Of a stretch of 64,000 nt of DNA, positions 1-64,000 are shown one piece after another (positions within the stretch are counted from its first letter, which is position 1; each line of letters opens with the position of its first letter). The DNA comes from Patellaria atrata CBS 101060 (taxonomy: Eukaryota). A program made the translations under genes and the position numbers. The stretch covers positions 1,428,455 through 1,492,454 of the forward strand of contig MU006089.1 in the NCBI GenBank assembly GCA_010093705.1, read 5' to 3'. A model generated the notes under the pieces. It ran no database searches. It saw only the letters and a list, made by a program, of their open reading frames with translations, and had not been told where the DNA came from.

Positions 1-736
1 GCGAATAGATCTTAAACTCCTGTAAATGGTTTAATCGTTGAGCGAGGCCTTCACGAGATTCAACACGAGCAGCTATTTCTCGCATTGCAAGAGGTCCTAT
101 CTCTTCTATACCAATCATTGCCAGTCCCTGTGTGATGGTTTCGAACGAGATGGCCGAAGTGGCAAATAATCTAGCGCAAAGGGAGTCATTCAATTGCCGC
201 TTAGGTGTGACCGAGTGGACTTTTCCAAGTCCTCTAATAACTGCTTCGCGCAACTTAGTCGGATAAAACCGTACCTTCGGAGATAGGGGAGCAGAATCTG
301 TGTCTTTTTTGAAACCCGGAGTTGAGACGATCCTTTCCTTACGGGACTTACGCGAAGTTGGTGTCCTACGTCCCCCTTCTGCTGAGTGGAAAGGAGCTTC
401 ACGATTCCATCTAGCGCTACTTGTCTTCAACGATCTATTAAATTTTTTTCGACCCCTTCCCAGCTCATTCGTGGAGATAGATCCCAACGACAGATCCGCC
501 TCGATGTGGTCTCTTCCTTCTCTCCCCTGCACTCTAGTACGTGTGTCTAGTCCGTCATGATTCTCTGTTAAGATAGTTGCAGTGGAAAAGGTCTGTTTCC
601 ATGAATGAAAAGCGTCGCAAAACCATAAAGGCGAGGGAGTAGCTGGATCGTGGGATGATGATGACGATATTACAAGTCTTCGTAATGCCCTTACTGCCAG
701 TGGTCTGGCGAGGAGCCTATCCAGAGCTGTTCGCAT
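1..736 (-). CDS. Fungal mitochondrial pentatricopeptide-repeat-like protein, 5' part (runs off the left edge)
   Basis: Hand translation from ATG at 736 stays open to base 1, so it is absent from the ORF track. N-terminus MRTALDRLLARPLAVRALRR is presequence-like. Block LCARLFATSAISFETITQGLAMIGIEEIGPLAMREIAAR resembles a conserved Pezizomycotina PPR-protein segment (recognised from memory). Confidence 0.6.
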   Translation of the reverse strand, partial: MRTALDRLLARPLAVRALRRLVISSSSSHDPATPSPLWFCDAFHSWKQTFSTATILTENHDGLDTRTRVQGREGRDHIEADLSLGSISTNELGRGRKKFNRSLKTSSARWNREAPFHSAEGGRRTPTSRKSRKERIVSTPGFKKDTDSAPLSPKVRFYPTKLREAVIRGLGKVHSVTPKRQLNDSLCARLFATSAISFETITQGLAMIGIEEIGPLAMREIAARVESREGLAQRLNHLQEFKIYS

Positions 737-1098
737 CAATTTGAAGTTCGGGATAGAGTGAAACCATGCATGGCCTTTGTGTTGGATATTAATAGCAAGT
801 GATGGGAGGGCAGATTACGCATTGAGATCGGCTGTAAGCACTTATATTTGTGCGAGGATAGTTATTAAAAGGAGTGTAAGTTAATGGTCATAAGTAGTAT
901 GGGCATTCATAGTTTCTTGAAAGTAGCGGAGGTTAGATATTTAGATACCTCGCTGCCAAGCACGCGGTTCTTCCCGGTCGAACGACCAACCTCACGACCT
1001 CAAACAATCGAACCTACAGTAAGTAACTCATCAATTACAAAACCCTCTCTCCTCTCCAATCCACCTCACACACATACTCAATCCATCTTGAATACACA

Positions 1099-1723
1099 AT
1101 GGCGCAAAAATGGGGGTAAGTGACATATGTCTGAATCCAATCCCATATTGAAGGAGCTTCGTCGAGCTCCATTCCGTACCGTAGCTCTCTCCGCTCTTTG
1201 CAAACCAACACTGAACCGCACGATACAGTTTCGTCAACCGCCCCAATCGCGTACCCGAATATCAACGTATGTTCCAAGCTCATGATGGCAAGCGACAATG
1301 GGTTCAGGTGCGTCGCTATACACGATCCATTTCCACAACCAAACTCCGCCCGCTCGTACACTCCTAGATTACTCAAGCTCGTTGGTTGCTTCATAATTAC
1401 AACACTACTAAAGGGATTCATAGACTCCTCGAAGCAAGTTCATGCTCTACCCGTATTATGTCATCCTATGGGGAGGCTTTGCTGGTATGCTTCCCATTAC
1501 TTCCTCGACATTTCGCACTAGCACCATCTTCCTTCCTCCTGAAATACGCAGATACTAATCCTTTAATCTCCACCTCAGGCTCGATGTATATGATGGGTCG
1601 CATGACTTTGGTATGGCTCCGGAACGTCCAGTCGCTTCTTGGCAGTTTATATCGGGGTCAAGACTGTTCAAGTTCCGCTAATCAGTCAAATAGGGCCATA
1701 AGACCTGGTTCGGTCAAGGTTAG
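1099..1723 (+). CDS. COX7: Cytochrome c oxidase subunit VII/VIIa, 5 exons
   Basis: Exons 1099-1115, 1229-1307, 1424-1484, 1579-1610 and 1694-1723 with GT-AG introns splice to MAQKWGFVNRPNRVPEYQRMFQAHDGKRQWVQTPRSKFMLYPYYVILWGGFAGSMYMMGRMTLGHKTWFGQG*. The NRVPxYQRxFQ motif and single TM helix are typical of Cox7. Confidence 0.88.
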
Positions 1724-2328
1724 AGCGTGTCAATTCAATTCGGAGATTTTTCATTTGTGTCTCTATTATCGGATGGAAGATATCGTTTACCATCGACACC
1801 TGTACAGAAAGATTTCATCTTATACAAGGGATCATTCATCCCCGGCCACAACCTTCCAAACTTGTCCCAGTGAACTTTTGAACCTATGCAAGGATATATC
1901 ATGTTTACTGTGAACCGATTCCAATGACGAATTTTCCTAAAAAACCGACTACGACAACGCAAACGCATTGAACTACTGTATTAATCCCTACTTCTAACTT
2001 TGTGCTACGAAAAAAATCCTGAAGAGGGATTTCGTTCATACGTGAACAAATACATAGTACTCTGTAATTTTTGTGTACCAGCTTGCTTTACGGTAATACT
2101 TCTTTTGTAACATATCTTTAAATAATTCATTGAGGGAGGTTAAATAAACAGGGCGCATTTGAAGTTATTTACTGTAGTACCTAGCCGAGCTAGTCTATCT
2201 ACCTTACCTCTCGAACTAACACCCGAATCCTCTACCACTACAATATCCCCACATGCAATCCCTTAAGTATCAGCGTTTTTGAAGGTTATCGACCTCATCG
2301 TACTGACTAGCGGACTAGTCTGCTCACA

Positions 2329-3776
2329 ATGGCCGAGTATCTGAAAAATGTCTTTGGAGGCTCGAAGCCATCGACCGCACCCGTAGATGATGCTGGTTAG
2401 TTGCGCTTCAGAAAGTACTCCGAATTACCATTGACCATTCAACTAACTCGGTCGCGTCTCCATAGACTTTGCCGACTATGCTGGTGCTCCAGAGCCCACT
2501 CCTGTTGCTTTTACGACAAACACAGCCGCATCTCCACCGACCTTCCCACCACCGCGAGCTACCTCGAGGCCGTATACAAAGTGGTACCGGGTATGGGAGC
2601 GCACGCAACCTAGAGACTTTTACCAAGAAGCTTTCATCATCCCATTCATCTTGTTAATTGTTCTGATCCATGTATGGGGTACTCGCGCTAATCGGCGCCG
2701 AGCCCACGGCTGGATCAAGGCGCATGCTCCCACTTTGCAGCAGGAGTTCGCTCAGGTAGGGTTTGAGACGCCGAAACGCTCAGATAATGATCAAGTTGCG
2801 CACTCTGATGAAACTGTTCTGCCGGAGATGCTTCTCAAAGAGAAGACGGCCAATGAGTTCACCACGTACGCTTCTGGGCGACAGAACATTGCTTTTGTCG
2901 ATTTGAAGCTCACTTTCGTGAAGCGCTACAACCCAATGGTGCGCTTTGGAGAGGCCGCTATTGGGTTTATGTTTGAGAGCTTGCCTGCTACTATTGAACG
3001 AATGGAAGCTACTGCGTACGCGTTCGATGGGAAAGAGAAAGATCTGGTTGGTTCTCTAGGCGGAACATCTAAATTAACAGGCAATTCGATCTATGATGCC
3101 TTCGTCTGGGCTATCGTTCACAAAGATATGATGAAGCTCCTCCGGGACGATCGTTATGATCTTTCATTGACTGCTACAAAGGATCACCCTAAACTCCCTA
3201 TCTGGGCCACCGTCATGAGCGAAAGTGCAGAGATTACCGAAAGTCTTTTAACACCGGAGCTTATCCAGGCCGTAGAATCTGCCGGCCATGCTTTCGAGGC
3301 TCTTGTCATTTCAGATCAGCCCATGGAACAACCCAAAAAGTAGAGTACCACTCTTCCCTCATTAGTATTCCACGTACTAATAAAAATATCTCAGACTGAA
3401 TGAGACTGTGCCCAAGAAGCGCGTCTCCCTTGCGCTCAAGCTCCCTAGTTCCTCTTCCACTTCTGCGTATACTCGGACGCTCCCCATTTTCCAGTACTTC
3501 CTCCGCTTGACAGACACCCTAGTGTCGCATGGCCGCTTCCGACCTGAAGCTCTTCGCAAAGTCAAAGCGACGCGCGAGGAAGAGATGCGCAAAATCAAAC
3601 GCGTAGATGAAGCGGAACAGAGTGAAGAGAGGAAGCAACAGGCAGATAAGGCTAAGAAAGAGCTAAGAGATCAGAAGCTGAAGAACATGAGTGCAGATGA
3701 GCAGAGGAAGTACTTAGAAAAGGAGAGAGAAAAGGATATGAGAAGGGGTCAGAAGAGGAAGACCATGAAGGCCTAG
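2329..3776 (+). CDS. CCDC47: DUF1682/CCDC47-family ER membrane protein (PAT complex subunit homolog), 3 exons
   Basis: ATG 2329; introns ~2396-2465 and ~3340-3394. Contains PYTKWYRVWER, one TM helix, YASGRQN, FVWAIVHK and VMSESAEIT, plus a basic coiled-coil C-terminus (LSADEQRKYLEKERE-like). Confidence 0.85.
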
Positions 3777-4243
3777 AGCCAGGGCTCCCGATGAGTCTAC
3801 TTGCATAAACTATGTAAGCTGTGGTTTGGGGCAGCCTGGGAGGAACGCGAGTGTACAAGTACTATCATGGATTCGCATATAATCCAAAAATGTTGATACA
3901 GCGGTAACCGTCTCTTTGATTGGGGGGTTCTTCCTCACATCTGTACGATAGTATAGTATTTGAATCTCTATCGGTTTACCAGTTTCATCTCGGTTAGAGG
4001 TTCCTAAGGGGTCCCTTTACGAAAGTAGAAGTACGAGTCGTTACTTGTATGATCAATAAATGATCGTGTTCCGCTCCTGTCAATAATTGCGTGTTCTTTT
4101 TCTCAGCTTATTCTGCCATGCGACCTACGTGACGAGCTACTCATACAGAAGGGGATGATAATGTTTGTGGATCTTATAAGGCTACAAAGTTATGGGTATA
4201 GAACCAAAGCACAAAACATCCATAAAGGAGTCTCTAACATGAG

Positions 4244-4972
4244 CTAATCCTCTCTGGCCCCATCTCTCTTCACTTCAAAAACTTCCCCTGCCAACTTCCT
4301 GATGTTCTCGTCTTCAGCTTCTCGCAACGCCCTCTTTATGCCTTCCAGCACAGCTTTTGACACCCCCTCCGGGTTGCGGCAACAGATATCTATTCCCGCA
4401 GGCGTGAACAGCGTTTTCGCAAAGTAAGTAACGATATATCCATTCTCTCCCTCCACACCCTCTTCCGCCGCTCCATTATCGTTCCCATACCCGATAACTT
4501 CCCAGTGCGAGCTCGCGATCTTCAACCACCCGACACCGCGCCAATTGTACGCCCAACCATCCTTCGTCACCCTCTCGCCCTCCTCTTTGGGAAGGCCGGC
4601 CGCTTTATTCTCGACTTGAGTTTTAACGCCGACACCTGAAGTAGAGACGGGCGTGTCAATCCCATGAACATTCTTCACTTTTTTGCCGTTGAGAGCTTGG
4701 TAGGTCACCATATCGTCAAGCTTAGGGGTAGCGTCAGAGTCTAGGATCTTGTACGTGATTCGGACGTTTCGCTTTGACTTCCACATGGGGAGCGAGGAAT
4801 GGGTGACGTGCCAGGTGGCTTCGAGCCATTGTGGTGTTGGTGGGTTTAGATCAAGAGGTTGGGAATAAGGGGATGCGAGAGGCGGACGGAGGGTTATTGG
4901 TTTGACCGTTTGGGTTTCAGACTCGGAGTTTACTTGAGGAACCGTTTGCGAGATGTCTTCGTTTTGGGACAT
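4244..4972 (-). CDS. Conserved fungal lipocalin/calycin-like protein
   Basis: Intronless 242-aa ORF with WHVTHSSLPMWKSKRNVRITY, LDDMVTY, WRGVGWLKIASSHWEVIGY and TYFAKTLFTPAGIDI; the beta-barrel fold is inferred. Confidence 0.7.
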   Translation of the reverse strand: MSQNEDISQTVPQVNSESETQTVKPITLRPPLASPYSQPLDLNPPTPQWLEATWHVTHSSLPMWKSKRNVRITYKILDSDATPKLDDMVTYQALNGKKVKNVHGIDTPVSTSGVGVKTQVENKAAGLPKEEGERVTKDGWAYNWRGVGWLKIASSHWEVIGYGNDNGAAEEGVEGENGYIVTYFAKTLFTPAGIDICCRNPEGVSKAVLEGIKRALREAEDENIRKLAGEVFEVKRDGARED

Positions 4973-5242
4973 GGTTTGTCAAGTCTTCTCCCTCAATTGA
5001 AGTTGAAGCAGTTCGGTGCGTGGTTTGGCCTCACCCCGGCATATGCTCGGGTCCAGGACTGTAGTAATATACCAGCTCAAAACGAATACGGATTCTATAC
5101 GCAGCCTGTCTACACAGTATAAATACACAAACATTCGCTATAGCCCCAGGCATCACAGTATTTCGTATCTAAGGTACGTGGAGATCAAGGATAAATCAGA
5201 AGGCCTCCAATCAGCTGGGTATCAAAGGGACACATACACAAC

Positions 5243-6403
5243 TCACGTCCCGTTTCTCGTCCACAGCAAGCATACCTCATCTTGCTTCTGTATCTCCTGA
5301 AATTTTTCTGTCCCTGTATACCACCCTTCGTCCGTCAATTGCTCTTCAAGTTTCCGCCAGTACGACAGTTTGCCCTCCGTAGGTTTTGGGTCCAGGTCTG
5401 CTAGCCTTGCCTCAACTGGCCTGTCGCAGTCACCGGAAAAGCGCAAAAACATGGAGCAATCCCTCAAGGTCATGGCGAAAGCGAGTTTCTCCAAATCCGG
5501 GGCGATTCCCATGGCTCCATCTGGGTCAAACTTAGCTTGTAAGTCTTGTAACTGCTTGAGCAGACGCAGTCCGTCCCCAGAACCGGTGAAGTAAGAGGTC
5601 AACAGATTGATGATCCGATCCTGACTGCACAGAGCGTTATTCTCGAAAGAAACGTGTGCGGTCTTGAATAGGGTCCGAATGACTGGTGTAACAAGCTCTT
5701 CGTCGTCCGACACGAGGGCCAGTGGACAGTAGAGGTGCACCCTACCGCCCCATTGACGTTGAGGAGCTTTGCAGTTGTCCCGAGCAGCTTTCGCGCAAGT
5801 TCGACATCTACGAGCGTTTGGGGGCGCTGTAGGTGATTGAAGTAGCCACTTTGGCTTCATCTCTATTGTGTAGACGCCTTCTGCAGGAGCCAGCATGTTT
5901 GGCATGAGCATACCGTGTAAGTCTTTTACTGAGATGAATTGATTGAGACGTTTAGTTGGACGGATACCATCGTCTTCTAGTTGCTTGAGCTCGAGGTTTA
6001 AAGCATCGATGATGCTCGGATGGCATATGACCAACTCTGAGCGAACGATGTCATCGCTCTCGAAGTTCTTTTTAATCGTACGATGGTAGCTGTCGACGGA
6101 AATGCTGGAGATATTGTCCTTTCTCAAGCGCAAAAGTTGGTTGATCCAGGTCCTGTGAGCTGGATCGATTGTTCCTTGAGCCGATGGTTGTATGCGATAC
6201 AGAACATTTGCTCCTCCCTGTTGCGAGTGTGAGCAACTATATATATTGATGGGATAGCTTATGTATGATTGCCGGCACGAAATGAAATTTACATTTGACA
6301 TTACCTCTTTGTGGTATTCAAGTACTATTTCTGACTGCTGTTGATATTTTCTACCCCTTGGGTGAATGGCGGGCGGGTCCCCGTCTAATTGTGCCTCTAT
6401 CAT
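5243..6403 (-). CDS. IPK1: Inositol-pentakisphosphate 2-kinase
   Basis: Motifs EGGANVLY (after removing the 87-nt in-frame intron 6218-6304), EMKPKWLLQSP, RRCRTCA, YCPLAL, AMTLRDCS and LADLDPK. Confidence 0.88.
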   Translation of the reverse strand: MIEAQLDGDPPAIHPRGRKYQQQSEIVLEYHKEVMSNVNFISCRQSYISYPINIYSCSHSQQGGANVLYRIQPSAQGTIDPAHRTWINQLLRLRKDNISSISVDSYHRTIKKNFESDDIVRSELVICHPSIIDALNLELKQLEDDGIRPTKRLNQFISVKDLHGMLMPNMLAPAEGVYTIEMKPKWLLQSPTAPPNARRCRTCAKAARDNCKAPQRQWGGRVHLYCPLALVSDDEELVTPVIRTLFKTAHVSFENNALCSQDRIINLLTSYFTGSGDGLRLLKQLQDLQAKFDPDGAMGIAPDLEKLAFAMTLRDCSMFLRFSGDCDRPVEARLADLDPKPTEGKLSYWRKLEEQLTDEGWYTGTEKFQEIQKQDEVCLLWTRNGT

Positions 6404-6723
6404 TGTAGTTGAAATCCCTCGGCCTTTGGTCTGAGGATAGCTGAAGTATTTTGATCATAGTTGCGGGTGTGTTGGATTGTAACTAGTATTATAGTATATC
6501 AATCATTCAGTCATTTCTTGTTCCTTAGAGTTCTGGTTAGAGTTTAGACCACAAGAGAATCTTTTATTTTACCCAGTTCTACTGTAACGTCGTGCGCCTC
6601 GCGCCCCATCGTTCATAGTCCATCCACGCCCAAAATCTCTCCTCCAGTAGTTTTCCTCCTCTTCATCACCTTACCAATCCATATTCCCTCGTAGCCGCCA
6701 TTATTGGCTATACCGATAACAAA

Positions 6724-7182
6724 ATGACATCTCTTCCTTCGGACCCCAACCTGAGAGATTTGGCCACGCCGCCCGCTTGTACGGCTGATTTCTGCCTTAT
6801 TCCCATAGGGACGAGCTCGGGGGCATCCGTCTCGAAAGAGATCGCCCAAGTTCAGCGGCTTCTCAAAATGTCAGGCTTGAACTATTCCTTACATTCGGCG
6901 GGTACAACGCTCGGTACATGATCCCCTCGATGAATTCCTTTGAAAATTTTTCTTAAGCACCCATGGCATGAGAACCATAACTAACAAGTAGAGTAATAAG
7001 AGGGATCTTGGGACGATGTCATGAGAATCATTGGTCAATGTCACTCGATGCTACATGCAAATGGTGTCCTGAGAATCCAGTCCGATATCAGAATCGGAAC
7101 AAGGACAGATAAGAGTCAAACGTTTGCAGACAAAGTCAGGGCAGTCGAAGACTTGTTAAAGTCGGATTCACATGATGCATAG
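6724..7182 (+). CDS. ECM15: UPF0045/ECM15 thiamine-binding-protein family, 2 exons
   Basis: ADFCLIPIGT...SVSKEIAQVQR...HSAGTTL|EGSWDDVMRIIGQCH...RIQSDIRIGTRTDK. Intron ~6914-6999; TAG at 7180-7182. Confidence 0.85.
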
Positions 7183-7577
7183 ATAGTTTTATGTTTCCCC
7201 TCATCCAAATGTGTCTCAACAATAGACTTCAGGTTGGAGGACAAGAATCTGAATTGTAGCCCGAGTCCCCAATTTATTGGAGAACGAGCAACATTTTCAT
7301 CATATAATTTGTTATTTGAGACAACTGTACTGCCCTATACCGCTCGACCTATGAACGGTTAGACGGTCAATTCTTCGTCAAACCGTCCAGGTTCTCGCTT
7401 GTTGTCTGCTTTAATAGGACATCCATCCAGTCTGATCAAGCCATTGATGTCTTCAACATGGACCCAGATGTGTCGTTTGGTATCGTCTTTTAAAATGGCC
7501 CTAAACATACGTGTAGAGCAAATAGCATGAGCAACCAAATTTCTATGATACTATGTTTTGAGCTTCGTCACACGTGC

Positions 7578-10507
7578 TCAAGAGATCTGCCACTGTGCAT
7601 TGATCTGTTTCCTCTTTACCTAGCACCACATCAGTAGGAAGAAGCGAGAGGGCAATGTTGACAGTCTTACTAAAGGCGCTACGAACAGAACACCAATCGC
7701 CAAAGCCGCGACTGTGCTCACCATCTGAATCTTATTGAATCCTTTCCCGAGAATGTCGAATGAGAAACTGGGGCTAACTCGGGTCCCAAAGACATCAATC
7801 CCATATGCGAAAACAAGACTTGTGCTTTCTAGCAGGGAGGGGCTAGTTATCACATTTTCAATGCCTAGCAACTCGCGTTTATGGTTGAGATACCATTTGG
7901 GATCAAAGTCGATATAAGGAAGGTACTTGGTCAAGCCTTCGCTTGATTCCTGTGCAGTCGCATCGCGGCCTACTGGTCGTCTAGGATCAATTACCTGCTT
8001 GGGAATGCCCACGATTGAGTTGGAACCCGGAAGGGTAGCCAATAATTGGCGCGACGTTATCCCTTGTCTTGTATGGGTCACCGCCATATGCGATATCCGC
8101 TCAGGGATATGGTAAGTCTGGGTAAGAACATGTGGTTTCAAAGCATCGCCAGCAGGCAACGGTTCAATGCTTGACGCATTTGAACCAGTGCTCAGCGGGC
8201 CTCGATCATTCGGAAGGGAGGATTCATAGAGTTCTCCAACAACAAGAGCGAATCCTCTAGAAGATGGTATATGGGAAGCCGTATCGATGGTGTATGAATA
8301 GGTAAACCAGTTTTCTGATATTGCTGCAGCAATGTCCTGGCTGGTATCGATACCCTCGTGGGTGTTAGAGAAAATGACATTTCCTGAGATGGTGTCCAGA
8401 ATATAAACTGATGTACTTCTTGCGCCTTGATTTATAGCTGTTACTAAGGCGATGTTTGGGTTCAAGTACTTGTAGAGAACACTTCGATCACCTAAAACTT
8501 TGCCAATCGACGCAACAGGATCATCCACAGGTCTAGAAACGATGTTGATTATATGTTCACCTATGGCCGGGAGGAATTTCCAGATTGGTGTGGCATCCCC
8601 GCCGAAGAACCCTCTTACTTCTCCTTCAATAAGCTCATACGTAATGGCTGCGGAATTTCCTGGTGCCTGCTTGATCTCCACTGGTGGAGGATCACTTTCG
8701 CTTAGAAATACTCCTGTAGTAGTGTTCAGTAGCAGGTGTCTGACACCGTAACGTACCGTAACAAATCCCTGAGGGTCAGCCTCCAACTGTGGAGCTGCCC
8801 AACGGCTTCCCAGTTCCTGTCCGACGATCTCTACACTCCACACCGTTCTTCCCGAACTACCAACATCGAGTGCTGCGATGCGGCCATTGTCTGTGGCAAT
8901 GATGACCAATTTGCGAAATCCAAAACTGTCCCGCTGAAGTTCAGCTGAGGGCCTTTTCTCGTTATCACCAAGGAAGTTCCTTGTGATTCGAGCCGGTAAG
9001 TTCTGGATCCAGGTAGGCAAATGCTCGAAGTCTTTGATATGCCTCCGTACCCGATGAACATAAGCTGTCAAAACATTCTGGTGACCTTCAATATCGAGCT
9101 GGTAAGCAAGGTCCTGAGTATCCGGTAGTTCGGCCCAGACTGCAGTCGTGATACCTGATAGGCTCTCTGGTCTAGTCCACGAGATTTCGCTGTTCCTCAA
9201 CAAAACCCAATCGCCGCTCGAGAATAGAACTGCGCATCTCACTGCATGGGCAGCTCCAGAGCGGAGAACAACCTCAGATATAGCATGAACAGGCCGAGGG
9301 TCATCCAAGAGGCCTGGGATAGTAAAGTCCTTGATTGCAAAGCGACCAAGAACTCCATGTGATACTGAGGACACTACCAGAAGCTCCTCCCGAGTGAATC
9401 TTGTAAAGTATACATTTACGCCGCTAGTGCTGGTAGAGAATGCTCCGTTTCCAACAAGTTTGGGGAGACTATAAGCTTTTGCTACAGATGATGTTTTCAA
9501 GTCGACGTGATAAACTTCCGCCCAGTGACTCAATGGTGTCTGGTAATGGACGAGAAAATGCGGAACGGAATTGATCTGGCGCGGCGCATGTACTATGATC
9601 TTCTCGATGTCTTCCCCATTCGCATTATCGAGATTGAAGGAAGATACCGGCCTCGTACCAATGATATTAACCTTCAAGACCTTATGGTGTTTGTCCGTCC
9701 AACAAAGGACAGGCGATGCCGAGTTCGCTCCAACGAACAGAATCGACTGGGCGGATGGCAATTCACTATCAGAGTTTAAAGTGTATTGGTCCAGTTTGGT
9801 GCCCTTAAGAACATCTAAAGACGTAATCCTAATCTTGAGGCCACCAAGCATGCTGGTGTGAAGAGTAATGTAAAAGATGCCAGTGGAGGATGCGGCAATT
9901 TGGAACGGCTCATCTCCACTAATCAAAAGAGTAAGTAATGTTCCCTACGCCACAGCAGTGGTACATACCTATTATCTTCATGTTCCCATACCACAGCTCC
10001 AGTCTTGCCATTTAACCTCCTCACTACCGGAGTTGCTCCTCCAAACACCACGAGTGAATCTTTCTCTTTCTCGGTGTCAGATTCCGCTAGCTCAAGCACT
10101 TCGAGGTCTTTGATAGGACCAGCTCCTTCGAAAGATTTTCTCCACACCAGCTTACCATCTCCAGCTCCCCAAGCGGCAACGGAGTTGCGAATACCACTGA
10201 CGACCGTGTCCTGGCCTTGTCCGACGCTCAAAAATGCATCTGTAACATTCGACGGTTCAGCTAGAGGTTGTCGCCACACAATTGCTCCATCTTTCGGATT
10301 GACGGCTCCAAGTACAGATTTGTCCCCGATAGTATATATTAGAGAGGCTTTCGAGCCCTGAAAGGGCTGATGGAAGAAGGTGGTTCGTGAGCTCGGAATA
10401 CCAAGAAGGGCATTATGGAAGTCAACGTGGTAGGCGTCGTCTGCAAAAACAGCGAGAGATAATGGGATGAATAATGCTACAACTGGTAAAAGGAAGGAGA
10501 GAAGCAT
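7578..10507 (-). CDS. EMC1: ER membrane protein complex subunit 1, 3 exons
   Basis: Signal peptide plus AVFADDAYHVDFH; beta-propeller region; VASIGKVLGDRSVLYKYLNPN, TRQGITSRQLL, LESTSLVFAYGIDVF; C-terminal TM. Introns 9919-9968 and 7620-7670. Confidence 0.95.
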
Positions 10508-12752
10508 GATTGAAAGCTTCTCATGCGCGTTACTAGCTTCTTTCCGATCTTTCCATAGTATTAATCCTTCTCGTCGGACGTCTTCCAGGCCAAAGGCGGT
10601 GGCAGAAAGAAACTACCCTAATGAACAAACTCAACAAACATCGACCCCTTGGATCGCGCCCTTCTTTATTAAATCCTTGATCTAATCCAACAAGAACCTG
10701 AGACGAAAACAATCTCAACTTCAAAACTCGCCATAAGTTCCTTTGCTTTCCCAAAGGGGATAAATTAGAATTAGTTCTTGCGGATTTAACTGCTCCCCAG
10801 TACGTGATTACTTAACGTATCAATAACCGCAACTAATAGTCGAAACTCCTTTCTCATTAATAAGGATACCTAGACTGAGATCATTACTTCCACAGTATCG
10901 ATTATGCACGTTTCAATATATCCTGCATCCGTAAAGCGCATAGCATGTCAAGCAGGTGACTTGGAGCTCTCCACTCCACTGTGCCCCTCGAATTTCGGTG
11001 TATATCAGCGACACATGTCATCCTTCCTTTGGCTTGTCTCAATTGAGGTCCAAGATTTAAGAGGGATTCAAATCGATATTCATCCGTACTTCCGGACATA
11101 TTCTATTCGATATCTCAAACCGGTCGTATGGCATCTATGGCATGCTATGATAGGAGCAGTACATTTGCTTTTGGTCTTGTGTTATTTTTTTGCCGATTTG
11201 CATGATAAGAAGAACCATCTCTCGTCATGCTACTTACAGTATAATTTTATATTCAACCGTCATGCTAATAATGTGATAAAGCCGACCCGCTCCAGCAACC
11301 GGGCTGCTTGGCATAAGGCAGACTTTTCCATTCTCCAATGTCTCGGATCAACGTTGAATAGAGGGTTGAAAGCTCCAACAAGTTCTCGAAATTTTGACTG
11401 GTTACTGGTTACCAGTTTCGTGGAAGTTGCCGTGGAACGGAGGCTTGGGATTCGGGATTGGGGAATTGGATCGAAGCATTTATCATTAACATTCCATCAA
11501 CAAGGCTTAATAATCCGTCTAGAAATGAAAGACGATATGAGGTAGATGTACCTCGTGTCTGGTTTCTGCAAGCATTCATATTTGTAGGTAATGTATTGTC
11601 ATCAAATTGGAACAGAACAATTTGACTGTAGAACTAAGGTAGTTCTACTCTATAAGTTCTTCTACTCTAATCGTCAGAAACAACTGCACTGTGCCGTACA
11701 CAACTCCAGGCCGTACGTGTATGTGTCTAGAACTTGTACTGTACAGTACAAGCACTGCAACCCATCAGTACCCAAGAAGCGGCCAGGGCAACTTTAAAAG
11801 GAATGCTTAAATGCATTAAAGACGAATGGATGAACTTCATTTCAAAATAATAATAATTGGAATTTCGTGCCCTAATAAGAGACCCTCAACTTCAGTATCC
11901 GCATTATTATCAGTTCCCTTGGTTGTTGCAGGTCCAACGCATCGACAGGCATCCCGTCCGCAATCACACTGTATTCTACTCACGCTCTCACCCACTCTCA
12001 CACTCTCTCGCAGTCTCGCAGACTCTACAGACGTCAAGGTCTTGTCTCTTGTCTATAGGCAATCACGTCAGGTGTTACTCCCCAAGGGCCCCTTCGATTG
12101 CTTTACCTTCAAAGCCCTTACTTATTAGTGAGAAATGAAAATAATTCCTACCTTATTTATGCATCCAGAGAAAACCACCATAACCTAATGCCGTCAGCAG
12201 ATCAGCAATTGATAGATGCAACTATGTGTCCAGTGGCTGGATCAAATCATGCAGATAGATCCCATATTTCAGTCCTGATGATGGGAGTTATTCTACACTA
12301 TCATCCCATCCATATATCTACCAGTTCTAACTTTGTGTTGGGACTCTTTCCTGTCATCCTTATCCTCCTACCTTTTAGAAGTACACTTATGCTTTGGACA
12401 AGAACTTATACCTACCTTACCTACTCATTATTGCTGTACAATTACAGCACAATCTAAAGTCAACGGAAGTGCCTCGGGTTTCGTAGCTATCGATAGCGCC
12501 AGGCCCGAATCAGACCCAAGTTACTATATTCTTTTTTTTTCCTTCCCCTACATATCGAACGACGGGAACTGGAAGCGAATTTAAGATACGGTAATTATTA
12601 GAGGTTTACCTTTAGGTTCGAGCAACACTCATCACCTCAACAAAAGTCTTTTCAAGTGGTAAGGTAGCCGTACTGTGGTAGGAAATTGGACACTTGAGGT
12701 AAGCAGCACCCTCTTATAGCTTACGAGTTTTACTGTACGAGCACCAGCGAGA

Positions 12753-12776
12753 TCGCGTTCGCGTTCGTGTTCGCGT
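12753..12776 (-). promoter_or_regulatory. Tandem CRCGAA (SCB/MCB-like) elements upstream of RSR1
   Basis: Minus strand reads ACGCGAACACGAACGCGAACGCGA, ~500 bp upstream of the RSR1 ATG. Function is inferred. Confidence 0.35.
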
Positions 12777-13267
12777 CCCCCATATCTTAGATAGTACTAC
12801 CGAAGTACCTTATCCTCAAATTCTCCCCCGTCGCTACCCACCTCACAGCCCCAGCACAGAAGGGCGGAACTCTTCGCGTGATATACAGTAGATACCGTTA
12901 CAGTACATGGCTCACAGATGGCATTATCGCAGCGCGACAGCAGTATTTTCACTTGTGGCTCACATGCCCATTAACTCCGCTCGTTTCCGACCCGCAACCT
13001 GATCGAAAAAGAATTATCGGATCACTCGTCTACGAAACCCACCCAATCTCGTCTCAGAAGTGCAACTCACGCTGTCTATTGGGTTGCCACCACCAGGAGT
13101 TTCGCAGGAGAACTCAACACTCGCCCCTCCCGAGTCTCAATCGGATTTTTTTCTACCTCCAGGCATCACCTGCTGCGCACCATGCAGCAGAGTCTAGCCG
13201 TTGAGACATATATACGTAGTTGCGTCCGATAGAACCTACTACGCGCTGTAAAGAAAAACTAAAGGAC

Positions 13268-14314
13268 ATGTCACAGAGGGAATACCATATTGTGGTTCTG
13301 GGCTCAGGTATGCTGGCTTCCTGAACCTCTTAATTCGAAACTATCGAGCACATCTAAGGGAATGCTTTTGTTGCTGACGAGGACCCTGGAAAATCTACAG
13401 GTGGGGTTGGAAAGAGCTGTCTCACAGGTATGCAGAAACAGACAATATTACTCTCAACACATCAGAAGGAGAAGAAAGAAATTGCTGATGCGAATCAGCG
13501 CAATTCGTCCAAAATGTCTGGATCGAAAGTTATGACCCTACTATCGAAGATTCATATCGAAAAGCCATTGAGGTCGATGTGAGTTTCCGTCACTACTTAC
13601 GATTTCGGCATCCACTTATCAGTCACTTCTTCTAGGGACGACAAGTCATCCTCGAGATCCTAGACACAGCCGGAACAGAACAGTTCAGTGAGCTATCCTC
13701 CACCTTCAAAGTCAATGATATGGTCCGTCACTAACGAGTCTCATTAGCGGCAATGAGGTGACTACCACCTGCTCCCAAAGTTTTTAAAGAGACCGTAGAT
13801 ATCTAATAGTCTCCACCACAGAGAACTCTATATGAAGTCCGGTCAGGGTTTCCTCCTTGTTTTCAGCATCACGTCCCTTTCCTCCCTACACGAATTATCC
13901 GAACTACGCGATCAAATTCTCCGGATCAAAGATACGGATTCAGTGCCTCTAGTCCTCGTTGGGAATAAGTCGGATCTGGAAGAAGACCGAGCTGTATCTC
14001 GTGCGCGAGCATTTTCCGTCAGTCAGCAATGGGGCAATTGCCCATATTACGAAACCAGTGCCCGTAGAAGGGCCAATGTCGATGAGGTGTTTATAGATCT
14101 TTGCAGACAGATTATCCGTCGGGATATGGAACACTCGCAGAGAGAAGGAGGAGGCAGGCACAGAAGACATCATGGCGGTGGAGGATATGATAGGCACGAG
14201 GGATACAGAGATAGTGAAAGATACGATGATGATAGATATGGCCACCCTTCAGGCGGTAGGACGAGGAGACATAAAGAAAGGAAAAGGAGAAAAGACATGT
14301 GTACAATATTGTAA
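13268..14314 (+). CDS. RSR1: Ras-family GTPase Rsr1/Rap1 (Krev-1), 6 exons including a 10-nt micro-exon
   Basis: Splices to [44 protein letters not shown]...[19 protein letters not shown]...VGNKSDL...ETSA. Has the Rap-type T61 and CAAX box CTIL. Micro-exon CGGCAATGAG at 13748-13757. Confidence 0.95.
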
Positions 14315-14948
14315 AGGCGCTTAGAACTGTGGCCCGTGTCGCTCGATGCATTATTCCCTACTCAGGTGGGGGAGATATTGTTCAGTAAGACTTCCATGAT
14401 TTTGGTTATCTACGGTTCCTCTTTGTCTGGATTATAGGGGGAGTTTTGGGCTCATTTTATAGATTTCTACACTCTCGCGAGGAGGACATGCGATCTGCTA
14501 TTTGGTGTTTTCCCCCATTGCTGTCTTACTTGATTTCCTAGCTCACACGACGTCTACTAATGTTCACCGCAAAAAGCAAACATCATTCAACTCCAAGCAA
14601 GGATAAAGGAAGATGTCGAAACCTAACTACGATAACGTATACCCTTGTATTGATACAACGTACTGTACATTACATAAGCTGTTTCAAAAGTTTATACACA
14701 GCCTTAGGTTATGATTAAGGTACCTTAGGTTAGTGCGAGTTAAAATATCTGTATTTTGCCAAGATCTCCAGCTCCCTTAAATTGTTATCTCCATTCCTTC
14801 AGGTTCCAATCTTTCATTTCGACTTTATCCTGTTATCTATAACTGCACAGCCGCCCTCATAGGGCAGCAGAAATTAGTTGATAGGTAACAGACACGGATC
14901 TTCTCGTAAGTACTTTACTTGTCTTTTGAACTTTTCAAGAATATCTTT

Positions 14949-15665
14949 ATGGCAGAAACAACTCCTTTGCTCTCCGAAGTCCCTGAGCAAGGGCTCTTTG
15001 AATGACGTGGAGAGAGTAGAGGACAATGATGCCTCAACCACGCAAGCCATCTCGCCACACATCATCAGCGCGATTGTCCGCCTATCTGCATCTTCCATTT
15101 TGTTTTCTGCCTTGACGATCATCATGGTCATAGTCGCGTTTATCTATAATGCAAATTCAAGTGATTACTACCGTTGGAATCCTTACGAGGAGGAGCTAAG
15201 CATAACAGCTGGCTTTGTATGGAATAGTTTTCCTTAATTTTCTGCTTGTGCCTAACTTATTCCTCGATAGCTGTCCTCCCTTTCCTCTTTTCTGGCCTGA
15301 ACCTCACACGTGTTCGTGCAACCGGCGGTGCCCACTCCGTTCATTGGTTCCTTAATTTCCTTGTAGATGCGATACTTACACTCTTCTTCATCATTGAGGG
15401 TATCTCTACTATTGGTAGTATATCAACTAGCTATTATCTTGATTTAGAAGGAATCTTAAAAATCCTGGATTGCATTGCTTTCAGCTTTGCGCTGCTGGTT
15501 TGCTTGATCCACTTCGCCTTATTAGCAATACGAGCCCGTATTGCGTATCGAGGACAATACTGGAGGCAGCCGTGGACCTTTCCTGGCGGAGAGCTGACCT
15601 TATCTTTCACCGTTAGATTATTGAGACAAGAAGACGGAGAGAGACCTCGGGGGCCAAGGTCATAA
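14949..15665 (+). pseudogene. Small multi-TM membrane protein gene with two apparent compensating frameshifts
   Basis: MAETTPLLSEVPEQG frame stops at TGA 15003. The hydrophobic reading continues in the +1 frame. Intron 15217-15270 joins it out of phase with the TM-rich last exon. Confidence 0.55.
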
Positions 15666-18600
15666 TGGTCTGGTTGTCGACAAAGTGGTACAATCAATGT
15701 ACAGAGAGATTACGAGTATCTGAGCAAAATTGCCATGGCCTATTCCATTGCCCTCATTGAAAGAAGAAATTCTCGTTGATCGTCAAAATTTATGTACAGC
15801 ACCAGTCCTTCCCAGCTGGGGACCGTCGATTCTCTTTTGTATGATCATTAGTTTTCACTTGCACGCTGTTAAGTTTTACTTCTTTCTGTTGAAAGATGTC
15901 ATATAATGAATCATTTCCTGTTCTATCCGGTTTCCACACTAGCCTCCCTAATCACTTCTCATCATCTATGTGACTATATTCAGCTCAAAAATTATTCTTA
16001 TTCAAGAGTTACTTCAGCAGGAATAACTCTGTGAGATTTAGATCAGATCCACCCTCATCCTATATTAAACAGTAGCTATTCGGAGCCAGCAGCCGGTTAT
16101 AGGGCACCTTCATCTCAGTCATTTTCCATTATACCACCTTCTATGAATGCATTTATCTGAGCTTTTCCGTCCAAGACCACTCCACGAGTTCGTCAAGATC
16201 GCCGTGTCTAGAGCAATATGAGGCGGTCCGGCAAGAGTAGATTACATTCAAAAATGTAATAAAGGAGGACGATCGCCTTGTTGACTTTATTCAATTCCAG
16301 AGAATTCACATCCAAGATTAAACTATTGGTCACGATCAGCAGAGCTTTATCCCTCAATTAAGTTCACACGGTCTTGTGCATACCAAGAATCGATTTAGGG
16401 TTTAGTGTCCTTTCACTAGGCCTCTCTAAGGCGCAAAGGAGAAGATATCTCCCTGGATAACGGAATAGCGGTAGCTTGGTTCTATATCCCATCCGCCCTT
16501 CAACTTGATCCCTCGCTAAGAGTTACCATTCAACAGGTTCAGCATTCTATAACTAGTTTTCCTCACTTGCATCCCTACGTTCTCTTCTGTCCATCATTGC
16601 CAGTCAACTTCTCTTGGTCCAGGTTCCCTAATTGGCATGCTAGAGTTGGGTCCGTAACGTGGTAGAGCGTGACATTCTCGCTTTTGATTCATTTCGTATT
16701 ACGTTTACCATTATCATTCAGCCGAGCGGATGACATTAATCGAAAGAAAGGGGATAGTATTAGTCTTGTGAAGCGAACATATTCAGGGTTCCTAACTAAT
16801 TCTCCCGATCTCCACACCAACTATATTTTTCCTGGTGACATGGAAAAGTGCTAGTTGGTTTGAAAACGTGCGCTAGAAGACAAAGTTCAGCTTGTCTTGC
16901 GGCTTGATCTGACAAATGTTGATGTTTCGGATGCAAAAGAGCTCGATTCAATCTAGACCAGATAGTAATTTGTAGGGCTTGTCCCTCGCAATTAATCAAA
17001 AGCTATATCTAACTACAATAAAAACACGTTGTCATCATCGATCTTTTTTGATATCGATTTGTTCCTTAATGCTCTAATATGCTAGAGGTCACTCTTATCA
17101 CCTTCCTTCTCCCTGATTCTTATTCAGATCAATCTAAGATGACTCATCCTAGGAACGAGTACATATCTCGCACTTCCCTAATCACCTACAAATGAGGGTA
17201 AATGACCAACCATCCTTCGATAAATCAAAGCATATATATCCCCTTGAGGTAGGGATAGTCACGGCAATTTCTCACGGATGTAGGATTTCCCATGTAGAAT
17301 TATAACTTCAATACCTTTTCAACGTACTTAATCTGCTGGAAGAAATCAAAGAGAACATGGGTACAACTATCACTTGCTGTCGGAACATTTTGAATAGGGA
17401 TGCTTCTACGGCTGTTGTAGATACATACTAAAATCCGTATAAATTGCCCTTAGCACCCCTATAAGATATAATAGACTCTGTCCACTTGAATTCCTCCTAA
17501 CTAGAGGATCAGTAGATGTTTAAATTAGCTTAAAACTGGATATCCTACACTTCTTAATACCGTCACACTCGGATTAACTTCACCATATGATAGGTAGGGA
17601 CTAGGAGGAGTTGGAGACCGAAATCGAAACTTTCTGAGATCTTCTTTCGGACCAGGGATTTAGTAGTCTAGGAGCTCCATCCGAGCTCGATTCCATATAT
17701 TTTCCTCCCTATTCCACAACGCACTTTAAGGTTCGACGCTGGTCCTTAGGATTTCTCTATACTGCTTGGGGTTAGATGTACCGACTCCTTGAGGTTTAAA
17801 ACTGTCCTGTGTTGCTGAGGAAATAGGAACTAGAATATTGGAACATGAAATATAAGGCAACAGACAGCCGCTTTTCGGCTATGGCGGGTGAGAAAGAAGC
17901 TTCGGTACCGAGGATTCCGTCCGTTCTAGATACCGATTCCCAGAGGATACCGACAACCGGGATAGACCTGGTTCTCCTCACCTTCTTTTCAGCTTTCCTA
18001 ATAATAAATTCTTTGCATGCAATGCAAGTGCATCGGATTCCGAGTTGCGTATTCCGTAGATTCCTCGGGGATGCATTGCTCATTGAATTAAATCATCACC
18101 GCCATATTCACCGTGGTGACACGCACAGTGCTGTCACAACGATTTGCACTACTCGTTCGGAATTTGGATTGAGGGGAATGCCACTTGCATGCATGGAACA
18201 AAGAAAAGAGCTCCGTGACTCCGTGAAGTTGTTATCGGTCTTGAGAAAAGCCCTTAGACAGGTTTGAGATTCACGCAGTTCCAAATATAAGCCCAAAGCG
18301 AAGCGAAGTGGAAGTGCAATCACTGAGGTCGGCGAAGAGAAAATTGGCAATCAAAAAGATGATGGGAAGGATTTTGGGGATGTGAAAAGTATCAAATAGA
18401 TGACCTCTAGGAGCTCCCGAAAGAGGAAGCTGCATACGCCATCAGCCATCTAACTTACAGTACAAGTACAGTAGTACATGTACGCGCCCGCTACGAATGC
18501 AACTAGTCAGATGAATTGAGATACACTTAAGGTTTGCAAGCATCTGTTACAGATAGAGGATTGATATCTTAAGCAAATCTCAGAATGGGGCTCTAACAAC

Positions 18601-19005
18601 TGATTTTGCACCAGAAAATAATGCGTGGGGTGTTCGTGGGATACTCCGTACTTATCTGTGTCCGTGAATTATGGACGAATCACGTCCGTTTTCATATTGT
18701 CTTGGATCATCTACCATTACAGAGAACTTTGATCCTTTGCTGGTCGCCACCGGTGAGTAGGACTCTGCGCCGCGAGTGTTATACCGACCTGATATGAAGG
18801 AGATACGTTGCAACAACGCTCTGTAATCTGAGGTAGAATCACTAGAATGAATCGTCTTCTCGTCCACAATTTTCCCTGTAGCTTTGGAATAAGGTATGGT
18901 CGGGTACGGTGAAACGATTTTGCGTCTCTAACAGAAATCTAATTTGTCAAGAATAATTTTAAGATATAGGTTAGACATTACCAATTTTCCTCACAAATCG
19001 GATCA

Positions 19006-19108
19006 GGTCTTGTGGTCTAGTGGTATGATTCTCGCTTAGGGTCACCTAAGTTTCAATTTCATTCATTTGAAATGCGAGAGGCCCCGCGTTCGAGTCGCGG
19101 CAAGACCC
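19006..19108 (+). tRNA. tRNA-Pro(AGG) with a 31-nt intron
   Basis: Acceptor stem GGTCTTG/CAAGACC; D-arm TGGTCTAGTGGTATGATT; anticodon stem CTCGC/GCGAG with AGG at 19038-19040; intron 19042-19072; T-loop GTTCGAGT; oligo-T terminator downstream. Confidence 0.95.
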
Positions 19109-19519
19109 CGAAAGTTTGGTTCATTTTTTGATTGTTTTTTGCATCGCCTCTCTAAGAAATAAAAGGGATTACACAAATTCGATACCCTTTGATTTTCTTA
19201 TTCGTAGCGGGGATATTTCCTGCTATACTGTAGTAGCTCAAGCAACATAACTTTCAATGCACGAACCATACCGCTTTTTCTATCTTCTTTTGATGACGAC
19301 GGGGCATATTTGAAAGGTATTTATTGGTCTATCTATTATCAATCATGATCAATGTTTGCAATCCAACATTCCGACTTCAGAGCGAAAGAATTGCGGTGAG
19401 GACGCATGTAATTACATGTATTAGGACTAGTGTGTCCATAAACGCTAACTATGCAGCAGAGAAATCTTAAAACTCCCTTTTTCACCATGATTCCATGAAA
19501 GAAGAAACCACAAAGGAAC

Positions 19520-21356
19520 CTACGACGTGCGGCAAAGCCTCTTGTCGCTTCCTTCGGCCCAGTATTCACTACCGACGGCTTCTAAAGCGTAGAAAATGCT
19601 GTATGGGTCGTACTTCTTCTTGATCGATAAGAGCTTGTTGTAATTACTGCCGTAGAACACCTGCTGCCAGTTTGGCTGCTGGAAATCTGCCTCGTTTACG
19701 TATGATGCTCCGTTAGGGGTTAAAGAAGCTAACTGGGGAATGAGCTGGTTCGTCATGAGATCTTGATTCTGTAGATTCAGATTCCAATCCGTGTAGCTCC
19801 AAAATCTATAAGGAAGTTAATATACTGCGGGACTATGATAATCTTTTCCGGGATGAAATGATAGTACTTACGTGCCTACAACGACGCTAATGAGCGTATC
19901 GCGCCATGCTGGGTTCACAGAGTTCGAAGGGTGAGGTTTATCTACATTAAATGCAAGGCCAGAGATGAGAGCTCCGGCATCGTTGATATTTCGGAGTGCT
20001 TTCATCAGACCGCCAATGTTTTTCTTAACGACTGATCTTGGGATGAAACGGCCGCCCAGCTGAGCATTCGCGACAGCTGTTGGAGGGTTCATTGCATTAT
20101 AGCTATCCACATAGCTTGGGAAATCCGCAGAGTAATAAGCTGAAATAGCATCTTTAGTAAGGGGGGTTATATGAAATCTGAACAGAATGCTTACTGTAGG
20201 GGATACCACTACTCTTCAACTTTTTAAATGTTGGTGCCATCAGATCATCTAACTTCTTCTTCGTGAGTCCTGGCGCTGTGTTGGTCACAAGAGTGAAACT
20301 TTGGCTTGTGAGGTACCAGATGCTGAATACTCCGGCATCAACTATTGACGGCAGACTGGAGATGTAGGTCTGAACGGCCGAGTAGAACTTATCTTGTGAC
20401 ACTCCAGCATTTGTGAAGGTCATATTGCTAGCGGCAGTACGAAGGTCCGGATATGCTTTGATTGTGGCTGTGAAGACAACACCGTACGTGCCTCCCCCAC
20501 CACCGGATAGAGCCCAATACAGATCAGAGTTTTGGCTTGGTGTTGCAGTCAAGAGCTTCCCAGTACCTGTTACAACTTGCCACTCAAGTACCTGGTCTGC
20601 AGCCAGGCCGAACTTGGAAGCTACAGGACCGTGACCGCCTCCTTGGGAATATCCACCGACGGGTCCAACGCTGGGGCAATTTCCACCCACGACAACAAGA
20701 CCATTTGAGTGAGCAAAGTTTTGCAGGTCGCTGTTAAGAACTCCGGCACCAACTTTGATCGCCTTCCCGGTGTATCCGTTAGCTTTGTAGTTCACGAGTT
20801 CCACGCCCTTCAAGTTGTGAGTCCAGATACCCAAAGCTCCGGCCCCGGTGGATTTTCCAAGATAGTCGTGGCCGGTGTTTCGGATGACCAGCCGAATATT
20901 TTTGTCGTTGGCAAATTGAATAGCTTTTTGATAGTCTGCCATTTCTCTGGCGTTGACTGCGTATTGAACGTAAGTGCCAACGACGCACTGAGCTGATGTT
21001 GGGGTGAATGGATCACAGCTCTGATTCGCGAAGAAGGGGGCCATGATTGAAGACGGAGAATCAATGTGAGTGTATGGATCAGTCCATGCGGCCTGAATAC
21101 GAGCACATTCTGCGGCATTGTAGGGACCAAAGCTGCTGGAGTGACAAGGTGCGGCCAGTGGTCTTGTCGCAATGAGTCTTCCTCCAACCGTCTTGTTGAA
21201 GGCATTCCAATCAGTCTGTGATGGCCAACAGACGTCACCTGGGAAACATCGACATCGTGGAGTGCGGCTCTCAAGCTGCTGTGACTGTGGAAGGGCAAGG
21301 ATGGATGTGATCAGAGAGAGTAATAGAAATAGGGAACGGAGAGGTAGGAGAAGCAT
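19520..21356 (-). CDS. Secreted FAD-linked oxidase, berberine-bridge-enzyme/VAO family (isoamyl alcohol oxidase/ZEB1-like), 3 exons
   Basis: Signal peptide; CRCFPGDVCWP; RNTGHDY (FAD-attachment His); GGNCPSVG (possible second attachment Cys); WALSGGGGGTYG; BBE C-terminus YVNEAD..FYGSNY.KL..IKKKYDP. Introns 20140-20194 and 19806-19871. Confidence 0.92.
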
Positions 21357-21801
21357 TTTTGTTCGGGACGAGGGAGGGAAAGGCTAGACGTGAAAGAAAG
21401 GAAAGCAAGAGGAAGATGAGGAAGTAATAAAGGGTAACATGAGCTGTTCCCCGCGCTTGGAACGGACTGTTTGGGAAGCCACGTGTGGACGACTGTCCCA
21501 TGCGCCTGGTGTATATGGCATTGTGGCACGAATTGAAGTTGCCATAGTGGTAGGTGCTACCCTTAGCTCACCAGCCTTCTTACTACCTGCTTCCAGCTTT
21601 CTTCTTTTGGTATGCGGCGACGCGGCTACAACGCCTCTTGGGCAAGCGAAAAGCAGAGCACAGGTAGCAGTCAACGGTGGCGCTTTCCTTGTGTGTGGGG
21701 GGGAGAGGGGAAAGAGAAGGAGCAGACTTTTGGGGAAATACCCTTTAAGGTAGCCTATGTAAGACTAAGGTAGAAGTGTTCCTGTCGGATATGTGGTAGA
21801 C

Positions 21802-21835
21802 TACCTACCTTACCTACCTTACCTACCTTACGGTA
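21802..21835 (+). repeat. (TACCTACCT)3 tandem repeat ending in TACGGTA
   Basis: Read directly from the sequence. Confidence 0.9.
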
Positions 21836-22434
21836 TGATCGTACTGTCAGGGTTCTGCGGTGTTACAGTATGAGGATGTGAAATTGAGTTCTAAAGTGAG
21901 ATCAAGATTTCCGACAAGGGTTTCGAGGTTTCAAAAAAAATCGACCGGAGATAAGGTCAGATGTATATCCTTGCGGCCACGCAAAACTGGCTGCAGATGG
22001 AATGGTCGGTAGATAGGCTCACGCATGGACTGGGTGCATAAGGTGTGTGCGGTAAGGTGCTTTGTAGAAGCCCAGCAAGTGAAGGTACCTTAGGGTAGAG
22101 TAGTAAAGAATATTTTTTAGTGTGTCCCGTCAAATCTCGGTCGAGTTTCTGTCGGTCGTCCTTTTCGGAAATCTTTAAGGCCACGGCCTTTGATATGAGT
22201 GGCGTCGGTGGCGTTTTAAAGCTGATGGGATGGAGTGAAAGTGGAGGTATGGTTGAGGTAAGGTTCATTTAATTGATAGTTTGATAGGTAGGTTGATACC
22301 TTATTACGGTACTCATAGGTAGTCAGTTCCTCATCGCTCTTGCTCTCGCTAACCCTTCGTAACCTCTCTTTCCTTCAAGCCTCAATACAGTAATAGTCCT
22401 ACCTTACCGTACTAGACATTACGGAAATCAGGTA

Positions 22435-23706
22435 CAGTCAGCCACAAGAAGTCAACGTCCATGCGCCGCTATCACGTGATTGAAGCGAATATTTTTCATA
22501 ATTTCTTCTATTCTTCCTCCTTTTCTATTATAATAGCTATTTAAAATATTATATAAATTAAAAATAGTTTATTAAAAGCTTATAATTAAATAAATAAATA
22601 ATAATATAAAAATAATAATATAAACTTTCTATTATATAAATTATTTAAGTTTTAAAATTATTATTAAAATTTTAATATTATATTTTAACTATTTAATATA
22701 TTATTATATAAATAAAAAAAAATTTAAAAAAGTTTTAAAAAAAATTAAAAGTTTATTAATTATATATTAAACTTTAATTATCTTTTTAAATAAATTTATT
22801 ATTATTATAGCCAAAAGTTATAGAAACATGTAGTGGGCAAGTGGGGAAGGAATCCACCACTCGGCACAATCACGGGAGGAAGTCAGTGCCACGAAGGTCA
22901 CGTGATGTGATCGATAGTCGAGTGCTCGAAGGGTTATCGAGCAGCGAACATTGAGCACATCAAATAGGACTGTGAAGAAGGAATATCTAAGGACGCTCCT
23001 TTACACATGTATTTAGATTCTTCGCAGTTCTTCTTACCAACTAATTTAGATGTTACGATTTTAACTTACCTCACCTTTGTCATACTATGTTTGTACAATA
23101 TCACTTGTCTCTATTGTGAAGCCTTTGAGAGAGAGTTAAGGGGAAGCAAGTCATACCGTTGACTTGAAGTGTAAACCTTTACACGTTCTATCCCGAAGCG
23201 GAAACCTAGCCTTCTAGGAAGGAAGTCTCTCACCTATGAGAAACCTTGCGCGTGTTTATCTGGTTTCGGCTTAGAGAAGTATAAACTCCCGTTAGTAATA
23301 ATTATAGAGTTCTTACTATAAATTGAAATTAATAATAAATTGATATTAATATTTATATTTTTTATATTAAAATAGTTTATTTAATTTTTTAATTTAAATT
23401 TAATAAAAATTTTTAAAATTCAAATTTTAAAAAAAATATTATATTAATTTTAAAAATAAATAAATTTAAAACCTTTTAATTAAATTAATTATATTATAAT
23501 ATAAAAGAGAAATATAAAATAATTATTAAAGTAAATAATAAATTATTAAATTATAAAATTATTAATATTAAATTTACTATTTTTCAATATAATTAATAAT
23601 CTAATAGCTTATTAACTTAATATATTATATTTATATAAAGCTAGTAGGGTTAATATAAGCGGGATATATAAGAATGGCACGGATGTTAACTTTCTATAGC
23701 TAACTG
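22435..23706. mobile_element. Non-autonomous, RIP-degraded Tc1/mariner DNA transposon
   Basis: Left end CAGTCAGCCACAAGAAGTCAACGTCCATGC; right end (reverse complement) CAGTTAGCTATAGAAAGTTAACATCCGTGC. These ~30-bp TIRs differ only by transitions. TA duplication at 22433-22434 and 23707-23708. Interior 22520-22810 and 23295-23640 is almost pure A/T. Confidence 0.85.
22829..23183 (+). mobile_element. LTR-like sequence (355 bp) nested in the DNA transposon, followed by ~105 bp of possible internal leader
   Basis: Normal-GC island inside AT-rich DNA. Starts TGTAGTGG and ends CCTTTACA (imperfect terminal inverted repeat). No matching TSD (AAACA vs CGTTC). Confidence 0.55.
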
Positions 23707-26700
23707 TACCTTGAAGTTGTTGCCCATTTCCCTGAAAGAGCTGCCGGGCATGATCCCCCTGTGGTGGGTTTAATCCATCACCCGATTATTATTGCATGAA
23801 CTGCAGTCTGCAGAACTTGATACGGCAATCAACGCTGGGACCAAAGACGGGATCGGAGAAGTTCAAACCCCTGAAGCCAAGCCGAGACTATGGCGTCTTT
23901 GGTTGCTTTGCCCGCCGTGTCCACTACCTTTTTCAGGTTAGAACTATCTTACCTCCCAATCAAACATCTCAAACGATTAAGGTAGTTCTACATGTTACCG
24001 CTGAAAGCGATTATTAGAAAAATGGTTTTGGAAGGATTTTGTATAGTCTTTTGAGGCTTTTGCACTCGTGAACACCTCCCCGCACCCTTTTGGATTCTGT
24101 CTTTACAGCCTTACATTCAAGTTTAGATCCTGTCGTGTTATCTTTAGTTACAGGAAAGAAAAGCTACGTTACTGTACCCGACAGCTCCTCCGCTAAGGTA
24201 AGGAAGGATCGGGACGCCCGTAGCGAGTTTGCTTTCCCCGTTCTCGGGATAGAACCTAACAGATACCTCCAACATCCACACCGCACCACACCACACCAAA
24301 TCACACCAAACCACACTCTTCACTGTCATTTATACCCAGCATTCTTCTCTTCACTTTTATTTCTTGCTTCTATTCACCGCCAAATCCACAAAATCAAATT
24401 GGCTTATCACGCTATCCTTATGGTGCATTCGATAGAATCATTCCTAATTTGACTTGCCTTTCCGTCAACTTACCAAACGTCCCCCCTCTCCCTCCCACCA
24501 TGGCTTTTCCATTCATCAATAATCGACAAGCCCCTGACACTCCACAGTACCTTGATATCTGTCAAAGGCTGAAAGCTGTGCCAACCGAGAACCCCGCTCG
24601 GAAACTTCACTCCCACGTGGTGATATTCCCTCAAGTGCGCTGAGTGATCAAGGCCGTATTACGTGCAGTGTGACGACCACCGACCACAATGTCAGCCACG
24701 ACGACTTCAGGCGTCCAGTGGGTGATTGGATTGGGTCTGGTCAAAGGTAAAGGACTGGTCAACATGTCGAGATGCTCCTCTACCAGGCCACCGGGGCACA
24801 ACCTCAGAACTGGTTTGTGCGACTAAAACCAGTTCTCCTAGGAGTTTTGGGAAGCTGAAGGATCAATGAATACTAATGAGTTCGGTGCTAAACAGATGAT
24901 GATGCTTGAGATGGCCAAAATGTAAAGAGAACCTGAAGCGAATCAATAATGATCGGGATTAGTTCTAGATGAAGGACATGACGATGTGAAAGATGTATGA
25001 AGATACGGCAAGACCCAACCGACTGCGGACCAAGTTAGATGATCATTCTTCACTCTCCTTGTTATTATTCCCGTCCGGACATGCGAAACTTCAACCGTGC
25101 TTCATCGTACTTGCACTGCAGTTACTACCTTACTCTTGCTACTAGTACTGCTCTGAAGAGTGAAGTAATTGTACGGCAGTCCCGATGCCATGATACCATG
25201 ATGCCTGTGCAGCCATGTGTTTCTAATTTCTCACCATCTTAATATCTCTCATCCTCGCCTTGCCACGAGGTACCCTTGGACTGGGACGTGCTGCAGTCAA
25301 ACCTTGCCTTACCTAAAGTTACCTTAACTACCCTCACTGTATTACATTACCGTCTTGGCACACGTCCAAGTCAGCTCAGTCCGGGTGTCTTATACTCGTG
25401 ATACTTCTTCGGTTCCATATCAAATCCTGTGCTACTGTAGTCTGCTGTATCATTCGTAATCCTCTTCAATGTTCGTCCTCGACGCTCTTCTCAAGTTTTA
25501 GTTCTACTACAGTCTGCAGATTAGCTATATGTCAAAGCTTTCTTCACCTCTTCTTTAGGGTTAATAACACTTTCCGCGATGATGGACTTGTTACGCATGA
25601 AGTATCCGTAGGTCGATAGAGTCTGTTCAGTTGAGCTATTTGAACAAGCCCTGGGCCGTTCAACCGTGTACCCCTTTGCGACGCAGGTGAGCTGAGACTT
25701 ATCTGAGGTTTGAGAGTCCGGCAACTCCGAACTATACAACCGGGGAGGGTGCTCTACTCTAAAATCACTTCTTTGACCCAGAATCTCAATTTGAGATATC
25801 TATCCCCCATTACAATGCACGATTCCCGGTCCGACCCAGTCACTCGAGGCTCGATCCACCCGTACGTTCTGAAACTCTGACTATAATCTATAACTGTACC
25901 ACTATCTGAACGAGACGTGGGAGACAAACAATATTTGCCATGATCCTTTGTCCACTAAAAATACTAGACGATACTCTGTGCGACTACTATGAGCAATCTG
26001 AAGCGGAATCGGAAACACATCCGGCAGTGCTAACATGCAATGGTCAAAACAACTTGAAACGAAAATTGTACGCCTCGATTTTGAATCATCAGGCAAGGTT
26101 GAGTTCGAGGCGTAGTGCGCCGTACTGTATTCATTCAGAAAGGGTTTGTCTAGCTTCCTCCGCCGACCACTGTGTATTCCCTTCAGTCATGATGGGAAAG
26201 CACCAAATCATAGCTGACCCATTGAACTGATCAGTCCGAATGCTTCCCTTGAACGTGCAGTGAACCAGAACGCTCTAACACGGAAAGGGTCACATGGCAA
26301 CAATAGGTAGGCGACGTCGTCGTTCCCGTCGCCTATTTCCAAACGTAATTAAATAGCAATGTACCTTAAATCGATCAGCATTGCATATGAATTCGAATGG
26401 AGATATTGAACGTATAAGACTAGGGTAAGCGAATAGACAGTCAGTTCAGCTACAAGAGCCCTACATACCCTGAAATCCACTACATATCTAGACCCCTTCG
26501 GTAGCATCTTTGACAATCTTATTTGCTTCGCTGTCTTCTGACCACATCCGCATGGGTTCGCATGCCACTTGGTGCTAGCAGACTTTCAATAATTGCGGTG
26601 AAGACATTTGGCTTTCCCCTATCTCAGATGCTCGTCGGGGTCAAGATGGTCGTCTCCATCCACCTCTCGTCCGGCATATTGACCTTACTGTCGCGCCTAG

Positions 26701-27195
26701 AGTGCTTATTGATCTTTACGTTGTGTGTATAGCTCAGGCGATCCCTTGACTGTGAGTCATTTCGTATTGTCACCTCTTCAGTACACCTACTTCGTGAGTT
26801 CACCGCTTGGTTACGGTCTCAGCCAGTCTATACAGATCCGGTCTGTCCATTCTAACTGTTCCGCGATTCTGCCCTCATTCGTCCTACGAAATGTAATCAA
26901 TTCCATACACTATATGTATCTGTAGTATCTAAATATTTGGTACCAGCCTCGTCATTCATCATTGGGATTCCGAGAACGATTTACAGCAACTACACAATAG
27001 CCAGGATTGCCACCTCAAGGGAACTCAGTGCCGGAGTAATCACTCATAGAGTGCAGCCAGTTGTCGTTCCGGACTGTACATATATGAGCATGTAACCGGA
27101 AAGTATGAAACTGGCAGACTTGAACCTCGAGTGAGATCAGTGAACAAATTCTCATGCGTCTCATATTTCATATAAAGTATTCGCCTAGAAAGTAT

Positions 27196-29016
27196 CTAAT
27201 TAAAAAGCTTGAATCCCCCAGGAACTTGTTTCTGGAAGACACCAGTCGGGTCATACTTGCGGCTAGCTGCCCTCAATTTTTGCTTGTTTCGCTCTCCATA
27301 CCCCTTGAGCGGATCCTGCCAGCTGCTAGCATAGTTGAGATAGACCCATTCATTGAATAAGCCCTTCTTCTTTGCGCTACGAATGATTTGGTCGGTAAGT
27401 CGGCGACCTACGCTATATATGATCTCGTCCTGCGATGCATCGGACCAAAGAGCAGAGACTAAGCAAAGGACGAGTGGCGCTTCTGAGCGCTCTAGCCCAA
27501 GCACATTCCCGCCCTTCCGTTCTGAGGCCTGGAGTAGCGGTCGGCTGATGGGTTGAAACGTGAGGGAAAGTGCGACGCCGGGAAGCTCCTGAATCTCAGT
27601 CGAAATGTCTTTGAACATTTTATGAACCGAGGTGAGGAAGTTCAGGTCGTTAACAAAGGTATTCGTCACGAACATTGCTCTAAAGACCATATATCAGCTA
27701 TCAAGAAGTAGGAAGATACTAAGTTCGGCTGGTGTACCTGCTTCCGGCCTTATTATAGGTCATGAATTCCTCGGTAAAGTCCGTTTGGTTGGATATTCGC
27801 ACAGTGCTTGCTAATTGAGGTTGGGCCGAAGTGAATGCCCTAAACGTTCTTGGGTTTGGATCTGGCTTGGTGTAATGCATGTTGGACGTCCACAAAAAGC
27901 CCATACCATAGACCCAGGAGAAGCCTAGCATCATAGACGCGTACTCGTCGAAGTTCTTGTTGTTGAGCTCTGCGAACCCCTTAAGCATCTGCGGGGATAC
28001 GGAGTCTGGAAGCACGACTTGCCCACCCCATATGCCGGTGTATGAGAAAGACGAGAGATCGAAACGGGTAACTATCCCTAGATTATTAGCACCCCCCTTC
28101 AGGGCATGCCATAGATCTGAATTCTCGCGAGTATTGGCATTGACGATTCGGCCACTTGCTAGGACGACTTCGAAGTTAATAACATTGTCGCACGCGAATC
28201 CCTTCCTGGCAGAGAAGTAGTTTATACCTCCTTCAGGATGTTGTCAGTACGGTAAGTTGTATTGGCTGAATAAACGGTCCGGCTCACCTCCAAGTGTTAA
28301 GCCCGCAACACCAACGTCGGCCGCGCGGGCTCCAATGACGGCGATTTTCGCCACATCCGCCTTACGATAAACATCGCCCCAAAGAGCTCCGGCGCCCGCC
28401 GAGACAACGGTCCGATCCCGGTTGATAGTCACGCCATTCAATTTTCTCATATCAATTGTGACCCCTGAATTGATATTGGACGCACCATTCCATAGTGTGT
28501 GGCCGCCTCCTCGAACAGCGAACTTGCAGCGATTGTTCTTTGTTAGTGTTTTAAGCGCAGTGGCTACATGATCCCTATGCGTTGGGATTAAGATACAACT
28601 CGGCCTGTAAGTTGTTTCTTGTACGCGCCAGTAAGAACCATCCGACTCTTGGTACGCGTTGTCGGCTGGGTAGAAGACCTTTCCCCTTAAAACGGAGGAG
28701 AGAGCGGCGCACTGATTGGAGGTAGAAGTAGTGAGCAATTGAAAGTAAGAAGCAGACAGGACCGCAACCAAGACGGTAAGGCCAGCCCCAAATGAAATGT
28801 TTCGTATGAATGAGAATGGTAACATGACTTTTAAGGGAACACGAGTAAATGTTTCAGGCGGATGAATTTTGGGGTATGTAGCAGACTCACACAATTCACA
28901 GAGGGTCCTGTCTGGTAGTCAGCAGCAACCAGTCCACCGGGAAAGAGTGTCGAGAGTGCTGCAGCAATTAAAGCTGTCCGGAAGACCCAGGCATGAGGAT
29001 AGGCTAAGATTCGCAT
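27196..29016 (-). CDS. Secreted FAD-binding oxidoreductase (6-hydroxy-D-nicotine oxidase/BBE-like), 4 exons
   Basis: Signal exon 29016-28891; intron 28890-28712; [48 protein letters not shown]-terminal YLNYA...[20 protein letters not shown]. Confidence 0.9.
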
Positions 29017-30084
29017 CGTCTCCTGGGATCTTTTGTGTTTTCTTGACGGGTATCAATGGTTTTGGCACACCAACACGATGGCCATATGTTGAGTTGTCGA
29101 TTCAATAAGGTATGCGTGTTCGATGTAGGGGTACGGCCGGTTGGGTACTGTGTAGGCTATAGTGCTACAGTCCCGGGAATCTGTCACGCTGCTATTTTGG
29201 GGGGAGGGGGCGTACTTGTACTCGTTTATTATTATATTTTCAAAGATGCGTACGTCAAGGTACTTTCAAAAGTCGCCCTCCTCCACCTTGCTGAAGTTGG
29301 TTTGTCTCCTGCCGCATTGGTGCTGACGGGCTCGAATATGCCAGGGGGATGGTAACAGGGTTGATAATAGCAGACATGATGGGGGAAGACCTAAAGGAAG
29401 AAGATAGGAGGGGAAAATGAGTGTTTGAAAGTGAGTGGATTATTAGGTACTGTACTTGCCGTGGATGGCACGAATGGGCTTCGGTTAGGCTGGTGGGAGT
29501 CTGGGAATAATGGGCCCCCTTGGACCCACGTATGGCCTGTACTCTACATACTACTCTTGTACATTTCAATAAGTAGGAAGCACGGCACGGCAAAGCGTTA
29601 ACTTAGGCGATGGGGCGATGAGCTGCGGTCCCGTGTGCCCAAGGTACCTTAAGCCTGTAATGTATCATGATACTGTACATGAGGTAGGTACTGGACCGAG
29701 AAGGTACAAAAGCCGAGAATCCCGCATATAATCATTATTATTATTACCTTACTACCTTAAAGGTCGATTTTGTAGAACTAATTCCGAGCTAAGCTCGTAC
29801 CAAGGGCTGATACTATCTGATATCTTCACTCTCCCGCCTACAGCAGAACTAGTCCTAGGTAGGGCGGTCTCCAACAACGATAACGGAATCCTTCGACGCA
29901 GAAAAGGTCATTGTTGCTTGAACACAGTCCCTCCCCATCAAATGATTGCAAAAATAAATACTTTCGACAACCAATTGTATCCGGTTTGCATTTTGTCTTC
30001 ACCTAAACTTGAACCACTCTCCCCAAGTCCCCTCAAATTCTCGGTACAAAAAATGGGTATATATAAATGACAAAAGGCCCACTA

Positions 30085-31940
30085 CTAAATCCTCGTTTCT
30101 TCCCAGTTACGCTTTCTAATCATAAACGGCGCTGACCCTTTGGGTACGGTGGTCCCGAACCCCAGCTGTGAACGGTCCATCTCAAGATTCCAACCGGGGA
30201 TAAGCTCAAGATCGAAGAGGGTAACCATGAAGGCCAGACCAAATAGTATCTTCTGCTTAGCAAAGAATCTACCTGGACAAATCGAATCACCGCCTCCGTA
30301 GGGTATCCACATGCCGGTCAAACCGTCAAGGCTGAAGCGGGGGATGTTGGCTTCGGCTTGCTCTGGTAACCTATCGGGGAGGGACGTCGGCTTCAAAGGC
30401 CCGCTCATTGGATCATGAGGGTAGATGAGGAATCTTTTGGCCCAAAACTCATCTACAGGATGGGGATCTGCGCTAGTTCCTGTGTTCCATGTCGTCGGGT
30501 CTCGTTGAGTCCAAAACGTCGAGAACAGCACGAACCTGTCTCGTTTGAGGGACCACGGTCCCAGTTGCGTGTCTGCACGAAGTCCTCGCGTATGCGTATT
30601 GTTGACATATAGCCTTGCTGCTTCAGCATAGATAGACTGAAGGAGTGGGTTGCGGCAAAGCTTATCGATATCAAATCGTACATCTCGCCCCCTGGACTCC
30701 GGTAGTATTGAACCAAGCACTTCCTTTCGAACCTCTTCAAGGAGCTCCCCACGCTGTAAAACTTCAAATATCGTCCAGAAAGTTAGGGGTATTGCATTGG
30801 CGTTGAGCCTAGAGTCTATCTTAACACCTCTACACTCCACTAAAGCGAAAATAAACTCACCCCCATAGCATGCCAAGATGGTCACTTGCATGACAGTCCA
30901 TATCCATTTCCTTCAGGTTCGAGCAAAATCTTCTGTTGGCTCGGAACATTTCCGCTGGGTGATCCACATCTAGTGACGTCTTTGGATCATCCCAGTCTTC
31001 GTTTTCACTGAAGACGACGTCTAACCATCTTCTGACTGAGATCAAACACTTTTCACGTACGGCCCACGCTTCTCTCACCAGAAAGCGTGGAAGGCCGCTA
31101 GTGAGGAGCATAATGCGATTATCGAATCCCCAAAAGTTCTCCTCGAAAGTTGGCTCCATTCTAAGAAGTTGGCGTCCGCAAAGGGAGTTTGTGGCACTTT
31201 GAAACATCAAGTGACGAACGAAAACGTAAAGATCGTCTTGTTGAACCCATTCATGAGCCACATCAACTTTGCCCATCAAGGTTAAGAGTTCATGTTCAAA
31301 CCGAATTGCCAGATGCTTCAGATGTACACCAGAGAGAGAAGTCGCGATCTTTTTCAACAAGATATGATTGACTCGGAAATGCGGCACCGTCGTCGAAGTG
31401 GAGGAAGACTTTTCCATTTGATGCCGATTAATCGATGCCTTTGGTGCTCCAAATGCATTAAGCGACATCAACGGCACAAACGGTTGAGACTGCTTCACGC
31501 CTCGAGTATCACGGTAAAAGGACGCAATCTGATTAGCACTACTCAAGACGTAGATCTCAAATTTCAGGAGACGAATTAACGTGGGCTCTCGATTCGAAAA
31601 TGTCCTGTATGTGTTAGAATGACTCCATAAAAGTACACTCAGCCATTTCTTACCCGACGTATGAGATGAAATGCGTCTTGAACCAGGCAATTTGTAGAAG
31701 ATGCCCAAGGATAGGTAAGGAAAATGGGGCAGAAAGTGGTTCTCGAAGTTTTCTCTCCTCTACACTTCGTGCTTTCTTCCTTGTGAGAGATGCGTGAAGA
31801 GCCAACAACAGTGTTGTAAGCAAGACGCTAAGGATGATCTGGTGTTTCTCATAAAACTTCAGAGGTGGTGTGCTAATAGTCACCATGGTTGATGGGTCTC
31901 CAACAATGGAGTCATTAAGGTCGCCATGAAGGATAGACAT
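30085..31940 (-). CDS. Cytochrome P450, CYP7/CYP8-like type, 3 exons
   Basis: N-terminal TM and PxLGH; I-helix WGLNANAIP; K-helix EAAR; heme loop PYGGGDSICPGRFFA. Introns 31605-31653 and 30809-30860. Confidence 0.92.
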
Positions 31941-34729
31941 TTCTGTCCAGGTCTGTTATGAATAAAATCCAGTTTATGTAACTGGCTTGTGTAGAGAGAA
32001 ATGATCTGGGTGACCACCAGCTATATCTGAAGTTGACCAACCTTTAAAAAGTTACAGACAAGATGCTGCACCAAAGGCGGCTAAAGATGTGTATCACATC
32101 ACTTTGTATCATAGCACAGCCTCTCAATGCTCCGCCGTTGGAAAAGTACTGGAAATTAGAAATACGTGCAGCGACATATACAACTTGAAGTCGATGACCT
32201 AGGACTGGCAGAAATAGCCCTAATATCTAGGATATTGCCCGGAGTATGCCTCATCACTAGTTGATGCGAAGTACAAGGTTCTCCGATAAGTATGGAATGA
32301 GAGACCATTTTCAACAGATTTAATGGAAGATCTAAGTTTTGTTTGATGGTGACATGAGAACAAAAAGGTTATCAGCGCAGGGTACCAAGATATCTTGCGA
32401 GATGAAGCAGGGAAGGCAACAAACTCGTAACGGAAGAAGACCAATTAGGTATGTAGAAGACATCCATTGACAAGAAGATTCCTCGTCAAAGATTTGTACT
32501 AGTGGCCCGCAATAACCTCGAAAAGCAATTACGACGTGAAGAAGACAAAACCCGATGTAGATTGGAGGTTAACCTGGAGGCAAGGTAGGTAGTATCACTC
32601 GTCCAAGGGGCCGTTTTCGTTCGCGAGCAGACTACTACAGGTTGCGTGTTCGCCGCTAAGCCGGTAGTTCTAACGTTCCTGCGTTGGGATGCCTCTTTGG
32701 TAATAGGATAAAAGAAAGAACTGAACAGATGGTTTTCCCGAGACTACTGTAAAAGATGATCTTCTCTCAAGGGGGAAACTTTCTGCTTGCCCGTTGGCAA
32801 AAAGTAACACAGGTAAGTGTATCATTATTATTGCCGCCTCGCCATATGATCATGGAACTCCGCTGTTCTTGATTCATGAGAAAATACGAACTAACCAGTC
32901 ACGGTGTCACTCCCAGTTGAATCTTCATCGTAACCATGGAGATCTAGGGTTTGCGAAAGAGAGTGGGGCCAAAGCCTTGATGCTTACAGGTACCTGGAAA
33001 GGGTATTCACTCCGTAGTCCGTTATAGACGCCACCGAAGAGTTAAAATAATCTCTAGAGTGATAATGTAGATATCTGTTGGTAGTTAAGCTTCTCTAAGT
33101 TACAGTATGGGGGGTACTCTCAGCGTGAAGTGAGACACAGAGGGAGAATGGAAGTGATTTCTCTGCCAAGATAACCGAAATTATACGCTTACCAAATATA
33201 AAATGTACATGCGTGAATATTTCAGGGGGTCCGACTGCTTAATAAATTAATAACAATAACTACTCCTCAGAAATATCGTGTCGAGCAATGCTGACTGTTT
33301 ACTTTCTTGAGAACAAGCACCTGCTATAGAAACAGAAATGGACTTGGAACTGCTCAAGCCCCGCCCGGCGAGCGAAAAATTTAGAGTGAATTTCTGTCCA
33401 GGCAAGAGAGCAGAGGACAACTGTAAGCTGATGAAGGCTGAAGAAACGAGGAAAATATGCTGAAGCATGGAAAGGCAATGTACCTTCTTTCGGCTATGAT
33501 AACTTATACGACGCCTTGGTAGTTCGAGAGAATCGTCCAAGGACTTACCAATGAGAGAGTGTACTGGACAGAGTAGGTACCAACAGAGCATCCATAAGGT
33601 ATGCTTCAGAATGACGATCATTACTAAAAGATGAACAATCTTTTGTACATTGTCCTTTCAGCACGTGGATGGTAAAAGCCGTCATAATACTGTAGGACGA
33701 TATCTACTGAAAGGTCCTTCGGTTGCTTCTGCTATCAAACGATTCTTCAATCTCTAACTTACGAAATTCTTTTTTGGCGGCTGTGCCTTGTGCAGCTTAG
33801 GTTGCTTTGGTTTCATTTACCACCTGTTGCATTATTGGCGATCGATTTCGATAGCGGCGGGTCTTGCGGGTAGATCCAGAGGCCAAGGGGGGGTTTAGGG
33901 GGTGCGCCATCAGGGCATACAGTATGTCCCCGAAGCCCGAACTCCAATGCGCTAAGGTACCGGTACTACTCCTGCACGCACGGCACGGTTACGGTGCCCT
34001 TGGTGGGTTGGTTGTCAGGGGTGAGGTGATTGTACTGTACTGTGGAGTACCTCTGTTCTAGTACATTACTGGGCTGTGGGCAAGCTGGAGCGCTGGACTC
34101 GCTGAAAATGCCTGCTAGTAGCTGCTGCTCTACTATAATACCAACAAGTCATCCTTGCCTCCAACTCTCCAAATGCCTTCTCCCTGAGCTTTAAGCGAAC
34201 TCCCGTCGTAAGAAATCATGGCTCCCCCGTACCTTATCCAGATCGTACTTTATATTTCGTACCGTACAGTACTGCACATACTACATACCCCGCTCAAATT
34301 GCTCCACCCTTTCGATGTGGTGTAACCTGTATTTAATAAAAATGAATACAATCGCCCCTGTAGTCAGTCATCATGCCCCTATCAAATGAAGAAGGCAGGG
34401 ACACGGCATATGCTCCTTCTATAGATGCAACTCCGGGTGTTGGATTTCCATTTCGCTCTTTCCATTGACGGTTTAATTTCATGTAGGGCTGGGGATGTGT
34501 AACTCTTTGTGCTATTCAACTCTCGTATGACAGTTTCCGAGCGGTTGGGGACCACTCTAAGACCTCTCTCAGACCTCTCAGACCTGGCCTCAACCCGGGG
34601 CTTCCACCGGGGGGTTACCTGCCCATCATGCCCGCCCTCGCCGCCGAAGTCCCCGGCTCTAGCAGTCTCCCTTGAATTCTCTTGAAAGTGCTTTACGGAG
34701 TAATGTTTGAATCTCGTCGGTTCGGCCCT

Positions 34730-34788
34730 TCTCTCTCTCTCTCTCTCACGCACACACACACACACAGAGCCAGAGAGAGAGAGAGAGA
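34730..34788. repeat. Compound microsatellite (CT)n-(CA)n-(GA)n, self-complementary
   Basis: CT run 34730-34747 is complementary to GA run 34772-34788. Confidence 0.9.
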
Positions 34789-34970
34789 TATAGGTAGAAA
34801 TTAGAGGAATTATGTACTTGGCGGCTCTTACAGTTCGTCTCTATCCCACCTAAGCTTCCCGTGTCTTCCTTCTCTTCACTTCGATGGTTTTATTCACTTC
34901 GAATCCCATCATTTCAGGCCTAGAAATTTGATTCCTTCAACCCACAGTTCGCGGGCACTGAACGCGCATC

Positions 34971-36671
34971 ATGGCCCTTACAATGGATCCTACGAAGACC
35001 CCTTTGATGGCACCGCCAGACGGGATGACGTCCAATTTCGAGAACCCAGATACCAGGCACGCAGAAGTTCATATCGGCATGGGCGTTACTCTTAGTTTCA
35101 CAGTCGTCTTCATATTTCTTCGAATATATGCAAAATTGACCGTGTCCCGCCTATGGGGTTGGGACGACTGTATGTTGTACGACGATACACCGCGCGCCTT
35201 GTCTCCCCGCTGACCGATTTATAGGGACATGCCTCGTAGGATGGGTATGTCACCTTTTCAAATTAGGTCGCACGTATCTGACATGACTCGCTGTAGCTTG
35301 CCATCGTTGTACACGACATCATAACATTTACCGGTACGTCTATCGCATTTGAACCATGAAATCTCCTTTTGCTGTTGCTTACTCGTTGAATACCAGTCCT
35401 CGATCAAGGCATAGGTAAACATATGTGGGATGTGCCCGTATCAAGTCAAGATAAGGCATACCTCCAGGTCAGTTCCCCTTCTTGTCGGGAAAGGTTCTCC
35501 ACTAACGCCTAGAAAGAGGATCTTTTCAACTGGATGTCTCTACACCGTGTCTTCCTTCTTCGTGAAAATGTCGCTGTTCTTTCTATATCTCCGGATATTC
35601 AATCCGAACAAAATCACTCGCTGGCTCGTTTACGGTGGCATGGTCGTCTGCGCTGTATTTTACTCGGCCTGTCTCATCATCAATTGCGTTATATATCTAC
35701 CAGGACCTGGTCAAGCCGACTCGTACGAAATTTGGGTCCAGCGTGCGGTAAACGGCAGTAAACATGGCACATCACTCGTCCTGGCTCAGTCTATATTCGG
35801 ATTCATCAGCGACACTTACTTGCTTATTGTGCCAGTTCAGTTGATTTTCAAACTGCAGTTGCCATTGAGTAGAAAAATCGGTGTCAGCGCTATCTTCGCT
35901 ACTGGGCTTATGTGAGTCCCCATTCTGTGTCTCTTCAGCTTCATGGTCATGGTTGGTTTTCTAATCATCCCTACTTTCAATAGCGCTGTAGCATGTAGTA
36001 TCGTGTCAATCGTATATCGTGTCCGTGCGTATAGGGAAGTAATGGGCTCCACATACGGAGACCAGACGTGGTATGGAGCGCCAGTCTTTATATTGAGGTA
36101 AGTAGATTCTTCTCTCCCTCTCTTGCAGCAATTTCTCCCAGGACACCTGGGCACGTCACTTGGCGCTTGCTGGAATTTTTGTTAGACAGGAGGCCAATTT
36201 GGTGGTTGATACGCTAGCAATAGTCCAACTTGACGCGTCCTGGTCTGTAAGGGAATATATAAACGCGGAACGAAATTATTACCCAGCGTAGAGCGACGTG
36301 GAAACACCTTTCTAACCACCATCTCTAGCTCGGCCGAAATCTCCACAGGGATAGTGTGCTCGTGCATGCCTATAGCTTTCTCCCTAACCCGCCATCCAAC
36401 CATCAGGAAACTGGGCACCCAATTGTTGTCCCTCACGGGTATACGCAGCAGCCGGGACGACAGTGAACCTCCTTCGAAACATAGCCTCAACAGTGGAGTC
36501 TTTGGTCGCGGTCCACATCGGAAGTTTACGGCAACGGATTCGATAACGCAAATGTACCCGGGTAAGGTAACGTTGCCCTCTGATGGCAGCTCGTCTCGAT
36601 ACTACATTGAGCTGGAGAACGAACCGCATCTGAGGGAATCTTCCTTGGATATGATGCGCGATAACCCTTGA
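34971..36671 (+). CDS. PTH11-like fungal rhodopsin-domain integral membrane protein (no CFEM domain), multi-exon
   Basis: APPDGMTSNFENP, LRIYAK...GWDD, GIGKHMWDV, VKMSLFFLYLRIF, SDTYLLIVP...LQLPLSRKIGV, AEISTGIVCSCMP. Includes short exons of 20 and 37 nt. Confidence 0.88.
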
Positions 36672-37520
36672 AAAGCAACGACACTTTCATTTTCCAGATA
36701 TACCCTGTACATATTACGTCCTTTGGGAAACGGCACTATTTTAACGATTCAGCAACGACTCGGACTTCAATTGAGTTTTACGTACTTTTGGCTATGACAG
36801 TCCGAGTTAATGAATCCGAAGCGACCGGTTAGATCCTTAAGAAAAGATCGTATAGAGATTGTTCATCAGTATTGACGTTAACGTTCGGTGTCGGAGGCGC
36901 TGTATAGAGAGTATGGAGTACTGTTGTTGAAGTTTTGGCACTCTTCCGTCCTACACTGCACAAGTGCAACTGCTGTAGACCGCCGTAGGTTATACTAGCA
37001 ACTTTCAATGATGACACCCTCCAGCTCTGCAGCAAGGCCTGATAAGTAGATACAACCATCTGGATGTGGCAAAGCGCTGGTATAGTGCTATGTTGCCCTA
37101 AATCTATAAGAATGATAACTGTTGGCTGCTATTGGGGACTCCCTATAATTTTCTCCACGTGCAGGCTTGGGAACATCTCTTTGCCAAGACCATCAAAAGT
37201 CGTTGACTTCTACCTACCTTACTAAGGACAGTACCCATAACCCATCGCGGCAAAGCAAGTACAAAAACAGAACTTGTCCATTTCACTTTCCTAAGTCTTT
37301 CCCGCATCGTCACCTCTTTAGCGAGCAGAGAACCAGTACACGCAAAGTCCAAGTGAAAGCAGGTGAAAGCTTTTGGCTCTCATCGTCAAGCGGGGGTGAA
37401 CTGTCTGCTGGTTCGGCTTCTTGACAAAGCTCTCACAATTTGAACGATAAGAAGCTAACACATTCGCTTTCTAAGAAAAGGTTTTGGTGTCTACATCCTA
37501 CGAAAGCAACGCCAGGGAGA

Positions 37521-40148
37521 ATGATTTCAGCTTCGGAGTCTGAGGGAGAAATTCCCAACACGAAGGCAATTCGCAATCAACAACGTCATGAGAATCTGCA
37601 TATTGATCGGTACAACAGCGAACGTCGCCCCTCGTTCTCAGCCCATCCGCACTCCAACCAAAGCTCTCGAAGGTCGTCCCTTGACCATCATCTGCGAAAG
37701 CGATCTCGCACTCGTTCCCGTTCGCGCTCTCCGTATCGCCATGACCGCTCCCCACACGAAGAAAAACGGCCGAGATTCTCTAAAGACGATCATTATGACA
37801 ACCCCAATGGACAAGAGTCGCATGGAAAGCAACATCAGTACAATAACCAACTCCCACAGCGGGGGGAAAGGCGTAGTCGCATCTCGTATGCTGACATAGA
37901 TCAAGACCCTCATCCCCTTCCAGATGCGTCACTTACGGCTAAGGCAAATCGCCAACGTGATCAATATCGCACTCGATCCCCAGATCGTAGCAACCGTGCG
38001 TCATCACGTTACACGACACATGACAAGGATCAGCGAGACCATCGTGACCGCCGTGACCGCAGAGATCCCTATGATCCTCGGGATAGAACCCACCAACGGG
38101 ATGGCCGTCAGGGCGGCTTCGGATCCAATTATGATCACCGGGGAACGCCAACAGGACCACGCCATGATCGATCTCGGGAGAAACAAACAGATCAACGACA
38201 GGTACCGCCTTCCAGGTCGCGTGCCCATCACCAGGCGTTCGATCCCAGGCGTGATAGTACCCCTACTGACCAAGCAGTACCGAGAAACAGTAAATCTGCT
38301 ATTCAATCCACAGCTAGCGGGAGAAACAGGTCTTCTCGCAATTCTGTCAAGTTCGAAGAAGAGATTGCAGAAACCAGGCGAGCTGAGGGGAAGTACGTTG
38401 AAGATGACTCTTTGGTTGAGGATCCCAAACCTCCTATCGACGAAGATGCATTAATTGAAGAACGCCGTAAGCGACGGGCCCTCATAAAAGCTAAGCATAA
38501 CGCACCTCTGCGTGTCCAGGTCCTCCAATCCGCTCCGAATACGCCGAAATCAGAACAGAATGCTTCCGCCGACCTCGACAGTTCAGCATCAAGTAAGCAC
38601 GACCAAATTTGTAGACACAAAAATGCTAATTGCTTACGTCCAGCTTCACCTCACGTCTCCCCACAAACTCCAACCATGGACTCCACTCCTCACTCTCCCT
38701 CGGTGTTTACTCTTGAAAAAGCAGACGATTTTACAGGCTCTAATTTGCACGATATCAATGGAAGTACCGAAGGGCAGTCCGCAGCCGATTACGATCCCAC
38801 AATGGATATGAAAGAGGACCATCTCCGGGAGGGACACCGACAAGGGGATGGTGGAGTCCCTGCATCGTCCTATGACGAGACGGCGCCTGAGAAGCGAGAT
38901 ATTCTGCTGCATTCATCGAACCACATTAGAGAATTACATTCTAATCAGAACACTGATGGCAACGTGAATCCCGTAATGGAGGAAGATGACGACGATGATA
39001 TGTTTTCGGACAAGTTTGGGACCAATGCAAAGACCCAGGAAGATTCTGGTGTGACCCGAATTCCCCAGGCGAAAGAGTTGGACGTTAATCTCTTGGACGA
39101 CTGGGACGATCATGAGGGATATTACCGCATTATTCAAGGAGAACTTCTCGATGGCCGCTATTACGTCAAGTACACGCTTGGTAAAGGTGTCTTCGCTTCC
39201 GTTGTGGCGGCACAAAATACGAAGACAGGCAAAATGGTTGCCATCAAGATTGTTCGTAATAAGGAAACAATGAAGAAGGCTGGTATGAAAGAGATCAGCA
39301 TACTCAAACTTTTAAACCAAGCCGACGAACAAGGCAAGTACCACATGGTCCAATTGGAACGATCCTTCGAACACAAGAATCACCTCTGCATGGTCTTTCA
39401 ATTTCTTGGTGAGAACCTTCGAGAAGTTGTCAAGAAGTTTGGCCGCGACGTTGGATTGAACATAACAGCGGTCCGACACTATGCAAGAGAGATGTTCTTT
39501 GCATTGCATCTACTTAAAAAATGCCAAATCATCCATGCGGATATCAAACCAGATAATATCCTGTCCTACGACGATCATCGGCATCTCAAGTTATGCGATC
39601 TCGGTAGTGCTGCAGAGGCTCGTGATAGCGAGATTACCCCCTACCTAGTCAGTCGATTCTACCGTGCGCCAGAGATCATCCTAGGCTATAAATATGATTA
39701 CGCTATTGATATGTGGGCAGTTGGCTGTACACTTTTCGAACTCTATACGGGAAAGATTCTTTTCACGGGGAATGACAATAACCAAATGCTCAAGGCCATC
39801 ATGGACTGCCGCGGACGTTTCGGGTTGAAATTCCTCAAAAAATGCGAATACGCTGCTAAGTATTTTGACGACGATCTCTCCTTCCATAGTACGGAGTGGG
39901 ACAATGTTTCAAACCGCAGCGTCGTCCGCGTCGTCCATATTCGTGAACAGCCCCTTGTTCCTTTAAAGCAGCGAATCATGCCTACTACCAAGAACCTGAC
40001 GCCGGCAGAGATCAAGTATGCGACCAATTTCGGGGACCTCCTAGATAAATGTCTCGCGCTTAATCCGGAGAAGCGTATCACCCCGGAACAGGCATTTAAC
40101 CATAAATTCTTCACTGAGACCTTCGGTGCTGCTAAGACGAAAGCGTAG
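37521..40148 (+). CDS. prp4: Pre-mRNA-splicing Ser/Thr kinase Prp4 (PRP4K)
   Basis: SEGEI N-terminus; RS/RD-rich region; SAADYDPTMDM; DDWDDHEGYY; HADIKPDN; CDLGSA; ITPYLVSRFYRAPE. Probable 51-nt in-frame intron 38593-38643 and a 5'UTR intron ~37363-37480. Confidence 0.93.
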   Translation: MISASESEGEIPNTKAIRNQQRHENLHIDRYNSERRPSFSAHPHSNQSSRRSSLDHHLRKRSRTRSRSRSPYRHDRSPHEEKRPRFSKDDHYDNPNGQESHGKQHQYNNQLPQRGERRSRISYADIDQDPHPLPDASLTAKANRQRDQYRTRSPDRSNRASSRYTTHDKDQRDHRDRRDRRDPYDPRDRTHQRDGRQGGFGSNYDHRGTPTGPRHDRSREKQTDQRQVPPSRSRAHHQAFDPRRDSTPTDQAVPRNSKSAIQSTASGRNRSSRNSVKFEEEIAETRRAEGKYVEDDSLVEDPKPPIDEDALIEERRKRRALIKAKHNAPLRVQVLQSAPNTPKSEQNASADLDSSASSKHDQICRHKNANCLRPASPHVSPQTPTMDSTPHSPSVFTLEKADDFTGSNLHDINGSTEGQSAADYDPTMDMKEDHLREGHRQGDGGVPASSYDETAPEKRDILLHSSNHIRELHSNQNTDGNVNPVMEEDDDDDMFSDKFGTNAKTQEDSGVTRIPQAKELDVNLLDDWDDHEGYYRIIQGELLDGRYYVKYTLGKGVFASVVAAQNTKTGKMVAIKIVRNKETMKKAGMKEISILKLLNQADEQGKYHMVQLERSFEHKNHLCMVFQFLGENLREVVKKFGRDVGLNITAVRHYAREMFFALHLLKKCQIIHADIKPDNILSYDDHRHLKLCDLGSAAEARDSEITPYLVSRFYRAPEIILGYKYDYAIDMWAVGCTLFELYTGKILFTGNDNNQMLKAIMDCRGRFGLKFLKKCEYAAKYFDDDLSFHSTEWDNVSNRSVVRVVHIREQPLVPLKQRIMPTTKNLTPAEIKYATNFGDLLDKCLALNPEKRITPEQAFNHKFFTETFGAAKTKA

Positions 40149-43100
40149 AAGACTCAATCGATACCGTGCTCTAAGGGGAATGTGGAAGGAATTATATAGA
40201 TACAAGAGATATGTCTAGTACACTTCAAAATAGAATATAAAAGCATTGCGTATTGCTGTCTTTCCGCTCATGATAAGAGTAATGCTGCGCTCCGTACCCT
40301 GAAGTAGGCATCGGGCGGTTGATGTACATTACACTACCATCCTTCAGTAATCCCCATGGAAAACCATGCACCATACGGAGTACAGTGAGTGCCTTCTTCA
40401 TGTCCTGGGTGCAATCAGGTATGAGTGGGACCAAGATACGAATCCAGCGCTGGAATCTCAGACGATGGGAGACGAACGCTGTACGTATACAAACCATTCC
40501 TTTGCGGTCGTAAAAAGTTCCCGTGTAGCTAGCTAGTTTCTCGGCATTCCTGATATCACCCCTTACTCGCCCTACCATACCCAAACATTCAGTTCTTCAT
40601 TTGCACCTGCTCAAACACTAATTCACCCAGCAGCAATTTTGCAGATATGCCAGGACCTCCTCGTACGGGCTGAGTCGCGGGTTCGGAAAAGATTGTAGTC
40701 ACGCGTTACGGGGCTGTATGATCGCAATACTCCTAGCTAGACCCCCGTACATCAGACATTCTTTCCCGCAACGTCTATGTTCGAGTGTGATGTACGTCTA
40801 ATGGTATGTGTGTAGGGATGCCAAAATACCGGAAGGTATAGTCGCCCCTTCAAAGGTTGACTTGTCCAGGGGAGAAAGGGGGGCGGGGGCGGTGGGGGGG
40901 TAAACGGCTGTATGATTTTTACTCAACCTACTTGTGTCTTCCGATCATGTCGGTGGGGATATGTTCTTCCACACTGGGAGGCGGATTGTGTAAAACTTGG
41001 AATTGACCGGAAGACCGTCGTGGAATAGAGGTTCAGAGGAATAAGGTCAATAGCAAGGAGTGGGTAGGGAGTAGAAAGTAGGGGTCAGGAATGGTGCAAT
41101 CTGATAGAGCTTCGATGCGGGGGGGGGGGTAGATGTTTCAAGAAGTTAGAGGGTGAGAAGCAGAGTGGATCGCTCATAGAGTATATGAGGGCTTGCAGAG
41201 GTGGTTAAATATGAGGTGCAATGTGATGGGGGATGCCTATACGTAACAGATCATTCAGTAGAAGTTCAGAGAAGAATCTAATGGTTTACCGGGCAGAGTT
41301 CACATCTTTTCTCCTAGTTTTTCACCTTGAGAAATTTAACATGGGGATAGTGCTTTACGCCCTCATGAGATCGAAACCCAAGACATCGAGCTAAGTATGC
41401 ATGCATGAGTTGATGATGCTCTTGAACTCGTTGAAATCAATAGATAGCACTCCGAGTGCGCTGGACAGTTCGATGATTCGAGTCGAGGACCTATATTCGG
41501 TTGACGGAGAAGGTACAGTATGCCAAGTGGGTGACACGCCCGTCCCTGAGGGATTGTGGTGTTGAGACTGGATTGATATTGCCCGTCCATCGTGGAAAAT
41601 GTCGTAGTTTGACAAGGAAAGATCAGTGCGCAGTGGTTAAGGGGAAAGGCACGGGCTGCCGACCCTGCAACGAAGTCTCCATAGCAGACCAAGGTCTGAT
41701 AAATACGAGCATGGAAGGCCACGGGTGAGAAATAGGGTACAATACAGGCCTTACACTCAGCTATCAAGGTAGCGTCTTCGGGGTGTGCTTCCCTGTAAGA
41801 GTATTTGCCCGCACAGCATGTGCACGAGCGTGAGGTCCTTCAGTTGTCGCCGAGAATTGACATGAAGTGATAGGGCTATATCTTTGAGGATCGTCCTTCT
41901 TTAGTCGGCTTTGGCATGTACGTTCTAAATTGACCACCTGACAGTGCGAGCTTCTCATGAGCTAATAGGGAAGTTATGATAACTTTTTCTTTCGCACGAT
42001 CCCATCAGCGGCACTCAGCTGTGGCCATACAGTTAGGATATGAAGAGAGATGGGCTAGTCTACAACTTAACCCAACGTTTCGCAAGGAGCGTGTGAAGAG
42101 AGAAGGGGGAATTAGAACCTAAACTTCGATGAAGGTATTAATAATTGATAATAAGAACGAAATTAGCTCCCAAGTCTCCCAACAATGAGGACAACTATTC
42201 TCCCCAGGTTGAAGTTAGTTATGTAGGAATGTTTACAGTAACAGTGATTGGACTCCAGAATTCTTGATGAACCGGACCCCCGAGTGATTGAGATGAATGG
42301 CGCCAACCGCCATCTCTTAGCGACCTCGGAGAGATGAAAAGGTAATGAGAATCCAGACCATATACCTGCGGATCGAAGGACTGCAAACATGGGAAAAAGA
42401 TATGGAAAACCCTAATGTATGTACCAGGACTTCTCCCAGTGCGGACATTAGAAACTAATGCACAAAAATCTTCCCCAATTCTAGACTCACTCACCTTTAC
42501 GGAGTAGTCCTCTATCAGACTTTCGCAAGATCATTTCTCCATCCCAGTACAGTCCCACCACCGGGCTTCTGCGGGTGAAGTCCGCCGAGGGAGCCAAATC
42601 TGGAACGCTGACAGCACAGCAAACTACGAAATACGGATACTACGCAGTGGGAATGTGGAACGTATTCTACACCGTCTACAGTACGTCTCGGAAGCTGGGG
42701 AGTGATCGTGCTGCAGCCTTGCGCTCATTTCTGCCTGGCGTTTCGAGACATAGGAAACCGAAGAAAAGAGAGGAGAAGCATCTCGTGTAGCTGCCAGCAA
42801 TAACCTGTTTTGAGGAATGAGAGTCGATTGTGGTGTGGTAGTGAGTATTGAGGAGGTGCGTTGTCATGCAAGCTGGCGAGCGAAGCCACAGTTGTTGCGT
42901 CCAGCGAATGAGACAGCGAAGTGGATGGCTGAGCTAGGGTACATACATCAAGGGCTGTAAAGTACTAAGGTCTGAACGGTCTCCCTGACCTGATATCATA
43001 TGGCAGGAGAGAGAGAGAGAGCCTGAAATAAGTGGTAAGAGGCCAAATGATTGAGGACATGATTGGTATAGACGCGTGATCTGTGAACTATTGAATGGAC

Positions 43101-44252
43101 TTTTATGTTGAATACTGACAGTCTGCGACTGATGCGAGATAGATAGAATACTTTGAATACTAAGAAAGCTTTAGAGCGTCGATGCTCCCATACTCACCCC
43201 AAGAAGCCGGAAGAGACGTCATCGTCATCAGACAATGAACACAAGAAATCTTAACTCTACCTCACGAGAATGCACAGGGAGTTATCTCGACTTACATAAA
43301 ACACCGTTCACAGTCGTACAGAGATCCACAAGTAGCTCACGTATGCAGCCGACTGTTTCTGGCGCTGGCAGTGCTGGGGCTTGGTGTGACCGTACGTCGG
43401 ACTTGAATATGGGGTACATATTTGCATACTTGCACAAAAATAATTGGGAGAGGTGAAAATGCGTCTTTGCGTAACCATACATGCCTAGGTAAGGGGCTGT
43501 CAACGGCTTCTTTGCTTGCGAGTGGGCAACTGCTGAGACGTATGGATGGTCTGTACGACGTCCATATAGGCGCCTGTGTGTTAAGAGGGTTTGTAATAGA
43601 GGTGCAGATGTTGCCTTGTACGTGAAGTTTGAGCTTGATTCTGGGCTCTTGCTTCTGTATGACGGTGCACATGACTTTCGCAATCAGAAGCAGTAGTTTC
43701 AAAACCTCCGATAGATAGCCATGCTCTGTATGTGATGCAAGAGTTACAGCCCGAATGAGTGAAGGACCCCGATGTAAGGTGCTCGGTCATCGTCTAGAAC
43801 CCTTGGACTGCTGCGGACAGTGTGCTAGTTTCCAGTTCAATCGAGATTGAGATGCTCAGTTATTGGACGCATAATTTCAGATCAGGTGATGCGTCCTTCG
43901 GGTTGTTTTCGATCGTCCTTCGCTCAACAGTAATCGAAATAATACTCTCCGATGGCCCTGCCGTGGCCCAGAGGCTAGATACCCAAGGATGCAATTCGCC
44001 GTGCGCTATAGAACCTTCCTACAGCAGGCTGAATTGAGTGACATACTGACAACGGCTGAATGCAGACATATGTCGAGTCTGTAGAGTTGTCAGCTAGTGT
44101 TCCGTGGGATAGTGTTGACCTTGTCCTGCGGCAAAGCCGGATGTTTAATCAAGACGCTCCTTCGGTGCTACCAACAATGCGGATGAGGAAGCGGATTCTA
44201 GTTGGGGGATTTCCTTTACAGTGACATGGTTCACGCGATTGATAGATGAACT

Positions 44253-45470
44253 TTGAGGGTGTTGCGCGAAATCGTTGAAGCCCATGGGATGCAAGGTGTG
44301 GTGATGTTCCTGCTGTACAATGATGATGCAAATCCTGTGATACCGATTACTGTACAGTACACTGATATGTACGGAGTAGTAAATCTTGAATCGCTGTGCA
44401 CATCCCCGTATTTCATTTACATCAGCAACCGATGGCCATGGGCAAGGCTGTACTTCCTGCTGAAGTGCCCCATAGCAACAATATTGTTGCCCGTTGTAGC
44501 CACTGAAGAGAACTTTGCACCGAGTGCTCCGCTAGAACTACATGCACTCATGCAACAGGGCCATCAGCGCGGAATGGCTCCCCTTTCGGAGGGAGGGTCA
44601 GCACCCTATCTTATTGGCGAAACAAACATCCTGAACTTGCTTCTTCCCTTGCGCCTTGAATTAATAGAGCACCCTCAAGGCGGCAACCGAGGATCGAGAG
44701 AGCAGTTAAAAGGATTGGTCAGGGGGGAGATGCAAAGTCATAAAGATATGGTGATCGAGATATAGAATTACAAGGATTGCAGAACACTATTGCGGCAGTA
44801 TAGATTGGAGTACAGCATCAGCCCCTTAGATCTGCTCTGGGAGGCCGCTTTTGCGACCGCTGAATCGCTGACAGACTTGATGGAATACTCGATCTGCCAC
44901 ACCTACTCACTCTAGTGGGCTGGTCTATCTTTGCACTGTATGCTACCTCTCAGATTCGCGTCATTTTCGAAACTTCGCCCATCAGATTACTGCCCAGCAG
45001 TAAATGGTACAGTAGAAGGCAGCAGTCAAACCTGTGTCAAGTTGATTTACAACGGGTCCGGCGACCTCCAGGGTTGTCTATCACAGCTATCATCTCTGCT
45101 TTTGGTTGATAGTTATTTGAATCACAGTTCTACTGCCTACCCGCCTCGTGTTTTGAGCAAAGATTGATGTCACACATGCGTCTTAAGGGTGCTAATTGGA
45201 TGCCCTGCTTTGGGGATGGCGCACCGCTGGTAATTGCTTTTCAAATCGGGCGTGTGCTTGTAGACGACAGTGTAAGTGCTGCCGGTGAAGATGCATTATC
45301 GTTTACTGTCCCTGAGATCAGAAGTAGTAACCATATCATATCTGTTGCAGCTGGAGTTATTGCCTAAAATCCTAGCTAACAGATGAGATCAATGCCCATT
45401 ATGCAAGGAGATAATGGCGAGGCAATACTAGCAAGGCTGAAAACGAAGTATGCGTTTGTGATGCGAACCG
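44253..45470 (+). pseudogene. Probable decayed ankyrin-repeat gene
   Basis: Fragments across several frames resemble the ankyrin consensus: GMQGVVMFLLYNDDANP, LKGANxxxxxGDGAPLVIAFQIG, GEDALSF, MPIMQGDNGEAILARL. Stops and shifts lie between them. Confidence 0.3.
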
Positions 45471-46104
45471 AAGTTCAACATCAATTGTTCATTCTTATTA
45501 TTCTTTCAGGCTGCCGGAGCAAGCCTAACGTATGTTTTCCAAAGTCCTATGGACCTTCGCAGCGTTTTTAACGTACAGTGATAAGTTCTAGATTAGCCAA
45601 TATTGGTATCATAGAGAGAATGAAAAAAAGTTTCGGGTGAACCATCCGTGGTTTTTGAAAGTACTCCTTGAAATGCAGCATAGAACTTTTAAGCTCTAGA
45701 ACCTCCCCAATATGGTATCCGTTATATCTTGATGCAGTAATCCTTCCCAGCTGGCCTTCCTTACATGTACGACCCGCCTAAAAACCATAGAAAATAAACT
45801 GAACTAGAAACGACATGAGCGAAAAACCGTCGTTTGGAGCGTTTTGTACTGAGAAATTCGAAAGATCCTTAGAAGCCTGAGCCGGGTAGGTTGCAGTATA
45901 CACCCCATTCTAGTTGGAACGCCACTAGAACACCATGCAGACCAAAAGTAGCAAATAAAAGAGGTAACCACCCTTAAAAAAAGTTACGCCAACATCGCTT
46001 CATACCTCTTGAAAAAAAAAAAATACAAAAAATGTCATTGAAAGAAACTTGGTAGATGGGTATCATAATTCTCAGAGGACCAGTCCCGGAAAATCGTATT
46101 ATGT

Positions 46105-47576
46105 CTAGTAAACTTGAACAGGTGCTGCAAAGTTCGGATGGAACTGAACAGCCGCATTTCGGCCAGCCATGGTAAGAAAGTTATAGTATTTAAGCCATGG
46201 ACTTGACACCGGTGGCGATACGTATGACTGCTGATGCACCATTGGTGTTGGGACCTTGGATGGAGCATTGACATATTGAAAAGAAGACGTCGAAGAGTTG
46301 GAAGACACGGACGAGGCCGAAGAAAATATAGATCCATCCGAATAAACAGAATCATTAGAACCGGAGCGATCCGGAGAAGCCGGGACGCGGCCGAATTGAG
46401 CAAGATTGCTCGCGTATAAATTTTGCGGTGACGGACTGTACACCTGCTGCGTATAATGTTGTGGAGTGTTGTAAACTTGGTCTTGGCCAAGGTTTGCAGC
46501 GACAAACTGCTCTTGTTTCAAAGCTTCTTCCTTCGTCTTCTCAACTGATACGTATGTAGTTGATTGAACCTTTGATGGAGCATTCGAGGTGGATGTCAAA
46601 GATGAGCATTGCATAATCATAGACCTAAGTTCAAGGATAGAACATCGCTTTGAAGGGTCAATTTCGAAGACGCGACCAAGGATGAAATCTAGCTCGTCAG
46701 ATAATGGAAGAATGGACTTTAGGAAGGTGCGATCGTTGTAGTAGGCCCTAAAGGTGGAATCCTCGGCTGATGCCCTTTTCCAAGGGTTACGGCCGCATGT
46801 CAAGTTCACCAATATTACACCCAGGGACCAGATATCATTAGGAACAGATTCATAACAGGAATAAGCTGGTGGAGAGGGTTGTTGACATTCTGCGAATGAT
46901 TCATTAGCACCGTGAATGCCGAGGGGGTGGTGGGCTGGAGACATCCATTGAACGCACCTGGTGACATGTAGAAGGTCGAACCACAACCATAGTCGGAAGT
47001 ACGATAGTCAGACGTGGCAAGTCCAAAGTCGGCAAGCTTGACGGTCATCCCTTGGTCTGTAACCAGTATATTCTCCGGCTTCAGATCCCTATGGTAAATC
47101 CCCAGGTTATGGCAATGTTCCACGGCATCCAAAATCTGAAGAAAAATGCTTCTGGCCAGTTCATCATTACCAACGTACTTGCCTTGTTCCGTGATATTGG
47201 AGAATAAATCGCCTTCTGGGCAATACTCAATTACGACGAAGGTGCAATCAGGAGAATCCATGATCTTGACTAAAGAAACGACATTAGGATGTGCGCTAGC
47301 CTGGTGGTGCAATTGAATCTCCCTTTGCTGGAACTTTCGCTGTCTAGGCTCTAAACCAATCTTGTTTAGGGCTTTGACGGCGTAGGCGGTATTCGTCTGT
47401 AGGTCTACAGCCGTATACACGACACCATATGCGCCAACTCCGAGGATACTGGTTATTTGCAATCGACCTGCAAGCACCTGGCCCAAACGATCCTCAGGAG
47501 CGCAAATACCATTGAGATGGGGAGCTGTCGGGTAGGGTCCGTCAAGTGGGGGGGATGGTGGGGGAGTTGGAAGCAT
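46105..47576 (-). CDS. ran1: Ran1/Pat1 (Sks1/Vhs1)-like Ser/Thr kinase, 2 exons
   Basis: MLPTPPPSPP, LGVGAYGVVY, YAVKAL, REIQLHHQASAHPNVV, HRDLKPEN, LADFGLA, GCGSTFYMSP|EC, LVNLTCGRNPWKRAS. Confidence 0.92.
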
Positions 47577-48156
47577 AATGGAAGAACTCTGGTATTAAGC
47601 AACCCACAGCGGTCCAGTTAAGGCCTCTGTGAACAGCTGACTGTGGACAGACAAAGAAAAGGCTCCAAGAAAAGTTCAAGTTCCTGTGGATTATGGTAAA
47701 GTAAATTTTTCCCGGGTCCAAGCGTAGTGAAGTTTCCAACGAGTCCAATTGGTTTCCGGTATCAAGAGAGCAATTCGTCGGCGAGCTCGAAGAGGGAAGA
47801 GGGGAGAAAGGAGGAGAAGGATAGTCGGTGGGGAAAAAGGGTAATAGCTTGTAAGGGAGAGAGAGTGTGTGTGTGTGAGTGTGAGGTTGAAGAATGAATA
47901 CCTTACGGTAGGTTCTTTGGGATGATGTAGTCTTCTTCAATAGTGAGGCGGATGGAAGGGTATGATATGGTGAAGGGTAAGAAGAAGGCTAAAGAGGCTA
48001 AGACAATCGTTCTGAAAATAGGAAGGTGTTGACGGACGAGAACAACAGAATAAGGCCCCAAGAGTGGCCCACTTATGACGAAGCCGGTAGTTAATGCATA
48101 CATACATGTACACATAATAGCGAAGGCACTGGGCCACCCATGGGCTCTGCTGGCTA

Positions 48157-48200
48157 GTGACTGGTGACAGGCTGGTGACTGGTGACTGGCGGGTGACTGG
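48157..48200. repeat. Five GTGAC(T/A)GG units upstream of the Ran1-like kinase
   Basis: GTGACTGGTGACAGGCTGGTGACTGGTGACTGGCGGGTGACTGG, read directly. Confidence 0.75.
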
Positions 48201-51200
48201 GCACACCACCACTGCTAACTTGGGCGAGATTTGACCAAGTGTTACGAGTTAGCTCTCCGTTTTTACAGGTCGTTTTTGTAAAAAGTCTGCAACTAAAAAA
48301 GCCTGTATAGGGCATGGACCAGCTCTCCAGTCTCCAACAGTCGGGTTTTTCATTATTATGATTATTTTAGCGGTGGATGGGAACGGCGGAGCCCTGGGCT
48401 TGATCATTATTGATCATACACTTCTTACCCATCCACCAGTCAGGATCATCCATACAACAGTTTGCCCAGTTAAAAGTGAGTAACAAGCTCCCAGCCCTTT
48501 CAAAGCTCCTGCAGCAGTAGCACGAAATAGTGCACCATCAGCAGCCTCGTTGAGTCCTTGAGCTGATGATGGATCATGGTCTTCCCATTTCATACAGGGG
48601 CTTGTGTCCGCTCGAAGCCTTGAATCATGCTGGGCACGCATCGAACATGCATCCATGATCAGACTCATATGTACCTAACGCAGTCTCACACACACACCCA
48701 TACGGAGTAGAGGATTTTGAGTGGCCACCGTGTTGCGGCCGCGGTCAGTGTGTGCTTGTCAAGACTCTGACATACTCAAGACTTGCAGCCGCTGTTCTCG
48801 TCTATAGACAGCTTTTCGGGCGCGCAGTATCACTTCCCATGCTCGCAGAATCCACACGCTGTAACAATCTGCGACTCTCTCTGCATGCGTCCTTTTCTCC
48901 TTTGTCTTGGTTTGATTTCCATGACTGGAACCATACCATATCAGGTCAAGTCCTTCTTTTCAATGGCCGTGTCAAACCGATGGCGCCGATGTCTCTAGGG
49001 TTTCTAAGAATACAGTAGTGGAAACTGGCAAGAAGAGAAGGCCTTGACCTGGGCATGTTCCAAAGCTGTTCCCTCACACACCGGCTGGCTGGGCTGGCAC
49101 GGCTGGTCGCACGCGGCGGCTTTAAGCCTTGGGGCAATAATGAGGCGGAGGCGAAAACTATGTCGCAAGAAAAATGAATGGTGTTGCACAAGGCGACTAC
49201 TGGAATAATTATTAATGCATAATTGTATACCTAGGTATCCCACCAGTTAACACAAAACAGCAGTCGTCGTAGTCCTTCAGCCACATACTGGTTAGGAAGC
49301 CGCCAGTTGCCGATGAGCAATATACCGTACAGGTCAGCGATTAGCAGTTATTAAGGAGGAATGGCGGGCAACTCATCCAGCGGGCGTGCGGATTCCCGGA
49401 CTCACAACAGTGCTGTTGGGACCACCTAATAATAATAAGAGAGAAATCAGTGTATGTCTGTATGACCGATGTTTATCCACCACTTTGCAGCCTTCAGTAA
49501 ATTGAGCAAATCTTTTTCACAGTGACGCCTACAGATTTGCACATGCCCTAATCCCAGCCAACCGTTGAGCGAAATGTCTCTGGATCTCCAGCCTATCACT
49601 CATTCAAGTAAGGGGCTTACGAGTACTGTCCGAGCAAGCGCGCTCCTAAGGAACATTCTCAGGAGTGCTCCCAATAATAACGCTGTAAATCTTTGATAAC
49701 CTCTCTTGAACAAGGAATCATAATTCATCAGACCGAAACCATGACGAAGTTGGGGAAGTGCCGGTCGATGCAGATCTTGCGACGTTGCGCTCAGACACAC
49801 ACCTAACGGCACGGTCTCGTAGCTAATCTTGGTTACCGCTTAAGGCCCTGGCAGGTGGATACTGGATACAGCAGTAAGGTATGCCAACCGTTTTTGCTTG
49901 CAAATAATACGAGGCCTGGGTAATCTGATGGTTGTTGAAACTTTGTTCTTGTACTTGTTGGTGCAATAATCTTTATAAATCGCATTTGCTTTTGAGATTT
50001 GGATTTCGTCCACGGTGTAGCTGAGATAACATGGTAAATGATCGTACTGTACGCTGTCAGACTTCCAGCGGATTCAGCAGTTCTTTCAAGGCCCCCACCG
50101 ACACAATAATTGCCTTCTTACAGAAAAACCGAGTTCAACATTCCAGTCGCCGTATTCCTTTACCGGTCAAATATGCAAGGCATGATTGGTTCTGTGAAGG
50201 AGATGAATCCTCCTTCATTGGCTATAAGCCACTGTTCGTTTACCGGTCAACACCTTTGCGGGATACCTTGCCAACGATGAAGAACTGTCAATTCCCTATT
50301 CAGTTGAATAATTACTTTTCAGCAACCAATCAAGAGGGTTTATACGCTCGTTTTCGCCCCAGTTGTCCTTTCGAACCTCTTCGCTTTCCCGCGGCGTGAT
50401 CAGCAGACTTTGACACGATCGGCCTTTTTCTGTTGAGACGAGTTTATGTGGATATGAACTAGTGGGGAGTGCTCTAGCAACGTGGCAGTAGTATCACCTC
50501 TCGCCGCTCGTTGAAGTCAATCGAACAGTTGTACTGTATTGATCCCAATAAGTTAGTATCAGATCAACAGTTAGGACTCACCGTCACCACTTTTCTCAGC
50601 TGCAATACTTTCACAATAGGCGAAACCCACGGTTTCGCTAGTCGCCACTTCGATACGGTTGGTGGACATGATATTTGATAATAGACCTCGGGTAACTGGA
50701 GTGGTCTAGAACTCACTTTGACCCGCTGAATCACCCGCTTGGGGCACTTTGTTTCTCTGACGGAATCCCGATCTTTGCATGTACAGTAACATCCCCTAGG
50801 CTCATACAGTAAACATGTGCTACCCCTACCGGCATGCCGCTATCCATCCTGCTAAAGCGACCGTCATAAGCTTAGAACCGGGTGATGGCATAAGCGCGGC
50901 CTGATTTGCTGAAGCGTCTTCATATCGGATGCCCCAGGTGCATGGCAGTGGATGCATCATGTCTTCACAGTTACGGCACAGTCGATATTTTTACTTTCCG
51001 CTTTCCATGATTTATTGTAGTTCGATCCGCAGGGAAGCATTAGCTATGCACCGGCCTTACGGGCCTATTATCACATTAGCAACCTTTTCTGGAGTTGTTT
51101 CTGAGTACTACAGGAATTTCTGTAAACGATAATGGTGTACACACCTGAAAGTTTGATAGTCATGAGCAAGTGGCCTCTCGTAGCTTTTACTGGTTGTTTA

Positions 51201-53958
51201 ACTTATCTCACCGCCTGCGGATCGATCATCTTGGGTTTAAGGGCTGTGTTTAGAACTAGCGTGTTAGATGAGTAGATCTGTGTTGTTTACCTCAGCAATT
51301 CCACATGACTTACATACTGTATCTGTATCCAACCCCTCACTTCCTTCAGGAGTCACCCCGCTACGATATGGATTATCCCGAAGGTTGCGAATGTTGTTGA
51401 CGGAGGCGTGACGGGCATGTTAATTATTGGCTCTGCAAGGTTTTCCTTGAGCGGCTACCCACCTACGTACGTCCCAATGACATTCATGCTTCTACCAACA
51501 CGCGGCAAATGCATAAAGGTATCCGATACTGTCTCTTGACCATTCAGCCCCAACATAGCCGTTAAATCTCACCAGCCGCTTCCAAACAACTACTGGAATT
51601 GATGTGATCCAGGATAGCGTCAATAATGCTCCTTAAAGTTCGTTGCCGTTTATTTTGTCTTCAGCCGCAAAGGGCATAGGGCCTCGTCCTCATCTGTCCA
51701 AGCTTTGGGCCAAGAGTTTCACAGAGATGACATCAGGCTTATCGTCAACTTTATTGGTCATAAATAAGATGTGGCTTTCTCGTGCTTTAACGTCCATCAC
51801 ACCGTTCACACCGCCCCGCAAAGGAAGCATGTGTGCGAGCGTTGGCTAAGAGATGGTTTGAACACTATTCTGGTCGTTATGCTTTTCATGATACAGCCTC
51901 TTCTGGAATTAACCAACTAATATCGCGGGGAGCAGCTAGGTGAAGCGTAATGAAAATATCAAAAGCTACTCGATATCAAACAATTATTTCACGTGCTGTT
52001 GCTGAAACGGACATGCTTACAAGAGCAAAAGCCTTACTAGAAAGGGGGAAATCTGGAAGATAATACAATCTGATACTAAATTTCGATCTTTTTTGTCCGA
52101 ACCCACATAATTACTTTTGCGTGATAAACGGGTTTGAAGATGATGAGCTGTGCAGGTGATCATGCGTCTTTGTCTGACTTAAAGATAGGATTCTTCCACA
52201 GTAATGATAGATCAAATGTCTAAATGTTAGCAAGTTATAATATCCGACAAGTCGTCATTGTGACTGACTTATGAGGTTGTGTTGGCCTGAGTCCTTTGGC
52301 GTCCAGTTGACGGGGCTGATGCTCTCGTATCCCTATTGTTGGACGTTAGGTTCTACGGACAATCAAGGGTTATCCGGAGCTATTCTATGATTGAGTCGTG
52401 CTGAACGCGTTGAATGAAGTCTTCCAGAACAAAATCATCGATGTAATCTGCGATACTTTTAGTCTTCGGTCCTTAGGGACCTCTCCGTGAGACTTCGTAG
52501 CTGGGTGAGTCCCCTGCTTCTTGCTGCAATAGAACTCCGGTGTTGATGTATTCTTCTGGAAGCTTCCGTTAGACGCTGAGAACACCAACCTTCGAAGTAT
52601 CCGTGACAGTGGAACTGGTATGCTGGATTGAATTACCGAGAACATGTGTTGCCAGAGTCTCTTGAGGGATGTTTGGGTATCATAAATTCCTAGCTACTTC
52701 GTTGACGATACACTAACAAGACAGAACAATGAATGTGGATGGGATATGGAACATTGACAACTGACAGTGTAATCGAACGACGAATAAAAATGAGCAGTAC
52801 CTGGGTTAGGGAACTGTAACGCAGGATAGGACTACATGAGACTAAACACTTACCATTCCAACAATGGCAAAGAAACTCGCATTATGAAAGAAAAGTATAG
52901 CATACCATGGTTCTGATAGCTTTAGCATCCCTACATAGACGATCCGCAACCAGTTTACCACGGAAAGACAATCGATTGATCTAAGCTTGATTGACGGTCT
53001 GGAGATGTAGTATATAGGAAGAAGCGGGAGATCTAGAGTCTTGACATCGACGATACTATTATAGAAGCTTAGCAACATGTCCCAAAGCTTGAATGTACCG
53101 GATTGAAAAGAGGGTTGAATAATGGCGGCATTCTCGAGCGGCAAGTCTCTGACCTTGGGGTAGAAGGTCGAGCTTTAAAGTAGACCAATGCGTTGTTTCG
53201 CACCGCTGAGGAATATGTCACTGTGGAATCGAATGAATATGCACTACCTTACTGCCTCGCTATCGATGACACCTCGTTCGGAGTTGGGAGTCAGAAGTCG
53301 GAATAATGTTTACACAGTTTTTCCGAGCTTAACCTATAAATTCCCCAACTCAAACTAACTGCATTCATCTAGAATCTCCGTTATTGCCCTCCTCAACCTC
53401 CCCTGGTCCTTGGTCCTTTCGACGTCCTCTACACTAATTAAAATTACCCAACGTGCGACTATCCGTAACACAAACCTAGGGACGTGAGAAAAGGGGAAGA
53501 CATCATTTACATGAGATAACAAGGCCTCTTGTCCTGTGAAAGAAGAGAAAAGAAGAGGAGAAAAAAAGAAGACCTGCCGTAAGCTGGTGACGTAGAGAGT
53601 CATATCTCTCTTGACGAAACAGTGAAATACTAAATTCATATCTTCATAAGTATAGTTGCGCTTCCATCAGGAAAAGGTTCGCCCGCCTATTACCTCCTAA
53701 TAACGTGTGAATATGGATTGTATGTGTAGACATAGAGCGCACTCTATGCCGCTTCATTTCTGTGAATAGGATCGGACTGCGTGAACAGTAAACCGATGAG
53801 TTCCCGCTGCAGCTTTAGACATTCCCGCTCGGTGTTACATGGAGAACAAAAGCGTTCTTTCCTGCTGGATAACATCTACGTATATGGCCCAGACAATTTT
53901 TGAATCAAGCCGGCCGGTTCATTCTAGAACGATGGACATATTTTAGAATCCTAAGAGG

Positions 53959-56140
53959 TCAGGTCGCGCCCGGTGTGAAATCCATGGTATTATAACTGAA
54001 AGGATTTAAAATTTCGTTAGACAAATCAGCACCGGCGCTCCCCAAAAGCGTGTCCATATTATCGAAAGCATAGTCGAAATTCAACCAGTCGGAGGAGTCG
54101 GACAAGCCCAACCCATTCGAACCTGTTCCGTCAGGACTCGGATTATTGGCGGCTGGTTGGCCTGTGATATTTCCATTAATGTCGAAAGTTAGAGTGTTGG
54201 AGAGAGATCCATTGCTAGCTATTTCCAAATGGGGGTTGAGACTATTGTCTGTTGGGGTAGGGTAGCCATGCGCCGGGACGCGTGCTTTGGTGGTCGCAAT
54301 GATCGAAGAGATACTCGCAACCTGCTGAACTGAAGGGACCACACTCGTAGAACGCCGATCTCTGGAATCAGCTCTATTCGCCTTTTGCAATGCCGCTCGC
54401 CCAAGGTCTTCCATAGCCCCTGCTGACCACCAAGCCGTCCTAAGTTTATTGAGTAACGTGCAACAAGTCTTCATCTCTTCTTTCGCCCTTAACCTATGCA
54501 TCTGTAATTTTCTCTGTCGAAATTGACGGTAGACCACTGCCATGGCCAAAGAAAGGGCGTACGGTACAATCGGTAGTGGCGGAAGGTTTTCGGGGCAGTC
54601 TGTCTTTAATATCGATATTACCTGAACGGCTGAGAGGCTCTGTCTAGTGTAACTGGCAGTTTCTCGAATCGGATCGTTGACGCTCTTTGACATATGAGAT
54701 GCCATAGACACAGCGTGATAGAAAAGATATAGACCGGCTATGGAAATATTAGTGAGCCAAATTGCATGAGATGACAAAAGGCTATCTTACCAAGGATTGG
54801 GCCTCCCAACCTTTCTTCCACACTTTCGCCCCTCTCATCTAGAATCATGTCCTCGAACGACGGGAAGTTGTCTTCCCAACCGGTGGTAGAAGCATTATCT
54901 ACCCCAGGACGATAGTAGCTGACCACTTTATCCATGGCTTGTGAAAGTTGTAGCCAAATGCCAAATGCAGTACCTTTATGTTTAGAAATTGCATTACTAA
55001 GGTTCAGGCTCGCATCTTGATCATGTATCATCAATGGACGTGAATTAATAGTCCCGTTCACCCTATCAAGAGTCCAGAGGCACCAATATAAGTCCTCTAA
55101 GGAGTCATCGTGACGATGTTTTCCATTTGGGCCAAACTGTAATCCAATGGTGTGAGCATGATGGATTGCTTGAGCTAAATGCATGGATGCCTGTTCTGCC
55201 CCGTCGAAGCCTTCACAATGAAGGGCCAGTAATGCAAATACCTGAATGAGAATAATTCTATCACTCTCTAATTTTGCTTCAATCGACGCAATAGTAGCGG
55301 CGTACAACGTTTTGGCGAAGTCGCGAGGAGGGAGTACTTCATCATTAGAGAGTATCAAGTGGATTCGAGCTTTATCATGCTTGCATGCTACAATACAGAT
55401 GGTTTGCATCAAGAGTCGCGACTGCCGGCCATCGGCATATTGAGATTGCACCTCTTGCTGATCCACAATGGGCAGGATTGGTTGAACAAAAGAGAAAAAG
55501 ATGTCAAGTAAGGCATCTAGATGCTTTCGAGGCGGTAGAAGATAAGCGCCTACGGCTTCAAGGTACGCATTGAGGGCTAACTGACAGGCATTCGACCTTT
55601 CCGGGGCCTTCCTGATAGATAATTCAGACCTAGGACCCGCGCGTCTTGTTGCCTTAGTAGAGCTCTTTCTATCGTCAGTCACCCACATGCCGCAGGTATT
55701 GTCAGATTTTGTGCCCTCATTGTCTCGTAATTGAGATCGAAGTGCAGCTTCCGGACTGAGATATCCCACAAATCTAGGGGGCGTACTAGCTCGCAATGTT
55801 GGGCGTCCCTTCTCAATGGGCCTTGTAGGTGTGTATCTCGTCGTTTCTTGCCTAGAAGATGTGTGGTTCCGGCCTGCAGTTTCGGGTAAGACGTGGACGT
55901 TGTCTTTCGTCTGAGAAGTCGGATCAAGGACGGTTGAAGACGTAGGGTCAGTAGAGACATCGTCATCGAATGTGTGGCTACACCGTTTCTATGAATAAAT
56001 TAACATATAGTGTTCGTAATGAAAACTCGATGGATTTATCCGCTTACTCTCTTTCTCTTGCAGGGTTCGCAGGCTCGATGTACTCTTTTTCGCTTCCGAA
56101 AGAAGTCATTGTTAGCAGCGAAAGTGATCATAGTAGACAT
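53959..56140 (-). CDS. Fungal-specific transcription factor (Fungal_trans domain) with a truncated Zn-cluster, 3 exons
   Basis: Exons 56140-56048, 55988-54791 and 54737-53959. N-terminus RKRKRVHRACEPCKRKR|KRCSH. Middle homology region FFSFVQPILPIVD...LAQAIHHAHTIGL...LYWCLWTLDR...SRPLMI. Also LPPLPIVPYALSL and an acidic C-terminus. Confidence 0.88.
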
Positions 56141-56478
56141 CTTGTGAATCCTGGGCAAATGCTCACAGAGTATTCTCTGAAGCACTTTGATCTACCTTCG
56201 TGTTTATGGCTGAGGTTAGAGCCCACTAATAAGAGCATCGGATGTGCGTTCTTTGTTGTTTTCCCCGGCTACCTAAAGATCTAAATCGATAGTTCTACGG
56301 GAGCCTATAAGGACGTTAACGAAATGAAATGGAGCATCTCTCACTTAATCGCTACAATTTCATGACCTTACAGTTTCTTAAGGAAAGCTGACGTGGAGGT
56401 AAAGGAGAATAATCTGTAAGACTACTATCAATTTGAATCTCAATTCTTATACCGTCCATTCCCCTTTTTAGTCTTGTC

Positions 56479-57180
56479 TTACTCCCTTTCCCCATCCCCC
56501 TTTAACTGCTCCCTCAGAGTCGCCCTACACTCCTCCAACGCTTTCCCCAGCAAATTCCTTCCCCATCTCTCGCGATTCTTCTCCGCATTGTTTGCCCCAA
56601 ATCCAATCCCCCAGATCCTATCCATCGGACTAGCCTCAACCAGCTCCCTCCCGCCAGTCTCCAATAACCTACTCCTCAGCGCTGCGGCATTCTCCGAGAG
56701 TGTGAACTTAAGCACCGTACCCTGAAATACGATAGCGTACTTCTTCTTGTCCCAGAGGTCTGGATCGAATGGCGTGACTTGTCGACCAAGTGCTTTGTGC
56801 TGCTTTGGCGTGCTGGCGCTAAGCATCTTCTGTGCTACTGCCTTTGGGAAAGTCAGACATAACGAAAGTAATGTACAGAGTACGTCGAGGAGACAAAGGG
56901 ATACCTCGTCCCCAAACAATCTCGCTTTCTGAACCATCATCCACTCCTCCGCGGTTCTATATCTCGTGCCTTCGAACTCAAAAGGGGACTCGTACCATTG
57001 CGACATAAACGAATTCGGTTCACCATTGTTACGCCAGAAAAATACCGGCCCTTCCTCTACGGATTGACTTCCCGTAGCATTTTCCACGGCTTTTTCAGCT
57101 TTTGCTTTCTCTTTCAATGTCGATGTAGCTCTAGATTGGGCCTTTGCCTTCGTAACTTTCGACCGAGTTATTGCGGTCAT
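56479..57180 (-). CDS. NADAR/YbiA (DUF1768) N-glycosidase family protein
   Basis: VFFW, FMSQWYESPF, TAEEWMMVQKARLFGD, KALGRQV, LVEASPMDRIWGIG, WGRNLLGKAL. Probable 63-nt in-frame intron 56842-56904. Confidence 0.92.
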   Translation of the reverse strand: MTAITRSKVTKAKAQSRATSTLKEKAKAEKAVENATGSQSVEEGPVFFWRNNGEPNSFMSQWYESPFEFEGTRYRTAEEWMMVQKARLFGDEVSLCLLDVLCTLLSLCLTFPKAVAQKMLSASTPKQHKALGRQVTPFDPDLWDKKKYAIVFQGTVLKFTLSENAAALRSRLLETGGRELVEASPMDRIWGIGFGANNAEKNRERWGRNLLGKALEECRATLREQLKGDGERE

Positions 57181-57736
57181 GTTTTTATCTCAACGCTGGT
57201 ATATATAAGGTCCCTAATAGGGTACGAGTAGGTTCATTCGGTACACCGCTAATCTTTTGAGGGCAAAAGGTCTGATCGGGGAACCAATATTCGGGGGAAA
57301 CGGTCGCATACTTGTAGTAACAGCGTAAAATCGGGTTCAAAGGTGGCTATGCGCGTGATATGTCCCAGCTAAAGGTTGACGTTGGAAATACTTAAATATT
57401 ATTGGTCCACTTGAATGGCTTATACAAAAAGCCCACAGTAGGAAATACTTGAGTCATACCAAGTCACTTTATCCTTACGGTGACTGTCTACGACCACCTG
57501 ATTACAAGTTTGAACACGGATTTCATTGTTCTCCATACACCATGCAACGGGCGGCGAGGACTTGATACATACAATTTTGACATGAAACCTGAAGATTGAC
57601 GAACTTAAACCTGACGCTCAAAGACAGCAAGACGTCTCCTTTTACAGATCCAAATATCCTACAGTTGCTCATAAAGTCATTCATACCTTTTATGCACGAT
57701 CCCAGATGCCACAAATCATCAAACCATTCAATCTGC

Positions 57737-60700
57737 TCAACAGTTCTGCAAGTAATTACTGGGCACCAATCCCGGCCTTCCGTTCTTCCCTACAACCTCA
57801 GCTTCCCACCAACCGTCGTCTTGGAGCCTCAGGACCGCCAAGATATCTCCCTTTGCGAACGACAACTCTTCAGGGATAGCAGCTTGATACATATACATCG
57901 CCCTCGCTTTGTTAAAGTTAGCACATTGCAAGCGAACAACTAATAGATGGACTAAAGAACACTCACAATAATGCAAAATCGGACGTCCATCCTTAGTGTA
58001 CTGTCTCGGCTCCGCAACACTCTTGCTCCTCATCCTACTTACCTGCCCTCCACCACTCCATCCAGGATCTCCTGACCCACCTCCGCTACTACTACCGTAG
58101 TAGCTAAGCGGTCTTTGTCCCGCAGATGAGCCTCCTCTTTGGCTCCCACCGTACACGGAACCTTCAGAGGGAGCTGGTGCAAGCTGCAACGCCATATCGG
58201 AGCCCCTGCTGCTGCTCGGACGCTCTTGCTGTCTGAATTGTGGCGCCGGCGACACAGCGCGCGAAATCGGCTGTTGCGGCTGTCTTGTGAACTGCGGTTG
58301 GGGAGAGACAGCTCGAGGCTGCTGCTGCGGTTGCCTCGTATATTGTGGTTGCGGAGACACCGACCGAGCTTGTTGCTGGGATTGCCTTGCGTATTGCGGT
58401 TGGGGCGATGCCGCTCGAGGTTGTTGCTGTACTGACCTCGTAAACTGTGGTTGTGGAGAGACAGTTCGAGGCTGCTGTTGCGCCGGCCTCGTGAAATGGG
58501 GCTGGGGTGAAATAGCTCGGGGCTGTTGTTGTACCGGCCTTGTAAGTTGGGGTTGCGGAGAGCTAGCTCGGGGCTGCTGTTGTGCTGGTTTTGTAGATTG
58601 CGGCTGTGGTGAAGGAGCCCGAGTTTGCTGCTGTTGCGGAGGCCTGGTGAATTGGAGTTGTGGAGACAAATCTTTGGGTATTTGCCCGGGTGATCCACCT
58701 CGGGAGCCATAGCTTCCATAATCACGAGGCTTGATAGGGCTGCTCGACTGAGCGCGGGGTCGGTTGTTGGAGGCTGCGGAGTACGGGTTGGGGGATTTGG
58801 CTCGTGACGGTTGCTGTTGCTGTTGCTGTTGCCCGTGAGAATCGCTACCATAAAGAGCTGGACGTGGACTGACAGATCGAAGAGGAGCGGGACTTGCTGT
58901 GCGAATGATTTCTTGACCACCACTATTTGCTCTGGTAGCGGGGCGGGAGGGTGAATTGCGGGACTCGTAGGGCACCCGTACGGGAGTATTGAACATGTTT
59001 GTCTTCTGATCGATATATTTTTGCGTTGTCTGCTGCATCTGGCGAGCCGTAAATGCTGGTTTCGGTGCGCCTAGCCTACTGACTGGTTGTTCATAAGAAG
59101 GAGGGGGTGTTCCACGTTGGGCGGCGCTTATGGTGCTGTTTCCCAGAGACGTTGGTATCCCCCCAACTGGCGTGGAAACCCCTGGAGTTGCAGGCGGAAT
59201 AGGCGTTGCAATTCCATGATATCTATCTGCGGACTGCCTTGTCGATGGTTGTTTCGTCGAGGCCTGTTTTGTAACTCCTTTTAGTTCAGCCAATGCCTGT
59301 GCTATGGGGTCGAGCTCCTCTTGAGTAGCTGGATCCTTCCTCGAAGCCTTTTGAATATCTGGGGAGGCAACATCGAAAACATTATTTCCAATATTTAACT
59401 GAAAATTGGCGCGTGGATCTATTGGCTCAGGACTTGAAGTCCTCCCGTTTCCAAGAATTGACCCTTGACCGTAAGAGCGTTGAGTTCCGTTTTGGGTTGG
59501 TCTAGTTTGAGTTGAGCTACCATTATTCATGTTTCTCGCTGTTGATGGGCCCCAGGTGTTGCGATTCGCAGGAGAAATGGCGGATGCGTCCTTATCATGC
59601 TTGCTCCTTCTCCTAAACGGGCTATGTGATTGGAAAAATCCACTCTTTTTCTTTTGTATTGATTTCTCATCACCGCTCCCGGATACGGCAGAGCCGTTCA
59701 TCTGTTTTACTGGAGATATAGTTCCGCTAGGTGGCTCCATGCTAGAGAATGACGTAGGGTTGGAATATTCACTCTGACTGTCTCCGCTCGGAGGACGAAC
59801 TGGGCTCACGACGGAACTACGCTCTGATGGCGGCCCAATACGGCAGAATTGCGTCATCCCATCCATTGGGTACTCGTTGTGGGGAACTTTTGGAATATCG
59901 TTGAACTGGACTTGGGATAAGTCGATAGGCGTTTGTCCAGAATACGAGACCGGAGGTGCCGACTGTTTGGATTGAATGGGTTGGGTGGATTGGGTAGGTT
60001 GAGTTTGAGGAGCAGGAGATGGCTCTTTACTCATTGGTTGAGGTGAGTGCTCTTTATGACCAAACTCCTTAGCTAAAGGATGATTGGGATCGTGATGCGA
60101 CTCGAAAACTGAAGGTTGAGGAGAAGATGTTCGGAAAGCTGGGTTCATAGTCCTTTGGAACTGTGCAACGGAGTAATTGCCCTCATCCGAGGTATCAGAC
60201 GCATTGTCATTAAGGTCTCCCCGACAAAAGTTAATGAATTTGGGAGGATCGGGGATCTCCTGGCCGGTTCCACTTTCGCGGATGAAACTGTAGATATCCT
60301 TTTCAACGTCGCAATCCTCTAGAGACAGTCGAATCTTCTCGCATGACTAAAGTGGAGGTAAGTTTTTGAAACCCAAAACAACTGGGTCAGCTTACTGCAT
60401 CGTCGCTTACGCAAACAGTAGACGCAATGTTCGCAAAAGTCCAAAGACTACTCTTCAAAAAGTCTATACGCTCCTCTTCGAGATCCTGGAATTTCTAGTC
60501 ATCACAGTCAGTGGTGAAGAGACGGTTGGGAAATATAAATCTTACGTCGCAACCGGCTTTCCAGTCCCGGTTCCATCTACCGGTAGTCTCTTCCACCATC
60601 TTCACAGCGGCCTCATATTCACTACTGGTGGTGGACAACTGGATCTGCGTCTTTTCTAGTTTGGCTTTATTTTTACGTTCTTCTTGACCCATGACCATAT

Positions 60701-61350
60701 GTCCTTGTGCAAGATAGCCCTTGATCTTGAGACAATCCTGCTCGTATCGATCTCGTGCCTATCAAACTTGGTTAAATACAAGTTTAGATACCCTTGTGTA
60801 GCTCACGGACCTTGTTCACCGCAGTTGTCTGTTGCGTCTTGAGCTTCAGAAGCTTCTCAATACCATTCTGGACGATTTTTCTTCTTTCCTTCATCCCCCC
60901 TGCAAATGCTGCTAGCGGTTCTTCAAGCTCACTCTTCATCTGCGCAGCAATGTTTTGATGTGCTTTGCCCATTGATTCTACTTCGGTTCGAATAACGTCT
61001 AGGGACATACGTAGAGTTCCAGCTTCGGAAGAGCCGAGAGGCTTTCGGGATAGGTTCAGCAATTTCCGTGAGTATTCATCTTCGATGGCGGCGCGCGCTG
61101 AGAAAGGATTAGAACTCATACTGGATAGACACGAAGATTAAATTGGGAAGTACCCGTATAAAAGGATTTTAATTCGTCGCAAGTAACCTTTGCATTGTGC
61201 ATGCGCTCTAGCAGAGGACTGACACCGGCGTCATCTTTGCCCCAGAAATTGTTCGCGACTACGTATGATTAGCAAACAACATATGTGATGCTCTCGACAT
61301 TCCTCACAGGATAAGGAGACGGAAGGCGGCTCAGAAGTAGCCGCGGGCAT
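57737..61350 (-). CDS. HOF1: F-BAR/SH3 cytokinesis protein (Hof1/Cdc15/Imp2 family), multi-exon
   Basis: MPAATSEPPSVSLS|FANNFWGKDDAGVSPLLERM; ARAAIEDEYSRKL; FQDLEEERIDF; TGQEIPDPPKFINF; C-terminal SH3 AMYMYQAAIPEELSFAKGD...DDGWWE...GLVPSNY. Confidence 0.93.
58223..58678 (-). repeat. Coding minisatellite, ~9 x 51 bp (17 aa) within HOF1
   Basis: Units of the form QQQPRAVSPQPQFTRxx are visible in both protein and DNA. Confidence 0.92.
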
Positions 61351-62431
61351 GGTGCCCAGTGTGGCTTCTCTAGATAGATCTCAGTGAGACCACAACTTAG
61401 GTACCAGTGGATAAGGTAGGATGTGTAAAATAATTCTGGTGTTTCTTCAATAGCGTTCCGCAAATTATCGCATAATTAAGGTACTCGTTAAGTGATACGG
61501 TTGGTAAGGTCGGGCGGGTATGGGGTAAGTCCAGGTCAGTAACAAAGTAAACAAAGTCCTTGGCAATTTCTGTCCATAGCAACGGGTATCTTAGAGTCGA
61601 AGATCCATTGTTTGGATAGTTTGCAGAAGTTTGCATAGTTTGCAACGCCACTCATGACTCCATGCCCGAAAATCTCGATTCACGTGACGTCCGTTTCTTC
61701 ATTTGACTCTCCACTGTCTGCTTTGGGTTCCATTTCTGCATATTCAACGACCTTCCTTCCTAGGACTCGAACAAACGAGTCGCATTCGTGAATGATTTAC
61801 TCACCTTCTTTTGAGGGGGAAAAGGGAGTAACTGAAGGTGTAAGGTATATGACTGACCATCAGGTACCGCAGAGTGAATGCTTATACCTAAAAGAAAGAT
61901 TTCGTATACGGTAATCATGCAGGCCATCGCCTTCTGAAAGGGACCTACCTGGATTCCCTTTCGGTATTGAATCTTCTTATATTCAATGCTGAAGAGCCTT
62001 TGAAGCGCGCATCTAGCACTTGAGACCGGAACACTTTTTAAACGTGCTGAACTGAATCGCAATTGAGGATTGATTGATTTTCACAGGTTATCGTGCAAGA
62101 GTGAACGCCCACGCATGTAGATAGAATTGTTCGTTTGACTCCTACCTATGCACAAAGGTTAATAATAATGAGTAACAAGTTTGTAGTCATGAGCTGCCCA
62201 AGAGCTGAGTTGAGGATGCTTTGGGCTCGCGGCGAATTTTTTGTCTTACTGTAGCCGACAGACGTTCGATTTTGAGCCTCCCCCATACATTACCTTACTT
62301 ACTCAGACCCTAATAAGGCGAACCACCTCACGTCCACCGTTAAACGTTCACCCTCTCCGCCATCATTCCTCCTCGCCATCGTCCTCCTCGTCCCTTTGCA
62401 CAAACCTCCCCTTCCATCTGCTGCGAGTCCG

Positions 62432-62440
62432 ATGGGATAG
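62432..62440 (+). promoter_or_regulatory. Minimal upstream ORF (ATG GGA TAG) before NOT1
   Basis: ATGGGATAG ctgtctag ATG; ends 8 nt before the ATG at 62449. Confidence 0.55.
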
Positions 62441-62448
62441 CTGTCTAG

Positions 62449-64000
62449 ATGAGCTCTAGTCAGCAGCCAAGCGGACATCGTCGTGGCTTGATTTCTCCAA
62501 TCTCTACCGCGTTCAACAACTCGAACTCGAATAGATCTACCACCTCCACCAACAGTCCTTCCCGTAACACCTTCTCGCCCACTAATTCAAACTTTCCACA
62601 GTTTCCTCAGCCTTCGTCCCGGACTATTGCAAGTCGCAATTCCTCTGCCTCCTCCACCTCCACACCCTTCTCCCCTTCGCATTCAGGATCACAGCAGCTA
62701 CCTCAAAACTCGCTGCTGTCGTCCGTAAGAGCTAGAAACATAGCGCCCTCCTCGCAAACGTCACTTGGTTCCTCCGCCGCGGCTTTGCCTTCAACGTCGC
62801 AAGGAGGTGGTCCTGCGAGCGGAGCTGGCGGCGGAGGGGCCACAAGACTGGCACGCGCATCACCCTCACTCTCTCAATCAAGCGGTGTCGGGTCACCTAA
62901 CCCCGTGAACAACTTGACGTCTGCTCCACCCGGTCAATCGCTATCCAAAATTGTCATAGCTCAAGTCTTCTTACTTCTAAGCTCGATGAAGGAGGATAAG
63001 GATAAAATGAAGTGGGACGGTCAGGCCGATCAAATCAGAAAGGTCAGTAATAAGTCTTTGCGTCGATTGGCTACTGTCGTGCGAAACTAACATTTGCATC
63101 TAATAGCTCATTGACTCTAACGGTATGGAGGTTTTCTCAAAGTACTTCCGCCGGTTGTTGCAAAGCAATGCGGCGCAGATATTTGGCACCTCTAGAAGTG
63201 CTGAGAGTACAGGAAACTACCAAATGCTGGTGGGTGAAATGCAAAAGATCACTCAAAATCCAGAGCAAGCCTACAAGATTGCGGAATCCATCGACACGCC
63301 TGAGGGCGATCTTTTTCGCGACTTTGATCTTTCGGCTTTCATGGAACATTTCAAACTGGATTCTGTTGCCAAGGCTACTCTTGCGCTAGCTTGTAAGTCC
63401 GCATCGAAGTCTGACCTGAGAACCAAAGGTGAGCGTGCCCTGCTCTGATTCACAACCGTTCGTTTGTTAACGCTAAGAAAGCCGACGCCATTCTTTCAAA
63501 CAATATTCAGAGCTTCATAAGTATTATGCAGCGACCAAGTTTAGGCGCCGATGACGAAGTACCTCCAGCATTTCTTGTCCCACTTCTAGATCGGCTTTTC
63601 CAAGACCCACCCCGAAATTGGAGCGAAGACGTAAGGGAAAAGCTATCTCAAGCCGTCCGGCTACGTTACGCGAAAATGCACATACCGATACCCCCTGAAG
63701 TGTCTGCTACATTGCATCTCGGCGAGCTTCTTGGACCACATAACCCTCTCGTCAAACTAGTGCAGCGTGCAGGCCAACGGGCGACTTCAAGTCTGGAAAC
63801 TTGCAAAGAAATGCTAGCTACCGCGGAACTGCGGGATATTAGTTATCAACAGGTCGCAAGCGTGCTATTATTCATGGTCATCACGGAGAATGGGCAAGCG
63901 TACAATCCTACACACTTTGTGTCAGCTTTAAGGGAACACCGCGCAGGTCAGCGCCTGGATTGGCAAGACGTCGTTCACGCTTTTGACCGGAAGGGTTTAC
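62449..64000 (+). CDS. NOT1: CCR4-NOT scaffold subunit Not1, 5' part (runs off the right edge)
   Basis: Ser-rich N-terminus, then LSKIVIAQVFLLLS, NGMEVFSKYFRRLL, AESIDTPEGDLFRDFDLSAFM, LRTK|ADAIL, LDWQDVVHAFDR. Introns ~63043-63104 and ~63429-63480. Confidence 0.92.

Follow-up and report, generated by a model that had tools for sequence, protein, structure and literature searches.

Short TA-flanked words leading the non-coding k-mer spectrum of Patellaria atrata are probably excision footprints of Tc1 and Fot/pogo-like transposons

The non-coding DNA of Patellaria atrata CBS 101060 is rich in exact short words of the form TA-core-TA, falling into five classes. These are very probably footprints that have accumulated through the excision of elements from several Tc1 and Fot/pogo families, followed by end joining. 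The analysis started from a window of 64,000 nucleotides (contig MU006089.1, positions 1,428,455 to 1,492,454), which is part of an assembly of 28.7 Mb in 127 contigs. A preliminary description of this window had read the words as the record of repeated insertion and excision by several TA-targeting families, a reading that is supported by the enrichment of the words, by matching ends on resident elements and by insertions among repeat copies. Its attribution of the words to Tc1/mariner elements is refined here, in that much of the signal appears to come from Fot/pogo-like elements, a separate superfamily in the accessible text of PMC7386202.

The window contains 41 TACAGTA/TACTGTA, 39 TACCTTA/TAAGGTA and 14 TACCGTA/TACGGTA words, in good agreement with the about 35, about 35 and dozen or more counted earlier by eye. 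Sixty dinucleotide-preserving shuffles of the window in 500-nt blocks gave means of 5.5, 7.1 and 4.5 and maxima of 11, 17 and 11, respectively. The CAG/CTG and CCT/AGG words took the top two places among the 7-mers of the window with a Markov background of order 1 or order 3; with order 2 they came first and third. Two additional classes, absent from the preliminary description, are TAGAACTA/TAGTTCTA (TA-GAAC-TA type; 11 words against a mean of 2.2 in the shuffles) and TACGGAGTA/TACTCCGTA (TA-CGGAG-TA type; 6 in the window, shuffle mean 0.3). About a quarter of the field of 111 words formed by the five classes [Table 1] is the share expected by chance.

The excess is not confined to the window: a further, independent 200 kb of the same genome yielded 65 versus 21 CAG/CTG, 51 versus 22 CCT/AGG and 28 versus 19 CCG/CGG words. 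The window was also pooled with 600 kb taken from 60 places in the genome, and the resulting 664 kb were split by a home-made coding model (42.5% coding), AT-rich and tandem DNA being masked ahead of the non-coding counts and expectations being drawn from an order-2 model. The non-coding part of this pool held 207 CAG/CTG words (56.5 expected), 191 CCT/AGG (53.2), 89 CCG/CGG (43.3), 62 GAAC/GTTC (12.8) and 18 CGGAG/CTCCG (3.0), and the first two led enrichment among all 8,192 seven-mer classes. Enrichment beyond a Markov background held at both order 2 and order 3 with models built on non-coding DNA alone. By estimate, decayed CAG/CTG words could make up roughly one half of the excess seen for CCG/CGG. 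The summed excess comes to ~1 word per kb of non-coding DNA or, by extrapolation, ~17,000 words for the genome.

Profile searches of the genome returned 21 DDE_3 and 66 DDE_1 matches, and the loci of all 21 DDE_3 and of 50 of the 66 DDE_1 matches were fetched; RIP-destroyed families escape such a search. CTG ends were found on four full Tc1 copies with a 345-aa transposase ORF, the DD34E spacing of which was counted by hand. The Fot/pogo-like elements are 1.8-2.2 kb long, encode a transposase with DDE_1 and HTH_Tnp_Tc5 domains (a 624-aa Fot-like ORF was found), and carry terminal repeats with internal direct repeats and TA at both ends; those flanked by TA start with ACGT (several subfamilies), AGG or GAAG. 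TA-flanked elements with a GACGT start were found as well. A terminal-repeat pattern matched 21 times, at 16 AGG and 5 GAAG ends, and gave no match in the control. Families with ends matching the words, as foreseen in the preliminary description, thus exist for CAG/CTG (Tc1, as well as the element in the window) and for CCT/AGG (Fot/pogo-like, AGG start), and none was found for CCG/CGG: no donor with CCG/CGG or CTCC/CGGA ends occurred among the 21 DDE_3 and 50 of 66 DDE_1 loci examined. A candidate CAG-ended element in locus L104 proved to be coding DNA and was rejected.

Resident ends represent 5 of the 32 classes of 3-nt core, and both top 3-nt words belong to these five (P about 0.02). GAAC matches the GAAG ends solely as 3+1 bases, with GAA from one end and C from the other, and on this footing resident ends are available for three of the five word classes. 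The ACGT ends (~70), which belong to the most numerous living families, correspond to no enriched word (ACG/CGT, 37 versus 36; ACGT, 3 versus 3.4), perhaps because the scars of these families vary and so lead no single word; no enriched word corresponds to the GACGT ends either (GAC, 40 versus 38). Eight of 117 living element ends adjoin a scar word, which exceeds the base rate of 2.2% (P 0.005) and does not exceed the local rate of 4.9% (P 0.22).

The expectation that the words should appear as 5-bp insertions at a single TA was examined across repeat copies within the genome, where TA-CCG-TA bore it out and where no such case was caught for CAG/CTG or CCT/AGG. One MITE copy (L263) carries TA-CCG-TA within its right terminal repeat, and the five added bases are absent from the left repeat of that copy and from all six alignable sibling copies. 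Seen in a MAFFT alignment and missed by the BLAST-based finder, this insertion stands outside the set of 19 considered below. TA-GAAC-TA is present in one copy of the AGG family (L157:1879), at a position where all eight covering loci have a single TA. A 181-bp repeat offers a further case: of the 65 matches that cover a particular site, 64 lack any insert and one carries TA-ACT-TA-ACGT-TA (C5:705040-705080); in other copies, this very TA is occupied by two ACGT-ended elements (L070, L072). Insertion, stacking and cores derived from element ends come together at this site. TA-duplicating insertions were thus found for CCG, GAAC and ACGT-type cores. None of the CCG, GAAC and ACT-ACGT insertions is a copy of adjacent sequence.

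Further insertions comprise TA-GT-TA and TA-AC-TA (L234), TA-CGT-TA (L069) and TA-ACT-TA (L242, with TA-TA in L246). The TA was duplicated in 8 of 19 non-tandem copy-specific insertions, compared to 4.5% in a simulation. One of these eight (L005:252) looks like an imperfect duplication, five of the other seven consist of the letters of resident ends, and two (ACTT, TGGT) have no exact match to any end. An initial indel scan of young element copies had revealed no scar, and scars surfaced once more families were added. None of 23 copy-specific insertions was a CAG/CTG or CCT/AGG allele, and a length-forced search over ~65 bp of a 330-bp repeat returned two matches, both tandem duplications. An insertion at L158:252 was likewise rejected as a tandem duplication, and a CAG/CTG difference that copies of the AGG family show at a single site most likely reflects a point change.

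The CAG/CTG and CCT/AGG words presumably arose as excision scars in the same manner. They might instead stem from TA-duplicating insertions by a non-resident source, be it extinct families, a domesticated transposase with no mobile element or templated break repair, and match resident ends by chance. Such an origin would accommodate the lack of a direct allele of either word among the repeat copies compared, the low number of living copies (four full CTG Tc1 copies and 16 AGG ends), the missing donors for CCG and CGGAG, and an end match with a P value of about 0.02. We consider it improbable given that end-derived scars sit at a TA which the matching family occupies in other copies of the 181-bp repeat, and that the flank preference of the CAG/CTG words fits the CTG family: G directly precedes 42% of unchained CAG/CTG words versus 24% of TAs, and C or G flanks nine of nine ends of the CTG Tc1 family. 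Extinct relatives with identical ends would, moreover, represent the same mechanism.

The window itself harbors, as described earlier, an element with CAG...CTG ends, which is decayed [Table 1]. Its 31-nt inverted repeats are identical at 22 positions and differ by transitions at the other nine, and its interior is RIP-like, with 7-8% G+C. No tblastn trace of a transposase was detected within this AT-rich interior, and no second copy of the left end of the element was found upon searching. The solo-LTR-like repeat nested in the element had at least 80 matches among those listed, with 288 candidates. The AT-rich, transition-riddled repeat and the gene content point to the genome of a filamentous ascomycete with RIP.

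In keeping with the earlier statement that nearly all words are intergenic or intronic, 91 of 94 lie outside the coding mask of the window, a mask that misses some exons since the home-made hexamer model calls just 31% of the window coding. Word densities in non-coding versus coding DNA are 6.3 versus 1.0 and 5.2 versus 0.5 per 10 kb. Density is low within 300 bp of coding DNA, peaks at 300-600 bp on both the 5' and 3' sides and is lowest in intron-like gaps, and the words cluster regionally about twofold. Sites that are bound by one or several transcription or chromatin factors and maintained by selection could share this non-coding placement, this clustering and this peak, and some scars may have been co-opted later. 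We nonetheless find it quite improbable that the words are such sites. Their density is equal across convergent (16.2 per 10 kb), divergent (17.6) and tandem (18.3) spacers and on the 3' and 5' sides, with no promoter-side bias. Every position is exact and none tolerant, a single substitution anywhere bringing the count in the non-coding pool near background. The five cores are unrelated and of three lengths, yet they share a common TA frame and are chained with each other, and some of the words appear as insertions within transposon copies.

TA is needed on both sides in all five classes, and other dinucleotide frames have no independent excess. The one-mismatch halo amounts to 164 words versus an exact excess of 150 for CAG/CTG, 115 versus 138 for CCT/AGG and 99 versus 49 for GAAC; such a halo, of roughly the size of the exact excess, fits words that were made whole and then underwent steady neutral decay. 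The two orientations are about equally frequent (CAG/CTG 101/106, CCT/AGG 100/91, CCG/CGG 44/45, GAAC/GTTC 26/36, CGGAG/CTCCG 11/7). Genes with a frameshift caused by a scar were sought, and none turned up.

All six chains singled out in the preliminary description lie where it had placed them [Table 1], and chaining through a shared TA exceeds expectation for direct (13 versus 1.8), inverted (8 versus 1.8) and mixed-family chains (38 versus 9.1). The shared TA begins another word in 59 of 566 cases (10.4%), compared to about 4.7% of nearby TAs and 2.2% overall. Genome-wide, the double CAG/CTG chain occurs 582 times versus 11 in a reversed control; mixed chains of CAG/CTG with CCT/AGG are not enriched (2 versus 3.1). 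An example of a mixed chain is TA-CGG-TA-CTCCG-TA-GTTC-TA-CCG-TA (L020:1388). Perfect direct tandems contain 37 of 236 CAG/CTG and 17 of 199 CCT/AGG words, with runs of four to five units, and some scars do get extended in this way, as would be expected if the words were seeds or remains of 5-bp microsatellites generated by replication slippage. That slippage is the main source of the words has, in our view, a very low probability: most words are single, inverted or mixed chains such as that at L020:1388 are beyond slippage, other frames of the d-NNN-d type show no independent excess, and the CCG, GAAC and ACT-ACGT insertions are unlike their neighbors.

Table 1 Positions of TA-core-TA words, chains and repeats within the window
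Feature	Positions	Strand	Basis
Field of 111 TA-core-TA words (41 CAG/CTG, 39 CCT/AGG, 14 CCG/CGG, 11 GAAC/GTTC, 6 CGGAG/CTCCG)	1015..62297	.	Counts and shuffles
TA-GAAC-TA-AGG-TA-GTTC-TA, three stacked putative scars, two families	11629..11647	+	
TA-CTG-TA-CAG-TA chain, two orientations	11737..11748	+	
TA-AGG-TA-CCT-TA chain, two orientations	14716..14727	+	
Slippage-type tandem run on CCT word, ending in TA-CCT-TA-CGG-TA (21824-21835)	21802..21835	+	
TA-CCT-TA-CCG-TA mixed chain, ~20 bp left of decayed element	22400..22411	+	
Decayed TA-flanked element, CAG...CTG ends	22435..23706	.	TA duplication and terminal inverted repeats
Multi-copy solo-LTR-like repeat nested in decayed element	22954..23306	-	LTR label inferred from size and ends
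TA-AGG-TA-GTTC-TA mixed chain	23978..23990	+	
TA-CCG-TA-CAG-TA mixed chain	34260..34271	+	
TA-CTG-TA-CAG-TA chain	44348..44359	+	
TA-CCT-TA-CGG-TA mixed chain	47899..47910	+	

Splice signals and RIP mutation can practically be dismissed as the main source of the excess, for although a few words act as splice donors (e.g., at 1015 and 24194, by eye) and some words within repeats vary between copies by single transitions, the donor consensus is present in only 15 of 212 TAAGGTA words (by estimate about the chance share), 3 of 268 TACAGTA words are acceptor-like, intron-like gaps have the lowest density, and AT-rich and tandem DNA was masked before the counts.

Under the excision reading that we favor, an element would insert at a TA and duplicate it; upon excision, each flank would retain a few terminal bases as an overhang, and end joining would seal the break to give TA-core-TA, with the core in one or the other orientation. 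The CAG/CTG words would derive from Tc1-type elements ending in CAG or CTG, the AGG/CCT words from a Fot/pogo-like family with AGG ends, and the GAA+C words from its GAAG-ended sister, the ACGT-ended families giving rise to mixed scars (AC/GT, ACT, CGT and ACGT). GAAC, ACGT and ACT would arise where overhangs are joined with an offset of one base and then filled in. Scars in spacers would be near neutral, outlasting elements that were lost or destroyed by RIP and eroding by point mutation. Scars of different families would stack because each scar offers two TAs in accessible spacer DNA, which are re-used. With ~17,000 excess words facing roughly 100 transposase matches, this reading requires a long history. 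It also requires 3+1 joining for GAAC and plain 3-nt joining for the sister AGG family, a disparity that counts against it.

The Tc1/mariner excision footprint is itself textbook knowledge, and impala of Fusarium leaves a footprint of the same kind on excision. Excision of Tc1/mariner elements yields 3' overhangs of terminal bases, end joining of which places 2-4 terminal bases between two TAs (accessible parts of PMC6943129 and PMC2874221). The TACAGTA/TACTGTA footprint that the preliminary description had ascribed to Sleeping Beauty is confirmed in the former of these sources, and the likeness to the words found here extends to the identical 7 bp, the TA on both sides, the 2-4-base terminal core and the end joining. 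As far as the accessible text of both sources goes, Sleeping Beauty footprints pertain to single loci or assays, whereas the words described here are fixed, amount to ~1 excess word per kb of non-coding DNA, probably derive from at least five end types and are stacked through shared TAs. The Fot/pogo-like elements resemble fungal Fot/pogo elements (PMC7386202), including Trem of Paracoccidioides (PMC2836289), in size, DDE_1 and HTH_Tnp_Tc5 domains, terminal repeats and TA ends; the accessible portions of these two papers describe Fot-like elements with no mention of excision scars. Most Fot elements in the available text of PMC7386202 have a TAA duplication, whereas empty sites here show TA, with A as the first base of the element. 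The scars read here for Fot/pogo-like elements are AC/GT, ACT, CGT, ACGT, GAAC and probably AGG/CCT.

In rice, too, excision of DNA transposons near genes rewrites non-coding DNA (PMC4423477, PMC5023962); in the accessible parts of these reports, the scars, identified by species comparison, are mostly deletions and filler, perfect excisions number 8 of 94 and clean footprints are rare (the latter two in PMC4423477), whereas the scars here are stereotyped and top the k-mer spectrum of a single genome. The available portions of PMC4832277 and 10.1101/2020.02.12.945238 held nothing informative. In the openly accessible literature that was searched, words of this kind were nowhere described as scars spread across a fungal genome. 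The excision mechanism is known, and the scale and stacking of the scars were not found in that literature.

If the excision reading is correct, mutational scars, and not regulatory sites, make up the strongest motifs in the non-coding DNA of a fungus, which is relevant to motif discovery, and element counts fall short of the DNA transposon traffic of the past by two orders of magnitude in a genome whose elements RIP erases. The scars would then allow this traffic to be measured, and sequence alone would reveal the rules by which Fot/pogo transposases cut and the breaks are repaired. Tentatively, and with slightly less than even confidence, we propose that TA-targeting DNA transposons in RIP-competent filamentous fungi may generally lead a low-copy, hit-and-run existence that rewrites intergenic DNA, their scars (~1% of non-coding bases here) becoming the leading short words and each seeding the next insertion, such that the k-mer spectrum of any such genome might reveal which ends its living and extinct families have, how they cut and how old they are relative to each other.

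In the ACGTGC/ACGTGT-ended subfamily of Fot-like elements, 9 of 42 ends have CTTAGTCA or its reverse, which we take to be an AP-1-like motif, in the flanking DNA at a distance of 6-16 bp (mostly 11-13 bp) from the target TA. The chance expectation is 0.0025 per flank, and neither orientation was found at any of the 76 ends of other element families. These counts suggest that a DNA motif, CTTAGTCA, guides the insertion of the subfamily, and such guided insertion would account for the hotspot within the 181-bp repeat, of which one TA site is occupied by ACGT-ended elements at two loci. Removal in silico of the decayed, CAG...CTG-ended element of the window leaves a palindromic target, AGG-TA-CCT.

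Features described in this section; L-numbers denote loci from the same genome
Feature	Location
CTTAGTCA-flanked ACGTGC/ACGTGT-ended Fot-like elements	L060, L061, L063, L064, L066, L070, L072, L081
Target flanks of the window element	window 22433-22434 and 23707-23708
GGGGACTG-starting MITE family	L104:711-1250 and L258-L265
Dispersed ~130-bp family	L013:184-320 and L266-L277
18-bp minisatellites	L014:8821-9193 and L030:3092-3387
51-bp coding repeats	window 58267-58678

Elements encoding Tc1-like DDE_3 transposases (L040, L041, L038 and L046) have ends starting with a run of G and no TA at their flanks. A MITE family, present at about 13 places, has long terminal repeats starting with GGGGACTG and carries short repeats in an internal run. 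A further dispersed family (14 copies of about 130 bp) combines A-box-like and B-box-like words with a T-run and looks like a tRNA-derived SINE or an odd tRNA; ARAGORN made no call on 13 of its loci and Rfam yielded no match for 5.

At two loci, CTG-TA-CAG-TA forms the core of the unit of 18-bp minisatellites, possibly excision scars multiplied as a larger unit. Within the window, 51-bp repeats lie inside the gene for an SH3-ending protein, each unit encoding 17 residues rich in Gln, Pro and Arg.
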